A stretch of DNA of 64,000 bases from Candidatus Marinacidobacterales bacterium (GTDB taxonomy: Bacteria; Acidobacteriota; Vicinamibacteria; Marinacidobacterales; DATDRI01). Below, in pieces: positions 1-64,000 of this stretch; the first letter of the stretch is position 1; each line of letters opens with the position of its first letter. Under the pieces are notes generated by a model. That model was not told the origin of the DNA. It saw only the letters and a list, made by a program, of their open reading frames with translations, and did not search any database. The DNA lies in contig OZ245365.1 in the NCBI GenBank assembly GCA_965226495.1, positions 3,040,001-3,104,000 of the forward strand, in the 5' to 3' direction. Position numbers and translations under genes: made by a program.

Positions 1-305
1 GGGACCGCAACCCACTCCGCGTAGGTCCCACCGCGCGGAGAATAAACACCGACCCGATCTCCCACCCTGAACCGTGTGGTTCCCTCTCCGATTTCTTCCA
101 CCACCCCACTACCTTCGCAGCCTGGAATGAGCGGCGGTGGCGTCATCCCGGGATGGCTGGCGGTTCGACACAAGATGTCGGCAAAGTTCACGCCGCTCGC
201 GTGAACACGCACCAGCACTTCGCCAGACGCCGGTATGGGTTTCGGGGCATCGACGAGGACCAGCGCTTCCGGTCCACCGGCCTCCTCGACGCGAATCGCC
301 TTCAA
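1..305 (-). CDS. NADPH:quinone oxidoreductase / zinc-independent MDR family protein (5' part; runs off the window start)
   Basis: Not in ORF track. Manual translation from TTG at 305: MKAIRVEEAGGPEALVLVDAPKPIPASGEVLVRVHASGVNFADILCR...PLIPGCEGSGVVEEIGEGTTRFRVGDRV, a typical Qor N-terminal GroES-like domain. Confidence 0.85.
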   Translation of the reverse strand, partial: MKAIRVEEAGGPEALVLVDAPKPIPASGEVLVRVHASGVNFADILCRTASHPGMTPPPLIPGCEGSGVVEEIGEGTTRFRVGDRVGVYSPRGGTYAEWVAV

Positions 306-331
306 TGCAGGTATCCCAAGGTCTCCCTCGA

Positions 332-2044
332 TCAGTTGCGCAGGCGGTTGGTCGCATCCTCGTCTACCTTGTCGTCGACGAGTTCGACCTTATATGTATC
401 GCGCGCCGCCTCGCGGCTAACGTAGCCGTCGAGAACATCCTCGAGGACGCTCGAGGGCTCTCGCTCCGCCGGATCGCCATATCCCCCGCCACCCGAAGTG
501 AGGTTGCGGCAGCGGTCTCCGGCTTCGATTTGGACCCGCCGTGTCCCCACCCGTTTCTCGCGCTCCGTCTCGGGGAAGAGAATCATTCCGTTGGACGGCG
601 GTTCCAACCCTCCCGCCAGCGCCCAAGGCAGCGTCTTGGTTTTCTTCCGAACCGAAAGAAACTCGCCCGGGGAGATGAAACGGATGTCCCTCCTGAGGCC
701 TAGCCCCCCGCGCGACCGACCGGCACCACCGGAGTCGGTCCGCAACTCCAACCTCTCGAGAAACATTCCGGTCTTCAGCTCCAACACCTCGATCGGTGTA
801 TTGCGAACCATGCCTTGATTGGGATGGTTCACCGCGTTGCCGCCATCGTGGGTCGTCGTCGCGCCCCATCCCACCGGATCGTTGTTGCTGACCGCGAAGA
901 AGCGGCGAGTTTCTGGGTGTGTTCCTACCATCATGAAGCCGGGCACATCACCGCCGGACGATGCCTGAAGCCGTTCGGGCATCCCTTGGGTCAGCGCCTT
1001 GAAGATGAGCTCGAGCTGCGCGTTAGACGTCCACAGTGTGAACGTAGCGGACGGATAAGTCGCATGGAAAAGCGTTCCTGGCGGGGCAACTACCTCTAGA
1101 GGGCGAAAGTTGCCGGCGTTGGTCGGCGAACCGGGAGTCGTGAGCGCCTTGAAAACAACACGGGTCGTGCCCAAGGTGCGACCGTACGGTAAATTGACCG
1201 GGCCCGGTACCGCCGGAGACGAGCCAGTGAAGTCGACGAGAAAACGATCGTCGTCGATGGTAACAGTTACCTTCATCGGAATCGTATCGTCGGAGACGCC
1301 GTCGTCGTCCAGCAAATCCTCCGCGGTCCAGGTGCCATTGGGCAAAGATCGCAGGGCTTTACGCGCAAGCTGCTCCCCGTGCTCCAGGAGCCGGACCACC
1401 GCCGCATCATAGCCTTCGGGCCCGAACTTGCGCCGTATGTCGACCAGCCTTCTCTCTCCAACACGAGTAGACGCTACTTGAGCGTTCAGGTCTCCGAGCA
1501 CCGAATCCGGCATGCGCGAATTGAATCGGATGATGTCAATGATCTCCGGGTCCGGTTTTCCCTTTTTGTAGACCTTGGTACCGGGAAAAATCAGGCCTTC
1601 CTGATGCATGTCGGTGGAGTCGAGAACGTAGCCGGCATCCTTGGCCCCCAAATCCATCCAGTGCGCCCTGATGCACGTGTAGGCGAAGGGTCGGTCTTCT
1701 CCCGAGGCGAAGACCGGTGCGAAGAGTGTGACGTCGAGGGTATGCGCGGAGCTCCAATACGGATAGTTCAGCAGAACAATATCGCCGGGATCGAGGTTCT
1801 CCTCACCCACGTAGTCGACGCCTTTGCGGATGGCATAGTCGTTCGAACCAAGGAACGACAAGAGGCCCGGGGCCTCCGCCACCAGCTCGAGCTCACGACT
1901 GTAGATCGAGATGCCGAAGTCCAGGATTTCGTAGACGACAGGATTGAAGGCGGTGCGTATCAGCGTACGCCGCATCTCCCCAGCGGCAGAGAATAGGTAG
2001 CTCCGGATGACCTCGACCGTAGCCCCATCTAACTGTTTCGTCAT
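332..2044 (-). CDS. Hydantoinase B/oxoprolinase family protein (copy B2)
   Basis: 570 aa; LDF, NYPYW..AHTLD, AHWMDLG metal ligands; QEGLIFP; TDSGGAGRSRGG; GGGGYGDP. Confidence 0.93.
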   Translation of the reverse strand: MTKQLDGATVEVIRSYLFSAAGEMRRTLIRTAFNPVVYEILDFGISIYSRELELVAEAPGLLSFLGSNDYAIRKGVDYVGEENLDPGDIVLLNYPYWSSAHTLDVTLFAPVFASGEDRPFAYTCIRAHWMDLGAKDAGYVLDSTDMHQEGLIFPGTKVYKKGKPDPEIIDIIRFNSRMPDSVLGDLNAQVASTRVGERRLVDIRRKFGPEGYDAAVVRLLEHGEQLARKALRSLPNGTWTAEDLLDDDGVSDDTIPMKVTVTIDDDRFLVDFTGSSPAVPGPVNLPYGRTLGTTRVVFKALTTPGSPTNAGNFRPLEVVAPPGTLFHATYPSATFTLWTSNAQLELIFKALTQGMPERLQASSGGDVPGFMMVGTHPETRRFFAVSNNDPVGWGATTTHDGGNAVNHPNQGMVRNTPIEVLELKTGMFLERLELRTDSGGAGRSRGGLGLRRDIRFISPGEFLSVRKKTKTLPWALAGGLEPPSNGMILFPETEREKRVGTRRVQIEAGDRCRNLTSGGGGYGDPAEREPSSVLEDVLDGYVSREAARDTYKVELVDDKVDEDATNRLRN

Positions 2045-2180
2045 AGTGACTCAGTGCTCGCTCAATGAGTTGATCAGTGCGGCGGGGCCCCACCCCCACC
2101 GCCGTCCCTTCGCCGGCAAAGCGGCTTCGGGACAGCTGATGGCTCCTCGCGCAGGGTGCCGTGAGTTCGTCAGCACCCTG

Positions 2181-3908
2181 CTACTTCCCACTCCTCAGCT
2201 TGCGGGTACCCACTTCGTCCACTGCGTCGCCGTCGAGAGCAACTTTGTACGCTTCCCGGGCCGCTTCGCGAGACACGTACCCGTCGAGAACGTCCTCGAG
2301 AACTCGAGCCGGCTCGCGGCCAGCCGGATCGCCGTATCCCCCTCCGCCGGCCGTGAGATTGCGACAGGTGTCTCCCGCCACCACAGCGGCTCGGTAGGTC
2401 CCCACCTTCTTCTCCCGCTCTGTCTCCGGGCTGAGAACAAAGCCGTTCCGCATCGGTTCCTTACCGCCGGCGAGGGGCCAGGCGCTGGTCTTCGTCTTCT
2501 TCATCACCGAAAGGATCTCGCCGTCCGAGATGAACCGTATGTCGCGCCGAATGCCCGACCCGCCCCTAAACTTTCCTGGGCCTCCGCTATCGGTACGGAG
2601 CTCCAACCGCTCGAAGAACATTCCGGTCTTGACCTCCAAGACTTCCATAGGTGTATTGCGGACTAGACTTTCCGACAAATGGCTGTTGGCGTTGGCGCCA
2701 TCATGGTCGGGCGTTCCACCCCAGCCGACCGGATCGTTATTGCTCACGGCGAAGAAACGTTTCGTGTCCGGGTGAATCCCGACCATCATGAACCCGGGTA
2801 CGTCGCTTCCCGAGGAAGCCGCCATGCGCTCCGGCATACCTTTGGCGAGGGCCTTATAGATGAGCTCGAGCCCGACGATACCTGTCCACAACGTGAACGT
2901 CGCAGCCGGATAGACGGCGTGAAAGAGGCTTCCGGGTGGAGCGATGACCTCCAGAGGTGCGAAGTTGCCAGCATTGGTCGGGGAATAGGGAGTGGTCAAG
3001 GACTTGAGTACGACCTTGGCCATCGTCTCCGTTAAACCGAACGGAACATTGACCGGCCCCGGAACCCCCGGAGAAGAACCCGTGAAATCGACAAGGAACC
3101 GATCGTCATCGATCGTCACCGTGACCTTCATGGGGATCATGTCGTCGGACACGCCGTCGTCATCTAGCAGGTCTTCCGCAGTCCAGGAACCGTTGGGGAG
3201 CTCCCGGAGCGCCTTACGTGCCAGTTGTTCACCGTGCTCGAGGATACGCTCCACGGCGGCATCGAGGGTCTCGCGACCGAATTTCTGTAGAATCTCTATC
3301 AACCTCTTGTGGCCGGTGCGCGTCGCCGCGACCTGCGCATCGAGATCGCCGAATACCGACTCGGGCATGCGCGAGTTGAATCGGATGATCTCCATGATCT
3401 CTTTGTCCGGTTTGCCTTTTTTGTAAACCTTCGTACCCGGAAAAATTAGGCCCTCTTGGTGCATATCGGTCGAGTCGAGCACGTATCCCGGATCCTTGGC
3501 ACCGAGATCCATCCAGTGCGCGCGGATGCACGTATAGGCGAACGGCTTGTCCGAATGCGGCGCAAAGACCGGAGAAAATAGGGTGACGTCTAAAGTATGT
3601 GCGGCGCTCCAGTAGGGATAATTGAGAAGAACGATATCTCCGGGCTCGAGGTTCTCTTCGCCGACATGCTCCACCCCGTTGCGTATCGCATGGTCGTTGG
3701 CACCTAGAAAAAAAGTCAGGCTGGGAGCCTCGGCAACCAGCTGGAGGTCCCGGCTGTAAATCGAGATACCAAAGTCGAGAACCTCGTAGATGACCGGATT
3801 GAATGCCGTGCGGATGAGGGTTCTCCGCATCTCCCCGGCAGCCGAGAACAGATAGCTCCGAACGACTTCGACGGTGGCCCCGTCCAATTCCTCCGTCTGT
3901 CCCCTCAT
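2181..3908 (-). CDS. Hydantoinase B/oxoprolinase family protein (copy B1)
   Basis: 575 aa; same motifs; closely similar to 332-2044; ATGA overlap with the upstream A subunit. Confidence 0.93.
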   Translation of the reverse strand: MRGQTEELDGATVEVVRSYLFSAAGEMRRTLIRTAFNPVIYEVLDFGISIYSRDLQLVAEAPSLTFFLGANDHAIRNGVEHVGEENLEPGDIVLLNYPYWSAAHTLDVTLFSPVFAPHSDKPFAYTCIRAHWMDLGAKDPGYVLDSTDMHQEGLIFPGTKVYKKGKPDKEIMEIIRFNSRMPESVFGDLDAQVAATRTGHKRLIEILQKFGRETLDAAVERILEHGEQLARKALRELPNGSWTAEDLLDDDGVSDDMIPMKVTVTIDDDRFLVDFTGSSPGVPGPVNVPFGLTETMAKVVLKSLTTPYSPTNAGNFAPLEVIAPPGSLFHAVYPAATFTLWTGIVGLELIYKALAKGMPERMAASSGSDVPGFMMVGIHPDTKRFFAVSNNDPVGWGGTPDHDGANANSHLSESLVRNTPMEVLEVKTGMFFERLELRTDSGGPGKFRGGSGIRRDIRFISDGEILSVMKKTKTSAWPLAGGKEPMRNGFVLSPETEREKKVGTYRAAVVAGDTCRNLTAGGGGYGDPAGREPARVLEDVLDGYVSREAAREAYKVALDGDAVDEVGTRKLRSGK

Positions 3909-5947
3909 TTGGCCTCCGTCTGGATCACGAGTTGTCCGTAGGGATCCACGCGCACCGCTTGCTTCGAGTGAACGACGGTGGTCGATGTCCCCTCATCGAC
4001 GATGGCCGGGCCCTTGAACTCGTCCCCAGGCTGCAACGATTTCCGGCGATACACCTCGAAGGGGACGACCTTGCGAAGATCGAAGCAGTAAGCGTCTCTC
4101 GCTCCGAGAATGGCTCCGCCGAACGTGACTTCTTCTTTCGGAAGCTTGGCCATCTCGGGCTTGTCCATCAGGCCGCGGCCGCGGACTCGCAAGTTCACGG
4201 TTTGCATCAAATCCGACGTCGTATGTCCGTAGCGTGTCTTGTGCAAGGCTTCGAAGCGCTTGCGGAGCTCCTCGAACGGTAGCCCTGGCTCGACCGCGAC
4301 GTCCAAAGCGTGCTCTTGTCCCAGGTAACGGAGCTCCAGCACCCGATCGATTTCGATCTCGTTGTCGGACATACCTTGCTTCCGAAGCGCGTTGATCGCT
4401 TGTTTCTCGAGCTCCAGAAACCCGTTCTCCAACTTCTCGGGATCGTAATCTTCGAGCACTTGCACATCGGTGCGCGAGAAGTCGGCCGCGAGATCCGACA
4501 TCAACATTCCCCAAGCCGAAAAGGCCGCGGGTGCGAGAGGGACAATAGTCTGAGGTATGGCCATTTCCCGTGCCAGGAGAGGCGCGAACATCGGTCCCGC
4601 GCCCCCAAAAGCCAAGAGCGTGAACTCTGTCGGATCGTAGCCACGTTCTACGGAGATCTCGCGGATGGCACCGACAGTGTTCGCCATGACAACGTCGAAG
4701 ATCCCGGCCGCCGCTTCGAGGATATCGATCCCCAGAGGCTTGGCGATGACTCGCTCGATGCCCTGGCGACTCGCGTCCGCGTCGAGCTCCATGCGCCCCT
4801 TCAGAAATTTGTTCGGATCGATGTATCCGAGGGCCAGCGCCGCATCGGTCGTGGTCGGCTCGGTGCCTCCTTTGCCGTATGCGATTGGACCCGGCACCGC
4901 CCCCGCACTTTGCGGTCCCACTTTGAGCAGCCCTTCCTCGAGCCAGGCGATGGAGCCGCCACCGGCTCCGATGCTGCGGATGTCGTAGATCGGAATGAGG
5001 GCTGGGAGATGCTCGAGGTCGGCCTCGTGCATTAGAACCGGTTCCCCATCCTCGATGAGGCAAGCGTCCAGGCTGGTTCCGCCGAAGTCGACGGAGATGA
5101 GACGATTGTTGTCGAGCGTGCGCGCGACATGCGCGGCGCCGACGATGCCTCCTGCCGGTCCCGACATAACGGTGAAGATCGGGCTCCGACGAGCCACCTC
5201 CGCGGTCATAGCTCCGCCGCTCGAGCGCGTGATGAGGAATCTTCCTTCGAAGCCTCTCGCTCCCAACTCTTCTTCCAGCCGATCGACGTACTCCTCATAG
5301 ATGGGACGAATGTAAGCATCGAGGACCGTCGTGCTCGTGCGCTCGTACTCACGATACTCGCGCGTGATATCGGTGGAGATCGAAACCGCAACCTCCGGAA
5401 AGTTTTCCTTCAACAGGCGCGCCGCGCGCTGCTCATGCTCCGGGTTCTTGTAGGAGTGCAAGAAAACAACTGCTAGCGAGCGGAGCTCGTGATCTTCGAT
5501 CAAGGTTCGCGCCGCTTCCAGGAGTGCCTTTTCGTCGAGCTCTTCGACGACCTCGCCCTTGACGTTGATGCGCCCGGGGACTCCCGCAGTGTGCCGCCGT
5601 CTCACCAGGGGTACCGGCTTTTCGTACCGGAAGTTGTACATGTGTTCCGCCGGGACGTTGGCGCGACCGATCTCGAAGATGTCTCGAAAGCCTTCGTTGG
5701 TAATGATGCCGGTAAGAGAGCCCTTCCTTTGGAGAATGGCATTGAGACCGAGGGTGGTGCCGTGAATGAAAAGGCTCGCTTGTTTTAGGTCGGTCCCAAG
5801 CTTCTCGAGGGCCTCGAGCACTCCCTTCCAAGGCTCTTGGGGAGTCGTCTGCGATTTCTCGAGGCGGACCGACTGGTTCGACACATCGAACTCGATGGCG
5901 TCGACGAACGTACCCCCGATGTCGACCGCGAGTCGGTATGGCTTCAT
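3905..5947 (-). CDS. Hydantoinase A/oxoprolinase family protein (ATP-binding subunit)
   Basis: Start reassigned to MKPYRLAVDIGGTFVD (ATG 5947, ATGA overlap with the upstream stop); HGTT, REYER.STT, SGPAGG, DFGGTS, IGAGGGSI, PQSAGAVPGP. Confidence 0.93.
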   Translation of the reverse strand: MKPYRLAVDIGGTFVDAIEFDVSNQSVRLEKSQTTPQEPWKGVLEALEKLGTDLKQASLFIHGTTLGLNAILQRKGSLTGIITNEGFRDIFEIGRANVPAEHMYNFRYEKPVPLVRRRHTAGVPGRINVKGEVVEELDEKALLEAARTLIEDHELRSLAVVFLHSYKNPEHEQRAARLLKENFPEVAVSISTDITREYREYERTSTTVLDAYIRPIYEEYVDRLEEELGARGFEGRFLITRSSGGAMTAEVARRSPIFTVMSGPAGGIVGAAHVARTLDNNRLISVDFGGTSLDACLIEDGEPVLMHEADLEHLPALIPIYDIRSIGAGGGSIAWLEEGLLKVGPQSAGAVPGPIAYGKGGTEPTTTDAALALGYIDPNKFLKGRMELDADASRQGIERVIAKPLGIDILEAAAGIFDVVMANTVGAIREISVERGYDPTEFTLLAFGGAGPMFAPLLAREMAIPQTIVPLAPAAFSAWGMLMSDLAADFSRTDVQVLEDYDPEKLENGFLELEKQAINALRKQGMSDNEIEIDRVLELRYLGQEHALDVAVEPGLPFEELRKRFEALHKTRYGHTTSDLMQTVNLRVRGRGLMDKPEMAKLPKEEVTFGGAILGARDAYCFDLRKVVPFEVYRRKSLQPGDEFKGPAIVDEGTSTTVVHSKQAVRVDPYGQLVIQTEAK

Positions 5948-7119
5948 GATGGATCCTTTCGAACGATGCGGCCCGCCTGCATGACGAAGAAGATCCCTTC
6001 GAGCGCTCTGATGTCTTTGAGCGGGTCCTCCCGGACCGCAATGAGATCCGCACAGTAGCCTGGTTGGACAAGCCCGACGTCGCCGTCTATACCCATGAGC
6101 TCGGCAGGGCGTATGGATGAGGAACGAATCGCCTCGAGTGGCGACAGGCCCGCGTCGACCATATAGGACATCTCGCGTACGGTGGCGTTGACTCCGTCCG
6201 AAACTTCGCCGGGTGGTATGTCGGTACCGTTGACGATCTGGACTCCAGCTCGCACTGCGGTGCGGATGCTGTCCAAGTGCATGCCACCGGCCCCGGTAGC
6301 CTTCTCGATGGTCCAGCCCGCGAACCCGTGATCCTTCATCCATCCCGGCGACCGCGTCACCGACAGCGTCGGTACGACATATCCCGCGGCGTCTTTGATG
6401 GCCTGGCAGGCTTCCCTATCGAGCTGATATCCGTGCTCGAAGCAGCGGACTCCGGCCTTCGCGGCCTTGATGATCTGCCCCGCCCCGCCCGAGTGCGCGC
6501 AGACGTAGGTGTCCCGGGATCGCGCCACCGAAACGACGGCCTCCATCTCCTCGACACTCATCTGGGGCTCGGAGAAGGTCTCCTTCTCCTGCGCGATGCC
6601 GCCGGTGATGAAGATCTTGATGTGGTCGGCGCCTGCGGTGAGCTCCTCGCGACCGGCCTTGCGAAAGGAGTCCGGACCGTCGGCGATCAGCGCCCCGAAG
6701 CCGCTCCCGTGCCCTCCCGTCACCGAAATGCTCTTGCCGCCGGAGACGATGCGAGGCCCGGTGGCCCAACCCTTCTGAATCATCGTCCGCAAGGACAGAT
6801 CGGCGCGATGCATTTCTCCCACCGTTCGGAGGGTGGTGATCCCCGCCTGGAGTGCGTCATTCGCCCTCTTCTGACACCGCAAAGCCGTGATCGCCGGGCT
6901 CTCGTTCTCGTCCGTTTCATGAAACGGAAAGACGATGGATAGATGGGTATGACAAGTGATGATGCCGGGAAGCAAGTAAGCGCCTTCGAGATCAATAGCG
7001 TCGTTGTCACCTGCCGCGGTATCTATGGAAGCTATCTTGCCGTCACCGATGGTCAGCGATCCCTCCTTGAAGGAACCCTCCCCGACATCCAGGATTCTTG
7101 CGTTGGTCAGTACGGTCAT
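5944..7119 (-). CDS. Metal-dependent amidohydrolase (prolidase-like subfamily), cytoplasmic
   Basis: 391 aa; PGIITCHTH, TGGHG, carboxylated-Lys IKIF, AH, EHG, NGTD, G..ADL. Confidence 0.9.
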   Translation of the reverse strand: MTVLTNARILDVGEGSFKEGSLTIGDGKIASIDTAAGDNDAIDLEGAYLLPGIITCHTHLSIVFPFHETDENESPAITALRCQKRANDALQAGITTLRTVGEMHRADLSLRTMIQKGWATGPRIVSGGKSISVTGGHGSGFGALIADGPDSFRKAGREELTAGADHIKIFITGGIAQEKETFSEPQMSVEEMEAVVSVARSRDTYVCAHSGGAGQIIKAAKAGVRCFEHGYQLDREACQAIKDAAGYVVPTLSVTRSPGWMKDHGFAGWTIEKATGAGGMHLDSIRTAVRAGVQIVNGTDIPPGEVSDGVNATVREMSYMVDAGLSPLEAIRSSSIRPAELMGIDGDVGLVQPGYCADLIAVREDPLKDIRALEGIFFVMQAGRIVRKDPS

Positions 7120-8414
7120 GTTGAAGCCTCCTCACGAAACTGGAGCGGATAAAGCACTCTCATCCCTCCGCTGTAAACCACCATGGTGACAATGAGGGAC
7201 ACGATGGGTTGAATCATCTCCGGCGGCGCGAGGCGGCCGGCGACCACGCCCACCGCGATCGCGATGAGCGCCGCCAGGTTCACGCCCCGCGTGTAATGAT
7301 AGCCTCCGTCTTTCTTGTAGAGATCTCCGAGGCGCGGTCGCCGCGCCCTCACCAAGAAGTAGTCCGCGAGCAGGACGCCTACCAGGGGGGCAAAGATGAT
7401 CCCCAACGTGACAAGAAACTGCGCTAGGTAACGGGTTATACCAAAGCACCCGAGCGTGGTGCCGAGGATACCCAGGACTAGGGTGTGAAACGCACGGGAG
7501 CGGCCGGGGAAGACATTAGTAAGTGCCAGCCCCCCCGAGTACAGGTTCTTGTCGTTCGTGGTCCACGTGGCGAAGATGATGAGAAGGAGCGCCGGGATCC
7601 CCAGGCCGAGCTGTTGAACGCCCAACACCGGATTCCACTCTCCGCTCACAAGGCGAGAGAGTGCGCCGAGACCAATCATCAAAGCCGAGACCGGAACGAT
7701 CCCGGTCCAAATGCCAAGCCATAACGATCGATGATCCCTCGAGTAACGAGAAAGATCGGAAGACGTAAAAGCCGCGGTGAATTGGCCTGATACCATGATG
7801 TTCATTCCCGCCATGAAAGTCAGGCTGCCATCACCCGGCCGACTGACGACCTCCCAGAAAGGATGCTCGGAGGCAATCTTCCAGAACAAGACGCCCGAGA
7901 AGACGACGAGGACTGGCACTGCCAGGTTTGCCAGCTTTTGAATCCAACCGAATCCCATCACTGCGATGACCACGTTGAGCGCTCCCATCACGCATATCAT
8001 GAGAATCGGTGAAGAGAAGCCGCTCATCCTTTCCAAAACACCGTCGGCAGCAAGCCCGGCCAGCTCTGCCTGGAATGCAAACCAACCGACTCCGGAAACC
8101 GTGATCGCCAGGGATGCGATCCACGTCCCCGACGGAAACCCCAATGATGAGCGTGTCAGCACCGACACAGGGAGACCGTGATCCGCTCCCGGGTAACCGG
8201 TCAAACTAATGATCGCCGCGGCGACGGTATTGCCGATGAGACCCACCAGGATCGCCTGCTTGAAGGAAAGCCCGGGAAGAAAAATGCCCCCCATCATCAT
8301 CATGGGCAAGCAAACGTTGATTCCCGCATACATAGCGAAAAGCGAGAACCAACCGCGAGTACGGGAGGCAGCGGGGACGGCGTCAACGCCGAAAGATTCG
8401 GCTTTCAGGGACAA
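7116..8414 (-). CDS. NCS1 / cytosine-permease family transporter
   Basis: 432 aa, about 12 hydrophobic segments; GWFAFQ, SDLSRY, WTTNDKNLYSG, APLVGVLLADYF; TTG start. Confidence 0.9.
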   Translation of the reverse strand: MSLKAESFGVDAVPAASRTRGWFSLFAMYAGINVCLPMMMMGGIFLPGLSFKQAILVGLIGNTVAAAIISLTGYPGADHGLPVSVLTRSSLGFPSGTWIASLAITVSGVGWFAFQAELAGLAADGVLERMSGFSSPILMICVMGALNVVIAVMGFGWIQKLANLAVPVLVVFSGVLFWKIASEHPFWEVVSRPGDGSLTFMAGMNIMVSGQFTAAFTSSDLSRYSRDHRSLWLGIWTGIVPVSALMIGLGALSRLVSGEWNPVLGVQQLGLGIPALLLIIFATWTTNDKNLYSGGLALTNVFPGRSRAFHTLVLGILGTTLGCFGITRYLAQFLVTLGIIFAPLVGVLLADYFLVRARRPRLGDLYKKDGGYHYTRGVNLAALIAIAVGVVAGRLAPPEMIQPIVSLIVTMVVYSGGMRVLYPLQFREEAST

Positions 8415-8430
8415 TACACCGGCCTATTAA

Positions 8431-8468
8431 GAGAGAAAAGGGCCGGCTGCGGTTTCCCGCAGCCGGCC
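8431..8468 (-). terminator. Intrinsic terminator-like hairpin after TonB receptor 1
   Basis: 12-bp stem GGCCGGCTGCGG/CCGCAGCCGGCC with a GAAA loop on the minus strand, followed by CTTTTCTCTC. Confidence 0.7.
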
Positions 8469-11400
8469 TGCAAGTGATCAGAGCTGAGCTACCTAGAAGT
8501 CGACCTTAAAGCCGATCTGGACCTCACGACCGGGGAAGGCCTCGACGGTGCTGCCGAAGACATTACCCGTACAGCCGCCCGGATCGGGCAGGCCGTTGCC
8601 GGTCGAGTCTTGACAGGTCGAGTTCAGCACGAACGGGTTCGCACGGTTCGTCAGGTTGAAGAACTCGATGAGCGCCGTGAAGTTGTTCCCTTCTCCGAAC
8701 GGCAGGTTCCACGCCAGCCGGAAATCGATGTTGAAGAAGTCCGGTCCAAAGAACTCACCCTTCTCCGTTCCGAGGAGACGATTGTCGAAGATGTCGTCAC
8801 CGTCGGTGTCGAACGGAAGTCCGGCTGCGTTGAACGGGCGACCCGACTGCCAGTCCGCCCGACCCGAGATGTCAAAGCCGGCAGGTAGTCGATACAAACC
8901 GCTGAAGACCATCACATGCTTCGGTGTGTTCAAGCTGACGCCAATGTCACGCTCTGGAAAGTTGTTCCACAGGAAGCTGATCTCGGCGCCGCGCGGCGGC
9001 ACTCTCAGCGTCGAGAAGTTGTCGGTAGCGTCGGTGAACGTATAGCTCAGCAAGAAGTTGTAGTTATTGCGGAATCGCTTCTGCAAGGCAAGGGTCAACG
9101 CGTTGGTATCCAGGAACCCGAGGTTCTCGATCTCACTGAGGCAAGGCCCTGGTCCATCGACGGTGTTCCCGGTGCAGCTACCAGCGATGGGCTCAAGCAG
9201 CAAGTTCACCACGCGACGCGACAGAAGATCCTTCGAGCGTCGGATGTGAAACTCGGCGTCGAGCGTGAAGTCGTCGGTGAGGGCCTGCTCGACACCGAAG
9301 TTCAAGGCGTCGGTGTAGGGCAGCGAATGGTCGTCCGACAGTGTCGTGATGCGAGTCACCTCGACGTCGAGCTGCCGGAATTCGAAAACCAACGGACGGT
9401 TATTGACGATGCTCGCGTCCCCTCTCTGCTCGAGATACCTGAACTGCTCACCTGCCCCGAACGGGTGGGGAAAGGCCTCATTGAGGATTTCCACTGCGGC
9501 TTCCGGAGAGAGCCTTCCTCCGGTGAGCTCCGGAATGCTGTCGAAGGTCAGCACCGGCGGTACACTGGGGTCGTCGACCTTGATGCCGAGAAGGTCGTAG
9601 ATGACGTAGGGATTACCCTGTCCGGTGATCACCGAGTCTTGCATGGTCACCCCATCGCGCCTGATGGTGAACGTACCCGGTGAGGTCAGCGTAAAGCCCT
9701 CCGGCATGATTTGCTCGAAGAGCGACGGGTTCGTGAGCACCCGGCTGCTCGACGCCTGCAGCGGCCCGAACGCTCCGAGTGCCGGATTGTTGTAGAAGGA
9801 AGCTCCTCGAGGAATCGTCTGCAAATCCTGGGTGGCGAGCTGGATGCCGCCCAACTCCGGTGTGAACGCGATGACTTCGGCAACGCTCACATCGTAGAAC
9901 CGACCCCAACCGGCGCGGAGGATCGTCCGTCCTTCCTGCTTCAAGTCATAGGCAATTCCGGTCCGCCATGCCACGCCACCGCTACTGAACAAGCTCGCGT
10001 AGTCCCAGCGCACGCCGAGATTCAGAGTGATCCCGGGTTTCGGCTCCCAAGAGTCCTGACCGTAAGCGGCCCAGTTGTTCGTGCTACCGATCGCCCGGTT
10101 GTTGTCCGGCCCGGAGCCCTCCACGATGACGCGGTTGCCGAGTTGTGCGCTGATGTCGTAGCCAAGACTCTCGAAGTTACTGTCCAGCGCTGAATTGCCA
10201 ATGATGATGCCCTGCGGTGGTGTGAAGAAATGATCGATCGCCACGTGATCCAGGTCTATGCCAAACTTGAAGGCATGGCTTCCCGTGCTCTCCGAGTCCA
10301 TGAAGTACGACAAATGCTCCTGCCATTGCCACCGCTCTTGAGAACGATCGACCTGTCCCACTCCGGATGAATTCGACACAAAGATTTGGAAATTGGGCAC
10401 GAAAATCAGCGGGAACAGCTGCTCCGCGGAAGCCGGTTTCTCCGCGTTCTCTTTGAAGGTGCTATCCCAATACCGGAGAGACGACTCGAGGAACGCGGTG
10501 TCGCTGAAGAACCCCGTGTGGCGACCGTTGAGGCTGTTGGTGTTCCGGTCGATGTCCGAAGCCGTCGAGGGCAGCGTAATCGTCCCCGGCGGCGGCGATC
10601 CGAATAACGCCGTCGCAGGCGGCTGGAAGTCATTCTGCGACCCGCGGTTCAGGTTCCACGTCACGAACACCTGATTCTTCGCGTTGAACCGGTGATCGAA
10701 TTTGAACAAGTTCGTGATCCTCGAGTCCTCGGGAACCGCGTCCAGCGGCTCACCACCCGTGGCTGGCGAAAAATAGCCGGCCCGCAAAATGGGTGTCAGG
10801 ATCGACTGGTCCAAGTTGGACCCACGGCTTTCCTTCACGTACTGGAACGCATCGAAGAAAAACGTGCTGTCCGTCTTAATCGGACCACCGATCGTCCCGC
10901 CAACCTCGTATCGCTCGAGCGCTGGGACGTCCTGACCGTCGACGTTCGACGAGTTCAGCGAATCGTCCCGGATGAAAAAGAACCCCCGCGCGTCGACCTG
11001 GTTCGTTCCAGAGCGCGTCACGATGTTCGTCACCGCACCCGACGCCCGGCCGTACTCTGCCGGATACCCTGCCAGGTAGACCTTGAACTCCTGAATCGCG
11101 TCCTGCACGAAAAACTCCGCCGCACCACGCGTCCACAGGTCGTTGGCATCGTTTCCGTCGATCAGGAACGAGTTCGAGATCGCTCGCTCACCGAAGACGG
11201 TGAACGTCGTCCCCTGGTCTGAGGCCGAAGGCCGTTTCGCCACACCCGGAACCAACTCGACGAGATCGATGAACTCCCGACCCTTCAACGGAATGTTGTC
11301 GATCGTCCTGTTGTCGATAGGAACGCCGAGACCTGATTCCTTCACTCGAACAGGGGCGGAGTCGGCCATGACCGTAATCGTCTCTTCCACTCCCGCGAGT

Positions 11401-11680
11401 TGAAGCGAGACCGAGACACGGACCGTCGTCCCGACCGGCACAGTAATGCTGGTCACCGTTTCCGTCGCAAAACCCGACAACTCTACTTTGACCTGATACG
11501 TACCGGCCTGGAGAGCCGGTATGAAGTACCCGCCCGAACCATCCGTCGTTACCGTCACCGTGCCGCGAATCAGCGTCGGGCTGCTGGCGGTCACACTCGC
11601 GCCAGGCAAAACCGCGCCGCCCTGGTCGCTGACCGTCCCTTCGATGGTACCGGTAATGCCCTGCGCCGTAACCACGGATG
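8432..11680 (-). repeat. Copy 1 of a 3.25-kb direct duplication (receptor gene minus signal peptide, plus terminator)
   Basis: Collinear with 34081-37329 at a constant offset of 25649 bp. Confidence 0.95.
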
Positions 11681-11738
11681 TCGCCATCAGCAGAAACGCT
11701 GCGAAGAAAATAGGAACTCGAATGTAGAAAGATCTCAC
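8493..11738 (-). CDS. TonB-dependent receptor, Oar-like (carboxypeptidase-regulatory-like N-domain, plug, beta-barrel)
   Basis: 1081 aa; signal peptide; GTVSDQGGAVLPGA, IDNIPLKGR, AEYGRASG, TRSGTN, QDSW, NLGVRWD, FNLTNRAN; C-terminal Phe. Confidence 0.92.
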   Translation of the reverse strand: MRSFYIRVPIFFAAFLLMATSVVTAQGITGTIEGTVSDQGGAVLPGASVTASSPTLIRGTVTVTTDGSGGYFIPALQAGTYQVKVELSGFATETVTSITVPVGTTVRVSVSLQLAGVEETITVMADSAPVRVKESGLGVPIDNRTIDNIPLKGREFIDLVELVPGVAKRPSASDQGTTFTVFGERAISNSFLIDGNDANDLWTRGAAEFFVQDAIQEFKVYLAGYPAEYGRASGAVTNIVTRSGTNQVDARGFFFIRDDSLNSSNVDGQDVPALERYEVGGTIGGPIKTDSTFFFDAFQYVKESRGSNLDQSILTPILRAGYFSPATGGEPLDAVPEDSRITNLFKFDHRFNAKNQVFVTWNLNRGSQNDFQPPATALFGSPPPGTITLPSTASDIDRNTNSLNGRHTGFFSDTAFLESSLRYWDSTFKENAEKPASAEQLFPLIFVPNFQIFVSNSSGVGQVDRSQERWQWQEHLSYFMDSESTGSHAFKFGIDLDHVAIDHFFTPPQGIIIGNSALDSNFESLGYDISAQLGNRVIVEGSGPDNNRAIGSTNNWAAYGQDSWEPKPGITLNLGVRWDYASLFSSGGVAWRTGIAYDLKQEGRTILRAGWGRFYDVSVAEVIAFTPELGGIQLATQDLQTIPRGASFYNNPALGAFGPLQASSSRVLTNPSLFEQIMPEGFTLTSPGTFTIRRDGVTMQDSVITGQGNPYVIYDLLGIKVDDPSVPPVLTFDSIPELTGGRLSPEAAVEILNEAFPHPFGAGEQFRYLEQRGDASIVNNRPLVFEFRQLDVEVTRITTLSDDHSLPYTDALNFGVEQALTDDFTLDAEFHIRRSKDLLSRRVVNLLLEPIAGSCTGNTVDGPGPCLSEIENLGFLDTNALTLALQKRFRNNYNFLLSYTFTDATDNFSTLRVPPRGAEISFLWNNFPERDIGVSLNTPKHVMVFSGLYRLPAGFDISGRADWQSGRPFNAAGLPFDTDGDDIFDNRLLGTEKGEFFGPDFFNIDFRLAWNLPFGEGNNFTALIEFFNLTNRANPFVLNSTCQDSTGNGLPDPGGCTGNVFGSTVEAFPGREVQIGFKVDF

Positions 11739-11971
11739 GCCGAACCTCCTTCGGGGTTCTCCCGAGTTTGAAGGGAAACGATGGACGTTTGCTGCGAAAT
11801 GGTCCGAGTGTGCACCTTCTTTGGCATGTCCGAAGAAGGCAACTCAGGGCAATGGGAAGACAACCCCAGCGAGAGTACCGTATTAAAGGATAGCAGCGCG
11901 CCCATATGACTCCGATCGAGGAGCCTCACGGCCTAACCTGTCACCCCGGCCGTGACAGCCAGAATGGACGG

Positions 11972-12001
11972 ACTTTACCCTGCCCCCGTCAACGCTGTCA
12001 A
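11972..12001 (-). promoter_or_regulatory. Candidate sigma70 promoter for the receptor-permease-hydantoinase operon
   Basis: Minus strand TTGACA-N18-TAAAGT in the divergent intergenic region. Confidence 0.35.
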
Positions 12002-12143
12002 GGGCAAAACAGGACAAAATACGGGTCACCCGGAGCTGGGCGACGGACGGCCAACGGCCAAAACGGGGCAGACCCGGGGATATACATTGAGAAGCGGCTT
12101 CTGTTACAGTACGCGTGACAACCGTCCCATGGGGGTGGACTCT

Positions 12144-13118
12144 ATGGTTCGTGCGAAGGAACCGGCTCGAATCGATCTCCAGATCCGGCAGGACTCCCTA
12201 CTTTCACCTGAGCAACAGCTGATTAGCCAGCTGAAGCTGGCGATCATGTTGGGCGAGTTGAAGCCCGGCCAAACCCTCCCTTCGGTTCGCGAGATTGAAG
12301 GCCAGACAGGCATCGGACGAAATGTCGTCTGGCGCGCCTACTCGAAGTTAGCCGAACTGGGTGCACTCACTATCCAGCAACGCAAGCGCGCCGTGGTGAG
12401 CTTAAGTGCGGACCCGGCCCGCGCGTCCGAGCTCGTGGCGGTCTACGACTGGCTGGGACGAGACTTTTTGGACCGAATTCGGGCCCTTCGAGTGAATCCG
12501 CAATCTTTCCTACGTTACATGGATCATCGACTCCAGGAATCCGATGCGATCCAACACGACACGGTTTTTGTCGAGTGTTGCAAGGTGTTCGCGCAGTCTT
12601 GGTCGGTGGAGATCTCACAGCGATGGGGTGTACTCGTTCCCGGTTACGACTTCAACAAGATGCGAAACATGTCGTTCGATGAGCGGGCTCGCTTCAAATC
12701 CGTCTTGGTTCCACTTGCACATCACGAAGAAGTGCTCGAATTGTTTCAGAATCCCCACACGCAAGTCATTCCCCTGACGTTCGTTTGGGACCAAAAGATC
12801 ATCCAGGGGCTCCAATCGCTCCCGGAGGGCTCCGCACTAGTCCTGTTCTTCGCGCCATCCGCCTACTCCGATCCCTGGGTGCGGGAGCTCCGAAGCCTTT
12901 GCCCCAATTTGACCATTGACGTTGTGCCCTATGAAAGCCCACAACAAGTCCAGAAGGTCATCGCGTCGAGCAAGTATCAGCGGATTCACGTGAGTGGAGC
13001 CGTCATCGATGATGTGTACAGCGAGGTGAGGGCTCGTCCCGATTTCATCCAACAACCTCTCCAACTGGACCTGCGATCCCTGGAGGAGGCACGCATCCAG
13101 GCGGGCGTGGTTTTGTAA
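12144..13118 (+). CDS. GntR family transcriptional regulator with long C-terminal effector domain
   Basis: wHTH GELKPGQTLPSVREIEGQTGIGRNVVWRAYSKL; start moved to ATG 12144 (12129 is an alternative); divergent from the receptor operon. Confidence 0.88.
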   Translation: MVRAKEPARIDLQIRQDSLLSPEQQLISQLKLAIMLGELKPGQTLPSVREIEGQTGIGRNVVWRAYSKLAELGALTIQQRKRAVVSLSADPARASELVAVYDWLGRDFLDRIRALRVNPQSFLRYMDHRLQESDAIQHDTVFVECCKVFAQSWSVEISQRWGVLVPGYDFNKMRNMSFDERARFKSVLVPLAHHEEVLELFQNPHTQVIPLTFVWDQKIIQGLQSLPEGSALVLFFAPSAYSDPWVRELRSLCPNLTIDVVPYESPQQVQKVIASSKYQRIHVSGAVIDDVYSEVRARPDFIQQPLQLDLRSLEEARIQAGVVL

Positions 13119-13179
13119 GAACACACTCTGCCTATCCCCTGAACTTACTGGCAGGGGCGCCGCCTGTTAATATGAACTC

Positions 13180-15453
13180 ATGAAGGGAGTGTGGCGGACC
13201 CTCCTTGTGCTGCTTGCGGTCGGGAGTGGGCAGTCCCAAAACGCCGATGGAGCACCCGCTCCGAGCTTCTTGCTCATCACCATCGATACGCTCCGCGCCG
13301 ATCATTTAGGCGCTTATGGTCGAGGCTCCGCCCAAACGCCCAACCTCGACCGCCTCGCCGCCTCAGGACTACTGGTCGAGAACGCGTTCACCCATAGTCC
13401 GGTGACGCTTTCCTCGCACGCGGCATTGTTGACGGGACGACTCCCCTTCCAGACCGGAGTGCGAAGCAACTCTCTTTATCGTCTCTCCGACGACGAGACG
13501 ACGTTGGCAGAGACGCTCAAGGCACAAGGGTACCGTACCGCAGCGTTCGTTTCGGCGGCGGCGCTGGACCATCGTTTCGGCCTCGACCAGGGCTTCGAAG
13601 TCTACAACGACCAGATGCACCCCACGGAAGGTGGCCAATTGATCGCCGAGCGCGGTGCCTCGGAAGTCGTGAGCACATCACTAGCCTGGCTCGACGACGT
13701 CGGTGAATCACCCTTTTTCCTTTGGGTACACTTCTTCGACCCGCACCACCCGTACAGCCCGCCCGAGCCCTTTCGGTCCCGGTTCGCCGACTCGCCCTAC
13801 GAGGGTGAAATCGCCTACACCGATCACGAGATCGGACGGCTGCTCGACGCCATCGACCGCGCAAACACGCTCATAGTTGTCACCGCCGACCATGGCGAAA
13901 GCTTGGGCGAGCATGGGGAACAGACCCACGGTATCTTCGTCTACGACTCGACCCTTCGCGTACCCCTCATCCTCGCCGGCCCTGGAATTTCCCCTGCTCG
14001 AATGCAACAAGGACCGGTTGGCCTGGTGGATGTGCATCCGACGGTGCTCGGGAAGCTTGGCATTGAACGACCACCCGAACTGGCAGGCACAGATGTTCTA
14101 AGCGACGGTCCGTCCGATCTCCATTACGCCGAAACCTATTTGACCCGAGATTTCTACAACTGGAGTCCCCTTAGAGCATTGCGCTCGACGCGTGCCAAGT
14201 TCATCGAAGCGCCACGACCCGAGCTCTACGACCTCGGTTCGGATCCTGGCGAGACCAGGAACCTGATCGAGGAGCGGAGGAGGACGGCACGGCAACTCTC
14301 CGAAACACTCGGCGAGTATGTCGCCGCGGAAAATAAAGGGGACAGTTCGTTCGAGCCCGATGCGGCTCTACTTTCACAGCTTCAGAGCCTCGGGTATGTC
14401 GGCGGTGGTGTTCCGGCGAGCGCGCGCCCGGCGGCCAATCGACCGCTGCCCGACCCTAAGGACAAGATCGGAATCGTCACCGACTTGGACGATGCCATTA
14501 GTTTGTTCGGCGTCAAGCGATTCGAAGAAGCAGCTGCCAAGCTCCGCGAGATCCTGACCGTGGATCCGACGAATTTTCTCGCCTCTCACTACCTGGGCGA
14601 GACACTCTTCGAGCTCTCGTCGCCGCGCCAGGCGATCGAGGCCTACCAGCGAGCCATCGAGCAGGGGAACGAAACGCCGTACCACCGTTTCCGTCTCGGG
14701 TTGCTGCACGAACAGTTGAACGAGTATCCAGCAGCAGCCGACGACTTTGGTCGGGCGACGGATCTCGACCCCGACGCCGCGCTCGAGGTGCTGAAGCGTG
14801 CACGCGACCTGCTGAATCGAGGAGAGCCAGACGGAGCCCTTCAGTATTTGGCTATGCTCGAAGAGCGTGGAAGCAGTGGCGCCTCGCTTGCTTTGGTGCT
14901 CGCCAACGCCTGGGAGCAGAAAGGCGAGGCCGGGAAGGCGTTGGCCGCCATCGATCGTGCACTGGCGACCGATGTGTCAAACCCAACCCTTCTCGCAACC
15001 CGGGGTCGTTTGTTGCTCGAGCTTGGCCGCACCGAAGAGGCGATCGGCCCGCTCCAGCAAGCGTTGCCCGGACTAGAAGACCCGACCGAGCAAGCGGCCG
15101 TTCTCAAGACACTGGCAACTGTCTACGGAAACAAGGGAGAGCTCGAACAAGCGATCGCCTATTTCCAACAAGCGGCGAGTCTCACCCCGAACGACTCAGA
15201 AATCATGGCGAATCTGGCTCTGACTCTCGTCCGAGCCGGGCAGACGAGCGCGGCGCTCGAGCCTCTGACACGAGCCATTGAGCTCCGACCCAAGGAGGTT
15301 CGCTTGCTCAACCTGAAGGCGGAGCTTCTCTACCGGCAGGGGGAGTTAGAGGCCAGCCGCGATCTGCTGCGGCGCTCGCTCGCTCTCCGTTCCGATCAAC
15401 CTCGCATCCAAGCCGCGTTGGCCGAGGTCGAGGCCAAACTGGAGTCGCCGTAA
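13180..15453 (+). CDS. Sulfatase-like hydrolase/transferase (alkaline phosphatase superfamily) with C-terminal TPR repeats
   Basis: Signal peptide; ITIDTLRADH, PVTLSSH, HFFDPHHPY, TADHGE, ELYDL..DPGE; TPR helices in the C-terminal half. Confidence 0.9.
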   Translation: MKGVWRTLLVLLAVGSGQSQNADGAPAPSFLLITIDTLRADHLGAYGRGSAQTPNLDRLAASGLLVENAFTHSPVTLSSHAALLTGRLPFQTGVRSNSLYRLSDDETTLAETLKAQGYRTAAFVSAAALDHRFGLDQGFEVYNDQMHPTEGGQLIAERGASEVVSTSLAWLDDVGESPFFLWVHFFDPHHPYSPPEPFRSRFADSPYEGEIAYTDHEIGRLLDAIDRANTLIVVTADHGESLGEHGEQTHGIFVYDSTLRVPLILAGPGISPARMQQGPVGLVDVHPTVLGKLGIERPPELAGTDVLSDGPSDLHYAETYLTRDFYNWSPLRALRSTRAKFIEAPRPELYDLGSDPGETRNLIEERRRTARQLSETLGEYVAAENKGDSSFEPDAALLSQLQSLGYVGGGVPASARPAANRPLPDPKDKIGIVTDLDDAISLFGVKRFEEAAAKLREILTVDPTNFLASHYLGETLFELSSPRQAIEAYQRAIEQGNETPYHRFRLGLLHEQLNEYPAAADDFGRATDLDPDAALEVLKRARDLLNRGEPDGALQYLAMLEERGSSGASLALVLANAWEQKGEAGKALAAIDRALATDVSNPTLLATRGRLLLELGRTEEAIGPLQQALPGLEDPTEQAAVLKTLATVYGNKGELEQAIAYFQQAASLTPNDSEIMANLALTLVRAGQTSAALEPLTRAIELRPKEVRLLNLKAELLYRQGELEASRDLLRRSLALRSDQPRIQAALAEVEAKLESP

Positions 15454-15465
15454 ATCAAGGAGGGA

Positions 15466-16351
15466 GTGGCCATCATGCCTAACAATGCACCGAAACGAAT
15501 CAGTCTGTCGCTTTTTGGGTTGTTGATGATCGCACTGGCGTTGGCGCCCGAGACCGAGGCCGACGGAAGGCTGACCTATCAAACCGTGCACAGCGCCAGG
15601 CTGGAAGGCAATCTCTTGGGAGATTCTCCAAATCGACAGGTGATGGTGTACTTGCCTCCGAGCTATACGACCACGCCGACCAAGCGCTACCCCACCATCT
15701 ACCTCCTCCATGGTTACAACGGTACCAGCACCATCTGGCGAGATGGTGCCTACAAAGGGTTCAACATCCTCACCGCAATGAATCGGCTGATCGAGGAGGG
15801 AAAGATTCGGGAGATGATCGTGGTCATGCCGGATGGCCGCAATGCTTATGGGGGCACCTATTTCGTCAACTCGTCGGTTACCGGAAGCTGGGAGGATTTC
15901 GTCACCCAAGACCTGGTCGGCTACATCGATGCGACGTATCGCACCATCCCCGAGTCCGGTAGCCGTGGCGTCGCTGGCCAATCCGGACAAGCCTCCCCTT
16001 TATGTCGACTATCCATTCGAGCTGGTTAATGGAAGGGTTCGACCGAACGAGAACGCCTACAACAAGTGGAAGGAGAATTTCCCCGTCTACATGGTGGACA
16101 CATACCGATCGAATCTCCTCAAGCTGAAGGGCATTCATTTCACCACCGGCATTTCCGACCACTTGGCACATATCCCCTTGGGGAGCCGCGCGTTTTCGCA
16201 CGCCCTCAGCAAGGCAGGAATCCCGCACGAATTCGACATGGACAGCACCAACCATCGGGAGCTGGTGCGAGAGTGGATCGAGACCAGAGCGCTGCCCTTC
16301 TTTTCGCTGCTGCTCACCCACCAGAGTCTGGGGTGGAACGACTCGAAATAG
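15466..16351 (+). pseudogene. Secreted putative esterase (enterochelin-esterase-like alpha/beta hydrolase) with internal deletion and frameshift
   Basis: Frame 1 gives VYLPPSY...YLLHG...SRGVAG and breaks at about 15980, where GHSMGG is expected; a second frame resumes NPDKPPLYVDYPF...HEF..HRE. Confidence 0.8.
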
Positions 16352-16426
16352 CTGACGATAGGACAAGTTGTAACCTCACGTCGAGCGCGGATAGAATCGG
16401 CCGCGACGTCGGAGGTCGATCCCAGT

Positions 16427-16882
16427 ATGGCAATCAAGATTGGTTCGAAGTCCATTGCATTCTTGTTCGTTGTCCTATTTCATGCTGGATGCGCCGGCAA
16501 GACTGAAAATCAACGTCTTTCGCCAAGCGAACACGAAGAATTTGTTCAATATATGGTCGAGGGCGAGAAACTCTACAATCTAAACTGCGGCAACTGTCAT
16601 CAGCATGATGGACAAGGACTTGGAAGAGTGTTTCCTCCATTGAATATTTCAGACTATATGGAAGCTAATCTTGATCAGGTGATCTGTCTGATCAAGAACG
16701 GGCAGCGAGGAGAGATGGTTGTAAATGGCGTTACGTTCAATGAACCCATGCCCGGAACACCTCACCTGACGAATTTGGAGCTCGCAGAAATCACCACCTA
16801 TATCTACAACTCATGGAATCACAAGAAAGGAATGATTACTGTGAATCAAGTCGAGACGACGTTGAACAATTCCTGTGAATGA
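16427..16882 (+). CDS. Monoheme cytochrome c, probable lipoprotein
   Basis: CGNCH heme motif, FPPL, distal MP; lipobox-like HAGC; visibly AT-richer than flanking DNA. Confidence 0.9.
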   Translation: MAIKIGSKSIAFLFVVLFHAGCAGKTENQRLSPSEHEEFVQYMVEGEKLYNLNCGNCHQHDGQGLGRVFPPLNISDYMEANLDQVICLIKNGQRGEMVVNGVTFNEPMPGTPHLTNLELAEITTYIYNSWNHKKGMITVNQVETTLNNSCE

Positions 16883-16905
16883 AATTCTGAGAAAAACTCC
16901 TGAAC

Positions 16906-16934
16906 TTGACACAATCAAACCCAAAGCCTAAGGT
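16906..16934 (+). promoter_or_regulatory. Candidate sigma70 promoter
   Basis: TTGACA-N17-TAAGGT, followed by RBS AAGGAGG before GTG 16959. Confidence 0.5.
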
Positions 16935-16958
16935 GAAAATCTTCAAAGGAGGGCGGAC

Positions 16959-18203
16959 GTGCTCGGTTCCAGGCGACAGTTTCTAAAGACGGGATTCTTG
17001 GGCCTCGCGGGTCTCGGAGCGGCTACCCGTTCCTTCGGCCAGAGCGGCGCTGCACCTCATGTCCTCGTTGTCGGTGCCGGCGCTTTCGGGGGATGGACGG
17101 CACTCTATCTGCTTCGCCAAGGCGCGCGGGTCACCCTCGTCGACCCTTGGGGACCAGGCAACTCCAGATCGAGCTCGGGCGGCGAGACGCGTAACATAAC
17201 GGGTGACTACGGGTCGCCTGAGGTCTTTCGGAATTGGGCCTTGAGGGCCATGCCTCTCTGGCTGGAGCATCAAAAGCTTTGGGACCTTCCGCTCTATCGA
17301 CCGACGGGCGCCCTCTGGATGGTTCGCGGCAGCCTTGGAGCCGGGGACTCGGCGACGGACCGCACGGCGGACTACACAAAATGGGTCGACGAAGACGTCG
17401 GGGGTGGTGAGAAATTGACCCCAGACGAAGCGCAGGCGCGTTTTCCCCAAATTCATTTCGACGGGATCCGTACGACTTTCTATGAGAAAGAAGCGGGGTT
17501 CTTGCTCGCCCGTCGCGCGTGTCAAGCCGTACTCGATGGATTCTTGGCGGAAGGAGGAACTTATCGACAGGCCGCCGTGGTCTCTACCCAGATCAAAGAC
17601 GGGGAAATGCGGGGAGTCACGCTCAACGATGGCTCACAGATCGAAGCCGGGCGCTACGTCTTTGCCTGCGGCCCATGGCTGGGAAAGCTCTTCCCGGACG
17701 TGGTCGGGCCACACCTGACGGTCACGCGACAAGAGGTCTATTACCTCGAGGCCCCTGAGGGGGACGAACGCTTCCGAGAAGGTCACTTGCCGCACTGGGT
17801 CGACTGGGGGGAGGCTATTTGGTGGGGCTTGCCTGCCCACCAGCAGTGGGGATTCACGGTCGCGGACCATAGGCTGGGACCCCGTTTCGATCCGACTTCC
17901 GGTGACCGGCAGCTCACCATGCCTGCCATGGAAGCCGCCCGTAAGCACGTGGGGTTCCGTTTCCCGGGAATGAAGGGGGCCCCCTACATCGGTGGGCGCG
18001 TTTGCCAGTATACGAGTACACCGGACGGCGACTACATTATCGATCGCCATCCGGAAGCGGAGAACGCTTGGATCACCGGCGGGGGTTCTGGTACCGGCTT
18101 TCACGCCGGACCGTCTCGCGGTCAAGACGTGGCCAAGTGGGTCCTTGGGCAAGGCTCGCCGGATTCTCGGTTTTCTCTGTCTCGATTTTCGGAACAATCG
18201 TGA
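16959..18203 (+). CDS. Tat-exported FAD-dependent oxidoreductase (monomeric sarcosine oxidase/DAO family)
   Basis: SRRQFLK twin-arginine signal; VVGAGAFG; CQYTSTPDGDYIIDRHP (covalent-FAD Cys motif of the MSOX family). Confidence 0.88.
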   Translation: MLGSRRQFLKTGFLGLAGLGAATRSFGQSGAAPHVLVVGAGAFGGWTALYLLRQGARVTLVDPWGPGNSRSSSGGETRNITGDYGSPEVFRNWALRAMPLWLEHQKLWDLPLYRPTGALWMVRGSLGAGDSATDRTADYTKWVDEDVGGGEKLTPDEAQARFPQIHFDGIRTTFYEKEAGFLLARRACQAVLDGFLAEGGTYRQAAVVSTQIKDGEMRGVTLNDGSQIEAGRYVFACGPWLGKLFPDVVGPHLTVTRQEVYYLEAPEGDERFREGHLPHWVDWGEAIWWGLPAHQQWGFTVADHRLGPRFDPTSGDRQLTMPAMEAARKHVGFRFPGMKGAPYIGGRVCQYTSTPDGDYIIDRHPEAENAWITGGGSGTGFHAGPSRGQDVAKWVLGQGSPDSRFSLSRFSEQS

Positions 18204-18247
18204 CCCGCTAGCGGCGCACCATCCCCTGTTGCCGCCGCGGCCACTGA

Positions 18248-19201
18248 TCAGACGCCGTCGTTGACGGGAATGACCATCGCGTCTTCTCCGATGACGATCG
18301 GTCCTTCAAAATTCTCTTTGGCCTCACCTAGGATCTGCGACCAAATTTGTGGGCCCCGACGCGGGCCGTAGTACATAGATGCCATTTCGATGGCCGCGGG
18401 TGGGCTATCGTACGGCCCGAGGTGGGTCAGAACGAGTTTCTTTGCGGCGGATCGTTTCGCGATCCATCCGGCGCCGCGGGGCCCAGTGTGTCCAGTCCAG
18501 GCGACCTTCTCCGCCCCCTTTTGCCCATCCGTGTTTTGTCGATAGTCCAGGATGTCCTCCAGGAAGGTGCACTCGTGAACCAGTACATCGACATCCTTGG
18601 ACAATTCGACCATGGCATCGCAAGGCTCGGTATCCCCGCTAAAAGCCGCCGAGCCGTACTCACTGTCGATTCTGTACGCGTAGGAAGACCGTTCGAATCC
18701 AAGCGGCTGGAGGTGAACAATCTCGCGCGAGGTCACCTTGAACTTGTCCGTCTCCACGATGATTCCCTCGTGGATCTCTTTGACTTCAATCGGCGGCTCG
18801 AGGGACGGGCGATTGGTAATGTGATCGGGCAACTGGGCGATGTAGCGCTTCACGAACTCGACATCGATGTGGTGCGCCTCCAACATCCCGTCGGACATGC
18901 GTTTCGTCCCCACCGGCCCGAAGACTTTGATCGGGGTCGACTTGCCGCAGTTCCAAGTGCTAAATAAAAGATAGTTGTAGTCGACCATATGGTCCCAGTG
19001 CAGGTGGGTAATGAACAAGTAACCGACGTCGAGCGGATTGATGCCTGCACGGACGAGGTTGACGGTGGCGCGTTCGCCGCAGTCGACAACGATGACTTCG
19101 CCGTCGATCACAACCGCCTGCGACGGATTGCCCCGTACTGGATCTGGAACGGCAGAGCCCGCTCCCAACAAGACGACGCTCATTCCCTTCCAGTCGTTCA
19201 T
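18248..19201 (-). CDS. MBL-fold metallohydrolase, RNase Z/AtsA arylsulfatase-like
   Basis: LLGAGS, DCG, THLHWDH, SGDT, HEC, GHT, LTHL. Confidence 0.88.
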   Translation of the reverse strand: MNDWKGMSVVLLGAGSAVPDPVRGNPSQAVVIDGEVIVVDCGERATVNLVRAGINPLDVGYLFITHLHWDHMVDYNYLLFSTWNCGKSTPIKVFGPVGTKRMSDGMLEAHHIDVEFVKRYIAQLPDHITNRPSLEPPIEVKEIHEGIIVETDKFKVTSREIVHLQPLGFERSSYAYRIDSEYGSAAFSGDTEPCDAMVELSKDVDVLVHECTFLEDILDYRQNTDGQKGAEKVAWTGHTGPRGAGWIAKRSAAKKLVLTHLGPYDSPPAAIEMASMYYGPRRGPQIWSQILGEAKENFEGPIVIGEDAMVIPVNDGV

Positions 19202-19247
19202 ATCGTTGTCCTCGCTCTTGTCTTGACGTTCATGTCGATTTGCTCCC

Positions 19248-20702
19248 TTAATTCGCCGTTAGAACTTTCTTGATCGGAAGTCTGTCCCGATCAACCACTT
19301 TTCCGTCTTTGAGAATCATATCGATTTTCCTGAAATTGTTGACGTCCTGCAGAGGGTCGGCATCCAGAATCACGAGGTCAGCCAGTTTGCCAACTTCCAA
19401 CGTCCCTATCTGGTCGAGCTTGTCATAGGCGGCGGCGACGTTGCGGGTGGCCGAAACTAACGCATCCATTGGGGACATTCCCTTCTGAGTCATTGCCTTG
19501 AACCAAAGGAAGTGGGCCTCGCCCAATTCTTCCGGGTGCTCTTCTCCAAAATCGGACGGGCCGGATTCCGCCTCCGTCTTGGTGGGGTTTGAAACCCCCG
19601 CGTCGGTAGCCAGCGCGAAGGCCACACCGGCCCGAATGTACCGAATGATGTTCTCATTCTGAACTCGTGTGTGCTCCCGCGCACGATATAGAAGGTCAGG
19701 GTTGGCCAGCGCGAACTCCAGCCGTTTGTCGGTGTGCGGAAGTTCAGCGGCGTAGATATTCTTGTCGAGAATCATTCGAATGGTCGACTCGGGGATCGGC
19801 GTGGGACCCGTCTCGCTGCCATGTTGCAACAGGTCGACCCCTAAGTACGCCGCTTCCCGGAGGCTCTCCACCGACGTCGTGTGCGTTTGGACCGTGATAC
19901 CTGCCCTTCGGCACTCTGCGACGATCTGCTTTTGTGCTTCAAGACTGAACAACAGCATGGCGTTCATACCCAACGATTTGGGCAACCCGGAACACCCGGT
20001 GCAATCGTGGCCGCCCACGCCGTATTTGAGAAAATCGATCCCACGGGCGATGTATTTCCGGATCTCCGCGCCGACTTGCTCCGGTGTCATCCAAAGGAGC
20101 TCCGGTCCGGCGTTCTCGGTGAACATCCAGTTGATCCGTTTCACGAAATCCGAGGGGGCGGTCCAGGTGGCGGCGGCGTTGAAATCGCGACCGAAGGGGC
20201 CGCTAAAACCGACGATGTTCCCAGCTACGAACATCCGGCTTCCCACCGTTTCGCCGCGGTTGATGCGATCCCGAACATCCATGAGCGATTGCAAGGGTCC
20301 CCAGGTGTCGAAGACGGTCGTCAATCCCTGTTTGAGTGCAATCTGCGCTGCTTCCTCGATCAAATCATCGAAACGACCCTCGTGGCGAGCAATGAACTCC
20401 ACCGAAACGTCCCGAAACAAGTGGACGTTGGCATCCATCAGGCCCGGAATCACGTACTTTCCCTGGGCATCTATCCGTTGGGCTCCGGCCGGTACCTGAA
20501 CTTCCCCGCGGGGACCCACGGCGGTGATAGTTCGGCCTTCGATGACAATGACCGCGTCTTCGACCGGAGGACCCCCGTTTCCATCCATCAGGGTCGCTCC
20601 CACGATCGCGGTCTGTCCGTGACCCGTTGCCACCGATGCGAGCAGGCAGGCCAGCAACGCCGGACAGAGGCAGATGAAATTCTTCCTTGTCATGATGTTC
20701 AT
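19248..20702 (-). CDS. Secreted amidohydrolase family protein (NxH variant)
   Basis: Start moved to ATG 20702 (AGGAG RBS); signal peptide; PGLMDANVH, FLKY, QTH, QHG, ATDAG, GKLADL. Confidence 0.87.
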   Translation of the reverse strand: MNIMTRKNFICLCPALLACLLASVATGHGQTAIVGATLMDGNGGPPVEDAVIVIEGRTITAVGPRGEVQVPAGAQRIDAQGKYVIPGLMDANVHLFRDVSVEFIARHEGRFDDLIEEAAQIALKQGLTTVFDTWGPLQSLMDVRDRINRGETVGSRMFVAGNIVGFSGPFGRDFNAAATWTAPSDFVKRINWMFTENAGPELLWMTPEQVGAEIRKYIARGIDFLKYGVGGHDCTGCSGLPKSLGMNAMLLFSLEAQKQIVAECRRAGITVQTHTTSVESLREAAYLGVDLLQHGSETGPTPIPESTIRMILDKNIYAAELPHTDKRLEFALANPDLLYRAREHTRVQNENIIRYIRAGVAFALATDAGVSNPTKTEAESGPSDFGEEHPEELGEAHFLWFKAMTQKGMSPMDALVSATRNVAAAYDKLDQIGTLEVGKLADLVILDADPLQDVNNFRKIDMILKDGKVVDRDRLPIKKVLTAN

Positions 20703-20716
20703 GTCGGCGGCCACTC

Positions 20717-21214
20717 CTATGAGCTCGGCTTGGTGTACTCGCCCACGCAGTCCCAAATGATCGGGCTATCGGGACTGAACTCGCCCTTACAGGAACCCTT
20801 CCCTTTGATGCCCTTCAACTTGCCGGTGCCGCGAAAGATGGTCCACTCGTTCTTTCCGCTCACCGGCTGCCCATCCTTTAGCATCATCTTGCCTGTGTAG
20901 CGGTAGTGGGCTTGGTCCCCGTTGGCCATGGTGTCGATATGATAGCCGCTAAACGTGGACTCGTTGCCAATGGTCTCATCGGCGCTCACGCTGTAGCCCT
21001 TGGTGTTCTCGACCCCGTCGATCACCATCGGTTTGACCCAGGTGCACTGCGACTTGCTGATCGAATAGGAATGATTGGGCACGTCGCCGATCTCGATCGC
21101 GTGCTCGGGCTCACCGGGGGAACAGCGTATCGTTCCTGACATCTTAGTTTGCGCACCAGCCAATGTTGCAAGCGAGACTGCAACGAGAGCGGCGAATACG
21201 GTTTTGAACTTCAT
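20717..21214 (-). CDS. Secreted hypothetical beta-rich protein (AOC/DUF3224-like barrel?)
   Basis: 165 aa; strong RBS, signal peptide, GTGKLKGIKGKG motif, 4 Cys. Confidence 0.7.
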   Translation of the reverse strand: MKFKTVFAALVAVSLATLAGAQTKMSGTIRCSPGEPEHAIEIGDVPNHSYSISKSQCTWVKPMVIDGVENTKGYSVSADETIGNESTFSGYHIDTMANGDQAHYRYTGKMMLKDGQPVSGKNEWTIFRGTGKLKGIKGKGSCKGEFSPDSPIIWDCVGEYTKPSS

Positions 21215-21256
21215 CAGAACCTCCTCCTTGGACGGTAGGTCGGCGAGAAATGTGAC

Positions 21257-22294
21257 TCAGGAATCGGCAAATTGCGGTATGACCTTCTCCCCAAAGAGCC
21301 GGAGGCTGGACATTGCCTGCTCCATACTCGGGCCGGTTCCGTAGCGACTGCGGAAGATCACGTAGTCGACGCCAATTTCTTCTTTGAGGCGCTCAATCTG
21401 ATCGGTGACCTCTTCGGGTGTCCCCAGTAGGAGGTTCGGCCGGACATCTTCGAGCTTGAAGTCTTCCTCCTTCTTCAGCCGCTCCGCCATCCCGAACCAT
21501 TCATCCTCTCGGCCCGGAAAACTGGAGAAATAGAACCAAAGTTCCTCCCTCCCGTACTTCCAGAAGGTCTCCTCGACTTCCTTCGCCTTGGCTCGGTTCG
21601 GTGAGACGAAACCGTCACGCCAGAGAATCACCTCTGGCCGATTCCCTCTTTGCTTCGCCAGGTCGCGATAAATCTGCGTCCACTCCTTTGCAACATCAAC
21701 AGGAAGATAGGCCGACAAAAAGACCGGCAACCCCAGCCTGGCCGCCCGACGGAACCCGAAGGGAGTTCCTGCGCCTAGCCAGATGGGGGGATGAGGTTTC
21801 TGGATGGGCTTCGGCGTCACCCGTTCGTTCTGGAAGCTGTAGTTTCTCCCGTAGAAGGAGAACACGTCCTCGGTCCAGGCTCTCTGTAAGATCTCGATAC
21901 CTTCCTCGAAGATCGACACCTGGTTCTTGATCTTCAGCCCATGGCGGATGAATTCCCGTTCCGCGTTGGAGATTCCTAGACCCAGGATAAGACGCCCGTT
22001 GGACAAGACGTCCAGCATGGCGCCGTCCTCAGCTACATGGAGAGGATGGTAGAACGGGAGCAGAAACACTCCCGTGCCGACTTTGAGCCTCGTGGTTTGA
22101 CCGGCGATGAACGCGCAGGTGATCAACGGCGAGGGGTTGTAGCCGTCGATGATGCCGTGGTGCTCGGCGGTGAAGCAGGAATCGAAACCGACTTCTTCGC
22201 AGAGCTTGGCCATCTCGAGATTCTCCAGCCACATTTGGCGAACGTTCTCGCCTCGCGGCGGGTCCCGAAACCGGAGAACAAAACCGAATTTCAT
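21257..22294 (-). CDS. LLM class flavin-dependent oxidoreductase (luciferase-like monooxygenase)
   Basis: EVGFD...AEHH, PSP, HPLHVAED.AMLDVLSNGRL.LG.G, PKPIQKPHPPIW. Confidence 0.92.
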   Translation of the reverse strand: MKFGFVLRFRDPPRGENVRQMWLENLEMAKLCEEVGFDSCFTAEHHGIIDGYNPSPLITCAFIAGQTTRLKVGTGVFLLPFYHPLHVAEDGAMLDVLSNGRLILGLGISNAEREFIRHGLKIKNQVSIFEEGIEILQRAWTEDVFSFYGRNYSFQNERVTPKPIQKPHPPIWLGAGTPFGFRRAARLGLPVFLSAYLPVDVAKEWTQIYRDLAKQRGNRPEVILWRDGFVSPNRAKAKEVEETFWKYGREELWFYFSSFPGREDEWFGMAERLKKEEDFKLEDVRPNLLLGTPEEVTDQIERLKEEIGVDYVIFRSRYGTGPSMEQAMSSLRLFGEKVIPQFADS

Positions 22295-22315
22295 TGCCTG
22301 AGCATCGGGAGTAGT

Positions 22316-23770
22316 CTAGCGGCGAGCGGTCAACACTTTCTTGATGGGCAGGGCATCGCGGTCCACGACCTGTCCGTCCTTCATGATGACGTTGATCTTT
22401 CTGATGTTATCGGTGTCCTCGAGGGGGTCGGCATCCAGGATAAGCAGATCGGCCAGCTTGCCTGCCTCCAAGGTCCCGAATTCATCCAACACGTCGTAGG
22501 CCGCCGCATTGTTTCGCGTCGCGGCAACGATGGCGTCCATCGGTGTCATACCTTTTTCGGCCATCGCCTTGAACCAAACGAAATGGGCTTCCCCCAGCCC
22601 CTCCGGATGATCCTCTTTGAGCTCCTCTTTGCCCGATTCCACCTCGGTCTTGATGGGGTTCGACACCCCTGCGTCGGTGGCGAGCAATAGCGGCACGCCG
22701 GACTGAATGAGTCTTACGATGTTCTCGTCTTTGATGGAAACGAATTTCTTGGGCCTCTGGAGTATCTCGCTTTCCTCGATTTCCCTCTCCATACGCTTCC
22801 GAGTCCGCGGCTGCACGGCGCAGTAGGTCTTCTTCTCGAGCATCAACTGAATGGTGGAATCCGGAATCGCCGTGGGCCCGGTGTAATTCCCGTGTTGAAG
22901 CAGGTCGACACCGAGCTCGACGCCCTGCCGTAGGGCCTCGACCGAGCTGGTATGGGTCTGGACCGAAATCCCAGCCCGCCGACACTCGTCGATCATCGCC
23001 TGCTGCTGTTCCGGAGTGAACATGAGTAAGGCGCTCAGCTCCAACGCTTTGGGGAACCCGGAGCACCCCCAGCAATCGTGGGCGCTCACGGCGTACTTCA
23101 GAAAATCGATTCCCCGCGCGATGTATTTCCGAGTCTCCGCGCCAACCTGCTCCGGTGTCATCCAAGAGAGCTGCGGACCCATGTTCTCGGTGAACATCCA
23201 ATTGATCCGCTTCGCGAAATCCGAGGCGACGCTCCAGCTTGCAACCGCGTTGAACTCGCGGCCGAAGGGACCACTGAAACCAACGATGTTGCCGGCTACG
23301 AACACTCGACTGCCCACCGTTTCGCCCCGGTTGATGCGGTCACGAACGTTCATCAATTGTTGTAACGGACCCCACGTATCGAAGACCGTTGTCACCCCCC
23401 CTTTCAAGGCGACCTGCGCAGCCTCCTCGATGAGGTCCTCGAAGCGGCCTTCGTAGCGGGCAATGAACTCCACCGAAACGTCGCGAAACAAGTGAACGTT
23501 GGCATCCATAAGCCCCGGGATGACGTACTTCCCGCTCCCATCGATCTCGCGCGCGTCCGCCGGAACCTGGACCTCGCTCCGAGGCCCCACCGCCTTGATT
23601 TTCGTTCCCTCAATGACGATGACCGAGTCCGGTACCGGTTTTCCACCCGTTCCGTCGATCAGAGTGGCGCCCACGATGACCGTCGATTCCTGGGCGTAAA
23701 GGGTAACGGAGGCAACTAGTATGAACAGCCCGCATATCGCTGCCGCCCGCCACTGTTCGCGTCTTTTCAT
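22316..23770 (-). CDS. Secreted amidohydrolase family protein (NxH variant), paralog of 19248-20702
   Basis: Start moved to ATG 23770 (GGAGG RBS); signal peptide; long stretches identical to the paralog. Confidence 0.87.
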   Translation of the reverse strand: MKRREQWRAAAICGLFILVASVTLYAQESTVIVGATLIDGTGGKPVPDSVIVIEGTKIKAVGPRSEVQVPADAREIDGSGKYVIPGLMDANVHLFRDVSVEFIARYEGRFEDLIEEAAQVALKGGVTTVFDTWGPLQQLMNVRDRINRGETVGSRVFVAGNIVGFSGPFGREFNAVASWSVASDFAKRINWMFTENMGPQLSWMTPEQVGAETRKYIARGIDFLKYAVSAHDCWGCSGFPKALELSALLMFTPEQQQAMIDECRRAGISVQTHTSSVEALRQGVELGVDLLQHGNYTGPTAIPDSTIQLMLEKKTYCAVQPRTRKRMEREIEESEILQRPKKFVSIKDENIVRLIQSGVPLLLATDAGVSNPIKTEVESGKEELKEDHPEGLGEAHFVWFKAMAEKGMTPMDAIVAATRNNAAAYDVLDEFGTLEAGKLADLLILDADPLEDTDNIRKINVIMKDGQVVDRDALPIKKVLTARR

Positions 23771-23843
23771 GCCATGCCCTCCGTCCCCGCGTAGAGACAC
23801 AAATCCCCTGACAGATGCCCCGTGACTCAAACCTTAACTATCT

Positions 23844-26800
23844 TTAGAAATTGAATCGAAATCCGATTTGGATCTCCCGACCCGGTAACGGCTCAACGGT
23901 AGCGCCGGTGCCGAACGCCGAACCGCAGCCGCCGGCGTCTGGTAGCCCATCACCGGTCGAATCACCACACGCGGTCGAGAACCGGAACGGATTGGCCCGG
24001 TTGGTGACGTTGAATACCTCAAAGAGCACAACGAAATCTTGGCCATCGGAAAAACGGAACTCCTTAGCCACCCGGAGGTCGATGTTGAACAAGCTGTCGG
24101 AAAGGAACCCACCCTTTTCGGTGCCCAGCAGACGATTGTCGAACTGAGTATCCCCATCCGAATCCAGAGGTAAGCCGGCGGCGTTGAACGGCCGTCCCGA
24201 TTGCGCGTTCACGACGCCAGAGAGATCGAACCCATAAGGCAATCTCCACAATCCGCTGAACACGAACACGTTTTTCGGCGCGCTCAAACTTCTTCCGATA
24301 TCGAGCTCGGGTTGATTGTTGAACAGGAAGCTCGTTTCGGACGACGCCGGTGGCACACGCAAGGTCGAAAAGTTGTCCTCGGCGTCGGTGTACGTGTAGC
24401 TGGCAAGAAACGAATACCGGCTGCTGAAGCGCTTACGTAGGGCAACGGTGACGGCGTTGGTGTCGAGAAACCCACGGGGCTCGATGACGTGCAGACAGCT
24501 CCCCCCGTCTACGGTATTGCCGTCGCAAGTGTTGGATATGGGAACGTCTCTTAGATTGGTGACCCGCCGTGTAAGTAGATTCTTGGATCGGCGGATAAAC
24601 AGCTCCGCATCGACGGAGAGATCGCCACCAAGCGCCTGCTCGATCCCGACGTTGAAAGAATCCGTGTAGGGAGTGGTGTGAGGACGCTGGATGGACTGAA
24701 TTCCGTCGAAAGCCCTTGGAGACTCTATGAACGACAACGGTCGACCAGCATTGACGCTGGTCTCCCCGGTTTCACCCAAGAATATAAACGTACCCGTGGA
24801 AGGCGCACCGGGCAAGGCAGTCGGGCTATCCGGAACGGGAAAAAAGTCGTTCAGAATGTCGAGCGCCGCCTCCGGCGATAGCCGGCCCCCGGTGAGCTCA
24901 GGAATACTGCCATATTCCAATATGGGCGGATTCACGGGATCAGGCACCGGGATTCCCAGTAAGTCATAGACGATGAAGGGTTCTCCCTTACCGGTAATGG
25001 TGATACCGCCGGAGGTCCTGACGTCCCCCAAGGGAATGAGGTAGCTGTAGTAATCTGGGCTCGCCAACCATCGGATTCCGGAATCCTGCAAAATACCTAT
25101 CGCCCCGAGACCCGGATTGTTGATATGAGCGCCGCCTCGCGGGATGGTGTGCCAGCTTTCTGTGGCGAATTGCACTCCACCCAAGTCGGGCGTCCTCTCC
25201 ACGATCTCCATGATGAACTGGTTGTAGAACCGGCCCCAGGACGAACGGAAAACCGAGTTACCGTCTTTTCCGAGATCCCATGCGAACCCGATCCGTGGCC
25301 CGATGTTGTTCTTGTCGTCGGAGTATAGGCTCGCGTAGTCGTAGCGCAGACCTACGTTCACGGTAAGCCCTTCCGCGGCCTCCCAATTGTCCTGTACGAA
25401 CAACGCCCACTGATTATTCGTGGCCTGGGCATTTTTATTGTCACTCACGATGTCGTGCGTGAATCGGAGCATCGTGACATCGAGTCCCAGCGTTTCGTAG
25501 TTCACATCAATGATCGGATTGGCGATGATGGTTTGGGCGGCTGAGAGGAATGTGTGATCCAAGGAGACGCGGTTCAGATCAACTCCGAACTTGAGCGAGT
25601 GGTCTCCCTTAAAGTAGGACAGTCTTTCAATCCACTGAAACTGGTCCTGAGAGCGATCCACCTCGGCAATCGGGGACGCATTCGACATCCAAATCTGAAA
25701 CGTGGGAATAAAGGTGATGGGGAAGAGCTGCTCGGCTTCGGCCGGTTTCTCCTTGTTCTCTTGGAACACGAGGTTCGCCCAGCGGAAGGACGATTCCAAG
25801 AAGGCGTTTTGGCTGAAAAAAGCGGTATACCTGGCATTCACACTCGTCTGGTCTTGCGTCAAATCCGAACCGATCGACGGCAGTACGAGGGTTCCCGGCG
25901 GCGGCGCAGCGAAACCACGATTCGGATCCGGCAGGAAGTTATTCTGGGTGCCGCGATTGATGTTCGCCGTGACAAACAGTACGTTCTTGTCATTGAATCG
26001 ATGATCGGCCTTTAGGAACGTGGTGTACCTGGTGTCCTTGGGTGCTCGGTCGAATGGCTCACGGCCGAAGGCCGGGGTGAAGTAACCACTTGTAATGATC
26101 GGTGGGAGAATGCTTTGATCGAAATTGATTCCCCGCTCCTCGCGAAACATTTGAAACGAGCCAAAGAAGAACGTCTTGTCCTTCGCAATCGGACCGCCGA
26201 CAAAACCACCGAACTCCTGTCGGCTTAGTTGCGGTGCCTCCTGTCCCTCGACGTTCGAGGAATCCAGCGCGTCATCGCGGAAAAAGGCCCACACCCTGCC
26301 TCCGAGGTCGTTGGTGCCGGAACGAGTGATCACGTTGGCCACCGCACCCGAGGCTCTGCCGAACTCGGCCTGATATCCACCGATCAAGACGTTGAACTCC
26401 TGGATCGTGTCTTGTATGTAGAACTCTGCGAAGTTGCGGGTATACGCATCGTTGTTGTCCAACCCGTCCGCGAGAAACGAGTTGGTGATGGAGCGCTCGC
26501 CGAAGAAGGTTACATTCGCACCCTGATCGGAGGCGGAGGGCCTGGTGGCGGCTCCGGGCACGAGCTTCACCAAATCCAGAAACTCGCGGCCGTTTAGAGG
26601 GATGTTGTCGATGGTCGCGGTATCGACTGCGACTTGGAGGTCGGACTGCGTTGGCCTCACCATCGGCAGCTCGGCAGTAACGGTCACTTCTTCCGTCACT
26701 CCGGCGACGCCCATGGTGATATTGATCGGCACCTCACGATCGAGAGCCACGTCGATGCCGGTGACTCTCTCGAGGGCAAAACCGTCGAGTTGTGCGGTCA

Positions 26801-27050
26801 GCTCATAGAGCCCCGCCTGAATGCCCGGAATTCGGTACCGTCCATCGTCGGCCGTCGCCACCGTAACCGTGCCTCGTAACAACGAAGGACTGGTGATGGA
26901 TATGGCAACTCCCGGTAGCACCGCACCCTGGCTATCCCGAACGACGCCGTGGATGGTGGACGTGATCTGCCCGTAGGCCGAGCCCACTGGCAGTGCCAAA
27001 AAACTGGCGAACAGACCAATCGCAATCAGTACCCTATGGATGCTCATCAT
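23844..27050 (-). CDS. TonB-dependent receptor, Oar-like (third, more diverged paralog)
   Basis: Start moved to MMSIHR after AGGAGG; shares RPSASDQG, PPPGT..LPS, DNFSTLRVPP and GREIQIGF with the other two; C-terminal Phe. Confidence 0.92.
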   Translation of the reverse strand: MMSIHRVLIAIGLFASFLALPVGSAYGQITSTIHGVVRDSQGAVLPGVAISITSPSLLRGTVTVATADDGRYRIPGIQAGLYELTAQLDGFALERVTGIDVALDREVPINITMGVAGVTEEVTVTAELPMVRPTQSDLQVAVDTATIDNIPLNGREFLDLVKLVPGAATRPSASDQGANVTFFGERSITNSFLADGLDNNDAYTRNFAEFYIQDTIQEFNVLIGGYQAEFGRASGAVANVITRSGTNDLGGRVWAFFRDDALDSSNVEGQEAPQLSRQEFGGFVGGPIAKDKTFFFGSFQMFREERGINFDQSILPPIITSGYFTPAFGREPFDRAPKDTRYTTFLKADHRFNDKNVLFVTANINRGTQNNFLPDPNRGFAAPPPGTLVLPSIGSDLTQDQTSVNARYTAFFSQNAFLESSFRWANLVFQENKEKPAEAEQLFPITFIPTFQIWMSNASPIAEVDRSQDQFQWIERLSYFKGDHSLKFGVDLNRVSLDHTFLSAAQTIIANPIIDVNYETLGLDVTMLRFTHDIVSDNKNAQATNNQWALFVQDNWEAAEGLTVNVGLRYDYASLYSDDKNNIGPRIGFAWDLGKDGNSVFRSSWGRFYNQFIMEIVERTPDLGGVQFATESWHTIPRGGAHINNPGLGAIGILQDSGIRWLASPDYYSYLIPLGDVRTSGGITITGKGEPFIVYDLLGIPVPDPVNPPILEYGSIPELTGGRLSPEAALDILNDFFPVPDSPTALPGAPSTGTFIFLGETGETSVNAGRPLSFIESPRAFDGIQSIQRPHTTPYTDSFNVGIEQALGGDLSVDAELFIRRSKNLLTRRVTNLRDVPISNTCDGNTVDGGSCLHVIEPRGFLDTNAVTVALRKRFSSRYSFLASYTYTDAEDNFSTLRVPPASSETSFLFNNQPELDIGRSLSAPKNVFVFSGLWRLPYGFDLSGVVNAQSGRPFNAAGLPLDSDGDTQFDNRLLGTEKGGFLSDSLFNIDLRVAKEFRFSDGQDFVVLFEVFNVTNRANPFRFSTACGDSTGDGLPDAGGCGSAFGTGATVEPLPGREIQIGFRFNF

Positions 27051-27239
27051 TCCTCCTCTTGAAGATAGGTATTCGCCTCGGGAAGTCTCGTTCGGTACCA
27101 ACACCCCCGGTCTAGACGAGCGCCTCCCGGCGGATAGAGGTCGTCATGCGGCGCAGGCCAACGTGATTGCATACAGTATTCGATTAGCCTAGGGCAGCGT
27201 ATATCACGTGCGAACATCTAGCGTCAAGGCCCGAACCGA

Positions 27240-27476
27240 CTACAGGGGCTCGAAGCACCCGCGGCCGGGACGACAGTCCTCGCGGTCTGCCGGCTTTCCA
27301 TCCGGCCCCAGGCAGTTCATGGTATGAATGCACCACACGATGCCGTCACTCGGGTGAGGGACGTCGGGATCCGGCTCGACCTCGATGAAGAGGCCCTTCC
27401 ACCGCAAGCACCGGCAGCGCTCACTCGTCTTTACGAGGTCAATCCCCATCGGCCCCATCGGCCCCATTGGTGCCAT
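27240..27476 (-). CDS. Small Cys-rich hypothetical protein downstream of a Mo-hydroxylase subunit
   Basis: Start MAPMGPMGPMG (ATG 27476, GGAGG RBS); CRC..K...WC..T..C.GPDG.....C....CF, 6 Cys. Confidence 0.65.
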   Translation of the reverse strand: MAPMGPMGPMGIDLVKTSERCRCLRWKGLFIEVEPDPDVPHPSDGIVWCIHTMNCLGPDGKPADREDCRPGRGCFEPL

Positions 27477-27480
27477 GGGC

Positions 27481-29601
27481 TCAAGCCTCCTTCTCCAAAG
27501 CGGCAATGACCCGCTCCGCCGTCAGCGGCAGTTGCGGTACGCGCACTCCGATCGCGTTCGCGACCGCATTCGAGAGGGCGGCACCCGGCGAGATAACCGA
27601 AGGTTCGCCCATGCCGATGACGCCTCGCTCGTCGAATCCAGGACCGGTCATCAAGTGAACGACGACCTCGCCGATGTCTCCGATCCCGGGAAGCTTGTAG
27701 AACTCCAAGTCGGCGTTGAGCAAACGACCGGTCACCGGGTCGAATATCTTTTCTTCGGTCAGGGCATAGGCGATCCCCATGATGACCGCTCCGTAGACCT
27801 GGCTCTCGGTGGTCTGGAGATCGATGATGAGGCCGCAATCTTGCACCGCCGCAAACTTGTTGATGCGCACCACGCCCGTTTCCATGTCCACCGACACGTC
27901 TGCCATCTGGACGCCGCCGGTACCGCTGTCGTTGAGCTTGCCCGGGCCCGGGTTGCCACCGGTAACGGTAATGGGATTAACACCGAGCTTCGACGCCGCC
28001 TCTTTCCAGCTCAGTCTCCGGGCAGGGTCGGCTTTGACTCGAATCACTCCCTCCCTGGCTTCGAGATCGTCCGCGGTGGCCTCGAGATAGGGAGCGATTC
28101 TCTCGAAAAACTGCTCCCGAGCATCTAGCGCTCCCCGACGAGACGAGCCTGTCACGCCTCCCACCGTGGTACTCCCTCCCGACGGCCCCGACGCCACGTA
28201 GCGGCTGTCGCCGAGGGAAACTTTCACCGACTCGAGCGGGATACCGAAAGTCTCCGCCACGACGATGCCCACCACGGTGCGCGTGCCGGTTCCAATATCT
28301 TGGCTGGCGAGTCGGGCCTCCACCAGACCGTCCGGGTACACGATGACTTCGCAGTTGCTTCGGTGGGCGCGCCCGCCGAAGGTGTGCATCGACATACCCA
28401 AGCCGCGTCGGATCGCACCACTCCCCTCGCCCCGTGGATGCCAGTTCTTCTTCCAGTCGATGAGCTCTGCCGCCTTGTGGATTTCCTTTTCTAGATCGGC
28501 CGCGCGGGATCCGGTGGCCGAGATGTTCTTGAGAAAGAAATCCATCGGATCCATCTGAAGCTCGGCGGCCAGGTCTTCGAGCGCCGCCATCGTGATGAGG
28601 CAGCCCTGAGGATGATTCGGCGCCCGCCAGGCGCGCGCGGCGCCGACGTTGGCGGGAACGGACGTATGTTGATGGGACTGGTTCGCGAACCGAAAGGGGT
28701 ACGGAAGCAGCGGCGTTCCGGTCCCTTGAACGCCTCCGGTCCCCCAAGACTTCGACGACCATGCGGTGACCGTCCCATCTCTCGATGCCCCTACCTCCAC
28801 TTCGGCAAAAGCGGAGGGCCGGCCTCCGGCGACGGCGAGCTCGGCGTCGCGCTCCAGCATCAGCTTTACCGGGGCGTTCGTTTCTCTGGCCAGTTCCACA
28901 CATTCGATGCCCCAGCGATCGGGACTGAACTTGCTGCCGAAACCCCCACCCAAGTGCTGTGTCACGCAGCGGACGTTCGAGGCGGGTACTCCGACCTTCT
29001 CGGCGATCTGGCCGGGAAGCCCGGAGACGCTTTGGGTGGACGCCCAGACGGTCACGTTTTCCGCGTCCTGCCATTCACTCACTTGGCCGTGTGGCTCGAG
29101 ACAACAGTGAGCGACCATCGGAAGGCCGTACGTGTCCTTGATCTTGAATGCCGCCGCCGTCATCGCCGACGCGGGATCGCCGGTCGTCGCTTGCTGAGCC
29201 GGTTTGGTTTCTGGCGCCGCACCGATGTTCTCCTCGGTCACGTAGTGCGGAAGCACTTCGTACTGGACCTGAATCGCTCGAATCGCATCGCCGGCAATTT
29301 CCTCGGTCGTGGCCGCGACAACCGCGACTTCATCCAGAGACCACTGAATCTCCGCGCCAACGTCCTGTATGACCCGCACCGCCCGGACCCCAGGCATGCT
29401 CTTGGCGGCGGCGACATCGATGCTCGTGATGCGAGCATGGGCGTGCGGGCAACGGAGCACCCTCGCGAAGAGCATCCCGGGCCGATTGATGTCATATGAA
29501 TATTTAGCAGCGCCCGTCGACTTGGCCGGACCGTCGACCCTGGTGAGGCGCTTTCCAATGAGGTGTCGATCTTTCGCTTCTGGCCATTTGTACTCAGCCA
29601 T
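27481..29601 (-). CDS. Xanthine dehydrogenase family molybdopterin-binding subunit
   Basis: 706 aa; KSTGAAKY, HCCLEPH, GGGFGSK, AWRAP, QDIGTG, GGSTT, catalytic GMGEP. Confidence 0.92.
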   Translation of the reverse strand: MAEYKWPEAKDRHLIGKRLTRVDGPAKSTGAAKYSYDINRPGMLFARVLRCPHAHARITSIDVAAAKSMPGVRAVRVIQDVGAEIQWSLDEVAVVAATTEEIAGDAIRAIQVQYEVLPHYVTEENIGAAPETKPAQQATTGDPASAMTAAAFKIKDTYGLPMVAHCCLEPHGQVSEWQDAENVTVWASTQSVSGLPGQIAEKVGVPASNVRCVTQHLGGGFGSKFSPDRWGIECVELARETNAPVKLMLERDAELAVAGGRPSAFAEVEVGASRDGTVTAWSSKSWGTGGVQGTGTPLLPYPFRFANQSHQHTSVPANVGAARAWRAPNHPQGCLITMAALEDLAAELQMDPMDFFLKNISATGSRAADLEKEIHKAAELIDWKKNWHPRGEGSGAIRRGLGMSMHTFGGRAHRSNCEVIVYPDGLVEARLASQDIGTGTRTVVGIVVAETFGIPLESVKVSLGDSRYVASGPSGGSTTVGGVTGSSRRGALDAREQFFERIAPYLEATADDLEAREGVIRVKADPARRLSWKEAASKLGVNPITVTGGNPGPGKLNDSGTGGVQMADVSVDMETGVVRINKFAAVQDCGLIIDLQTTESQVYGAVIMGIAYALTEEKIFDPVTGRLLNADLEFYKLPGIGDIGEVVVHLMTGPGFDERGVIGMGEPSVISPGAALSNAVANAIGVRVPQLPLTAERVIAALEKEA

Positions 29602-29659
29602 GGATCGCTCCTTCCCCCGCCACGTCGAGAATAGCCTTGCGAATTCCCATGTAGGTCCC
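29594..29659 (-). pseudogene. C-terminal remnant of a (2Fe-2S) small subunit
   Basis: GTYMGIRKAILDVAGEGAIHG*, matching the sequence after CRC in CoxS/XdhC-type subunits; stop overlaps the large-subunit ATG; no Cys motifs upstream. Confidence 0.65.
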
Positions 29660-29793
29660 GGCGATCAACCCGGTGGTCACCGTACCATCGTTTCGGAAAG
29701 TAGTTTGCGAAATACCATGCAGGTGTATGCGAGTCAAGTAGGGACGACCTTATCCTCTAGAGAACATCAAGCCTGGCACACAGTCAAACACCA

Positions 29794-31155
29794 TCAGTCA
29801 GCAATTGACTGATAGGCCAGAACTCGAATTTGGTCATGAAGTCTGTATCTGTTTTGCCAAGACGCTAGCTGGGTCATGACAATAACTATCAGCTCTTCTT
29901 CAGGATCTACATGAAAATATGTGCCAAACGCTCCTCCCCAAAAGTATGCTCCCAATGATCCCAATGTTCCCAATTCAATTAAGTCGGTTGTGACTCCAAC
30001 GTGGAGGCCGTAGCCATAGCTTCCGACTCCCCGTTGGACAGGAGGAAATCTACCGACGTGATCCAACGTCATCAATTCCACAGTCTTACGGCTGAGAACC
30101 CTGGCATCGTCCAACTCGCCCATGTTGAGCAGCATCTGACAAAAACGGACGTAGTCAGTGGCTGTAGAGACGAGGCCTCCCCGGGGAATGAAATAGCGCC
30201 TGGAACCATGAATCCAAGAACTTCTGCTTGGCGAGTCAGCTAGTTTCAGTCCCTCTTCCTCACTCTGGGAATAGACTGAAGTGAGACGAGATGCCTTTTC
30301 CTCCGGAAGAAAAAAATAAGTATCCTCCATCCGCAATTGCGAAAATATCCGTTCCTGGAAAAACCTGTCCAGAGGCATGCCCGAGACGACTTCAACCAGA
30401 TAACCGAGAACATCGGTCGACCAGTTGTATCCCCACTGGGTACCCGGATGGAAGCTTAGCGGCAATGTTGCCAATATTTTCATCGAGTCTGCAAGAGACA
30501 TATCGGGATGCGGATGGCAGGTCTCGGGTCGAAGGAAGGGCTCTAGTTTCTGCTGGAAGAGATCTGCAGTGAGCCATCTCTTATCCTGAGACGTTATTCC
30601 CGAGGTGTGAGTCAATAAATCCATAATTGTGATCTCTCGTTTCGCGGGAACGGTTATGAACTTTGCCCCGCTCTTATCTCCGGGTGGCGGCGGGATGGCA
30701 ACCTTGGGATTCTTGAATTCTGGAATAAATTTCGATATGGGGTCAGACAGTAAGAAATGCCCTTCCTCAAACAGCATCATGACAGCCACAGCTGTAATCG
30801 GTTTTGTCATCGAGGCAATCCGAAAGATGGCGTCCGTGCTCATTGGCTTCCGGGCTTCCAAATCCATCATCCCCAACGCGTCCAGATGGGCAATTCTGCC
30901 GTGCCGGGCAATCAGAATTACGGACCCGGGAATCTCTTGACGATCTATGAATCCTTGAACAACTGGGCGAATTCGCGCCAGCCGTTCTGAGGACATCCCG
31001 ACCTCCTCCGGCTTTGCATTAGGCATACCCAGTGCTCTTGCCTCGACATCGTCGGAAACGGTGTGGCAACTCAACAGCATGACTGCCAAAAAACCGTGAG
31101 TAGATAAGATGAGGCTTTTTGAAATAATGTTGGAGAATCCTAGTTTTGTTAACAT
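29794..31155 (-). CDS. Serine hydrolase, beta-lactamase-related family, probable lipoprotein
   Basis: FRIASMTK (SxxK), LLTHTSG, PG.QWGY, WGGAFGT; lipobox LLSC; start ATG 31155 by RBS; lower GC. Confidence 0.9.
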   Translation of the reverse strand: MLTKLGFSNIISKSLILSTHGFLAVMLLSCHTVSDDVEARALGMPNAKPEEVGMSSERLARIRPVVQGFIDRQEIPGSVILIARHGRIAHLDALGMMDLEARKPMSTDAIFRIASMTKPITAVAVMMLFEEGHFLLSDPISKFIPEFKNPKVAIPPPPGDKSGAKFITVPAKREITIMDLLTHTSGITSQDKRWLTADLFQQKLEPFLRPETCHPHPDMSLADSMKILATLPLSFHPGTQWGYNWSTDVLGYLVEVVSGMPLDRFFQERIFSQLRMEDTYFFLPEEKASRLTSVYSQSEEEGLKLADSPSRSSWIHGSRRYFIPRGGLVSTATDYVRFCQMLLNMGELDDARVLSRKTVELMTLDHVGRFPPVQRGVGSYGYGLHVGVTTDLIELGTLGSLGAYFWGGAFGTYFHVDPEEELIVIVMTQLASWQNRYRLHDQIRVLAYQSIAD

Positions 31156-31235
31156 GAACAATCTCCTCTACAACTCAGATGCAGGCGGATTGGGCGAAAA
31201 ACGTTGTTGTTCAGATTCAAAATGAAAAAGTGAGC

Positions 31236-32483
31236 CTAGCTCGCAGAGCTTCGACCGGCCGGTCCGGTCTCACTCACCATGAACGACAAGAAGACCCCCA
31301 CGCCAAGGGCTGCTCCCAACAAGCCCACCACCACGAAGAACTGTTGGGGCGTCGTCGTATCGTAGCTCCCCAGGATCGATCCCAGGACTGGGGATGCCGC
31401 GATCCCGAAGAAACAACCCACAGAGATGATAAGACCCTCGCACGCGCCGACCTGGTCCTTCGAGACCCCCGGTAGCTCGAGCGGCAAGGCGAACAACAGA
31501 ACCTGAATCGCCGCGAGGCAAAACCCGATCAAAAGGACCATCGCCCAGAAGAGCCACCCCAGGGGAACCACGATCAGACCGAAGAATAGCAGGCAAGTGA
31601 GGAGAGCCGGGCCGATCAAGAACGGTCGACGCCTCCCGACCCGATCGGAAAGTCCGGACACGGAAAGCGCCCCGAACACAAAGCCCACCATCGTTAACGC
31701 AACCACCTGGCCAGCCGTTTCTTCCGCGGCCCCTTTAGCGATCACCAGGTACGGAAAACCGAAGGCCAGCCAGCCCAAAACACCGATCTGAGTCACGGCG
31801 CCGAGTCCGACCAAGAGCCTCACGTCTCGTTGGCTCGCTACCGAGCGAAAACTTCGGAGCATGTCGGCGACTCCTCCCGAAGCGCCATGCCCCGACGCTG
31901 CACGGGAGGATCTTTTGCCGAGGACGAGCCAGGCGAGAAAAGCAACTGTCCCGATCGCACCGGCTGTTAGGAACAGCTCTCCCCATTTCTCGCCGAACAC
32001 GGGTATCGCGAACCAGAAGACGGTGAGCACGCCGATGGAAGCGCCGGACGTATAAAACCCCACCGCTCGTCCCAATTCGTGTGGCGGGAACCACTCGGAG
32101 ACCGCCTTGGGCATGCCACTCAACAGAAAGGCGTAACCGATTCCAAAGGCGAAAGTGGCAAGACAGAGCCACGCAAATGTAGGAGCTATTCCCCGCCCCA
32201 AGGCGAACACGGCCATCAGCAGCAGCGCGAACCCCACCCCGGCGCGAGCTCCGAAGCGATCGACCAGTATGCCGGCCGGGATCGAGAAGAGACCCATGGC
32301 CAGCAACGGCAGGTTGATCCAGGTGGCCAACTGTGCAGCGCTTAGCCCGAATTCTTTGGCCACCGAGAGCTGGACCGGGCCACCCGATAGCTGGGTGAGC
32401 GCACCGCTGGTGTTGGCGAGCCAGATCAGAAAGATAATGACCCAGCGATAGCCTACGGCGTCCGTCTTTGGCTCCGAGCTCAC
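31236..32483 (-). CDS. MFS transporter
   Basis: 12 TM pattern; G.LVDRFG.R and LSDRVGRRRP loops, EWFP..E.GRA.G; start moved to GTG 32483. Confidence 0.87.
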   Translation of the reverse strand: MSSEPKTDAVGYRWVIIFLIWLANTSGALTQLSGGPVQLSVAKEFGLSAAQLATWINLPLLAMGLFSIPAGILVDRFGARAGVGFALLLMAVFALGRGIAPTFAWLCLATFAFGIGYAFLLSGMPKAVSEWFPPHELGRAVGFYTSGASIGVLTVFWFAIPVFGEKWGELFLTAGAIGTVAFLAWLVLGKRSSRAASGHGASGGVADMLRSFRSVASQRDVRLLVGLGAVTQIGVLGWLAFGFPYLVIAKGAAEETAGQVVALTMVGFVFGALSVSGLSDRVGRRRPFLIGPALLTCLLFFGLIVVPLGWLFWAMVLLIGFCLAAIQVLLFALPLELPGVSKDQVGACEGLIISVGCFFGIAASPVLGSILGSYDTTTPQQFFVVVGLLGAALGVGVFLSFMVSETGPAGRSSAS

Positions 32484-32599
32484 TGCGACGCCCCAGCGGC
32501 GGCCAAGTCCTTCAAAAAGAATCTGCGGTGGATTGGCATGCGACCTCCACGGATGTCTAGTCTCAACCGAGTGTGCTAGTTTGGGCTCGATAGAGCGCA

Positions 32600-34006
32600 A
32601 TGGGCAAGGCATTTTCCCTCATCTGTCTCGTTCTCGCCATCCACGCGAGCATGGGGTGTGAATCGCGGCTCGCGAGCCCTCAACTGTTAGTCGCGAACGC
32701 CACGCTGATTGACGGCACAGGCGCCGCTCCACGGATAGGGGTGGATGTCTTGCTTCGGGACGGCGAGATCGTAGCCATTGAAGAAGAGCTGCGGCCGACC
32801 GGCCCTTTCGAGGTTCTCGATGCTACCGGTAAGTTTCTCGTACCTGGATTGATCGACGCGCACGTCCACCTGGACGCCCCGATCGTTTACCAGATAACAG
32901 AACAAGAACGTTCCCGGATTTTGGAACATACACCGCGAGCGTTTCTCTATAACGGCGTCACGACGGTGCTGGATCTCTCCTCGTACGTGTCCGGGGAACC
33001 GGGTGAGATTTTGGCGAAACGCACCGCTCAGAAAGCCGGGCGTCTATTGTCCCCTCGCATCTACGCCGTGGGGCTGGCCTTCACGCCAAAAAGCGGATGG
33101 GGGCCGGACGGCGAGAGCGCTCTCAGCAGCGCCGATGAGGCTCGAAACCGAGCTCGGCGCTACGCAGCGGACGGGGTGGACGGGTTCAAGATCATGGTGG
33201 TGGATGATGTGCTGGACTCGGGAGCACTTCGGGAGAAGCTGGACCAGATGGTGGGTGCCGTAGTGCAGGAAGCGCGCCGCGCCCACCTCCCGGTCTATGC
33301 TCATGCGGTCAACCTGAGGGAATACCGGCGCGCCCTCGAGCTCACGCCCCGGGCGATCGTTCACGGCCTGGAAGACGAGATCACGGGTGACGATGCCCTC
33401 ATCGGTGAGATAGTCCGAACCGGAACCTACATCGTCCCGACTCTGAGCCTCTTCGAGTCCTTCAACCGATTCGAAGGCAACGAGACGTGGTTCGAGGATG
33501 CAATCCTGAAGGCGAGCGTTCCCTCGTTCTTGCTCGACAAGATGCGCGCCCCCGACTACATCGCAGAGGAACGACGGCGATTTTCGTCCAACGGCTTCCC
33601 CAAGACCGCCCCGGAGAGAAACGACCCCTACGCATGGGTCGTGAAGAAGCTCCCGGTGCTGAAAGAAAATGTGACGAAGATGCATCGAGCGGGCGTCAAG
33701 CTGGCGGTAGGCACCGATGCCGGCGGACGAGTGGGCTACAATTTCCAAGGCTATCAGACGCCCCGAGAGGTGGAGTTGTTGGTTGAGTGCGGACTCACTC
33801 CGATGGAGGCGATCGTCGCCGCGACACGGACCGGCGCCGAAGTGATTGGAGCGAGCGACCGCCTCGGGACCATCGAGCCGGGCAAGGTAGCCGACCTATT
33901 GGTTTTGAGCGCCGACCCCACCGAAGACATCCATCACTTGCGACAGATCGAGCTCGTCATCCAGGAAGGTCAGGTTCGGGAGAGATCGGAGCTCTCCTAC
34001 CATTAG
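32600..34006 (+). CDS. Secreted amidohydrolase family protein
   Basis: Signal/lipobox; PGLIDAHVH, FKI, YAH, VHG, VGTDAG, GKVADL. Confidence 0.88.
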   Translation: MGKAFSLICLVLAIHASMGCESRLASPQLLVANATLIDGTGAAPRIGVDVLLRDGEIVAIEEELRPTGPFEVLDATGKFLVPGLIDAHVHLDAPIVYQITEQERSRILEHTPRAFLYNGVTTVLDLSSYVSGEPGEILAKRTAQKAGRLLSPRIYAVGLAFTPKSGWGPDGESALSSADEARNRARRYAADGVDGFKIMVVDDVLDSGALREKLDQMVGAVVQEARRAHLPVYAHAVNLREYRRALELTPRAIVHGLEDEITGDDALIGEIVRTGTYIVPTLSLFESFNRFEGNETWFEDAILKASVPSFLLDKMRAPDYIAEERRRFSSNGFPKTAPERNDPYAWVVKKLPVLKENVTKMHRAGVKLAVGTDAGGRVGYNFQGYQTPREVELLVECGLTPMEAIVAATRTGAEVIGASDRLGTIEPGKVADLLVLSADPTEDIHHLRQIELVIQEGQVRERSELSYH

Positions 34007-34080
34007 TGGAGACTATTGAGATCCGCTGGCTCGGGCGAGTGGCCGGTCGAAGGGAGGCGAATGCAGGCCAAAGCCTGTAG

Positions 34081-34117
34081 AGAGAAAAAGGCCGGCTGCG
34101 GTTTCCCGCAGCCGGCC
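34081..34117 (-). terminator. Intrinsic terminator after TonB receptor 2
   Basis: Same 12-bp hairpin as 8441-8468, followed by TTTTTCTCT on the minus strand; lies between convergent genes. Confidence 0.78.
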
Positions 34118-37100
34118 TGCAAGTGATCAGAGCTGAGCTACCTAGAAGTCGACCTTAAAGCCGATCTGGACCTCACGACCCGGGAAGGGCTCGACGGTGC
34201 TGCCGAAGACATTACCCGTACAGCCGCCCGGATCGGGCAGACCGTTGCCGGTCGAGTCTTGACAGGTCGAGTTCAGCACGAACGGGTTCGCACGGTTCGT
34301 CAGGTTGAAGAACTCGATGAGCGCCGTGAAGTTGTTCCCTTCTCCGAACGGCAGGTTCCACGCCAGCCGGAAATCGATGTTGAAGAAGTCCGGTCCAAAG
34401 AACTCACCCTTCTCCGTTCCGATGAGACGATTGTCGAAGATGTCGTCTCCGTCGGTGTCGAACGGAAGCCCCGCCGCATTGAACGGGCGACCCGACTGCC
34501 AGTCCGCCCGACCCGAGATGTCAAAGCCGGCAGGTAGTCGATACAAACCGCTGAAGACCATCACATGCTTCGGTGTGTTCAAGCTGACGCCAATGTCACG
34601 CTCTGGAAAGTTGTTCCACAGGAAGCTGATCTCGGCGCCGCGCGGCGGCACTCTCAGCGTCGAGAAGTTGTCGGTAGCGTCGGTGAACGTATAGCTCAGC
34701 AAGAAGTTGTAGTTATTGCGGAATCGCTTCTGCAACGCAAGGGTCAACGCATTGGTATCCAGGAAACCGAGGTTTTCGATCTCGCCGAGACACGGCCCTG
34801 GGCCGTCCACCGTATTCGCGGTGCAGCTGCCAGCGATAGGCTCCAGAAGCAGGTTGACGATGCGACGCGACAGAAGATCCTTCGAACGTCGGATGTGAAA
34901 CTCGGCGTCAATGGTGAAGTCGTCGGTCAGCGCCTGCTCCACTCCGAAGTTCAGCGCATCGGTGTAAGGCAACGAATGGTCGTCCGATAGAGTCGTGATC
35001 CGGGTCACCTCAACGTCGAGCTGACGGAACAAGAAAGCCAACGGACGGTTGTTGACGATACTCGCGTCACCTCGCTGCTCGAGATACGTGAACTGCTCAC
35101 CTGCCCCGAACGGATGGGGAAAGGCGTCATTGAGGATCGCCACCGCTGCTTCCGGCGAGAGCCTTCCTCCGGTTAGCTCCGGAATGCTGTCGTAGGTCAG
35201 CACCGGCGGCAGCGTCGGATCGTCCACCTTGATGCCCAGAAGGTCGTAGATGACGTAGGGATTACCCTGTCCGGTGATCACAGAGTCTTCTACAGTTTTG
35301 CCGTCGCGGTTGATCAGGAACGTACCCGGTGAGGTCAGCGTAAAGCCCTCCGGCATGATTTGCTCGAAGAGCGACGGGTTCGTCAGCACACGGCTGTTCG
35401 ACGCCTGCAGGGGGCCGAACGCTCCCAGCGCAGGATTGTTGTAGAAGGAAGCGCCTCGAGGAATGGTCTGCACCGACTGTCCCGCGGTCTGGATACCGCC
35501 CAACTCCGGTGTGAACGCGATCACCTCGGCAACGCTTACATCGTAGAACCGACCCCAGCCGGCGCGGAGGATCGTCCGTCCTTCCTGCTTCAAGTCATAG
35601 GCAATTCCGGTGCGCCATGCCACGCCACCGCTGCTGAACAAGCTGGCGTAGTCCCAACGGACTCCGAGATTCAGAGTGATCCCGGGTTTCGGCTCCCAAG
35701 AATCCTGACCGTAAGCGGCCCAGTTGTTCGTGCTACCGATCGCCCGGTTGTTGTCCGGCCCGGAGCCCTCCACGATGACGGTGTTCCCTATCTGCGCGCT
35801 GATGTCGTAGCCGAGTGCCTCGAAGTTGGTATCCAGAGCCGAGTTGCCGATGATGATGCTTTGCGGCGGTTGGAAGAAATGATCGATCGCCACGTGATCG
35901 AGGTCGATGCCGAACTTGAAGGCATGACTGCCCGTGCTCTCCGAGTCCATGAAGTACGACAAATGCTCCTGCCATTGCCACCGCTCTTGAGAACGATCGA
36001 TCTGACCCACTCCGGATGAATTGGACACGAAGATTTGGAAATTGGGTTGGAAGATCAGCGGGAACAGCTGCTCCGCAGTTGCCGGTTTGTCGGCGTTCTC
36101 TAGGTAGCTGCTATCCCAATACCGGATAGACGACTCCAAGAACGACGTGTCGCTGAAGAATCCCGTGTGACGAGCGTTGAGGCTGTTGGTGTTCCGGTCG
36201 ATGTCCGATGCCGTCGAGGGCAGCGTGATCGTCCCCGGCGGCGGTGAACCGAATAACGCCGTCGCAGGCGGCTGGAAGTCATTCTGCGACCCGCGGTTCA
36301 GGTTCCACGTCACGAACACCTGATTCTTCGCGTTGAACCGGTGATCGAACTTGAACAAGTTCGTGATCCTCGAGTCCTCGGGAACCGCATCCAGAGGCTC
36401 ACCACCCGTGGCCGGCGAAAAATAGCCCGCCTGCAAAATCGGCGTCAGGACCGACTGGTCCAAATTGGACCCACGGCTTTCCTTCACGTACTGGAACGCA
36501 TCGAAGAAAAACGTGCTGTCCGTCTTAATCGGACCACCGATCGTCCCGCCAACCTCGTATCGCTCGAGCGCTGGGACGTCCTGACCGTCGACGTTCGACG
36601 AGTTCAGCGAATCGTCCCGGATGAAAAAGAACCCCCGCGCGTCGACCTGGTTCGTTCCAGAGCGCGTCACGATGTTCGTCACCGCACCCGACGCCCGGCC
36701 GTACTCTGCCGGATACCCTGCCAGGTAGACCTTGAACTCCTGAATCGCGTCCTGCACGAAAAACTCCGCCGCACCACGCGTCCACAGGTCGTTGGCATCG
36801 TTTCCGTCGATCAGGAACGAGTTCGAGATCGCTCGCTCACCGAAGACGGTGAACGTCGTCCCCTGGTCTGAGGCCGAAGGCCGTTTCGCCACACCCGGAA
36901 CCAACTCGACGAGATCGATGAACTCCCGACCCTTCAACGGAATGTTGTCGATCGTCCTGTTGTCGATAGGAACGCCGAGACCTGATTCCTTCACTCGAAC
37001 AGGGGCGGAGTCGGCCATGACCGTAATCGTCTCTTCCACTCCCGCGAGTTGAAGCGAGACCGAGACACGGACCGTCGTCCCGACCGGCACAGTAATGCTG

Positions 37101-37329
37101 GTCACCGTTTCCGTCGCAAAACCCGACAACTCTACTTTGACCTGATACGTACCGGCCTGGAGAGCCGGTATGAAGTACCCGCCCGAACCATCCGTCGTCA
37201 CCGTCACCGTGCCGCGAATCAGCGCCGGGCTGCTCGCGGTCACGGTCGCTCCAGGCAATACCGCTCCGCCTTGGTCGCTGACCGTCCCTTCGATGGTACC
37301 GGTAATGCCCTGCGCCGTAACCACGGATG
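34081..37329 (-). repeat. Copy 2 of the 3.25-kb receptor duplication
   Basis: Collinear with 8432-11680; about 730 bp block (36470-37198) reads as identical. Confidence 0.95.
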
Positions 37330-37384
37330 CCGTGGCGACAGCCATCAAGGCTAAGAGGAAGATACGTAGAAACAATGACTTCAT
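34142..37384 (-). CDS. TonB-dependent receptor, Oar-like; near-duplicate of 8493-11738
   Basis: 1080 aa; different signal peptide, nearly identical mature protein. Confidence 0.93.
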   Translation of the reverse strand: MKSLFLRIFLLALMAVATASVVTAQGITGTIEGTVSDQGGAVLPGATVTASSPALIRGTVTVTTDGSGGYFIPALQAGTYQVKVELSGFATETVTSITVPVGTTVRVSVSLQLAGVEETITVMADSAPVRVKESGLGVPIDNRTIDNIPLKGREFIDLVELVPGVAKRPSASDQGTTFTVFGERAISNSFLIDGNDANDLWTRGAAEFFVQDAIQEFKVYLAGYPAEYGRASGAVTNIVTRSGTNQVDARGFFFIRDDSLNSSNVDGQDVPALERYEVGGTIGGPIKTDSTFFFDAFQYVKESRGSNLDQSVLTPILQAGYFSPATGGEPLDAVPEDSRITNLFKFDHRFNAKNQVFVTWNLNRGSQNDFQPPATALFGSPPPGTITLPSTASDIDRNTNSLNARHTGFFSDTSFLESSIRYWDSSYLENADKPATAEQLFPLIFQPNFQIFVSNSSGVGQIDRSQERWQWQEHLSYFMDSESTGSHAFKFGIDLDHVAIDHFFQPPQSIIIGNSALDTNFEALGYDISAQIGNTVIVEGSGPDNNRAIGSTNNWAAYGQDSWEPKPGITLNLGVRWDYASLFSSGGVAWRTGIAYDLKQEGRTILRAGWGRFYDVSVAEVIAFTPELGGIQTAGQSVQTIPRGASFYNNPALGAFGPLQASNSRVLTNPSLFEQIMPEGFTLTSPGTFLINRDGKTVEDSVITGQGNPYVIYDLLGIKVDDPTLPPVLTYDSIPELTGGRLSPEAAVAILNDAFPHPFGAGEQFTYLEQRGDASIVNNRPLAFLFRQLDVEVTRITTLSDDHSLPYTDALNFGVEQALTDDFTIDAEFHIRRSKDLLSRRIVNLLLEPIAGSCTANTVDGPGPCLGEIENLGFLDTNALTLALQKRFRNNYNFLLSYTFTDATDNFSTLRVPPRGAEISFLWNNFPERDIGVSLNTPKHVMVFSGLYRLPAGFDISGRADWQSGRPFNAAGLPFDTDGDDIFDNRLIGTEKGEFFGPDFFNIDFRLAWNLPFGEGNNFTALIEFFNLTNRANPFVLNSTCQDSTGNGLPDPGGCTGNVFGSTVEPFPGREVQIGFKVDF

Positions 37385-37608
37385 CGGTGATTCTCCTATT
37401 GAGGGTGTTTGAGGATAGCCCCGATACGCGCTCGGGAAGACCCCTGGTGTGGCGAAAAAAACAGTGCTGGCGAATCCTGACCCAATATATTGGCGCTCTC
37501 AGCCGGCGGCATGGAGTCCCAGCTTCGAACCCCACCACGGGCATATCTGCCGGATCCTAAGCGGTTCATCCACGCCAGTCAAGTGGTTTATGGCTGGACG
37601 GGCGCCCC

Positions 37609-38322
37609 TTATTTCACCTGGAAAATCGCCCCATCGGACAAGGTGAGTCGCTTGCCATCGAAGGTGGCGTTCATCGTCTCATCGCGGCGGTAGGCAACTT
37701 TGGTGCCTTTGGCCTCTGCCCACCGCAGCACCTGGAGGGTGTAGGATTCCCCCCGGCGCTCAAAGGCGCCACAGCCCGTGACCACGCCGTCGTCCTGAGC
37801 CGCGACCAGCAGGAAGCGACCGTCGACGAATGCCAGCATCCCACCCACCAGCTCGTGGATCTCGCCGACGCCATCACCGAGTCGTTTGAAGGTCTGCACG
37901 GTCCCGCTCCCAAAAGTAAGCGTCATCTTGTCGCCGGTGCGCTCCACCGCCAGCTGATGCTCCGTCCTCCCCCGCTCCGAGAAAGGTGGTGCTTTCTTCG
38001 GCGAGACGCTGACGGTTTGCTCGGCCACCATCTCGATGCCGTCCGGACCGTGCCGGTAGGTCCCCGCGTGTGCCATCGCTCCTTGGGTCTCGAAGGGCTC
38101 TCCGTCATTGATGGACTGCTGGACGAATTTCCCATCCTTGAAGACGAACATGCCCGTCAGAGCAAACTCCTCTTGCCCCGGCGGCGTGAGGCCGGTGTAG
38201 GCCCACAGTCCTTCCGCCGCTTCGCTTCCGGACTCCGGGGCTTCGGCCGTCGCGACCGCGTCCAGCGCGCTCGACACGGCTAGCACATACAACAACAGGA
38301 CAGTCATGATTACGGTTCTCAT
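37609..38322 (-). CDS. Secreted hypothetical protein with two internal lipocalin-like repeats
   Basis: Signal peptide; GLW at N-terminus; GMFVFKDGKF repeated as GMLAFVDGRF, KMTLTFGSG repeated as RLTLSDG. Confidence 0.7.
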   Translation of the reverse strand: MRTVIMTVLLLYVLAVSSALDAVATAEAPESGSEAAEGLWAYTGLTPPGQEEFALTGMFVFKDGKFVQQSINDGEPFETQGAMAHAGTYRHGPDGIEMVAEQTVSVSPKKAPPFSERGRTEHQLAVERTGDKMTLTFGSGTVQTFKRLGDGVGEIHELVGGMLAFVDGRFLLVAAQDDGVVTGCGAFERRGESYTLQVLRWAEAKGTKVAYRRDETMNATFDGKRLTLSDGAIFQVK

Positions 38323-38387
38323 TGATTCCCCTCTCGAGTTCGACTTGACGGAAACAGGTTCATCAGCTATTGAAACACGAGGTTAAC

Positions 38388-39290
38388 ATGCACAAGACGA
38401 CTTTGCTGATAATGGCTCTCGCTTGTTTTCACTTAAGCAATGCGGCCGCGCAAGACCGATCCACGTACGCCACGCACCTGAACGCGTCGAGTTCCGGGAT
38501 CGACTGGGTCGCCTTCTACGACAAGATCGACGCGCTGACGGCAGAAACGCGAAAAGAGCTCCCGCATCACCTCGATCTCTCATACGGCGAGGACCCTAAG
38601 CAGAAGCTCGACCTGTATCTTCCTCGGAACGAAGCCGCCGGCCCGGTCTACATCTTCATTCACGGCGGAGGATTCGTCGAAGGCGACCGAGTGCACTATG
38701 GCTACGTGGCTCAGCCGCTCGCGGCTCATGGGATCGTGACCGTGGTGATGAGCTACCGGCTTTCCCCCGCCCACTACCCCGCCCAGGTCCAGGATGTCCA
38801 GGCGGTATTGGCCTGGGTGTATCGCCACATCAAAGAGTATGGTGGCGACCCTTCACAAATTTACATCGGCGGTCACTCGGCCGGCGCCATTCTGTCGGCG
38901 TTTGTGTCGGTCAACAGTACCTGGCTTTCCTCTATGTCTCTTCCCGACGATCTCATCAAGGGCTACGTTCCAATCAGCGGTCCCTATGATCTTCGCAAGC
39001 CGGGCGGTTTCGTCGACAACTATTTGCCCGATGACGCCAAACGCACCGAGGCGAGCCCGGTTCTCAATATCCAGAACGTTGCTCCGAAGGCCGTTGTGGC
39101 AGTCGGTACGCTGGAGAAACCGTACCTCGAATCATCGAAGGTGTTCGTGGCAGCGCTTCGCGAGGCAGGTGGCGATGCAAAACTCATCGTGCTCGACGGC
39201 ATGGCTCATGACGCTACTGCTTTGACCGCGGGAGATGAGGACGGCCCTCTCGTCCAAGCCTTGATCGAGCTGATCGAGTCCAACCGTTAG
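38388..39290 (+). CDS. Secreted alpha/beta hydrolase (HSL/arylformamidase-like)
   Basis: YGEDPKQKLDLY.P, HGGGF, YRLSP, GHSAG, SGPYD, MAH; start ATG 38388. Confidence 0.9.
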   Translation: MHKTTLLIMALACFHLSNAAAQDRSTYATHLNASSSGIDWVAFYDKIDALTAETRKELPHHLDLSYGEDPKQKLDLYLPRNEAAGPVYIFIHGGGFVEGDRVHYGYVAQPLAAHGIVTVVMSYRLSPAHYPAQVQDVQAVLAWVYRHIKEYGGDPSQIYIGGHSAGAILSAFVSVNSTWLSSMSLPDDLIKGYVPISGPYDLRKPGGFVDNYLPDDAKRTEASPVLNIQNVAPKAVVAVGTLEKPYLESSKVFVAALREAGGDAKLIVLDGMAHDATALTAGDEDGPLVQALIELIESNR

Positions 39291-39316
39291 AATTAGTGCC
39301 GTTCCAATTAACGCTG

Positions 39317-39406
39317 CCCCTCACCCTACCCTCTCCCCAAACGGGGAGAGGGAAAAAGGAACCCCCTCACCTTACCCTCTCCCCAAAACGGGGAGAGGGA
39401 AAAAAA
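39317..39406. repeat. Two tandem BoxC/REP-like palindromic units
   Basis: CCCCTCACC(C/T)TACCCTCTCCCC-AAA(A)C-GGGGAGAGGGAAAA twice. Confidence 0.8.
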
Positions 39407-39505
39407 CAAGACTTGTGCCTCCCAGCGAGACCCATATAGAATCGGAACCAAGACAAAGGCCGAGTCCTTCTGGCAGGGGCCGAGCCTGAACTCACGGAGC
39501 CACAC

Positions 39506-39895
39506 ATGTCCGCAAACAAAGACCTCACGAAATCCATGTTCGAACGATTCAACGCTACGGATGCCGACGGCCTTTCGCCATTGGTCAGTGATGGCGTGAA
39601 ACACAGCGCACCGGGGACCCAGTTCGGCGTCGATCTTGAGGGGAAAACGGTGTTTATCGCCTATTTTCGCGAAAAAGTGTTCCCGAAGTTCGAGAAGATC
39701 CACTTCATGCTGGACAACGTGTTCGAAGATGCCGAAGCGGGTGTCGTCGTCACAGAATGGCACGGAGATTTTCTCACCAAGGCTGGCAAGCCGTTCTCGA
39801 GCAAGGGCGTCTTCGTCGTGACGATCGCCGACGGAAAGATCGACTGGGTGCGCGAGTACTTCGACACCGAGAAAACCAAGCAAGCCATGAGCTAA
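39506..39895 (+). CDS. Nuclear transport factor 2 (SnoaL-like) family protein
   Basis: 129 aa; C-terminal V.TIADGKI..VREYFDT. Confidence 0.85.
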   Translation: MSANKDLTKSMFERFNATDADGLSPLVSDGVKHSAPGTQFGVDLEGKTVFIAYFREKVFPKFEKIHFMLDNVFEDAEAGVVVTEWHGDFLTKAGKPFSSKGVFVVTIADGKIDWVREYFDTEKTKQAMS

Positions 39896-39924
39896 GACCC
39901 ATAGGTCGAGGGAGGGCTGGGGAG

Positions 39925-41715
39925 ATGTCAAGCCAGGGCAAAGAAAAGCGCCAGGTAGATCCGATTACGCTGGCGGTGGTCAGGGGCGCGCTCGAAACGA
40001 CCCAACGTCAGATGACTCTGACCATGGAGAGAACCGGACGCTCGAGCGTCGTAGCCGTTTCGCGCGACTTCTCCAACGCCATCTTCAACTGGACTCCCGA
40101 GATGATCGTGCAAGGGCAGGACCTGCCGATTCACTTGGGCTCTCTGATCTTGGCGACCCAAACCATATCCAAATATTTCGAGGACGACATCGAGCCTGGC
40201 GACGTGATCATCCACAACGATCCTGTCTACGACGGAAGTCACACGTTGGACTGGTGCCAATACAAGCCCGTCTACTACGAGAACGAAATCGTCTTCTGGC
40301 TGGTCAGCAAGGGACACATGGCGGATGGAGGCGGACCCGTTCCGGGCGGCTACAACCCGGACGCGACCGAGATCTACGCGGAAAGTTTGCGCATCCCACC
40401 GATCAAGATCATCGAAGCCGGAAAGCTGAAGAAAGATCTCTTCAACCTCCTAGTGACGAACGTCCGCACGCGGGAGAACATATCCGGCGACCTGAGAGCA
40501 CAGCTCGGAGCGCTCCGGGTGGGCGAGCGAAATTTGCTCGCGCTTCTGAAGAAGTATGGAAAAGAAGAGGTCAAGGCATGCGTCTCGGAACTCTTGAATC
40601 TCTCCGAACGCCACATGCGTGAGCTGATCCAGGAGCTCCCCGACGGCGTCCACCGCGGACAAGCCATGGTGGAAGACATCGGACACGGTTTGGGAGACAA
40701 GCCGGTCGATGTCGAGGTCGAGGTCGCGGGAGACGGAATGAAGATCCGTTTGGAGGCGCCACCTCAGATTCCCTTCTACACGAACTCCTATCGAGCCAAC
40801 ACCACGAGTGCGGTCTACCTCGGGCTCGTCATGTTCATGAAGCCGGAGCCGCCTTACAACGAAGGGATGTACCGACCCATCGAGCTCGACTACGGCCCAC
40901 ATGGAACCATGGTCAACGCGAAGGAGCCGGCTCCTCATGTCGCAAGTACCACCTGCCCGGCGGAGACGGTTACCGATGCGGTCCGGAACACACTGGCGGC
41001 AGCCTACCCCGGCAGAGCCTCCGCAGGCTGGGGGCATTGCTCCTGCATCAACGTGTCCGGTATCGATCCCAGGAGCCAAGCCGAATACGTCCACATGATG
41101 GTCTCGACGCTCGCCTGTGGCGCCGGTGCGGTCGAGGGATTGGACGGATGGCACGGGGTCGGCCCGCAAGCAGGGTTGGGAGGGGCCACCTGCGGTGAAC
41201 AGGAACAGCTCGAGTATGGCTATCCGCTCATCGTTCACGATTACTCGATCACGAAAGACTCGGCGGCGGCCGGTCAATTCCGTGGTGGTTGCGGCGTGAC
41301 CTGCGAAGTGGAACCGGTCGGACACGAGATGACCGTGGTGGTGTGGGGTGAAGGTCGCAAGTATCCCGCATCCAATACGGAGGGAGCGAAGTCGGTTTGG
41401 ATCGACAACAAGATCTGCCAGGTCGAGCTGATCAAGGAAGACGGCTCGGTGGAGACGATCCGCGAGAACAAGGTGCTCAAGATCAGACCGGGCGAGCGCA
41501 TCCGCACCACTAGCGCCGGAGGTGGCGCAGTCGGTCCGCCGTTGGCGCGCGATCCCAAGGCGGTGGCCGGCGACGTCCTCAACGAAAAGGTATCCGTCGA
41601 GGGCGCCCGCGTCGAATACGGCGTGGTGATCGATCCCAAATCACACCAAGTCGACGAGGCAGCAACCACGAAACTGCGTGCGGAATCACGAGACAAAGTG
41701 CACCATGGGGTATAA
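39925..41715 (+). CDS. Hydantoinase B/oxoprolinase family protein, caprolactamase beta-subunit-like
   Basis: Start ATG 39925; VDPITLAVVRGALET, QGQDLPIHLGSL, HNDP..GSH.LD, KGH..D.GGPVP.GYNPDA.EIYAE. Confidence 0.92.
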   Translation: MSSQGKEKRQVDPITLAVVRGALETTQRQMTLTMERTGRSSVVAVSRDFSNAIFNWTPEMIVQGQDLPIHLGSLILATQTISKYFEDDIEPGDVIIHNDPVYDGSHTLDWCQYKPVYYENEIVFWLVSKGHMADGGGPVPGGYNPDATEIYAESLRIPPIKIIEAGKLKKDLFNLLVTNVRTRENISGDLRAQLGALRVGERNLLALLKKYGKEEVKACVSELLNLSERHMRELIQELPDGVHRGQAMVEDIGHGLGDKPVDVEVEVAGDGMKIRLEAPPQIPFYTNSYRANTTSAVYLGLVMFMKPEPPYNEGMYRPIELDYGPHGTMVNAKEPAPHVASTTCPAETVTDAVRNTLAAAYPGRASAGWGHCSCINVSGIDPRSQAEYVHMMVSTLACGAGAVEGLDGWHGVGPQAGLGGATCGEQEQLEYGYPLIVHDYSITKDSAAAGQFRGGCGVTCEVEPVGHEMTVVVWGEGRKYPASNTEGAKSVWIDNKICQVELIKEDGSVETIRENKVLKIRPGERIRTTSAGGGAVGPPLARDPKAVAGDVLNEKVSVEGARVEYGVVIDPKSHQVDEAATTKLRAESRDKVHHGV

Positions 41716-43774
41716 GCTCGGAATCGACACCGGCGGCACGTTTACCGACTTCGTGGTTTTTCGCGAAGATGGCACCTGGGAGCTGTCGAAAACTGCTTCC
41801 ACTCCGGAGCACCCCCCGAAGGCGATCCGTGAAGGGCTTCTCCAAATCTGCGACGGCCTGAAAGTCGATCAGAAAGAGTTCCTCGCCAACTGCGACTACA
41901 TCATCTATGGAACGACGGTCGGCCTGAACTCCTTGATTCAGCACAAAGGGGCGAAGCTCGGTCTCTTCTGCACCAAAGGCCATCAAGATTCTCTCGAGCT
42001 CCGCTTGGCGCACAAGGAAGACGGACATCGTTACGACTTCTACTACCCACCGGCGGAGATGCTGGTGCCTCGCTGGCTCCGGATCCCGGTGGAAGAACGG
42101 GTCAACGCCGCCGGCGAGGTGTTGACGCCCCTCAAAGAAGAAGATGTCCGCGCCGGAATCCAGAAATTCAAAGAGGCGGGAGTGGACTCGGTGGGGGTCT
42201 GCTTTCTGTGGTCTTTCCTGAATCCGACACATGAGAAACGAGTAGGTGAAATCATCCGTGAAGAGCTTCCCGACGTTTACTTGACACTCTCGGTCGATCT
42301 GTTACCTCAGATCCGGGAGTACACCCGGGTCAGCACAACCGCGGTGAACGGTTTCGTGGGGCCGGTGCTCCGAAACTCGATCCAAGAGATCGAGAGCATG
42401 TTGCACGATATGGGCTATCGCAACCCCATTCGTTACATGCAATGTAACGGTGGGATCTCTTCGGGCGACTTCATTTCCCGCAAGGCGGTCTACGCCATCA
42501 ACTCCGGGCCGGCGGCCGGCCCGACCGCGAGCCTCTTCTTCGGAGAGCGAGCCAAGCTGAGCAATCTTTTGACGCTCGACATGGGAGGTACCAGCACCGA
42601 CATCAGCATCGTTCAAGACGGCCAGGTGGACATCGTCAAGAACTTGGAAGTCGAAAGGTATTTGTTGGGTATTCCCTTGGTGAACGTCGTCAATATCGGC
42701 GCCGGCGGCGGGAGCATTGCGTGGCTCGATGCCCAGCGGATTCTGAGAGTGGGACCGCAAAGCGCCGAGGCCATCCCTGGACCGGCTTGTTACGGCCAGG
42801 GTGGTACCGAGGCGACGGTCACCGATGCACTCAACGTCCTAGGCTATCTCAACCCCGACTACCTACTGGGAGGCGCGTTCAAGCTCGATCGGGATGCCGC
42901 CCACCGTGCGGTGCGCGAGAAAGTCGCGGAACCTTTGGGTCTCACGATGGAACGAGCAGCGCTTGGTGTCTTCGACGTGGTCAACTCCAACATGATCGGG
43001 GGCATTCGGGCTGTCTCGGTCGAGAGAGGCTACGATCCTCGCGATTTCGTCTTCGTGGCAGGTGGCGGCGCGACCAGCGCGTTTCTCGGTCGGCTCGCCG
43101 CCGACCTGGACGTCGAGCGCGTCCTGATTCCGAAAGTGGCATCGGGCTTGTGCGCCTTCGGAGAAGCGATCGCCGACGTCAAACACAGCCACATGGCAAC
43201 TTACATCACCCACTTCTCGAAACTGGATCTCGGGCGCCTCAACGGCATTCTTTCCGACCTCGAGTCCACGGGCCGGAAGGATCTCGAGGAAGAGGGGTTC
43301 GCCCCCGAGGACATCGCGACCCAACGTTCCATGGAGATCCGATACGCCGACCAAATACATGAATGCACGGTGCCGATACCGTTCCAGGGCGAGCTCTCCG
43401 AAGAATACGTCGGAAAGGTGAAAGGGCTTTTTCACCGCCGGCACGAAGAAATCTATACCTACTGCGAGCCCGACAATGAACCGGAGCTGGTCAACGTAGA
43501 AGTGAACGCGATCGGACTAACGCGCGCGTCCAGCCGAGCGGTTGGGCAAGCGGAAGAAAACGGCGCGGGGGAAGGCGTCGCCGCGAAGCGTCGGGCCTAT
43601 TTCCACGAGAACAAAGACTATGTGGAAGTTCCCGTGTATGACGGGCGACACATCAAGGTCGGACAGAGCATCACTGGCCCCGCGATCATCGAAGAACCGA
43701 CGACCACCATCGTCGTCTTCCCCGATTGGAAGATCGAGCTGAAGCCGGCCAGTTACTATTTGATGACGCGCTGA
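41705..43774 (+). CDS. Hydantoinase A/oxoprolinase family protein, caprolactamase alpha-subunit-like
   Basis: Start ATG 41705; LGIDTGGTFTD, GTT, HKEDGHRYD..YPPA.MLVPR, INSGPA, DMGGTS, GAGGGSI. Confidence 0.92.
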   Translation: MGYKLGIDTGGTFTDFVVFREDGTWELSKTASTPEHPPKAIREGLLQICDGLKVDQKEFLANCDYIIYGTTVGLNSLIQHKGAKLGLFCTKGHQDSLELRLAHKEDGHRYDFYYPPAEMLVPRWLRIPVEERVNAAGEVLTPLKEEDVRAGIQKFKEAGVDSVGVCFLWSFLNPTHEKRVGEIIREELPDVYLTLSVDLLPQIREYTRVSTTAVNGFVGPVLRNSIQEIESMLHDMGYRNPIRYMQCNGGISSGDFISRKAVYAINSGPAAGPTASLFFGERAKLSNLLTLDMGGTSTDISIVQDGQVDIVKNLEVERYLLGIPLVNVVNIGAGGGSIAWLDAQRILRVGPQSAEAIPGPACYGQGGTEATVTDALNVLGYLNPDYLLGGAFKLDRDAAHRAVREKVAEPLGLTMERAALGVFDVVNSNMIGGIRAVSVERGYDPRDFVFVAGGGATSAFLGRLAADLDVERVLIPKVASGLCAFGEAIADVKHSHMATYITHFSKLDLGRLNGILSDLESTGRKDLEEEGFAPEDIATQRSMEIRYADQIHECTVPIPFQGELSEEYVGKVKGLFHRRHEEIYTYCEPDNEPELVNVEVNAIGLTRASSRAVGQAEENGAGEGVAAKRRAYFHENKDYVEVPVYDGRHIKVGQSITGPAIIEEPTTTIVVFPDWKIELKPASYYLMTR

Positions 43775-43805
43775 GCCTTCCGTCGGCATTTCTCAGGCGG
43801 GCGGC

Positions 43806-44380
43806 TTAGAAGGCCGTCGGTGGAAGCTGTAGGAACTCCGTTTCCACGGTTCGGAAGTGATCGTCCATTCGCGCTTGCTGGTCGCGATCGAACATCTGTC
43901 TGGCCCCCAGATATCTCTTCAGCAAGATTTCGGACGCTAACTCCGCGTGGTCACAAACATCCCGAACGTCCTCACGATCCTTAGGGCCAAACCGTTTCGG
44001 ACCAAGCTTGCTGATCACCAAGTCGTAAGGATCAAGAACGTGTACGCGCAGCACCTTGAGACCCGGAATGTCGACCTGTCGACACCGCTCCCTCCATCCC
44101 TGCTCGAACGGAAACATGGCTGGCGGAACGATGTCAAAGTAGTAGCCTGTCAGCCGCTGAATCTCCGAATCCCGACCGGCCAACTCCCCCAGCTCTCTGA
44201 GAACCGCTGAGGACTCACCGATCGCGTCGACATCGTCGGTGGCCTCTCGCCCGCCGTACGCGACTGGACCGCGGCACCGCCCCCAAGGTAGAGGTCGATC
44301 TTGCTGGTCGAACTCAGCGAGCCTTCAAGCGTCTTCAGGAAAGCAACGACGAGCTCGCTAGTTGGTTTGATAGGTGTCAT
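43806..44380 (-). pseudogene. Nucleotidyltransferase (DUF6036/AbiEii-like putative toxin), frameshifted
   Basis: LYLGGGAAV in frame 1 continues, after a 1-nt shortfall near 44265, as VAYGGREATDDVDAI...DPYDLVISKL...KDREDV (hG[GS]..DxD motif). Confidence 0.75.
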
Positions 44381-45204
44381 CGGGCACGCAAGATAGATCG
44401 CGCCCGCCGCGCGAAGTCATCGAGTGAGAGGTCGAAGGCTATGCCCCAACGCCGGGTGACCGGTGGGCTCTCATGCCATTCGCGACCGGGCAAGTCCGTC
44501 TCACCGGCCCGCCCAGAGGAACCACCGGGTGAAGCAGGCGAGATGTATTCCGGCTGGGCAGCATCCTCCACAAGGATGGTTTCGACTAAGAACGCTTCTC
44601 CTCGTGGTGCAACCTTTTTCAACTCGTTCCACGCCGATTTCCAAGCCCGTCGAAGGTTCACTGCCGCATCCGGGTGGATCCATCGGAGTTCTATTTTCCC
44701 GGAGATCCGCTCGGCAACTTCGCTGAGCCAGCCTACGCGGCGCAATGTGCCGTATCGTCGCGCTGACGCCACCAAGTCGTCAGGAGCAAAGTCATTTCGT
44801 AGGAGCAGAGCGGGCACCGCTTCGATGACTCTTGCGCTTGCACCGTCCCGAACACCTTCCGTGAGTACCTCCTCAAATGCTCGAACTTCTCCTAGCACCG
44901 GCCGTCGCGAAACGTGCAGGTCTCTCAGACCCCAATAGTAGAGCTGCGCCGCCAGGGCTCGGGCGTCGGTCCCTGTTCGAAGGCGCCCTGCTGCAAAGTA
45001 AAGAAGAGGCCACCCGAGCTTTTCAGCGATGAGACATACGTTATCGAAGCTTGGCTGCGATTGATTCGACTCGAAACGCGACAAGCTGGCAGCAGAAATG
45101 CCGGTCAATCCGGCAATTTCTTTAAGGGTGAGCCCGAGGTCGTTGCGAGCTTCTCGGATGCGTTGCCCAATCGGCTCACGTTTGCTTGGGCTTCGGCGCG
45201 GCAT
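44377..45204 (-). CDS. XRE-family HTH protein with C-terminal AbiEi-like domain (putative antitoxin)
   Basis: IGQRIREAR..LGLTLKEIA..TGIS.ASLSRFE.N...PS; C-terminal RRVGWL.E; ATGA-coupled to the nucleotidyltransferase. Confidence 0.8.
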   Translation of the reverse strand: MPRRSPSKREPIGQRIREARNDLGLTLKEIAGLTGISAASLSRFESNQSQPSFDNVCLIAEKLGWPLLYFAAGRLRTGTDARALAAQLYYWGLRDLHVSRRPVLGEVRAFEEVLTEGVRDGASARVIEAVPALLLRNDFAPDDLVASARRYGTLRRVGWLSEVAERISGKIELRWIHPDAAVNLRRAWKSAWNELKKVAPRGEAFLVETILVEDAAQPEYISPASPGGSSGRAGETDLPGREWHESPPVTRRWGIAFDLSLDDFARRARSILRAR

Positions 45205-45216
45205 TCGTATGATCTC

Positions 45217-45293
45217 TATTCCTCTATAGCATGTTTATTCCTATAAAGCAATAATATTCCCTTAAGACAATTATCCTTACTGTATAGGAATAA
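45217..45293. promoter_or_regulatory. AT-rich operator-like array upstream of the XRE gene
   Basis: TATTCC at 45217, 45236 and 45255 (19-bp period); perfect 11-bp inverted repeat TTATTCCTATA (45235-45245) / TATAGGAATAA (45283-45293). Confidence 0.6.
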
Positions 45294-45355
45294 CACTTGG
45301 GATCACGTTGATAAACCATTTGAAAATGGTTGGTTACGGGATGTGGTATTTTTTG

Positions 45356-46633
45356 TCAAACGGGTCGGCGGGACCAACGCATTCCCGCCACGTAGACGGC
45401 CCCTGTCACGACCATCGAGACGACGGGCTGGATCATTTCCGGAGGCGTCCATCGCCCCGCCACCACTCCGAGCGCAATCGCCATCAACGCCGGCCCATTA
45501 ACACCCCTCGCCTTTCCGTTCAGCCGCTCGGCATCGGGCACGCCGGACGCCGGCAGCTCGCGACGGCGGACAAAGAAATGATCCGTGAGCACGATGGCCA
45601 GCAAGGGAGCGAACACGACACCGAGCAGCATCAGCCACTCGGAGAAGTATTGCGTCAGGCGCATACAGGCCACTGTCGTGCCAACCGCCCCGAGCACCAA
45701 GGTGTGAATCCAGCGCGCCTTCCCTGGAAACAGATTCGTAAGGGCCAGTCCACCGGAGTAGAGATTCTTGTCGTTGGTGGTCCAGGTCGCGAAGATGATC
45801 AAGAACAGCGAGCCCATTCCTAAACCCAGGGTCTGAACGCCCAGCACCGGGTTCCACTCTCCAGTCGCCAGAGCAGACAGGGCTCCCAATGCGATCATAA
45901 ACGCGGCTACCGGGGTCACGCCCCCGAAGATACCTATCCACACCGACCGATGGCTTTTGGCGTAACGAGAGATGTCGGACGCGGTGAAACTTCCGGCGAC
46001 CTGCGCCGATATCATGAGGTTCATGCCGGCGAGGAAACTCATCGTTCCGTCGCCGGGCCGGTTCACGAGCTCCCAAAAAGGAACTTCCCGAACGAGCTTG
46101 ATGAAGAGCCAAGCGGTGAGAACCAGCATGGCCGGCACCGCATAGCCGGCGAGCTTCCGCATCCAGCCGTAGCCCATGACCGCGAAGAAGACGTTCGCCG
46201 CCCCCATGAGCGCGATCATCGCTAGCGGCGATGACACGCCGACCAGCTGCACCATCATTCCGTCGGCGGCAAGTCCCGCCAGCTCCGCTTGAACCGCGAA
46301 CCAACCGGTCAAGGACATCAACACCGCGAGCGAAGGGATCCACGTTCCCCAGGGATAACCGAGCGACATCCGAGTCAGCACCAACGTGGGCAAGCCATGA
46401 TCGATCCCCGGATAGGCCGATAACGCCGTAAACGAGAACCCGATGCCGTTGGCCAGGAAGGCAACGACCACCGCGTCGCGAAATGACATTCCGGGCACAA
46501 AGAGCCCGCCGACCATCATCATGGGGAGACAGATGTTGATGCCCGCGTACATCGCGAACATTCCGAACCAACCTTGGGTGCGCGAAGAACGCGGGACGGC
46601 GTCGATGCCGCGGCGTTCTAGCTGGAGTGCCAC
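45356..46633 (-). CDS. NCS1 / cytosine-permease family transporter, paralog of 7116-8414
   Basis: Start moved to GTG 46633; FAMYAGINICLPMMM, GWFAVQAELAG, SDISRY, WTTNDKNLYSG. Confidence 0.9.
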   Translation of the reverse strand: MALQLERRGIDAVPRSSRTQGWFGMFAMYAGINICLPMMMVGGLFVPGMSFRDAVVVAFLANGIGFSFTALSAYPGIDHGLPTLVLTRMSLGYPWGTWIPSLAVLMSLTGWFAVQAELAGLAADGMMVQLVGVSSPLAMIALMGAANVFFAVMGYGWMRKLAGYAVPAMLVLTAWLFIKLVREVPFWELVNRPGDGTMSFLAGMNLMISAQVAGSFTASDISRYAKSHRSVWIGIFGGVTPVAAFMIALGALSALATGEWNPVLGVQTLGLGMGSLFLIIFATWTTNDKNLYSGGLALTNLFPGKARWIHTLVLGAVGTTVACMRLTQYFSEWLMLLGVVFAPLLAIVLTDHFFVRRRELPASGVPDAERLNGKARGVNGPALMAIALGVVAGRWTPPEMIQPVVSMVVTGAVYVAGMRWSRRPV

Positions 46634-46658
46634 TGTGTAACGGGTCCCTACTACTCGG

Positions 46659-47573
46659 TCAGTCGCCTCGAGGAAGGTCGAACACCATGGCGTCTTCTCC
46701 GATGACGATCGGGCCATCGAACTCGGACTTGGCGTCGGCGAGAATCTTCGACCAAATCTCCGGACCCCGTCGCTCTCCGTAGTACATGGACGCCATCTTC
46801 ACCGCCGCCGGATGCGAGTCGTAGGGTCCAAGGTGCGTCAAGACGAGTTTCTTGGCACCGGCACGCCGCGCGACACTCCCCGCGCCGCGGGGACCGCTAT
46901 GGCCGCGCATCTCGCGGTACTCCATCACCTCTTCCAGAAAGGTGCACTCATGGACCAGGATGTCGACATCTCGAGCAAGCTCCACCATCGCGTCACAGGG
47001 TCCGGTATCTCCGCTGATCGCCGCCGATCCGTATTCAGTGTCGACGCGGAACCCGTAGGAAGATTTCTCGAACCCCAAGATCTGAATGTGCTCGACCTCG
47101 CGAGCCGTCACTTTGAACTTGTCGGTCTCTAAGACGGTACCTTCGCGAATCTCTTTGACCCCGATAGAGGGCTCGGGGGTGGGGCGATCGGTGATGTGAT
47201 CGGGAAGGCTCGCGACGAACCGCTTCACAAACTCCACGTCGAGATGGTGCATCTCCAACATCCCCGCCACCATGCGCTCGGTGCCTACCGGGCCGTAGAT
47301 GTTCAGAGAAGTCTTCCCACAATTCCACGTACTGAAAAAGAGATAGTTGCAGTCCACCATGTGATCCCAATGGAGATGAGTAAGGAACACGTGGTCGACG
47401 TCCATCGGACTGAACCCGGCGCGGATCAGATTGACGGTGGCTCGCTCGCCGCAATCGAAGAGCAGCACTTCCCCATCGACGACCACCGCTTGGGATGGAT
47501 TGCCGCGGGACGGATCGGGGAGTGCCGAGCCAGACCCCACCACGACGACTTTCATGCCTCGCGCACTAGCCAT
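46659..47573 (-). CDS. MBL-fold metallohydrolase (RNase Z/AtsA-like), paralog of 18248-19201
   Basis: THLHWDH, SGDT, HECTF, GHS, LTHLGPYDS. Confidence 0.88.
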   Translation of the reverse strand: MASARGMKVVVVGSGSALPDPSRGNPSQAVVVDGEVLLFDCGERATVNLIRAGFSPMDVDHVFLTHLHWDHMVDCNYLFFSTWNCGKTSLNIYGPVGTERMVAGMLEMHHLDVEFVKRFVASLPDHITDRPTPEPSIGVKEIREGTVLETDKFKVTAREVEHIQILGFEKSSYGFRVDTEYGSAAISGDTGPCDAMVELARDVDILVHECTFLEEVMEYREMRGHSGPRGAGSVARRAGAKKLVLTHLGPYDSHPAAVKMASMYYGERRGPEIWSKILADAKSEFDGPIVIGEDAMVFDLPRGD

Positions 47574-47649
47574 AGTGGCACGCAGTATACACTGTCACTG
47601 AACTGCCCTATACTCCTCAACAAATTTGCCGGGGATGAAGGAGAACGAG

Positions 47650-48735
47650 ATGAAGAAGAAAGTCGAGACCGAAGCGAGTCATGGATTCAGCCGTCGAAAC
47701 CTCTTTCGTGCGGTTCTCGGAGGGACAATGGCTTCCGCCGTCTCGTCGGGCGCGTCGGGCGTCGAAGCGGCTCCGCCGACCGCGGAGGTTGGCGATCAAG
47801 GTATGTACGCGGTGATCACAGGGTCCGGCTCCGCGATGGCCGATCCCGAGCGAGGCAATGCCAGTGCCGCGGTGGTCGTGGACGGAACCGTTTTGCAGTT
47901 CGACTTCGGCCGGAAAACGATGGACAACTTGATGCGCGTCGGAATCAACCCGATCAACCTCGACTATATTTTCTTCACTCACCTCCATTTCGACCACATC
48001 GCCACCTACGACTATTTCATCATCTCGTCTTGGATCGCAGGGCGTAGGGACCCCTACAAGGTGTTCGGACCTCCGGGTACGGTCGCGATGTCGAACGGGG
48101 CGCTCCATCACATGCACGAAATGGACGTCCGGTTCGTGAAATATATCGTCGACACCTGGCCCAACATTGCCGAGGAGTCTCCGGTCGCGGAGCCTCCCGT
48201 CGAAGTCACGGACGCCGAACCAGGCCTGGTGGTAGAGACCGATGATTTCACGGTCACCTCGACCGCAACCCCGCACCTCAGTCCCCCCAACATGTACAGC
48301 AGGGGATATCGAGTCGATTCCAAGTACGGCTCGGTCGTCATCAGCGGAGACACCGCGCCTTCGGAAAATATGGTGGGTCTCGCCAAGGACGCCGACATCC
48401 TCATTCATGAGTGCGTGATTCCCGACTACGGCATGACAACCGCCGGCAAGTTTAGCCGCAAGGAATTCCACGTGAAGGAGACGAAGAATCAGCGCACCGG
48501 TCACACCTCGCCGACCGGCCTAGGGAAACTAGCGGAGCAGGCCGGGGTCAAGAAACTGGTGGCCTACCATCTCGCTCCGTACACCAGCGTGCCGGCCGCG
48601 GTGGAAATGTCCGAGAAGTACACCGGTCCGAACCCCGGTCCGGAGATCTGGTCAAAGTACATCCACGCCATGAAGAATCAGTACTCGGGCCCGGTCATCC
48701 TGGCGGAAGACGCGATGGTTCTCAAGGTTTCGTAA
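47650..48735 (+). CDS. Tat-exported MBL-fold metallohydrolase (RNase Z/AtsA-like)
   Basis: SRRNLF twin-Arg signal; THLHFDH, SGDT, HECV, GHTSP. Confidence 0.87.
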   Translation: MKKKVETEASHGFSRRNLFRAVLGGTMASAVSSGASGVEAAPPTAEVGDQGMYAVITGSGSAMADPERGNASAAVVVDGTVLQFDFGRKTMDNLMRVGINPINLDYIFFTHLHFDHIATYDYFIISSWIAGRRDPYKVFGPPGTVAMSNGALHHMHEMDVRFVKYIVDTWPNIAEESPVAEPPVEVTDAEPGLVVETDDFTVTSTATPHLSPPNMYSRGYRVDSKYGSVVISGDTAPSENMVGLAKDADILIHECVIPDYGMTTAGKFSRKEFHVKETKNQRTGHTSPTGLGKLAEQAGVKKLVAYHLAPYTSVPAAVEMSEKYTGPNPGPEIWSKYIHAMKNQYSGPVILAEDAMVLKVS

Positions 48736-48747
48736 GTGGGTTCCGAC

Positions 48748-49776
48748 ATGAACGGCTTTACTCGAAGAGGATTTTTCGGCGGCCTCTTGGTGGCGCCCGC
48801 CGCCTTCGGTCTCCAAAGCGCAAAAGCGGCGAAGAATATCGACTTGGAACGCCCCGGCATGCGGGCGTTGATCACCGGTTCGGGGTCGGCTCTCATCGAT
48901 CCGCTACGTGGCAACGCGAGCGTGGCGGTGATCGTCGACGGGACGGTCCTTCAGTTCGACTTCGGCCGTCGCGCCATGGACAACCTCGCGCTGGCGGGGA
49001 TCAATCCGGTGAACGTGGATTACATCTTTTTCACGCACCTCCACTTCGACCACATCGCGACTTACGACTACCACGTCATCTCTAGCTGGATCGCGGGACG
49101 TCAGACGCCCATTGAGGTTTTTGGCCCCACCGGCACGATCGATATGTCGGACAAGGCCATCTATGGAATGCACGCGGTGGACATCGTTTTCGTCGAGAAG
49201 CTCTTGGCCGGGTGGCCCAAGCGGCTCGCTCGCAGGCCACAGGATAAGCCACCGATCGATGTGCACGAAGTCGGAGCCGGAGTAGCGGTAGAGACGGATG
49301 CTTTCAAAATCACGGCGGTGGAAACGCCGCACTATCGATCGATGGGCGTTCTAAGCCTCGGCTATCGAATCGACTCCGAGCACGGATCGATCGTGGTGAG
49401 CGGAGACACCGCGCCCTCGGACGAGCTCGCCGAGCTCGCCAAAGGAGCAGATCTCCTCATTCATGAATGTGTGATTCCCGATCCCGGCATGACGAAGTCG
49501 GGCAAGTTCGCGGAGAAGCCTCCCGACGACGAACCGCCCGAGGGACACACGTCTCCCACCGAGCTCGCTCAGTTGGCTCAGCGGGCAGGGGTCAAGAAAC
49601 TGGTTGCCACTCACCTCGCACCGTATACGAGCGTCGACGCGGCAGTAGAAATGTCCAGCATGTACCTCGGCCCTCGTCTAGGCGAGGAAATCTGGGGAGA
49701 ATTCGCCCACGCGATGAGCCAGCAATACGATGGCCCAGTCGTTCTGGCCGAGGACGGGATGGTTTTCGAAATCTAG
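48748..49776 (+). CDS. Tat-exported MBL-fold metallohydrolase (RNase Z/AtsA-like)
   Basis: TRRGFF twin-Arg signal; THLHFDH, SGDT, HECV, GHTSP. Confidence 0.87.
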   Translation: MNGFTRRGFFGGLLVAPAAFGLQSAKAAKNIDLERPGMRALITGSGSALIDPLRGNASVAVIVDGTVLQFDFGRRAMDNLALAGINPVNVDYIFFTHLHFDHIATYDYHVISSWIAGRQTPIEVFGPTGTIDMSDKAIYGMHAVDIVFVEKLLAGWPKRLARRPQDKPPIDVHEVGAGVAVETDAFKITAVETPHYRSMGVLSLGYRIDSEHGSIVVSGDTAPSDELAELAKGADLLIHECVIPDPGMTKSGKFAEKPPDDEPPEGHTSPTELAQLAQRAGVKKLVATHLAPYTSVDAAVEMSSMYLGPRLGEEIWGEFAHAMSQQYDGPVVLAEDGMVFEI

Positions 49777-49786
49777 CGAGGTCGTC

Positions 49787-50521
49787 ATGAGCGCGAGCGA
49801 AGTCGGGACCGCCGTTGTCACCGGAGGCAGCAAAGGCATTGGAGCAGACATCGCGGAGCGGCTTCTGGAGCGAGGCTACCGCGTCGTCAATCTTTCCCAC
49901 ATACCGTCGACTTGGAATCACGATCGGCTCGAAACGATCGAGGTCGATCTATCGAACCTCAAGGCGACGCGCGAGACTGCCGCCGCGATCGCCGCGGAGA
50001 ATGACGTCACCGTCTTCGTGCACAACGCGGGAGTGATTCGGCCGGCGCTCCTCGAGAACGTCAAGCAAGAAGACCTCGATCACTTGGTGAGCTTGCACCT
50101 CGGTTCCGCGATAGCCCTTGCGCAGCAATTCCTGCCATCCATGCGAGCGAAGGAGTTCGGCCGCATCGTGCTCATTTCCTCTCGCGCCGCTCTCGGTTTG
50201 CCGACCCGGACCGCTTACTCTGCCACCAAGGCCGGTATGATCGGCTTGACCAGAACGTGGGCCCTGGAGCTCGCCAAGGACGGCATCACCGTGAACGCGA
50301 TCGCCCCAGGCCCGATCGAGACCGATCAGTTCCATGAGCTCATCCCACCCGACAGTCCGAAGAAACCTCAGATCGCCGCGAGCGTCCCGGTGGGGCGTCT
50401 CGGAACACCGGCCGACATTGGAAGGGTCGTCGACTTCCTTGTCGAACGGGAAAGTAGCTTTATCACCGGCCAGACGCTCTACGTCTGTGGCGGTGTGAGT
50501 CTAGGGGGCCTGACGCTCTAG
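49787..50521 (+). CDS. SDR family NAD(P)-dependent oxidoreductase
   Basis: TGGSKGIG, HNAG, YSATK, VNAIAPG, ITGQ; start ATG 49787. Confidence 0.92.
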   Translation: MSASEVGTAVVTGGSKGIGADIAERLLERGYRVVNLSHIPSTWNHDRLETIEVDLSNLKATRETAAAIAAENDVTVFVHNAGVIRPALLENVKQEDLDHLVSLHLGSAIALAQQFLPSMRAKEFGRIVLISSRAALGLPTRTAYSATKAGMIGLTRTWALELAKDGITVNAIAPGPIETDQFHELIPPDSPKKPQIAASVPVGRLGTPADIGRVVDFLVERESSFITGQTLYVCGGVSLGGLTL

Positions 50522-50563
50522 AATGACCCTCTAGGTGCTATAACCTCAGAAAGAGGGGTTGCC

Positions 50564-51919
50564 ATGAAGAAGTGCCTGCCTGTTTTTCTCTTTTTCGTTT
50601 TCTGCGCACACCCAGCCGGGAGTCAACAAGAAGCGCTGGTTATCGAGGATGTGACTCTCATCGATGGAACTGGGAAGCCTCCAGTGCAAAACGTCACCAT
50701 CGTCGTCGAAGGCGATCGGATTCGGTCCGTCGGGCGGGACGCCCCGGAAGTTCCTGCCGGCGCCCGCCGCATCAACGGCAAGGGCAAGTACGTCATCCCG
50801 GGTCTCATGGACACTCATATCCATCTCAAGGGAGGCCGATTGGGGCCCCACATGGAAGCCGACGAGGACGCTCCTCCCAACCAGCAGCACGCGCTGAGCG
50901 CTCTTCACGGTTACCTCAATGCGGGAGTCACTGCCATCTACGACGCCGGCAGCGATCCCGAATTCTTCTTCCCGTTCAGGGAGAAGGAGCGCTCAGGAGA
51001 GATCACTTCCCCCCGCATCTTCGGATCCGGGTTTGCCATATCGGCCCCCGGCGGTCACGCCGCACCGGTTCCCGTCACCGTCGAGAACTGGGCAACCGAT
51101 CGCAAGAAAGTCGATGAGGTCCTGGCCTGGAAGCCCGACCTCGTCAAGATCACTCAAGACGAGCACGGTTGGAACATGCGGCCGTATGGAAACTACATGC
51201 CGATCGACCTACTCGAGACGGTGATCCGCTACGTGAATGAGCATGGCATCCGTACCTGCATTCACACTTCCAACGAGCTCCGCACGTGGGAAGCCATCTA
51301 TGCCGGTGTGGATACGCTCGCCCATCCCGTCATTCAGGCCCCGGTAAGCGAGAAGTACCTGAACATGATGAAGGTCAAGAAAGTACCTCAAGTCTCGACA
51401 CTCACCATCGGCGATGGGTACCGGCGTCTGCTCGATGAGCCCGAGTTTCTCGATCAGCCTCTCTATCGAGCCACACTCGAGCCGCAAGAAATCGACCGGC
51501 TAAGGAACGAAGAAGCCAAGAAGCAAGCCGATCGACGTTGGGTGAAATGGATGCGCGTGATGAATCCCGTGGCCCAGGAAAACCTAAGAAGGCTCAACGA
51601 AACCGGCGGCATCGTTTCACTCGGAACCGATCAGGATATGGGGCCCGCGGTCCATAGGGAGCTCGAGCTTCTTGTCGAGGGCGGGATATCCCCTCTCGAC
51701 GCCATCAAGATCGGCACTTTGAACAACGCCATCTTCTTGGGCATGGAAGACGATCTGGGCACCATCGAGGCGGGGAAGCTCGCCGATCTCGTGATCCTGA
51801 ACGCCGATCCGACCAAAGACATCAATAACACCAAGCTCATCGATACGGTGATCAAGAATGGGCGGGTGATCGATCGGACCGCGCTACAGATTCCCGGTAA
51901 CGCAAAGGGAACCCGCTAA
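50564..51919 (+). CDS. Secreted amidohydrolase family protein
   Basis: Signal peptide; PGLMDTHIH, GGH, VKI, IH, AH, LGTD, GKLADL. Confidence 0.88.
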   Translation: MKKCLPVFLFFVFCAHPAGSQQEALVIEDVTLIDGTGKPPVQNVTIVVEGDRIRSVGRDAPEVPAGARRINGKGKYVIPGLMDTHIHLKGGRLGPHMEADEDAPPNQQHALSALHGYLNAGVTAIYDAGSDPEFFFPFREKERSGEITSPRIFGSGFAISAPGGHAAPVPVTVENWATDRKKVDEVLAWKPDLVKITQDEHGWNMRPYGNYMPIDLLETVIRYVNEHGIRTCIHTSNELRTWEAIYAGVDTLAHPVIQAPVSEKYLNMMKVKKVPQVSTLTIGDGYRRLLDEPEFLDQPLYRATLEPQEIDRLRNEEAKKQADRRWVKWMRVMNPVAQENLRRLNETGGIVSLGTDQDMGPAVHRELELLVEGGISPLDAIKIGTLNNAIFLGMEDDLGTIEAGKLADLVILNADPTKDINNTKLIDTVIKNGRVIDRTALQIPGNAKGTR

Positions 51920-51938
51920 CCTCCCAAGGATTATAGAG

Positions 51939-51995
51939 ATCGAAGCAGGTAAACAGGCGGATCTGCTGATTCTGGACGCCGATCCGATCGTCGAC
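51939..51995 (+). pseudogene. 19-codon remnant of an amidohydrolase C-terminus
   Basis: Translates IEAGKQADLLILDADPIVD (compare LEAGKLADLLILDADPLED in 22316-23770). Confidence 0.65.
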
Positions 51996-52107
51996 AGTAA
52001 TGTCGACAGTAATAATGTTAAGCTTGCACATCGGCCAACGCCAGCGGTACACAGTAGACAAGATCGATAATCGGATATGATTACGCTTTAGACGGTTAGG
52101 AATCCGT

Positions 52108-54864
52108 GTGCCGAAGAAAAAAAACCTCAGCTTTAAAGTGAATGGTCAGACCGAGACGCTCGAAGTCTCTTCACGCACCCGACTCCTCGACGCTCTGCGG
52201 CTAGGACTCGGACTCACCGGCACCAAGGAAGGGTGCGGCACCGGAGACTGTGGCACCTGCACCGTTCTCCTCGACGGGCGTCCCGTCAATTCCTGCTTGG
52301 TCATGGCGCTCCAATCCGAGGGTCGCGAAGTCACCACCGTCGAAGGCCTGGGAACGCGCGGCCGGCTCGATCCGATTCAAGACGCGATGGTGCAGTGCGG
52401 CGGTATCCAATGCGGTTTCTGTACTCCCGGCATGGTGATGTCGCTGAAAGGGTTGATGGCGAGAAACCCCCAACCGACCGAGGAAGAAGTTCGCGTCGCC
52501 ATCTCGGGGAATCTCTGTCGTTGTACCGGCTACAGCAAGATTCTCGAGGCCGCCCAAAGCGTGGTCGACGGCGTGAGGCCCGACAAGCCCGATGGCACTA
52601 TCGGGTCGCGTTTCGTTCGCACCGACACGGTAGAGAAAGTCACCGGCCGGGCCGTCTACGCCGAAGATATCCAACTTCCGAAAATGATCTACGGCGTGGT
52701 GGTGCGGAGCCCTTATCCCCACGCGCGTATCCTTTCCATCGACACGTCCGAAGCGAAAGAGATTCCCGGAGTCAAAGCGGTCGTCACCGGCCGCGATTTC
52801 GAGATGGGTTTTTACGGCATCGACCTACAAGACCAGCAGATCTTCGCGCTGGACAAAGCGCGATTCCTCGGCGAACCGGTGGCGGCGGTAGCGGCGTCGA
52901 CACTAGATCTCGCGCGCGAGGCTGCGGACAAGGTCCAAATCGAGTACGAAGAGCTCCCCGCGGTTTTCGATACGGAAGAAGCGATTGCCGCAGAGGCCCC
53001 TCTGGTTCATCTCGACGTGAACGAATACGAGCACAATTGGAAATCGGAACGGACCGGGAATCTCTGCTACCAAACGTGGATCGGTCACGGCGATGTCGAC
53101 AAAGGGTTTGCGGAGTCGGACTTCGTCGTAGAGGGAACGTACCGCACCCCGGTCGCTCACCCCGGTGCCATCGAACCGCATAGCGCGACCGCCGAGGTGG
53201 ATCCTTCCGGTCGGGTCACCGTTTGGACCACGACGCAGAAGCCGTTTGCGGTTCGGGCCTACCTCGCTCGTGCGTTCAAACGGCCGGTGAACGATTTCAA
53301 GGTCGTACAAACCCATATCGGCGGCGGCTTCGGTGGCAAAGTCGTCCTTTGTCTCGAGCCTTACGCGGTCACCCTGGCCGAGCGGGCCGGCGTTCCGGTG
53401 CAGATGACATTGACGCGCGAAGAAGAGATGTCGACCACGACGCTCCGGCACCCGGCAAGAGTTCGTCTCGAGACCGGCGTTAAGCGCGATGGCACGTTGG
53501 TGGCGCATCGGGCGCGGATCCTATTCGATACCGGCGCCTACTCCGGCGACGGCCCGACGGCGGGGGCGCTTGCGACGCTGATGGCCACCGGCCCCTATCG
53601 ATTCGAGCACGTCGACGTGACCGCGCTGGTTACATACACCAACAACATTCCCTGCGGTTCTTGCCGATGCCCAGCCGGACCGCAAATGGCGTTCGCGGTC
53701 GAGACCCACTTGGAAAAGATCGCTCGGCGGCTAGGCATGGACAGTCTAGAGTTTCGTCTCAAGAATGCCTGGGTAGACGGAGACTACACGCACACCGGCC
53801 AGGAGCTCACGTCGGTGAGCGTCAAGGAGTGCCTCGAGAAGGCCGCTGGGGCAATCGACTGGGGCACACCTCGAGCGCCGGGAGTCGGTCGAGGCTTGGC
53901 CTGTAATTGGTGGGTCAGTGGAACCTGGGCGACATCGACCCTGATGGAGACCAACGAGGACGGCACCTTTCGTCTTGTCTCAGGTGGTGTCGACATGGGA
54001 ACGGGCGCCATGGGAACGAGCGTGTTGCAGATGGCGGCCGCAGGGCTCGGCGTGTCTCCCGAATCTATCCAACTCGTTCGCGGCGACACCGACACGCTTC
54101 CCTGGGATCACGGACACGGAGGGAGCCGAATGGCCTTCACGGTAGGGCGTTCGGCATACGAAGCGGCTCTGGACCTCAGGAAACAGCTGCTGGATGAAGC
54201 GGCGGGTGTGCTAGAAGCACACGCGGACGCGCTCGAGATTGAGGGTGACAACATCCGAGTCCGAGAGGAGCCAGAGCGTTCGGTTTCATTGGCCCGCATC
54301 TGCTATCGACGGCACAAGAAACATGGAGGCCCTTTAATCGGGAAATCTTCGTTGCTACTCGAGCCTCCCCCGACCGAGCGGACCCGACACCGCGATCATC
54401 CGTATCCCGCGTTTCCCGCGCCCAGCTTCTGCGCGCATGCCGTCGAGCTCGTGGTGGACGACGAGACCGGCGAAATCACCGTGAAGCGCTATTCGGCGGC
54501 ACACGACGTGGGGAGAGCGATCAACCCCACTGCGTGCGAAGGCCAGATCGAGGGTGGCGTGTCCATGGGGCTCGGGTTGGCGCTATCGGAAGAGATTCGA
54601 GAAGAGAACGGGAAGGTGCTCAATCCGAATTTCGCGGACTACCTACTTGTGACCGCGGAGGACATGCCGCCCACGCAAACGTTCTTGGTGGAAAAACCCG
54701 CCGTCGAAGGCCCGTTCGGAGCCAAGGGTGTTGGCGAGCCGCCCGCCGCTCCACCGACCGGAGCGGTCGCCAACGCGCTCACCGATGCGTTGGGCGTCGA
54801 TGTCGTTCGGCTTCCTCTTCATTCCGAAGAGGTCGTGTCTCTCATTAGGACGCGCCGTTCCTGA
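52108..54864 (+). CDS. Fused (2Fe-2S)+molybdopterin-binding xanthine dehydrogenase/aldehyde oxidoreductase family subunit (copy 1)
   Basis: GCGTGDCGTC, QCGFCTPG, NLCRCTGY, GGGFGGK, DMGTG, GQIEGG, AKGVGEP. Confidence 0.92.
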   Translation: MPKKKNLSFKVNGQTETLEVSSRTRLLDALRLGLGLTGTKEGCGTGDCGTCTVLLDGRPVNSCLVMALQSEGREVTTVEGLGTRGRLDPIQDAMVQCGGIQCGFCTPGMVMSLKGLMARNPQPTEEEVRVAISGNLCRCTGYSKILEAAQSVVDGVRPDKPDGTIGSRFVRTDTVEKVTGRAVYAEDIQLPKMIYGVVVRSPYPHARILSIDTSEAKEIPGVKAVVTGRDFEMGFYGIDLQDQQIFALDKARFLGEPVAAVAASTLDLAREAADKVQIEYEELPAVFDTEEAIAAEAPLVHLDVNEYEHNWKSERTGNLCYQTWIGHGDVDKGFAESDFVVEGTYRTPVAHPGAIEPHSATAEVDPSGRVTVWTTTQKPFAVRAYLARAFKRPVNDFKVVQTHIGGGFGGKVVLCLEPYAVTLAERAGVPVQMTLTREEEMSTTTLRHPARVRLETGVKRDGTLVAHRARILFDTGAYSGDGPTAGALATLMATGPYRFEHVDVTALVTYTNNIPCGSCRCPAGPQMAFAVETHLEKIARRLGMDSLEFRLKNAWVDGDYTHTGQELTSVSVKECLEKAAGAIDWGTPRAPGVGRGLACNWWVSGTWATSTLMETNEDGTFRLVSGGVDMGTGAMGTSVLQMAAAGLGVSPESIQLVRGDTDTLPWDHGHGGSRMAFTVGRSAYEAALDLRKQLLDEAAGVLEAHADALEIEGDNIRVREEPERSVSLARICYRRHKKHGGPLIGKSSLLLEPPPTERTRHRDHPYPAFPAPSFCAHAVELVVDDETGEITVKRYSAAHDVGRAINPTACEGQIEGGVSMGLGLALSEEIREENGKVLNPNFADYLLVTAEDMPPTQTFLVEKPAVEGPFGAKGVGEPPAAPPTGAVANALTDALGVDVVRLPLHSEEVVSLIRTRRS

Positions 54865-54923
54865 GCCCGCGGCAGCATCATTTGGGGTTGCCCCGCGTCT
54901 GACATAGTAGAATAATTCCAACC

Positions 54924-57707
54924 ATGAAAAAGACTCTGAACTTCACGGTCAACGATCAACCCGAAACGATTGACGTCACTCCCCGGACCCGTCTGCTCGA
55001 TGCACTCCGAGTCGACATGGGCCTGACCGGCACGAAAGAAGGATGCGGCACCGGCGACTGCGGGAGCTGTACGGTGCTCTTGGATGGCAAGGCCGTGAAT
55101 TCATGCATGGTTTTGGCGCTCCAAGCCGAAGGAAGAAACATCACCACCATCGAGGACTTGGGAAAACCGGGTACTCTCCACCCGATCCAGCAAGCCATGG
55201 TGCAGTGCGGCGGCATCCAGTGTGGGTTTTGCACCCCAGGGATGGTGCTTTCGCTGAAGGCGCTTCTTGATGAGAATCCCCGCCCGGACGAGAAAGAGAT
55301 CCGCGTCGCCATCTCGAGCAACCTTTGCCGGTGCACCGGCTATAGCAAGATCCTCGATGCCGCGAAGGCGGTGGTCGACCGAGCGGCAACCCCGGGAGCC
55401 GCATCCTCTGGCAACGGCAATGCCAAACCTGAGGATGGCTCGATTGGATCGCGCATGGTGCGAACCGACGCCGCGGAGAAAGTGACCGGACGCGCGGTCT
55501 ATGCCGAAGACATTCGGCTCCCGCGCATGATTTACGGTGTGCTGGTTCGCAGCCCCCACGCGCACGCGGAGATCCTCTCCATCGATACCTCCGAGGCGGA
55601 GAAGTTGCCAGGGGTCAAGGCGGTGGTCACCGGCCACGATGTCGAGATGGGTTACTACGGAATCGATCTTCAGGATCAGCAAATATTTGCGTTGGAGAAA
55701 GCGCGTTTTCTGGGCGAGCCCGTAGCCGCTGTTGCGGCGACGACGCCCGACATCGCGCGGGAAGCGGCTTCGAAGGTGAAGGTAGAATACCAGGAGCTGC
55801 CGGGGGTCTTCGACGCAGAGGAAGCGATCGCCTCGGACGCGCCACTCGTGCACGACGACGTCAACACCTATGAGCACAATTGGGAGTCGGACCGGAAGGG
55901 AAACCTTTGCTTCCAAGCGTGGGTCGGAGAGGGTGACGTCGAAAAAGGATTCGCCGAGTCAGATCACGTGATCGAAGGCACCTACTACTCACCGGTGGCG
56001 CACCCCGGCTCTATCGAACCGCACAGCTCGACGGCCATGGTGGATCCCTCAGGACGGATCACGGTGTGGACCACCAACCAAAAGCCCTTCGCGGTCCGAA
56101 GTTATCTGGCCCGTGCGTTCAAGCGACCGGTGAATTCGTTCAAGATCGTTCCGACCCACATCGGCGGAGGCTTCGGCGGCAAATTGGTCCTTTGTCTCGA
56201 GCCCTACGCGGTGATACTCGCGGAGCGGTCCGGACTTCCGGTGCAAATGACCTTGACACGCGAGGAGGAGATGGCGACCACGACGCTTCGCCATTCGGCC
56301 AAGGTCGAGCTCAAGACCGGCGTCAAGAAGGACGGCACCTTGGTGGCTCATCGGGCGCGCCTTTTGTTCAATACCGGCGCTTACTCCGGTGACGGCCCTA
56401 CCGCAACGGCGCTCGCAACTTTGATGGCCACTGGCCCCTATCGATTCCCGAACTTGGACATCACGGGCCTCGTGTCGTACACGAACAATGTTCCCTGTGG
56501 TTCCTGCCGGTGTCCGGCCGGGCCGCAGATGGCCTTCGCGGTAGAAACGCACCTCGAGAAGGTGGCACGCGCCATCGATATGGACAGCCTGAAGTTCCGC
56601 CTCAAAAACGCGTGGGAAGACGGTGACACGACGTGCACCGGACAGGCCCTGGACTCGGTCAGCGTGAAGGAGTGCCTGCAAAAAGCGGCGGATGGCGTGG
56701 AGTGGGACAAGCCGCGTGCGCCCGGCGTCGGAAAAGGACTGGCTTGCAACTGGTGGGTCAGCGGAACTTGGGGTACTTCCACGCTAGTAGAAACGAACGA
56801 AGACGGCACCTTCCGTCTCCTCTCGGGTGGTGTCGACATGGGCACCGGTGCTATGACCACGAGTGTGCTGCAAATGGCGGCAGCCGGTCTCGGCGTGCCC
56901 CCCGAGTCGATTCAGCTCGTTCGGGGTGATACCGACACGCTCCCCTGGGATCATGGGCACGGCGGCAGCCGTATGGCGTTCACCGTCGCGCGGTCGGCCT
57001 ATGAAGCCGCTGAAGATCTCAAAGATCAGTTGCTCCAAGAGGGTGCGCACCAGCTCGAGGCTTCGATCGACGAGCTGGCCCTCGAGGGCGATCGTATTTT
57101 CGTCCGCGAGGATCCGTCGCGCTCGGTGCCTCTGTCGAAGATTTGCTACTACCGTCACAAGAAACACGGGGGGCCGTTGATCGGTCGCTCGTCGATCCTG
57201 GACGACCCCCCTCCGACGCCAAAGGGACGACACCGTTTCCATCCTTATCCGGCCATGCCGGCACCGAGCTTCTGCGCCCATGCGGTGGAGCTCGCGGTGG
57301 ACGACGAGACCGGCGAGGTTTCCGTGACGCGCTACGCGGCCGCTCACGATGTGGGCAAAGCCATCAACCCCACGAGTTGTGAAGGGCAGATCGAAGGCGG
57401 CGTCGCCATGGGACTCGGGCTCGCGTTGATGGAGGAACTGCGCGAAGTAAACGGGAAGGTCCTGAATCCAACCCTCGCCGACTATCTTCTTCTGACCGCC
57501 GAGGATATGCCTCCCATGAAAACAATTTTGGTCGAGAAACCCGCGACCGAGGGACCGGTCGGGGCCAAAGGAGTCGGTGAGCCACCCATTGCGCCGCCCA
57601 CCGGTGCGGTTGCCAACGCACTGACGGAGGTGCTGGATGTCAACGTCGATCGCCTTCCGCTGACTCCTGAAGAGGTCTCGACACTCATCGGAGCACGAAA
57701 ATCATGA
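54924..57707 (+). CDS. Fused (2Fe-2S)+molybdopterin-binding subunit (copy 2, tandem paralog)
   Basis: Same motifs; highly similar to copy 1. Confidence 0.92.
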   Translation: MKKTLNFTVNDQPETIDVTPRTRLLDALRVDMGLTGTKEGCGTGDCGSCTVLLDGKAVNSCMVLALQAEGRNITTIEDLGKPGTLHPIQQAMVQCGGIQCGFCTPGMVLSLKALLDENPRPDEKEIRVAISSNLCRCTGYSKILDAAKAVVDRAATPGAASSGNGNAKPEDGSIGSRMVRTDAAEKVTGRAVYAEDIRLPRMIYGVLVRSPHAHAEILSIDTSEAEKLPGVKAVVTGHDVEMGYYGIDLQDQQIFALEKARFLGEPVAAVAATTPDIAREAASKVKVEYQELPGVFDAEEAIASDAPLVHDDVNTYEHNWESDRKGNLCFQAWVGEGDVEKGFAESDHVIEGTYYSPVAHPGSIEPHSSTAMVDPSGRITVWTTNQKPFAVRSYLARAFKRPVNSFKIVPTHIGGGFGGKLVLCLEPYAVILAERSGLPVQMTLTREEEMATTTLRHSAKVELKTGVKKDGTLVAHRARLLFNTGAYSGDGPTATALATLMATGPYRFPNLDITGLVSYTNNVPCGSCRCPAGPQMAFAVETHLEKVARAIDMDSLKFRLKNAWEDGDTTCTGQALDSVSVKECLQKAADGVEWDKPRAPGVGKGLACNWWVSGTWGTSTLVETNEDGTFRLLSGGVDMGTGAMTTSVLQMAAAGLGVPPESIQLVRGDTDTLPWDHGHGGSRMAFTVARSAYEAAEDLKDQLLQEGAHQLEASIDELALEGDRIFVREDPSRSVPLSKICYYRHKKHGGPLIGRSSILDDPPPTPKGRHRFHPYPAMPAPSFCAHAVELAVDDETGEVSVTRYAAAHDVGKAINPTSCEGQIEGGVAMGLGLALMEELREVNGKVLNPTLADYLLLTAEDMPPMKTILVEKPATEGPVGAKGVGEPPIAPPTGAVANALTEVLDVNVDRLPLTPEEVSTLIGARKS

Positions 57708-58567
57708 TCAACGACTTCGAGTTCACGCAGCCGCGGGATGTTCCAGAAGCCCTCAAGGCCTTGACCGAAAAAGGTCGGATCGTGCCGGTTGCCGGCGGTA
57801 CCAACGTTTTGGTCAACATGAAACGCGCCCCCTTGGAGGCCGACCTCGTCGTTGATTTGACCCGGCTCGAAGCCTTGCAACCGATTTCGAGTGACAACGG
57901 AACCATCCGTCTCGGAGCGGGTGTCTCGTTCGCTCGCCTCCTCGAATGGAGCCCGGGTGGTGCGATCGAAGGGCTGATGCGACCGATGTGCGTCGCATTC
58001 GCTGGCCCGCTCATCCGCAACCTGGCGACGGTGGGCGGAAACATCTGCGACGCGTCTCCGGCCGCCGACGTGTCTCCTCCCCTTCTCGCGCTCGATGCCA
58101 GCGTAAATTTGGAAAGCGCTTCAGGCGGATCACGCTCGCTCGCCCTGCCGGAATTCTTCCAAGGGGTCCGCAAGACGGGACGACGCGCCGATGAGTTGGT
58201 CACGAGCATCGAGTTCACGAAACCCGATGACGATGAGCACTGGTTCTACTACAAGCTCGGCAAGCGCAAGGCCGATGCGATCTCGATCGTCAGCATCGCT
58301 ATGACGGTGAAGCTCTCACGAGGTAAAGTAGAGAGGGCACGGATCGCCTTGGGTGCGGTGGCGCCGGTGGCCGTGCGCTCTCCCGAGGCCGAAGGGGTTC
58401 TTCGCGGCGAGGCATTGAGCGATACCATCATCGCCGCCGCAGCGGCAGCTGCTGCTAAGGAATCGCGGCCGATCGACGATTTCCGGGCGAGCGGTAACTA
58501 CCGGCGGCAGATGGTAGAGGTTCTGGTGAAAAGAGGCCTCAAGGCAATCGCGCGGCGGGACAAATGA
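57704..58567 (+). CDS. FAD-binding subunit of molybdenum hydroxylase (CoxM/XdhB-like)
   Basis: AGGTN, IRNLATVGGN....SPAAD, IALGAVAP, PIDDFRAS..YR; ATGA-coupled. Confidence 0.92.
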   Translation: MINDFEFTQPRDVPEALKALTEKGRIVPVAGGTNVLVNMKRAPLEADLVVDLTRLEALQPISSDNGTIRLGAGVSFARLLEWSPGGAIEGLMRPMCVAFAGPLIRNLATVGGNICDASPAADVSPPLLALDASVNLESASGGSRSLALPEFFQGVRKTGRRADELVTSIEFTKPDDDEHWFYYKLGKRKADAISIVSIAMTVKLSRGKVERARIALGAVAPVAVRSPEAEGVLRGEALSDTIIAAAAAAAAKESRPIDDFRASGNYRRQMVEVLVKRGLKAIARRDK

Positions 58568-58593
58568 CCCCATAAGTGGGAGTTAGTTTTTCC

Positions 58594-60582
58594 ATGCTCA
58601 CATCGCACTTGAGTAAAATCATCTTTGGATCGGCAGCGGCATTGGGTGCTTGGCTCCTATTCGCGCCTCCCTCGACGGGACAAAGCGCCACCCCGCTCGC
58701 CGAAAAGTACAAACGGTTTCTCGAGGGGTCGGCCTCCTACCTCATGACCGACCAAGAGGAAGAGGTCTTCGAAATACTCAAGACCGATGGGGAACGCGAT
58801 CGGTTCATCGCTTCCTTTTGGGAGGTGCGGGATCCCACGCCGGACACGACCCGCAACGAGTTCCGCGACGAGTACGAGGAAAGGACCAAGGAGACCAACA
58901 AGCTCTTCCGCGGCTACGGGCGGGAAGGGTGGAGAACGGAGCGGGGTCGTACCTACCTTCTGCTAGGGCCGCCCCACGAGCGAAGGGCCTTCGACCAGGC
59001 CCGAGATCTTTATCCGATGGACCTATGGTTTTATCAGACGTCGGACCCCGCTCTGCCAGACTTCTTCTACCTCTTGTTCTACCGAAAGGGCGGTGCCGGT
59101 CACTATCGCCTCTGGAACATGATCAATGACGGCCCGCAAGCCTTGCTCGCGGCGACCTGGGCCCCGGGCGCCGTCCGAGGTCAATTAGATCCCTATTTCC
59201 AGAAGGTCGACACCGATCTCTACCAGGCCGTGGTCGCACCGATCCCAGGTGAGCCGCGTTCCTCCCAGGCCTTTTCGCAACAGGAGATTCTCGCCGTCAT
59301 CGAAGACTATCCCAACCAAAGCATGAACCCCGAGTTCCGAGGCCGCTACGAGCCGGGAAGCGCCATCGTCGACGTGGACTACATGTTCCGTAAGATGGAT
59401 TTGGCTACCCTCGTCGCTCTGCTGCCTTCCGAAAACGGACCCTTCATTCATTACGCACTCGAGATGCCCGCCGAGGACGGCAGATTCAATCAATATGAAT
59501 CGACGTACTACACGGTTTACGACGTCGAGGTCATCGTCGAGACACCGGACGGCAAAACGGTCTATCAAATCCAGGACAAACGAGAAATCGAAGTCGGGGA
59601 AAGTGCTTGGGAGGACGCCAGGATGCGGCCGATAAGCCTCCACGGACGCCTACCCATTGTGCCGGGCGAGTTCGTGCTCCGCTTCCTGGTACGCAGCCGC
59701 ACCGGGCATATCTTCGATACCTTTGAGACATCGATTCGCGTACCCGAAGAGATCGATGTGTCCCACATTGTTCCGGCGGGCTTCTTTCAGCGGCGAGAAC
59801 AATTCGGGAGCCAGCTCGCGTTCCATTTCCGTGACGCCATTCCGGTACCCCATCCGACCGCGATCTACCGTCCGGGCGGCTCTCTGCGCGCTTTCCTTGT
59901 GGTGATACCCTCCGAAGCGAAAGAACTGCTGCAAGTTAAGGGCGAAATCATGTACGGCGAGGAAGTCCTCCACATAGTGAACCAGGAATTCCCGGGAGGG
60001 ACACCTGGTCGACCGGCTCTCATGGCACTCGAGATCGGCCTCCGAAGCTCCCTCATGCCTGGCGACCATCGTTTGGAGCTCGAGCTGAGCTCGGGGCAAA
60101 AGCGCACCCTACCGTTTACCGTCGAGCTTGGCCCGGAGCTGGTACCGCCTTTGGTCAACAGTCCTGCCGAAACACCGAATGCCAGTGGTCTGTGGAATGT
60201 GGAGCGAGCCAAACAACACATCGCTCTGGGACAAAACCTCGCCGCGCTCGAATCTCTCGAGAACGCCGTCGAACGGACGCCGGACTTGGAGTCGGCCCGA
60301 CTCCAACTGGGCGTCCTGGCGTTGGGCCTCGGTCAACCCGAACGGGCACTGGACGGTATCGTGCCGGGCTTGATGAATGATCCGTTCCACTACGACATGC
60401 TCGTCCTCGCCGGCTATGCATCCGACCAACTCCGGCAGCTCGACCAGGCAGTGAAATACTACGAGCGCGCTCGCGCTGCAGAGCAACCGGACGAAAGGCT
60501 CCTTCAGGCTCTCGCATCCTTGTACGAAAAGCTCGGCGAATTAGAGAAGGCAGCAGCGGTGCGGCAAGAGATATCTGACTAG
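58594..60582 (+). CDS. GWxTD domain-containing protein with C-terminal TPRs
   Basis: FW..RDPTP.T.RNEF..EY..R, GWRTERGR.Y...GPP, W.Y; signal peptide; TPR helices at the C-terminus. Confidence 0.88.
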   Translation: MLTSHLSKIIFGSAAALGAWLLFAPPSTGQSATPLAEKYKRFLEGSASYLMTDQEEEVFEILKTDGERDRFIASFWEVRDPTPDTTRNEFRDEYEERTKETNKLFRGYGREGWRTERGRTYLLLGPPHERRAFDQARDLYPMDLWFYQTSDPALPDFFYLLFYRKGGAGHYRLWNMINDGPQALLAATWAPGAVRGQLDPYFQKVDTDLYQAVVAPIPGEPRSSQAFSQQEILAVIEDYPNQSMNPEFRGRYEPGSAIVDVDYMFRKMDLATLVALLPSENGPFIHYALEMPAEDGRFNQYESTYYTVYDVEVIVETPDGKTVYQIQDKREIEVGESAWEDARMRPISLHGRLPIVPGEFVLRFLVRSRTGHIFDTFETSIRVPEEIDVSHIVPAGFFQRREQFGSQLAFHFRDAIPVPHPTAIYRPGGSLRAFLVVIPSEAKELLQVKGEIMYGEEVLHIVNQEFPGGTPGRPALMALEIGLRSSLMPGDHRLELELSSGQKRTLPFTVELGPELVPPLVNSPAETPNASGLWNVERAKQHIALGQNLAALESLENAVERTPDLESARLQLGVLALGLGQPERALDGIVPGLMNDPFHYDMLVLAGYASDQLRQLDQAVKYYERARAAEQPDERLLQALASLYEKLGELEKAAAVRQEISD

Positions 60583-60585
60583 CCT

Positions 60586-60762
60586 ATGAAGTCAACGCAA
60601 CAACCCATTGTTCCGCTTGTGGTGGACGACTCCCTGTGGACGCGACTTTGGCATTTCCTGCCGCCGGCCTTTCTATACGCCGTGCGCCACCTCACCACCG
60701 GCACCGCGATTCGATTCCGTCGACGCTACCTGAAGTGGAAGGGAAAAAAATACTACATATGA
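60586..60762 (+). CDS. Small basic hypothetical protein (58 aa; below ORF-track cutoff)
   Basis: MKSTQQPIVPLVVDDSLWTRLWHFLPPAFLYAVRHLTTGTAIRFRRRYLKWKGKKYYI*; fills the gap between two same-strand genes (3 and 10 nt spacing). Confidence 0.55.
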   Translation: MKSTQQPIVPLVVDDSLWTRLWHFLPPAFLYAVRHLTTGTAIRFRRRYLKWKGKKYYI

Positions 60763-60772
60763 GGGCGATGCC

Positions 60773-61753
60773 GTGAAACTGAAGTCAAAGCCTCCAGCCG
60801 AGTCGGATTTCGTGTATCGAAGTTTGCCTCCCTCGGGCAATAAGCTCAACGGCCTGGGCGAGACGGTACCTCGACGAGCGAGCTACGTCTTTCACTCCAA
60901 CGCCAAAACCGGTCCGCTTCCCTGGGACATCATGCAAGCCCATTTTCGCTACACCTATCCGGGGTGGATGCTGCCGGAGCTTCTGACGAGCATGTGGTTG
61001 GCGTTTCGCCCCCAAGGTAAGGTTGCTAGCCAGCGGCGGGAGGTCAACGATCCCGCGGCGATGGCGGCCGAGATCAAAGCGAAGGCAAAAGAGTTGGGGG
61101 CAGGTATCGTCGGAATCTGCAAGATGCGCGATGAGTTCCTGATCGAGGGGACTAGCTCGCCCTATCGCTACGTCATCGCGATGGGTCTACCGATGGACCG
61201 CGAGATCATGTTGGAGGCACCGCGCCTCAAAGCGGGGCGAGAAGTGTTGAGAGTGTACCGTCGCTGCTCGAGACTCACGGTGGACCTGGCGCGCCACATC
61301 CGCTCGATGGGATGGCCGGCGCAGGGGCTGCCCATCAACAGCAGCGGTGAGTACCTACATATCCCCATGGCGACCGCGGCCGGCCTCGGTGAGCTAGGCA
61401 AGCATGGCTCGCTAATATCGAAGGAGTATGGCTCGAATTTCCGGCTCACGTCGGTCGTCACCGACCTACCGATGGCGCTGGATGAACCCGTCGATATCGG
61501 CGTCGAGGACTTGTGCACCCGGTGTCGGGCCTGCACGGTCGAATGCCCGCCGGACGCTCTCTCCGATGAGAAGCAATGGGTACGGGGCACCCAGAAATGG
61601 TACGTGGACTTCGATCGCTGCGTGCCGTACTTCAGCGACAACTACGGCTGCTCGATTTGTCTCGAGGTTTGTCCGTGGTCGGAACCGGACCGGGGACCGG
61701 GCCTCTCGGAAAAGCTTCTTTCCCTGCGCTCCAAGACTGCTCAAACAGCCTGA
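60773..61753 (+). CDS. Reductive dehalogenase / epoxyqueuosine reductase-like cobalamin-binding 2x[4Fe-4S] protein
   Basis: AKELGA..VGI, AAGLGELGKHG.LI..EYG..FRL..V.TDLP, CxxCxxCxxxCP and C..(x)..CxxCxxxCPW. Confidence 0.85.
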   Translation: MKLKSKPPAESDFVYRSLPPSGNKLNGLGETVPRRASYVFHSNAKTGPLPWDIMQAHFRYTYPGWMLPELLTSMWLAFRPQGKVASQRREVNDPAAMAAEIKAKAKELGAGIVGICKMRDEFLIEGTSSPYRYVIAMGLPMDREIMLEAPRLKAGREVLRVYRRCSRLTVDLARHIRSMGWPAQGLPINSSGEYLHIPMATAAGLGELGKHGSLISKEYGSNFRLTSVVTDLPMALDEPVDIGVEDLCTRCRACTVECPPDALSDEKQWVRGTQKWYVDFDRCVPYFSDNYGCSICLEVCPWSEPDRGPGLSEKLLSLRSKTAQTA

Positions 61754-61760
61754 AACAGAA

Positions 61761-61847
61761 AAACGGGGACAGGAGATCGATTCTTCATCCTTTACTCCCT
61801 CTCCCTCTGGGAGAGGGCCGGTCGGATTCGATCCCCCGTCCCCGTTT
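61761..61847. terminator. Large imperfect inverted repeat between convergent genes, enclosing a BoxC/REP-like hairpin
   Basis: AAACGGGGACAGGAGATCGA pairs with TCGATCCCCCGTCCCCGTTT; inner CCCTCTCCC-TCT-GGGAGAGGG at 61797-61817. Confidence 0.6.
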
Positions 61848-61849
61848 CG

Positions 61850-62464
61850 CTATTTCTGCAAAGCTTCGTGGACTCGGCCTACCAATTCGGGGCCCGGAGT
61901 CAATGTTTGATCTCCTTCGTCCTTCCATTTGGAAGGACAAGCCTCGGCCTGTTTCTTCGCGAGGTACAGATTGGCCTTGAATTTCCTCATCAGCTCGTCG
62001 ATGTTTCGTCCCATGTTGAAGAAATTCACCTCTGAGTTGAGAAGGGTGCCCTCGGGGTTGATGATGAAGGTTCCCCGGAGAGCCAATCCCGCGCCTTCCT
62101 CGTAAACACCGAACATCCGGGACACCTTGCCCGTCGGGTCGGCGCCCATCGGATATTTGACGTTCACCAATTCTTTTTCGTGCCGTTGCCACGCCAGATG
62201 CACGAACTGCGTGTCGCAGCTAACCGTGACGAGCTCCGCACCCATCTTCTTGAAGCGATCGTACTGCTCTGCCAGAGCAGCAAATTCGGTCGCTCAGACG
62301 AATGTGAAGTCGGCGGGATAGAAGAACAGGATAGTCCATTTATTTTGTGACTTGAGACCGTCGAGACTGATGGTCCCGAAATCTCCCTTCACTGGATCGA
62401 ACGTGGCGAGCTCGAAATTGGGCACCGGATGCCCAACTAGTAGCCCGTTTCCGGATTCACTCAT
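61850..62464 (-). CDS. ahpC: Selenocysteine-containing peroxiredoxin (AhpC/Prx1 type), 204 aa
   Basis: ATG 62464 after AAGGAGG; WTILFFYPADFTFV-UGA-ATEF, with UGA (62294-62296) at the peroxidatic Cys; frame continues to RGTFII, GRN and the resolving EACP. Confidence 0.9.
62255..62293 (-). promoter_or_regulatory. Bacterial SECIS-like stem-loop
   Basis: Directly 3' of UGA: lower stem GCGACCG/CGAUCGC, upper stem CUGCUC/GAGCAG, G-containing apical loop about 19 nt from UGA. Confidence 0.75.
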
Positions 62465-62588
62465 TCCATTTCCTCCTTGAGTTACCTCTCGAGTTCAGCC
62501 TCGTATCATAACTCAATTGAACAGTCCTCCTACGCCCAAAGTGAGCGCTTCGTCATACCTGGCAGGCATCGAGAAAATCCCTGACCTG

Positions 62589-63666
62589 TCAAGAAGTAAA
62601 GGGCCTAATTCGTGAGCACAGGTAGCCCACGAAATACGTCGTAATGGCCCCCAACCGCGACGTTCCACGTCCAGGCCAAAGGCGTCAGAAGGCCGATCAG
62701 CGTGGGCGCAATGAAACCCGCCAACATTCCAACCAGGGGTCCCTGCCGAGGTAGCCCGACGGCTCGAGACGCCGAGCAAGAAAGCACCCACCGTGGGACC
62801 CGACGCGTAGGACAAAGCCGCGAGTCCGGCCTCGAGTGCAGACGAAGCCCGTTGCGCCAACAAGGCGACAATCGCTTGCGCCACCCCCCAGAAGACGGTG
62901 AACATCCGACCCAGGCGTATCTGCTGTGCTTCCCCTGCCCCAGGGTTCAGGTACGGGATGTAGAAATCCTTGAGCGTCGTCGAGGCGAGGCTGTTCAAAG
63001 AGGGAGACAAGGCCGCCGCCACCACCGCCGCCAAGATGAAGCCAGTCCAGGCTCCCGGGAGCTCGTTGGCAATGAACGTCGGAAGGACTTCGTCCCCTCT
63101 TACGAACGACTTCCCCCCATAGAAGGACCAAAGGAGAGCCCCGATCAAAAGGAACAGCGCGAATTGACCGAAGACCACGAACCCGGAAAGAACGAGCCCC
63201 CGCCCAGCTTCTCGCGCGCTCCGCGCGGCCAGGAGTCGCTGAACCAGATACTGGTCCGTCCCATGCGTGGCGAGTGTCAAGAACATCCCTCCGATAACTC
63301 CGGACCACAACGTATACGTTTTCCCGGAGTCGAGGGACAGATCGAGGAATTGGGTCTTGCCCGCCTGCGCCGCGGAAGCAACCGACTCCGAGATCCCACC
63401 CGGCAAGGCATGAGCCACCGCGACCAGGACTGCCAAAGCCCCGGCTAGATAAACGAACATCTGAACGACGTCGGTCCAGATAGTGGCCTTTACCCCGCCT
63501 TCTTCTGTGTAGAACACCATCGCCGCCGCTAGCACCAGAATGAAGTAGGGCTCGGGCGCGCCGACCACCACCGCCACCACCAATGCCGCGGTGTGGAGCC
63601 GAATACCGTCGGCCAAGGTTCGATAGACGAGGAAGACGGTTGCCGCCACGTTGCGGACCGATGGAC
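62589..63666 (-). pseudogene. Sodium:solute symporter (SSS) family, 5'-truncated, with two +1 frameshifts
   Basis: YT..GGVKATIWTDVVQ, HGTDQYLVQRLLAA, LNSLAST; removing one base in runs at 62736-62739 and 62648-62652 restores GTLVGMLAG...WTWNVAVGAITTYFVGYLCS..*; N-terminal part absent. Confidence 0.8.
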
Positions 63667-64000
63667 GCCTCGGCGGGTGGCGAGAACCGGATGGGTTTTT
63701 ACATCCGTACCCCGGTCGGCGTGGTCAGCGCAATCTCCCCGTTCAATTTCCCGCTCAACCTGGTCGGACACAAGGTAGCGCCCGCTCTTGCCGCGGGAAA
63801 TACTCTCGTACTCAAACCAGCGACCACCACTCCCCTGACCGCAGTGCGACTCGGCGAGATCCTCATGGAAGCAGGCCTTCCCGACGGTGTCTTCAATCTC
63901 GTCTTCGGCAACGGGGCCACGGTGGGCGATTGGCTGGTCACCGACCCCCGCATCGCTAAGATCACGTTCACGGGAAGTCCCCCGGTTGGTCGGCAGATCA
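63658..64000 (+). pseudogene. Aldehyde dehydrogenase family protein, 5'-truncated, runs off the window end
   Basis: Manual translation PMDASAGGENRMGFYIRTPVGVVSAISPFNFPLNLVGHKVAPALAAGNTLVLKPA...ITFTGSPPVG; begins mid-domain. Confidence 0.85.

Follow-up and report, generated by a model that had tools for sequence, protein, structure and literature searches.

Does this stretch of the genome of an uncultivated acidobacterium encode one integrated system for the capture and degradation of nitrogen heterocycles, or several separate systems built around related receptors? The initial annotation of the window (the whole stretch of 64,000 nucleotides that was analysed) had favored the former and described a PUL-like island. 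Using Pfam and NCBIfam, we recovered every gene class that it had named: three Oar-subclass TonB-dependent transporters (TBDT_A, TBDT_B and TBDT_C), two NCS1 permeases, five amidohydrolases, four MBL hydrolases, two HyuA and three HyuB genes, and three Mo-hydroxylase large subunits with a FAD subunit. The MBL genes listed were all present, but the count was short by one: a fourth had been missed at 47626-48735 on the plus strand, where the longest ORF is a spurious one on the minus strand. Recent paralogue pairs are frequent (HyuB 77% identical, XDH 77%, Amd_2/Amd_3 70%, MBL_1/MBL_2 67%, TBDT_A/TBDT_C 95%).

The label 'PUL-like' holds by analogy only, because the window contains no SusD and no CAZyme. 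It also contains no classical peptidase family detectable with Pfam, and a riboswitch search found none that might name a ligand. No enzyme passed an NCBIfam equivalog cut-off, so none identifies a substrate. Nor are the amidohydrolases classical cyclic amidases: the D-hydantoinase model TIGR02033 scores 32-42 bits where it matches (cut-off 393) and does not match Amd_1 at all. By eye, Sec, lipoprotein or Tat signals can be read on Amd_2, Amd_3, Amd_4, Amd_5, hyp165, hyp237, the esterase, BlaC, MBL_3, MBL_4 and the DAO flavoprotein. That many hydrolases appear to be exported, as had been claimed, fits outer-membrane uptake followed by periplasmic hydrolysis.

Two receptor-led modules

The genes around the first receptor (module A) lie in the order originally described:

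8493-11738, minus: TBDT_A, Oar-subclass TonB-dependent transporter, 1081 aa (CarboxypepD_reg, OMP_b-brl_4, TonB_dep_Rec_b-barrel)
8441-8468, minus: terminator-like hairpin in the TBDT_A/NCS1_1 gap, 12-bp stem with 11 GC pairs, then CTTTTCTCTC
7116-8414, minus: NCS1_1 permease (PF02133)
5944-7119, minus: Amd_1, cytoplasmic HxH amidohydrolase of Cc2672/prolidase/ochratoxinase type (Amidohydro_1)
3905-5947, minus: HyuA_1 (Hydant_A_N, Hydantoinase_A, Hydant_A_C)
2181-3908, minus: HyuB_2 (Hydantoinase_B, 526 bits)
332-2044, minus: HyuB_1 (Hydantoinase_B, 516 bits)
3-305, minus: quinone-oxidoreductase-like Qor, N-terminal 101 aa before truncation at the window edge (PIG3-family, partial)
11952-13118, plus: GntR-family regulator, divergent from TBDT_A (GntR HTH domain)

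TBDT_A is 94.6% identical to TBDT_C and 53% to TBDT_B; its match to the Plug domain is weak (18.8 bits). The best solved relative of NCS1_1 is the hydantoin permease Mhp1 (110.7 bits), while CodB scores 74.7 bits. Overlaps of 4 nt join NCS1_1 to Amd_1 and HyuA_1 to HyuB_2; the HyuA_1 ORF extends to 6343, the ATG at 5947 being the likely start. HyuAB resembles N-methylhydantoinase and caprolactamase, with HyuA_1 matching N-methylhydantoinase 7hk5 at 408 bits, and HyuB_2 is 77.5% identical to HyuB_1. Amd_1, on which no signal peptide was seen by eye, matches PDB 9kov (201.6 bits) and Cc2672 (179.6 bits). The C-terminal ~240 aa of the regulator had no Pfam match. The strong hairpin between TBDT_A and NCS1_1, which sits within a tract duplicated with TBDT_C, makes co-transcription of the two genes uncertain.

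Module B has the gene order that had been given for a 'receptor 3', although its receptor is the second by position:

23844-27104, minus: TBDT_B (Pfam), likely start ATG 27050
22316-23830, minus: Amd_3, exported subtype VIII (NxH) amidohydrolase, likely start 23770, signal peptide by eye
21257-22294, minus: cytoplasmic luciferase-like flavin monooxygenase, LLM (Bac_luciferase, 210 bits)
20717-21214, minus: hyp165, secreted small beta-barrel protein, 165 aa, of an unnamed Acidobacteriota family
19248-20756, minus: Amd_2, exported subtype VIII (NxH) amidohydrolase, likely start 20702
18248-19201, minus: MBL_1, cytoplasmic MBL-fold hydrolase (Lactamase_B, Lactamase_B_2)

Intergenic gaps in this module are ~13 to 73 nt, and no hairpin lies downstream of TBDT_B. 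The AF2 model of TBDT_B (pLDDT 89.3, pTM 0.87) matched solved TBDTs over their whole length in Foldseek, among them FusA, YddB, Cir, PfeA and BtuB (E down to 4e-34; TMt 0.67-0.79 among these named matches). FusA handles protein cargo. A TonB-box-like stretch, GVEETITVMA, can be read by eye in the receptor consensus. With their CarboxypepD_reg extension at the N-terminus and their barrel domains, the window receptors are genuine Oar-subclass TBDTs. The hyp165 family comprises 171 clusters, and its AF2 model (pLDDT 89.2) has a DUF3224/AOC/dirigent-like fold (TM 0.5-0.7). The best PDB matches of MBL_1 are an arylsulfatase (8gyg, 84 bits), RNase Z and PNGM-1.

Amide or peptide chemistry

Our best explanation, held with moderate confidence, is that the window carries separate scavenging modules for nitrogen-rich small molecules, in which a clade of Oar-type TBDTs has co-diversified with C-N hydrolase modules. 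It builds on the gene families observed, on how the genes are ordered and tightly packed, on motifs and folds, and on linkage specific to the clade; the matches of Amd_2, Amd_3, HyuA_1, HyuB_3/HyuA_2 and NCS1_1 also suit the chemistry. The strongest rival, though an unlikely one, is scavenging of peptides or modified amino acids: the receptors would take up oligopeptides, dipeptides or amino acids bearing N-acyl or N-carbamoyl groups, the 'amidohydrolases' would be carboxypeptidases or prolidases, and HyuAB would open 5-oxoproline-type residues. For all five amidohydrolases the best NCBIfam match is indeed a Caulobacter Xaa-Pro dipeptidase model (125-262 bits, below its cut-off of 500). Amd_1 matches the L-Arg carboxypeptidase Cc2672 and Xaa-Pro dipeptidases, and HyuA_1 matches a chain deposited as '5-oxoprolinase' (6yra, 360 bits). 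Elsewhere, an M20 peptidase adjoins a paralogous receptor (locus L004), and S9, M20 or M28 peptidases often lie beside distant Oar-type receptors.

Against this, Amd_2 and Amd_3 share their NxH metal motif with the subtype VIII amidohydrolases MolA, PuhB and PipM. Amd_3, with an NVH motif, matches MolA at 363 bits and PuhB at 320 bits; in the alignment of Amd_2 to MolA (~342-343 bits), N-x-H, K, H, H and D are conserved. In the available part of the source, the characterised members of this subtype act on ureas, thiocarbamates and tertiary amides rather than on peptides, and PipM provides a precedent for alkaloid amides (PMC12753220). The inner-membrane carrier, moreover, is an NCS1 protein of the nucleobase/hydantoin type and not a peptide transporter, and the lack of classical peptidase families in the window likewise counts against peptides.

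The remaining genes and the proposed single pathway

Beyond modules A and B, the window holds the following:

27481-32612, minus: MFS transporter, serine beta-lactamase-fold hydrolase and Mo-hydroxylase large subunit (706 aa), between TBDT_C and TBDT_B
32600-34006, plus: Amd_4, exported lipoprotein-like HxH amidohydrolase, convergent with TBDT_C
34142-37384, minus: TBDT_C, orphan near-copy of TBDT_A, followed by a hairpin at 34089-34118
37609-39290: hyp237 (secreted, minus) and an alpha/beta-hydrolase esterase (plus), upstream of TBDT_C
39757-43774, plus: HyuB_3 and HyuA_2, caprolactamase-like pair, likely starts 39925 and 41705
44377-47573, minus: MBL_2 then NCS1_2 (45356-46717) in one operon, and an XRE-type HTH regulator
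47626-51919, plus: MBL_4 (Tat), MBL_3 (Tat), SDR and Amd_5 (Sec signal)
52108-58567, plus: two paralogous FeS-MoCo fusion proteins (77% identical) and one FAD subunit

HyuB_3 and HyuA_2 score 834.7 and 914.4 bits on the caprolactamase models CapB and CapA (cut-off 1000), and NCS1_2 is 59% identical to NCS1_1. For hyp237, Atlas yields a lead only (0.86). That receptors head operons of hydrolase genes was borne out for TBDT_A and TBDT_B, but TBDT_C heads none, its next gene being convergent. The tract shared by TBDT_A and TBDT_C is 93.8% identical inside the window versus 82.7% between the two sister-genome orthologues, which looks like recent gene conversion. Because TBDT_C heads nothing despite this conversion-like tract and its 94.6% identity to TBDT_A, the receptor sequence is not tailored to module A.

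All of these gene classes fall inside 58 kb, and the initial annotation had joined them into a single PUL-like pathway of capture, periplasmic trimming, NCS1 import, Mo-dependent N-heterocycle hydroxylation and ATP-dependent lactam opening. At locus L003, and partly at L002, synteny extends from TBDT_B to MBL_2: L003 keeps the order of the 27481-32612 genes and the adjacency of Amd_4 and TBDT_C, and both loci keep hyp237 and the esterase. This synteny is weak evidence for one pathway, since it is seen only between genomes whose receptor DNA is ~82% identical. The PDB matches of the Mo-hydroxylase family include nicotinate and quinoline hydroxylases, but the best match of XDH_1 is the D. gigas aldehyde oxidoreductase (338 bits). 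No XDH-family gene was seen near the clade receptors at L001, L004 or L005; linkage of the Mo-hydroxylases to these receptors is not recurrent beyond close relatives. The genes form at least seven transcription units on both strands with at least two regulators, and in the sister genome 0.57 Mb or more separates module A from the B/C region. We therefore consider one integrated pathway improbable.

Linkage of the receptor clade to amide hydrolases

The originally quoted motifs RPSASDQG and DNFSTLRVPP are invariant across the three window receptors. Their clade comprises 56 clusters at 43% identity or more, followed by a gap to 38%, and forms one branch in the tree (59 rows versus 64, support 100). 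DNFSTLRVPP occurs with at most one mismatch in 42 of the 56 clade members, while all 64 outside members have five or more. For each receptor we took up to three ORFs whose starts fall in the 5 kb downstream, and scored the locus as linked when they included one or more genes of the Amidohydro_1/3, Lactamase_B, Hydantoinase or NCS1 families. This was the case for 7 of 8 clade loci and for 0 of 64 distant Oar-type receptor loci (164 ORFs scanned; Fisher p = 5e-9, or 9e-8 for 5/5 locus types). All clade loci for which context is available belong to about four related genomes; these loci are not phylogenetically independent, and shared ancestry could explain part of the linkage.

The proposed linkage to amidohydrolase, MBL, HyuB and NCS1 genes is thus recurrent and specific, and it extends to L004 and L005. 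At L005, in a more distant genome, a receptor 52% identical to TBDT_B is accompanied by the same families in a different order: a HyuB upstream (66% to HyuB_1) and, downstream, an MBL with a Tat signal (59% to MBL_4) plus two lipoprotein amidohydrolases resembling Amd_4 (48%). The L004 paralogue (57% to TBDT_B) adjoins an exported Amidohydro_1 protein, the M20 peptidase, which has a Tat signal, and a creatininase-family protein. L001, the A-type locus of the sister genome, has NCS1 but just a fragment of the amidohydrolase, then IS elements, with no Hyu genes; at L002 the receptor is followed by an esterase and an IS21 element.

Could the adjacency be meaningless, the product of tandem duplication in a paralogue-rich stretch of a genome with many TBDTs and hydrolases? 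The many recent paralogue pairs, the hairpin after TBDT_A, the orphan TBDT_C and the small number of related genomes would all be in keeping with this, but we think it doubtful: the four families are absent from the 64 distant loci and, among 22 ORFs scanned, from the regions upstream of the L001 and L004 receptors, both of the sister genome, and the association survives rearrangement in L005 at ~50-66% protein identity. Least probable is that the receptors would instead be exporters, delivering the adjoining periplasmic hydrolases to the cell surface or the medium, as might be suggested by the domain architecture they share with the Myxococcus xanthus Oar protein, required for secretion of the protease PopC (PMC6434023), by the signal-peptide-bearing hydrolases flanking TBDT_B, TBDT_C and the L004 and L005 receptors, and by top structural matches to the large TBDTs FusA and YddB. 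Against export, PopC secretion is the sole such case cited in the available part of the source, the sequences carry no sign of transport direction, and module A combines a receptor, an inner-membrane importer and cytoplasmic enzymes, an import logic.

Under the scavenging-module explanation, for which transport direction, substrates, co-transcription and every catalytic step are proposed, a hydantoin-, lactam- or ureide-like compound would enter the periplasm through TBDT_A and the cell through the Mhp1/CodB-like NCS1 permease. ATP-dependent HyuA/HyuB would open its ring, and the Cc2672-type amidohydrolase would remove the resulting N-carbamoyl or N-acyl group, the unit being under the GntR regulator. 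In module B, a bulkier N-substituted amide, urea or carbamate would be imported by TBDT_B and cleaved in the periplasm by the two exported amidohydrolases, possibly assisted by ligand binding to hyp165; the LLM monooxygenase and MBL hydrolase would process the products in the cytoplasm. Several points count against this explanation: the hairpin after TBDT_A, the orphan TBDT_C, the gene contexts of L001 and L002, the few related genomes behind the linkage, and the absence of any equivalog-level match or riboswitch. In addition, hydantoin-sized molecules should need no TBDT, and module B has no inner-membrane transporter.

Judged from its sequence, the amide/ureide catabolic locus type linked to TBDTs is real; its logic is known, and this variant is new. 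In this marine-type member of the Vicinamibacteria, close to Candidatus Marinacidobacterales, a small lineage-specific clade of Oar-subclass TBDTs would have diversified alongside modules that hydrolyse C-N bonds other than peptide bonds, in amides, ureas, carbamates and ring amides. Rather than forming one pathway, and rather than serving sugar uptake, each module would be its own high-affinity system for scavenging small organic molecules rich in nitrogen.

Gene content and organisation

ORF listing together with Pfam and NCBIfam profiles gave about 42 genes in the window, at about 59% G+C. The inventory of the initial annotation, made from the sequence alone, was correct, and its set of MBL-fold hydrolases stood with one further gene added, MBL_4. 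The main features are as follows.

Features of the window (coordinates, strand, description)
At the window edge, minus strand: quinone-oxidoreductase-like gene, end of module A, first 101 residues, cut by the edge
332-2044, minus: HyuB_1, module A
2181-3908, minus: HyuB_2, module A
3905-5947, minus: HyuA_1, module A
5944-7119, minus: Amd_1, cytoplasmic amidohydrolase, module A
7116-8414, minus: NCS1_1, permease, module A
8493-11738, minus: TBDT_A, receptor A, CarboxypepD_reg plus OMP_b-brl_4/TonB_dep_Rec domains
11952-13118, divergent from TBDT_A: GntR-family regulator
23844-27104, minus: TBDT_B, receptor B, same domains
34142-37384, minus: TBDT_C, receptor C, same domains
39757-43774, plus: HyuB_3 and HyuA_2, second HyuB/HyuA pair
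47626-48735, plus-strand array: MBL_4, fourth MBL gene

Module A runs in the order TBDT_A, NCS1_1, Amd_1, HyuA_1, HyuB_2, HyuB_1 and the quinone-oxidoreductase-like fragment, with two HyuB genes to one HyuA and with 4-nt overlaps at the NCS1/amidohydrolase and HyuA/HyuB junctions. This is the gene order first proposed, but a strong terminator-like hairpin at 8441-8468 lies between TBDT_A and NCS1_1. Module B consists of TBDT_B, Amd_3, a luciferase-like monooxygenase, the secreted 165-aa protein hyp165, Amd_2 and an MBL hydrolase, with intergenic gaps of approximately 13 to 73 nt and no hairpin 3' of TBDT_B. This putative operon had been assigned to a third receptor; it belongs to the receptor that is second by position, and receptor C heads none.

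A sulfatase-TPR protein is located between the modules. Elsewhere the window holds an MFS transporter, a serine-beta-lactamase-fold hydrolase, a 706-aa Mo-hydroxylase subunit, Amd_4, a secreted 237-aa protein (hyp237), an esterase, an XRE-type regulator, an MBL_2-NCS1_2 operon, and a plus-strand array with two Tat-signal MBLs, an SDR, Amd_5, two FeS-MoCo fusion proteins and one FAD subunit. Two minus-strand ORFs were rejected as spurious: 39326-39931 overlaps the 5' extension of HyuB_3, and 47617-48504 lies opposite MBL_4. An Rfam scan of the full window, aimed at a ligand-indicating riboswitch, gave no matches at gathering scores, and a tRNA scan of the window found no genes.

Several further genes deserve comment in their own right. 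A putative esterase (15466-16351), distinct from the one listed above, occupies two overlapping frames, 15466-16029 and 15833-16351, of which the former covers only positions 7-123 of the 251-position Esterase profile and the latter has no Pfam match; either the gene is frameshifted or the sequence contains an error. At 16427-18203, a Tat-signal flavoprotein of the monomeric sarcosine/N-methyltryptophan oxidase type adjoins a lipoprotein c-type cytochrome, a pairing that suggests a periplasmic dehydrogenase of amines or N-methyl amino acids passing electrons to cytochrome c. Approximately 240 C-terminal residues of the GntR regulator had no Pfam match at E <= 0.01, and the protein therefore fits none of the usual GntR effector-domain subfamilies. 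Just beyond the region of interest, 58576-61753 encodes a GWxTD-domain TPR protein and a reductive-dehalogenase/QueG-like Fe-S protein. At 62513-63999, profile positions 1-88 are missing from the sodium:solute symporter ORF, and an open-ended ORF in a different frame overlaps it; this pattern suggests that the reading frame is shifted or the start wrongly called.

The receptors, their clade and its neighbourhoods

All three receptors carry CarboxypepD_reg (PF13620, 58-64 bits) in an N-terminal extension, as in the Oar subclass defined in PMC6434023, and their barrels are recognised by matches to PF00593 and PF25183 rather than by a strand-by-strand count. The Pfam plug (PF07715) scored 18.8 bits in A and 20.5 bits in B, both under the cut-off of 23.9, and is annotated in some clade homologues in a precomputed list. 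A PDB sequence search with TBDT_A gave no matches at E <= 1e-3. For TBDT_B, an AlphaFold2 model built on 77 homologues (pLDDT 89.3, pTM 0.87) was matched by Foldseek to FusA, YddB, Cir, PfeA, PqqU and BtuB, with E-values down to 4e-34 and target-normalised TM-scores of 0.67-0.79 for these solved TonB-dependent transporters (TBDTs); it aligned over approximately 950-1045 columns with full-length TBDTs, plugs included. On the strength of this full-length match the receptors are taken as genuine TBDTs, and their domain architecture is that of the Oar subclass. A TonB-box-like stretch, GVEETITVMA, was seen by eye in the receptor consensus; no ton genes lie within the window.

A protein search with TBDT_B returned 56 clusters at 43% identity or more (at least 761 bits), below which identity drops sharply to 38% (633 bits) at Vicinamibacterales TBDTs. 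In a FastTree phylogeny of 123 rows, one branch with support 100 splits 59 clade rows from 64 outside rows. The motif DNFSTLRVPP is present with at most one mismatch in 42 of the 56 clade members, and all 64 outside members have at least five mismatches; RPSASDQG is less well kept (at most one mismatch in 11/56). Several clade members occur on one long contig, indicating several copies per genome.

The window is rich in paralogues, and receptors A and C stand out among them.

Protein identity between paralogues of the window
TBDT_A and TBDT_C: 94.6%
TBDT_A and TBDT_B: 53%
HyuB_1 and HyuB_2: 77.5%
XDH_1 and XDH_2 (Mo-hydroxylases): 77%
Amd_2 and Amd_3: 70%
MBL_1 and MBL_2: 67%
NCS1_1 and NCS1_2: 59%

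At the DNA level A and C are 93.8% identical (8430-11683 versus 34079-37332), over a tract that comprises the gene and 63 nt downstream, hairpin included. Their orthologues in a sister genome, at the loci L001 and L003 described below, share only 82.7% DNA identity, equal to between-genome values, and there the hairpin lies 3' of the C-type copy only. Taken together, these patterns point to a recent C-to-A gene conversion in the lineage of the window, in which C, together with the hairpin that follows it, would have overwritten A. If A was overwritten in this way, the case that receptor A is tuned to module A is weaker.

To measure linkage beyond the window, we searched genome contigs and obtained 79 loci, among which the receptor reaches at least 50% identity in only five (L001-L005). 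A single Candidatus Marinacidobacterales MAG (an order within Vicinamibacteria), the sister genome, supplied three of them, L001, L003 and L004; L002 is from a second MAG of that order and L005 from another Acidobacteriota MAG. L003 is syntenic with the window at 27-47 kb. L001, of A type, has the receptor, an NCS1 permease 85% identical to NCS1_1, an amidohydrolase fragment and then IS elements; the Hyu genes are absent. On both sides (1-9400 and 15300-23241) this locus is bordered by pieces of transposase genes of the rve, Mutator, ISL3, IS110 and IS21 types. In L004 a receptor 57% identical to B is followed by an exported Amidohydro_1 protein, a small ORF, a Tat-signal M20 peptidase and a creatininase-family protein. 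In L005 the receptor is 52% identical to B, and a HyuB gene (66% to HyuB_1) lies immediately upstream at the contig end; downstream are a Tat MBL (59% to MBL_4), two Amidohydro_3 proteins and a GFO-family oxidoreductase, then two lipoprotein amidohydrolases (48% to Amd_4) and an MFS transporter. L002 departs from this pattern, with an esterase and an IS21 element downstream. In both L001 and L002 the receptor ORF is broken into two pieces, perhaps through indel errors in the assemblies.

As background we used the remaining 74 loci, whose receptors do not exceed 38% identity. For each receptor we took no more than three ORFs, each 100 aa or longer and with its start in the 5 kb downstream, which gave 164 background ORFs from 64 loci, 90 of them on the receptor's strand. 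Since phmmer with the window proteins against the 74 distant loci was too insensitive for family-level claims, Pfam at E <= 1e-8 was used on all 164 ORFs (140 + 24). None of them matched Amidohydro_1/Amidohydro_3, Lactamase_B, Hydantoinase_A/B or Transp_cyt_pur; there was one each of Amidohydro_2, Creatininase and CN_hydrolase, together with several peptidases (M20, S9, M28, Zn_peptidase), sulfatases, CAZyme-like proteins and many unrelated genes. By the same rule, seven of the eight clade loci were positive (window A, B and C, L001, L003, L004 and L005), L002 being negative, as were all five locus types. The corresponding Fisher p-values, 5e-9 by locus and 9e-8 by locus type, are too favourable, as only about four genomes, related to one another, supplied the clade loci. 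Most can be learned from L005, where the same families recur, rearranged, at 48-66% protein identity. The recurrent linkage of this receptor clade to NCS1, HyuB, amidohydrolase and MBL genes, for which the initial annotation had proposed a test, was thus seen within this small set of genomes.

In the upstream flanks of L001 and L004, the four families were found in none of the 22 ORFs scanned, so the sister genome is not saturated with them. That receptors and enzymes are neighbours with no functional coupling is improbable in our judgement. Among distant Oar-type receptors, the next gene in L007 (13438-14868) and L016 (13341-14771) is a same-strand glutamine synthetase gene; others precede S9, M20 or M28 peptidases, sulfatases or CAZyme-like genes, and many different neighbourhood types appear to exist.

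Enzymes and permeases

Amd_2 and Amd_3, which carry Sec signals by eye, matched molinate hydrolase MolA (343 and 363 bits) and phenylurea hydrolase PuhB (299 and 320 bits). In the alignment with MolA, Amd_2 keeps the Asn-X-His (NVH), Lys, His, His and Asp residues, and Amd_3 has the same NVH. Among nine amidohydrolases compared, only these two have NxH; the others, including Amd_1, Amd_4 and Amd_5, have HxH. Asn-X-His...Lys...His...His...Asp is the metal-binding motif that defines amidohydrolase subtype VIII, whose characterised members hydrolyse a dimethylurea, an azepane thiocarbamate and piperine, a piperidine amide (PMC12753220). By their sequence motif, Amd_2 and Amd_3 would belong to this subtype, further marked by Zn/Co dependence and a tetrameric state; this agrees with the NxH amidohydrolase first noted. 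Amd_1, Amd_4 and Amd_5 resemble the Cc2672/prolidase/ochratoxinase group. We rejected cyclic amidohydrolases (D-hydantoinase/dihydropyrimidinase or allantoinase) as an identity for any of the five, as scores were far under the equivalog cut-offs: 32-42 bits against 393 for D-hydantoinase TIGR02033 (Amd_2 to Amd_5, with no match for Amd_1), and, for all five, 25-33 bits against 358 for allantoinase TIGR03178.

Both HyuA genes gave full-length matches to Hydant_A_N, Hydantoinase_A and Hydant_A_C, and all three HyuB genes to Hydantoinase_B. The nearest relatives of HyuA_1 are N-methylhydantoinase 7hk5 (408 bits) and a chain deposited as 5-oxoprolinase, 6yra (360 bits). Against the caprolactamase CapAB equivalogs NF050156/NF050157 (cut-off 1000), HyuA_2 and HyuB_3 scored 914.4 and 834.7, both under cut-off, while HyuA_1 reached 536 and HyuB_1 and HyuB_2 reached 233 and 215. 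The NCS1 permeases pass PF02133 (151 and 108 bits), and fall under the cut-offs of the subfamily models (TIGR00800, 162 versus 353; cytosine permease, 144 versus 326; CytX, 150-162 versus 310). Among solved structures, NCS1_1 is closest to the hydantoin permease Mhp1 (110 bits), with CodB at 75.

The MBLs are RNase Z/arylsulfatase/PNGM-1-like, a resemblance that assigns them no substrate. The Mo-hydroxylase domain set is complete (two 2Fe-2S domains, a/b hammerhead, MoCo-binding, plus the FAD subunit), and the equivalogs failed (4-HBCR alpha, 535 versus 995; Se-dependent XDH, 533 versus 830). The nearest relatives of the FeS-MoCo fusions, at most putative N-heterocycle hydroxylases, are Desulfovibrio gigas aldehyde oxidoreductase and 4-hydroxybenzoyl-CoA reductase. 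The fusions lie in tandem at 52108-58567 (918 and 927 aa, 77% identical) and share one downstream FAD subunit; in being fused they resemble the D. gigas enzyme, which lacks FAD.

Hyp165 (20717-21214) belongs to a family of 171 clusters without a Pfam model, from Acidobacteriota where named. In its AF2 model (pLDDT 89) the protein forms a small beta-barrel comparable to those of DUF3224, allene oxide cyclase and dirigent proteins, and it may have a ligand-binding role; it has no similarity to the small ORF at the matching place in L004. An Atlas look-up for hyp237 (best score 0.86) gave a lipocalin-like lead only, which was set aside.

Interpretation and relation to known systems

The initial annotation read the region as a single system for modified nucleobases, alkaloids or lactams. 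This is unsupported because it comprises at least seven transcription units, because module A lies at least 0.57 Mb from B/C in the sister genome (5.08 Mb on a 5.69-Mb contig read linearly, 0.57 Mb if circular), and because no XDH-family gene occurs in L001, L004 or L005. The best-supported reading, whose chances we would put at about even, is that of separate TBDT-linked modules scavenging amide, urea, carbamate or ring-amide molecules. Module A would act by NCS1 import and then cytoplasmic ring opening, and module B by periplasmic hydrolysis with its subtype VIII enzymes. Peptide scavenging we regard as unlikely; peptidases do adjoin distant Oar-type receptors, and an M20 peptidase occurs in L004; against it stand the subtype VIII motif of Amd_2 and Amd_3, the NCS1 type of the carrier and the lack of classical peptidase families in the window.

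More tentatively, the loci may represent an undescribed class, "amide utilisation loci", a proposal that we consider possible though rather doubtful. Here a specialised clade of Oar-type TBDTs would import small nitrogen-rich molecules (substituted ureas, hydantoins, lactams and alkaloid-type amides); the first step, in the periplasm, would fall to exported subtype VIII amidohydrolases, and NCS1 and ATP-dependent HyuAB would act at and within the cytoplasm.

Polysaccharide utilisation loci (PULs) of Bacteroidota are defined by a SusC/SusD pair, with CAZymes. The description of the region as PUL-like holds for the shared logic of capture, cleavage and import, but not for the defining genes: there was no SusD-family Pfam match among the 42 window proteins scanned, and no glycoside hydrolase or lyase family, nor any CAZyme, in the window. 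Xanthomonas CUT loci combine a TBDT with an inner-membrane transporter, degradative enzymes and a regulator (PMC1790865). As in PUL and CUT loci, a TBDT here adjoins exported hydrolases, an inner-membrane carrier and a regulator; unlike them, the receptors are of the Oar subclass, the enzymes act on C-N bonds and the carrier is NCS1.

Hyu clusters with Mhp1 likewise link an NCS1 permease to ring-amide-opening enzymes (PMC4195764), although NCS1_1 resembles Mhp1 at only 110 bits and the window differs in having ATP-dependent HyuAB, no D-hydantoinase-type amidohydrolase and a TBDT ahead of the unit. The window shares complete HyuA/HyuB domain sets with CapAB, N-methylhydantoinase and 5-oxoprolinase (PMC8453981); unlike CapAB, its scores all fall under the equivalog cut-off of 1000 and module A has two HyuB to one HyuA. 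Amd_2 and Amd_3 share the subtype VIII motif with PuhA, PuhB, MolA and PipM, of which all but PipM were characterised on man-made herbicides (PMC4407906 and PMC12753220). PipM has no signal peptide according to the latter text, whereas Amd_2 and Amd_3 have Sec signals and stand behind a TBDT in an acidobacterium.

Oar of Myxococcus xanthus, with a CarboxypepD_reg extension, a plug with TonB box and a 22-strand barrel, is a reported exporter of the protease PopC (PMC6434023). The window receptors have the same extension and barrel domains, with a plug match under cut-off and a TonB-box-like stretch, a likeness of architecture rather than of measured sequence relatedness, which could favour export of that type; but they form a distinct Vicinamibacteria clade and module A at least shows import logic, and we hold export to be very improbable. 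Returning to scavenging by uptake, two TBDTs offer analogies in which the molecule taken up with high affinity is small and organic, yet neither siderophore nor sugar: that for lignin-derived biphenyl in Sphingobium (Fujita et al. 2019, cited in PMC13390362) and PqqU, for a non-carbohydrate organic (PMC12124388). Both belong to other TBDT subfamilies, and the available parts of these papers describe no link to amidohydrolase, HyuAB or NCS1. An ochratoxin transcriptome (PMC11640390) and an activated-sludge secretome (PMC11495043) mention TBDTs and amidohydrolases without linkage in the text available.

NCS1 with hydantoin-opening enzymes, HyuAB lactamases and subtype VIII amidohydrolases are individually known already. 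We found no description of a locus combining TBDT, NCS1, HyuAB and amidohydrolase in the full-text literature searched, which leaves most subscription journals outside, and the name Marinacidobacterales in no paper of the same scope. What appears new, judging from sequence comparison in few genomes, is a receptor clade that is clearly bounded and whose enzyme neighbours are both consistent and unusual.

To our knowledge, TBDTs beyond iron, vitamin and glycan uptake are poorly charted, and hardly any substrates have been assigned to the very large Oar-type families of Acidobacteriota. Should the linkage fail in more genomes, the finding would shrink to a paralogue-rich gene neighbourhood. If the proposal of amide utilisation loci is true, the herbicide-degrading PuhB/MolA subtype would find its natural place in the turnover of dissolved organic nitrogen by marine Acidobacteriota. 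A receptor clade with amide-, urea- and ring-amide-cleaving neighbours is a testable handle on how abundant uncultivated bacteria may harvest organic nitrogen, and on what subtype VIII amidohydrolases, known chiefly for breaking down herbicides, do in nature.

Follow-up and report, generated by a model that had tools for sequence, protein, structure and literature searches.

A conserved cysteine beside the active-site loop arginine in a clade of fused molybdenum hydroxylases: probable second-sphere variant of a canonical centre

Does a cysteine at the copper-ligand position of Mo-Cu CO dehydrogenase signal an unusual molybdenum centre? The question is raised by two tandem genes in a 64,000-nucleotide stretch of a Candidatus Marinacidobacterales genome (the window; contig OZ245365.1, positions 3,040,001 to 3,104,000). 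A first-pass annotation of this DNA had read a cysteine-rich active-site loop in both products as the mark of an undescribed subfamily, perhaps with a heterobimetallic or a thiol-, persulfide- or selenium-modified Mo centre. Here we place the two proteins within their family, follow the loop cysteines across relatives, and weigh what the cysteine after the loop arginine, Cys521, may do.

The two open reading frames (paralogs A and B; Table 1) are 77% identical, and both products match Fer2, Fer2_2, Ald_Xan_dh_C, MoCoBD_1 and MoCoBD_2 in Pfam, all far above cut-off. The stop codon of paralog B is overlapped by the start of the gene for the FAD subunit, P0003 (ATGA). The pairing of a Mo subunit with an FAD subunit is textbook for such enzymes. 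P0003 has only two cysteines in total and is therefore without an extra [4Fe-4S] insert. The Fer2/Fer2_2 domains, the hammerhead, the two Moco-binding domains and the CoxM/XdhB-type FAD subunit are those of the xanthine oxidase, or molybdenum hydroxylase, family. The AF2 model of paralog A (pLDDT 96.7) finds its best Foldseek matches in Desulfovibrio aldehyde oxidoreductase (AOR; TM 0.88-0.89, with 0.88 for 1sij), and also matches the 4-HBCR, XDH and CoxL folds.

Table 1. Coordinates within the window of the genes, modules and motifs discussed in the text.
Feature	Position	Strand	Description	Basis
Paralog A (P0001), 918 aa	52108..54864	+	Fused 2x[2Fe-2S] + hammerhead + Moco-binding domains; catalytic subunit of a xanthine-oxidase-family hydroxylase	Pfam, AF2, Foldseek
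Two-[2Fe-2S] module, N-terminal, paralog A	52132..52557	+	Eight cluster cysteines	Pfam Fer2 9-63, Fer2_2 77-150
Active-site loop PCGSCRCPAGPQ, paralog A	53650..53685	+	Cys521 codon at 53668-53670	Translation
Active-site loop PCGSCRCPAGPQ, paralog B	56493..56528	+	Cys after Arg at 56511-56513	Translation
WDHGHGGSR loop	A 54103..54129; B 56946-56972	+	His668 and His670 clade-specific	Aligned with GGSR Moco-contact loop of AOR
RHKKHGG segment	A 54310..54330; B 57153-57173	+	Clade-specific basic patch	
GVGEP with catalytic Glu877 (54736-54738)	A 54727..54741; B 57570-57584	+		Aligned to AOR GVGE
Paralog B (P0002), 927 aa	54924..57707	+	Architecture as paralog A	Pfam, BLAST, tree
FAD subunit (P0003), 287 aa	57704..58567	+	CoxM/XdhB-like	Pfam FAD_binding_5 + CO_deh_flav_C

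Translation gives the same loop, PCGSCRCPAGPQ, in both paralogs, as the first-pass annotation had it. Because the two genes are tandem and 77% identical, the repeat of the motif reflects paralogy and not two independent events. The duplication is not a recent one, however: within the motif, 7 of the 12 codons carry synonymous differences and all 12 encode the same residue in both genes, while over the whole gene 332 codons are identical, 383 differ synonymously and 201 change the residue. These differences show that the loop is under purifying selection and has not been homogenized by recent gene conversion. In the tree and by the labels of its best BLAST hits, paralog B groups with single-copy genes of Gammaproteobacteria.

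The proposed correspondence to CO dehydrogenase also stands, as far as the column is concerned. HMMER aligns S-C-R-C-P-A-G of the window proteins over A-Y-R-C-S-F-R of O. carboxidovorans CoxL (1n5w_B), which sets Cys521 opposite CoxL Cys388 (residue number assigned by counting along the aligned CoxL row 331-421). Gly occupies this column in D. gigas AOR (SAFRGYGAPQ), nicotinate dehydrogenase (GAFRGFGVPQ) and 4-HBCR (GAMRGHG). The likeness to CoxL ends with two residues. The signature of form I CoxL is (A/S)YRCS(F/L)R, according to PMC13240472; the window proteins have S-C-R-C-P-A-G and the clade S-[IV]-R-C-P, so only R-C is common to both. CoxL aligns with two one-residue insertions, leaving the clade loop two residues shorter. 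The loop is of normal length for the family, and its R-x-P form is that of E. coli PaoC (R-A-P). M-R-A-P stands at the loop of PaoC (5g5h_C) and of another solved aldehyde oxidase (5y6q_C), and in the third Mo subunit of the window BLASTP sets W-R-A-P against the C-R-C-P of the paralogs.

The other motifs named in the first-pass annotation are in place as well. RHKKHGG is present, and the histidines of WDHGHGGSR are conserved across the clade defined below (His668 in 122/122 sequences, His670 in 117/122). The catalytic glutamate is intact: Glu877 occurs in all 122, aligns with the AOR GVGE ending at 869/870, and its column is Glu in 146 of 150 representatives from outside the clade. In the alignment, Gln377, Arg447 and Arg520 are invariant or nearly so, and the glutamate, glutamine and loop arginine that characterize the family are thus all in place. 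The [2Fe-2S] ligands (Cys43, 48, 51, 63, 102, 105, 137 and 139) are invariant wherever they are aligned. Lys378, His668 and His670 are specific to the clade, lie on loops whose counterparts in relatives touch Moco, and co-occur with Cys521. Judged by this co-occurrence, the four residues could form one site.

In a tree of the family, the two paralogs belong to a well-supported clade whose loop reads S-[IV]-R-C-P. The suggestion of an undescribed subfamily is borne out: the clade is distinct, with 100% support and a long stem, no NCBIfam equivalog reaches its cut-off, and its genes carry generic database names (CO/xanthine dehydrogenase, aldehyde oxidoreductase, selenate reductase). Its 122 sequences were seen only in metagenome-assembled genomes of Acidobacteriota and Gammaproteobacteria. 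Residue counts are alignment-based (MAFFT, fast setting, for the clade). Cys521 occurs in 117 of the 122 (Ala in four, Gly in one) and in all 29 Mo proteins from 28 genome loci. The Ala variants (P0046, P0048, P0091 and P0099; loop R-A-P-G-A-P-Q) and the Gly variant fall inside the clade and retain WDHGHGGSR. A cysteine-rich loop, on the other hand, does not hold as a feature of the subfamily, with Cys516 in 31/122 and Cys519 in 13/122 sequences. Outside the clade, Cys is found at these positions in 23 and 10 of the 150 nearest cluster representatives, respectively, and 4-HBCR also has Cys at 516.

What does such conservation mean at position 521? Of the 150 nearest representatives, 112 have Gly here, 30 have Ala, 6 have Ser, and Cys and Thr occur once each, which marks the position as a small-residue site; on these alignments, Cys appears there sporadically. 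Since the nearest relatives of the clade carry Gly, Ala or Ser, the cysteines of CoxL and of the clade are of independent origin. Within the clade, which spans two phyla, 96% of sequences keep Cys521, and it has persisted through an old duplication whose synonymous changes are saturated. This is a stronger constraint than one would expect of a neutral Ala- or Ser-like site.

The clade stands closest to 4-HBCR, Se-XDH and AOR-like sequences, and CoxL is more distant. The best PDB sequence match is the AOR of Desulfovibrio gigas and D. desulfuricans (MOP/MOD, 1sij, 1dgj; E 8.9e-100, 28% identity), likewise a 2x[2Fe-2S]-Mo fusion, about 907 aa long. However, its loop reads A-F-R-G-Y-G where the clade has R-C-P, MOP works without an FAD subunit whereas the window has one translationally coupled to paralog B, and the Desulfovibrio-type AOR equivalog (NF045668) gives 450.1 and 479.6 bits against a cut-off of 1100. 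The top NCBIfam score, 535.1 bits, is that of 4-HBCR alpha (TIGR03194), below the cut-off of 994.55. The Thauera enzyme (1rm6) can be aligned along the whole Mo domain, and its loop likewise opens with P-C-G, but it continues as M-R-G-H-G and the subunits are separate, unlike the window proteins; the beta model (TIGR03195) gives P0003 101 bits (cut-off 404.55). PaoABC (PaoC, PDB 5g5g/5g5h), also a xanthine-oxidase-family enzyme with an FAD subunit, has a loop of equal length in R-x-P-G form (M-R-A-P-G), with Ala where the clade has Cys. It is exported and has a separate FeS subunit, whereas the FeS module is fused in the window proteins, and the PaoABC equivalog (NF041671) gives 275.4 bits against 1180. 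Nicotinate dehydrogenase of Eubacterium barkeri (3hrd), the best PDB match to the first half of the Mo domain (E 1.6e-69), has the R-H-P motif of Arg447 in common with the clade, but its Mo subunit is split in two and its loop is A-F-R-G-F-G. Form I CoxL (1n5w, 8uem) has a like overall fold, and its loop Arg, too, is immediately followed by a Cys in that column; it differs in signature motif, loop length, accessory genes and family score (TIGR02416, 320.6 bits against 991.15; NF040766, 277.6 against 950). Gene order differs as well, coxM-S-L in CO dehydrogenase versus a fused S-L followed by M in the window.

The neighbourhood of these genes is conserved in one respect. A homolog of the FAD subunit adjoins the Mo gene in 25 of the 28 loci, while the other neighbours differ from one phylum to the other. 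Nine of the 28 loci have an Nramp-like transporter gene no more than 10 kb from the Mo gene, and in four it is directly upstream. Genes of the coxD, coxE, coxF, xdhC or selD types were absent from the 43 ORFs of the window and the 134 ORFs of the 28 related loci. CODH needs the first three for S and Cu to be inserted, as reported in PMC4240915. Such accessory genes could lie elsewhere in these genomes, beyond the window and loci.

With family, architecture, conservation and gene context thus in hand, we think it fairly probable that the locus encodes a canonical mononuclear Mo=S hydroxylase (2x[2Fe-2S]-Mo plus FAD subunit) in which the loop cysteine is a second-sphere variant. The two genes would encode Mo catalytic subunits with N-terminally fused [2Fe-2S] clusters, as in Desulfovibrio AOR, and each would pair with the CoxM/XdhB-like FAD subunit of the gene that follows them. 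Electrons would pass from substrate to Mo, through the two [2Fe-2S] clusters to FAD, and on to an acceptor, with Glu877 as the likely base activating Mo-OH. In a PaoC-like R-x-P loop, the clade's Cys would take the place of the Gly, Ala or Ser of other members, and Cys521 would sit beside the equatorial Mo=S as a second-sphere residue, not a metal ligand, where it may adjust the properties of the sulfido or shield it. Cys516 and Cys519 of the window proteins would be lineage-specific decoration. The substrate is probably an N-heterocycle: the window also holds caprolactamase-like hydantoinase A/B, NCS1 permeases, amidohydrolases and MBL-fold hydrolases, a context that suggests hydroxylation to a lactam, followed by ring opening by neighbouring enzymes. 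That the non-FAD neighbours differ between phyla weakens this substrate assignment. For the heterobimetallic, persulfide or selenium centre raised at first pass, we found no positive evidence, as the extra cysteines are not clade-wide, only R-C is shared with CoxL, Ala and Gly variants exist, PaoC has R-A-P, and maturation genes are absent from the window and loci.

Could Cys521 nonetheless react with the Mo centre? A Mo-S-S-Cys persulfide ('sulfur shift') or a direct thiolate contact would make the cofactor protein-tethered or redox-gated, with non-classical chemistry. We consider this unlikely. It would fit the 96% conservation and the column shared with CoxL Cys388, a residue linked by its S-gamma, via Cu, to the Mo-bound sulfur, and a sulfur shift between Cys or SeCys and the sulfido has been debated for formate dehydrogenase and Nap. 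Against it stand the Ala and Gly variants within the clade, the frequency of Ala and Ser at this site in relatives, and R-A-P enzymes of the PaoC type, which work with a free Mo=S. Precedents on the supporting side are the Cys-sulfido persulfides of the DMSO reductase family (PMC13653126) and the [Mo(=O)OH(2)SSH] species of CODH maturation mutants (PMC4240915). Stated more broadly, the hypothesis is that Cys521 is close enough to the equatorial sulfido to bond with it and acts in catalysis or cofactor upkeep, either through a reversible persulfide or by anchoring a second metal together with His668/His670; to this, too, we assign a low probability.

A true binuclear centre like that of Mo-Cu CO dehydrogenase, with Cys521 and perhaps His668/His670 anchoring a sulfide-bridged Cu(I) or other metal, appears quite improbable. 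The Cu-ligand column, the clade-specific histidines on a neighbouring Moco-contact loop and the nearby Nramp-like gene in nine loci are all consistent with it, but the CoxL signature, loop length and TIGR02416 score are not, nor are the absence of coxD, coxE and coxF from the window and 28 loci, the Ala/Gly variants, or the position of the clade away from CoxL. We regard as very improbable an extra disulfide or metal site, peculiar to the window's lineage, in which the C-x-x-C-x-C triad (Cys516, Cys519, Cys521) regulates the loop. Both paralogs retain all three cysteines despite their old divergence, as do the 13 closest sequences, including Marinacidobacterales loci L001, L002 and L009. However, only those 13 of the 122 sequences in the clade have the triad, Cys turns up at 516 and 519 elsewhere in the family without a clear pattern (at 516 even in the solved 4-HBCR), and the window and loci hold no supporting gene. 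A selenium-dependent hydroxylase is hardly credible. The Se-dependent XDH model TIGR03311 is among the two best NCBIfam matches (532.9 and 534.4 bits), but both scores lie below its cut-off of 830.45, TIGR03313 gives 325.9 against 1101.9, and neither selD nor another Se-trait gene occurs in the window or loci. Nor is a cysteine a marker of selenium, because in the selenium-containing nicotinate dehydrogenase of E. barkeri the Se is not protein-bound.

If the cysteine is no more than a second-sphere variant, what is gained is a neat annotation of an uncharacterized molybdenum hydroxylase clade, whose signature (S-x-R-C-P plus W-D-H-G-H-G-G-S-R plus T-Q-K) warns against the CO dehydrogenase label. 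If instead it engages Mo=S, the clade would represent a second, independent origin of a protein-linked Mo-S centre in the xanthine-oxidase family, after Mo-Cu CO dehydrogenase, and a natural test system for how a thiol near the labile sulfido affects its stability and reactivity. The limited collection of papers that we searched held no description of the S-x-R-C-P loop and no paper on Marinacidobacterales; AYRCSFR/AYRGAGR appeared there only in CO dehydrogenase papers. A sponge-symbiont study reports many COG1529 homologs of unknown function, and the words "motif" and "active site" are absent from its available text (PMC8941161).

A possible second clade with conserved R-C, around sequence P0144, was rejected. 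P0144 is a singleton whose relatives are at most 51% identical, and in 116 of them position 521 is Gly in 57, Ala in 44, Ser in 12, Thr in one and Cys in two, P0276 (CGCCRCHG) and P0284 (MRCPG).

The two tandem Mo subunits of the window, paralog A (P0001) and paralog B (P0002), belong to a distinct, uncharacterized clade in which the column of the CO dehydrogenase (CoxL) Cu ligand has retained Cys. Each has Fer2, Fer2_2, an a/b-hammerhead domain and both Moco-binding domains, a fused 2x[2Fe-2S]-Mo architecture shared with Desulfovibrio aldehyde oxidoreductase (AOR). The active-site loop translates as PCGSCRCPAGPQ in both, bearing out the first-pass claim that the motif occurs twice; it is identical because the genes are paralogs. 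P0001 and P0002 are 77% identical, with 332 codons identical, 383 synonymously different and 201 residue-changing, and the duplication is old. Across it, 7 of the 12 loop codons differ and every change is synonymous, so the loop is under purifying selection.

Molybdenum hydroxylase genes and other features of the window
Feature	Position	Strand	Description
P0001	52108-54864		918 aa; tandem gene carrying the loop motif
P0001 loop	53650-53685
P0002	54924-57707		927 aa; tandem gene carrying the loop motif
P0002 loop	56493-56528
FAD subunit	from 57704		287 aa; FAD_binding_5 + CO_deh_flav_C; overlaps P0002 stop
GWxTD-domain protein	58576-60582	+	C-terminal TPR repeats; between FAD subunit and 4Fe-4S genes
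326-aa protein	60773-61753	+	C-terminal 2x[4Fe-4S] domain
Third Mo large subunit	27481-29601	-	706 aa; PaoC-like (5g5h_C, E 3.4e-68)
Hydantoinase/oxoprolinase genes	332-6343; 39757-43774	-; +	three B genes, two A genes
MBL-fold hydrolase genes	46659-49776	one -, two +	three consecutive
Fourth MBL-fold gene	18248-19201

No NCBIfam equivalog model matched P0001 at or above its cut-off: scores (cut-offs) in bits were 535.1 (994.55) for the 4-hydroxybenzoyl-CoA reductase (4-HBCR) alpha model, 532.9 (830.45) for Se-dependent XDH, 450.1 (1100) for AOR, 320.6 (991.15) for CoxL and 275.4 (1180) for PaoC. In a FastTree phylogeny built from 142 rows after removal of the loop columns, the two proteins and the best 120 (64-91% identical) of 6142 homologs from a word-indexed search formed one clade with 100% support, whose stem measures 0.5 substitutions per site. 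The separate subfamily proposed in the first-pass annotation is upheld as an uncharacterized clade, and no description of its loop was found in the literature searched. The nearest outgroup, P0126, has the loop G-S-C-R-G-P-G.

Conservation across these 122 aligned rows singles out one Cys of the three as a clade feature. Cys521, which follows the loop Arg, is kept in 117 rows (Ala in 4, Gly in 1), whereas position 516 is Lys in 52, Asn in 35, Cys in 31, Gly in 3 and Ala in 1, and position 519 is Ile in 76, Val in 33 and Cys in 13. R-C-P is present in 29/29 Mo proteins from 28 related genome loci. The C-x-x-C-x-C triad is limited to the 13 sequences closest to the window, so the "Cys-rich loop" noted at first is lineage-specific. 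The remaining residues fared as first described: the catalytic Glu of GVGEP (Glu877, 122/122) aligns with AOR GVGE, His668 (122/122) and His670 (117/122; Thr in 5) are conserved in WDHGHGGSR, which aligns with the AOR GGSR loop, and each position of R-H-K-K-H-G-G is kept in 110-122/122. The Gly variant and the four with Ala, each of which reads N-G-S-I-R-A-P-G-A-P-Q, are scattered within the clade beside Cys-bearing sisters, and all five keep WDHGHGGSR; tree resolution is limited around them, so the number of independent Cys losses is uncertain.

When the 50%-identity representatives were searched exhaustively, 85,745 relatives turned up; the top 150, which lie outside the clade, share only 33-50% identity. 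Among these 150, position 521 is Gly in 112, Ala in 30, Ser in 6, Cys in 1 and Thr in 1; position 522 is Phe in 51, Pro in 43 and Tyr in 32; and Cys occurs at 516 in 23 and at 519 in 10. The sole Cys-521 protein, P0144, is a singleton, and 2/116 of its relatives have Cys there: P0276 (C-G-C-C-R-C-H-G) and P0284 (M-R-C-P-G). P0276 carries four cysteines within six loop residues. These counts indicate a small-residue site with sporadic Cys in unrelated family members; in the clade Cys became fixed, independently of CoxL.

The HMMER alignment places S-C-R-C-P-A-G of P0001 over A-Y-R-C-S-F-R of O. carboxidovorans CoxL (1n5w_B), and the Cys after Arg falls opposite residue 388, counted along the aligned row, which bears out the Cu-ligand position given in the first-pass annotation. 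The CoxL loop is the longer of the two: it takes two one-residue insertions to align. The loops of AOR (S-A-F-R-G-Y-G), nicotinate dehydrogenase (G-A-F-R-G-F-G) and 4-HBCR (G-A-M-R-G-H-G) align to P0001 gaplessly, with Gly at the Cys521 column. Those of E. coli PaoC (5g5h_C, N-A-M-R-A-P-G-E) and Methylobacillus aldehyde oxidase (5y6q_C, W-M-R-A-P-G-E) are each aligned with W-R-A-P in the third Mo subunit of the window, a stretch that BLASTP aligned to C-R-C-P of P0001. The clade loop is thus of the PaoC R-x-P type, with Cys where PaoC has Ala, and not of the CoxL type. The Mo=S center of PaoABC is mononuclear and of standard form.

In an AlphaFold2 model (129-sequence alignment; pLDDT 96.7, pTM 0.95), loop 511-523 is flanked by a strand and a helix starting at 524, the position expected for the family. 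Foldseek matched the model to AOR (1sij, TM 0.88; 1dgj, 0.89), 4-HBCR (target TM 0.93), CoxL (8uem, target TM 0.87) and XDH/AOX. Residues with a conservation of ≥90% within the clade but ≤8% elsewhere were Lys378 (adjoining Gln377), Leu446 (preceding Arg447), Asn600, Val603, Thr606, Trp607, Trp666, His668, His670, Cys732, Tyr733, Arg735, Lys737, His764, Pro765, Cys775, Cys810, Thr884 and Gly885, several presumably on loops that touch Moco or substrate in relatives. The pocket would then be polar and basic, which would favor a substrate that is polar or anionic.

We consider these proteins to be, more likely than not, canonical Mo=S hydroxylases with Cys521 as a second-sphere variant. Participation of Cys521 in a persulfide with the sulfido ligand, or as a thiolate, would fit its retention in the clade but is unlikely, as Gly, Ala and Ser are all tolerated at this column in the wider family, and clade members themselves can have Ala or Gly. 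A site built from Cys516, Cys519 and Cys521 in the triad-bearing lineage is more doubtful still. About as improbable is a CODH-like second metal, despite the shared CoxL column. In O. carboxidovorans, cluster Cu and S need CoxD, CoxE and CoxF, encoded within coxBCMSLDEFGHIK (PMC4240915). No MoxR-type CoxD, VWA-type CoxE, XdhC/CoxF, CoxG or SelD was found among the 43 window ORFs, nor any of these five in 134 ORFs of the related loci (24 + 13 + 97; for non-recurrent families, ORFs of at least 150 aa nearer the Mo gene), which also makes a selenium enzyme very improbable. What stands of the original interpretation is the distinct clade and the Cys at the CoxL column, on a loop that is PaoC-like rather than CoxL-like.

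The window forms a catabolic island for lactams and cyclic amides, encoding three hydantoinase A/B sets, two NCS1 permeases, six amidohydrolases, four MBL-fold proteins, a luciferase-like monooxygenase and three TonB-dependent receptors. The plus-strand hydantoinase/oxoprolinase pair scores 834.7 and 914.4 bits against caprolactamase CapB/CapA equivalog cut-offs of 1000, suggesting ATP-dependent lactam hydrolases. Molybdenum hydroxylases convert N-heterocycles to lactams, so a P0001/P0002 hydroxylase that would supply ring-opening amidases is a coherent reading. The MBL-fold proteins match RNase Z and the guanitoxin GntH model best, partially and all below cut-off.

Among the 28 related loci, three (L001, L002, L009) are from Candidatus Marinacidobacterales MAGs (92, 89 and 77% identity); the others (64-71%) are from Woeseiaceae, Lysobacterales and unclassified Gammaproteobacteria MAGs, plus one titled Enterobacteriaceae. 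The FAD subunit is the only conserved neighbor (25/28; absent in L002, L003 and L028). In L002 (13385-17103) a paralog A copy stands by itself, and transposition genes of the Mutator family, Mu type and IS21 IstB come after it; L009, a second contig of the same assembly, has paralog B and the FAD subunit. Less constant neighbors are an alpha/beta hydrolase, which immediately precedes the Mo gene in 15 loci, an MFS transporter (12 loci) and an HpcH/HpaI aldolase (7 loci). In L014 (7773-14368) and 14 similar Gammaproteobacteria loci, Mo and FAD genes form an apparent operon with the hydrolase upstream, and often with the aldolase downstream and an HsaA/HpaB-like flavin monooxygenase component, GST and MFS transporter nearby. 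Such a setting may point to aromatic ring cleavage and is unlike the window's context. Nine loci encode, no more than 10 kb from the Mo gene, a membrane protein of 441 aa that resembles Nramp (Pfam Nramp, E 1.5e-30; no NCBIfam match); its gene is directly upstream in L012, L016, L017 and L027, and the other five loci are L008, L010, L018, L023 and L025.

The order FAD subunit, GWxTD/TPR protein, 4Fe-4S protein recurs in L001 and L009. The 326-aa 4Fe-4S protein, nearest to TIGR02486 (reductive dehalogenase subfamily; 121.4 bits, cut-off 160.35) and QueG, adjoins the Mo/FAD genes in five of the 28 loci (L001, L004, L006, L009, L022), which span two phyla, and may be either a partner or a neighbor without any relation to them. 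The third Mo subunit, with loop W-R-A-P-N-H-P-Q and a hammerhead domain matched only by half, has no FeS or FAD subunit gene adjacent; its neighbors encode a TonB-dependent receptor and a serine beta-lactamase-fold protein.
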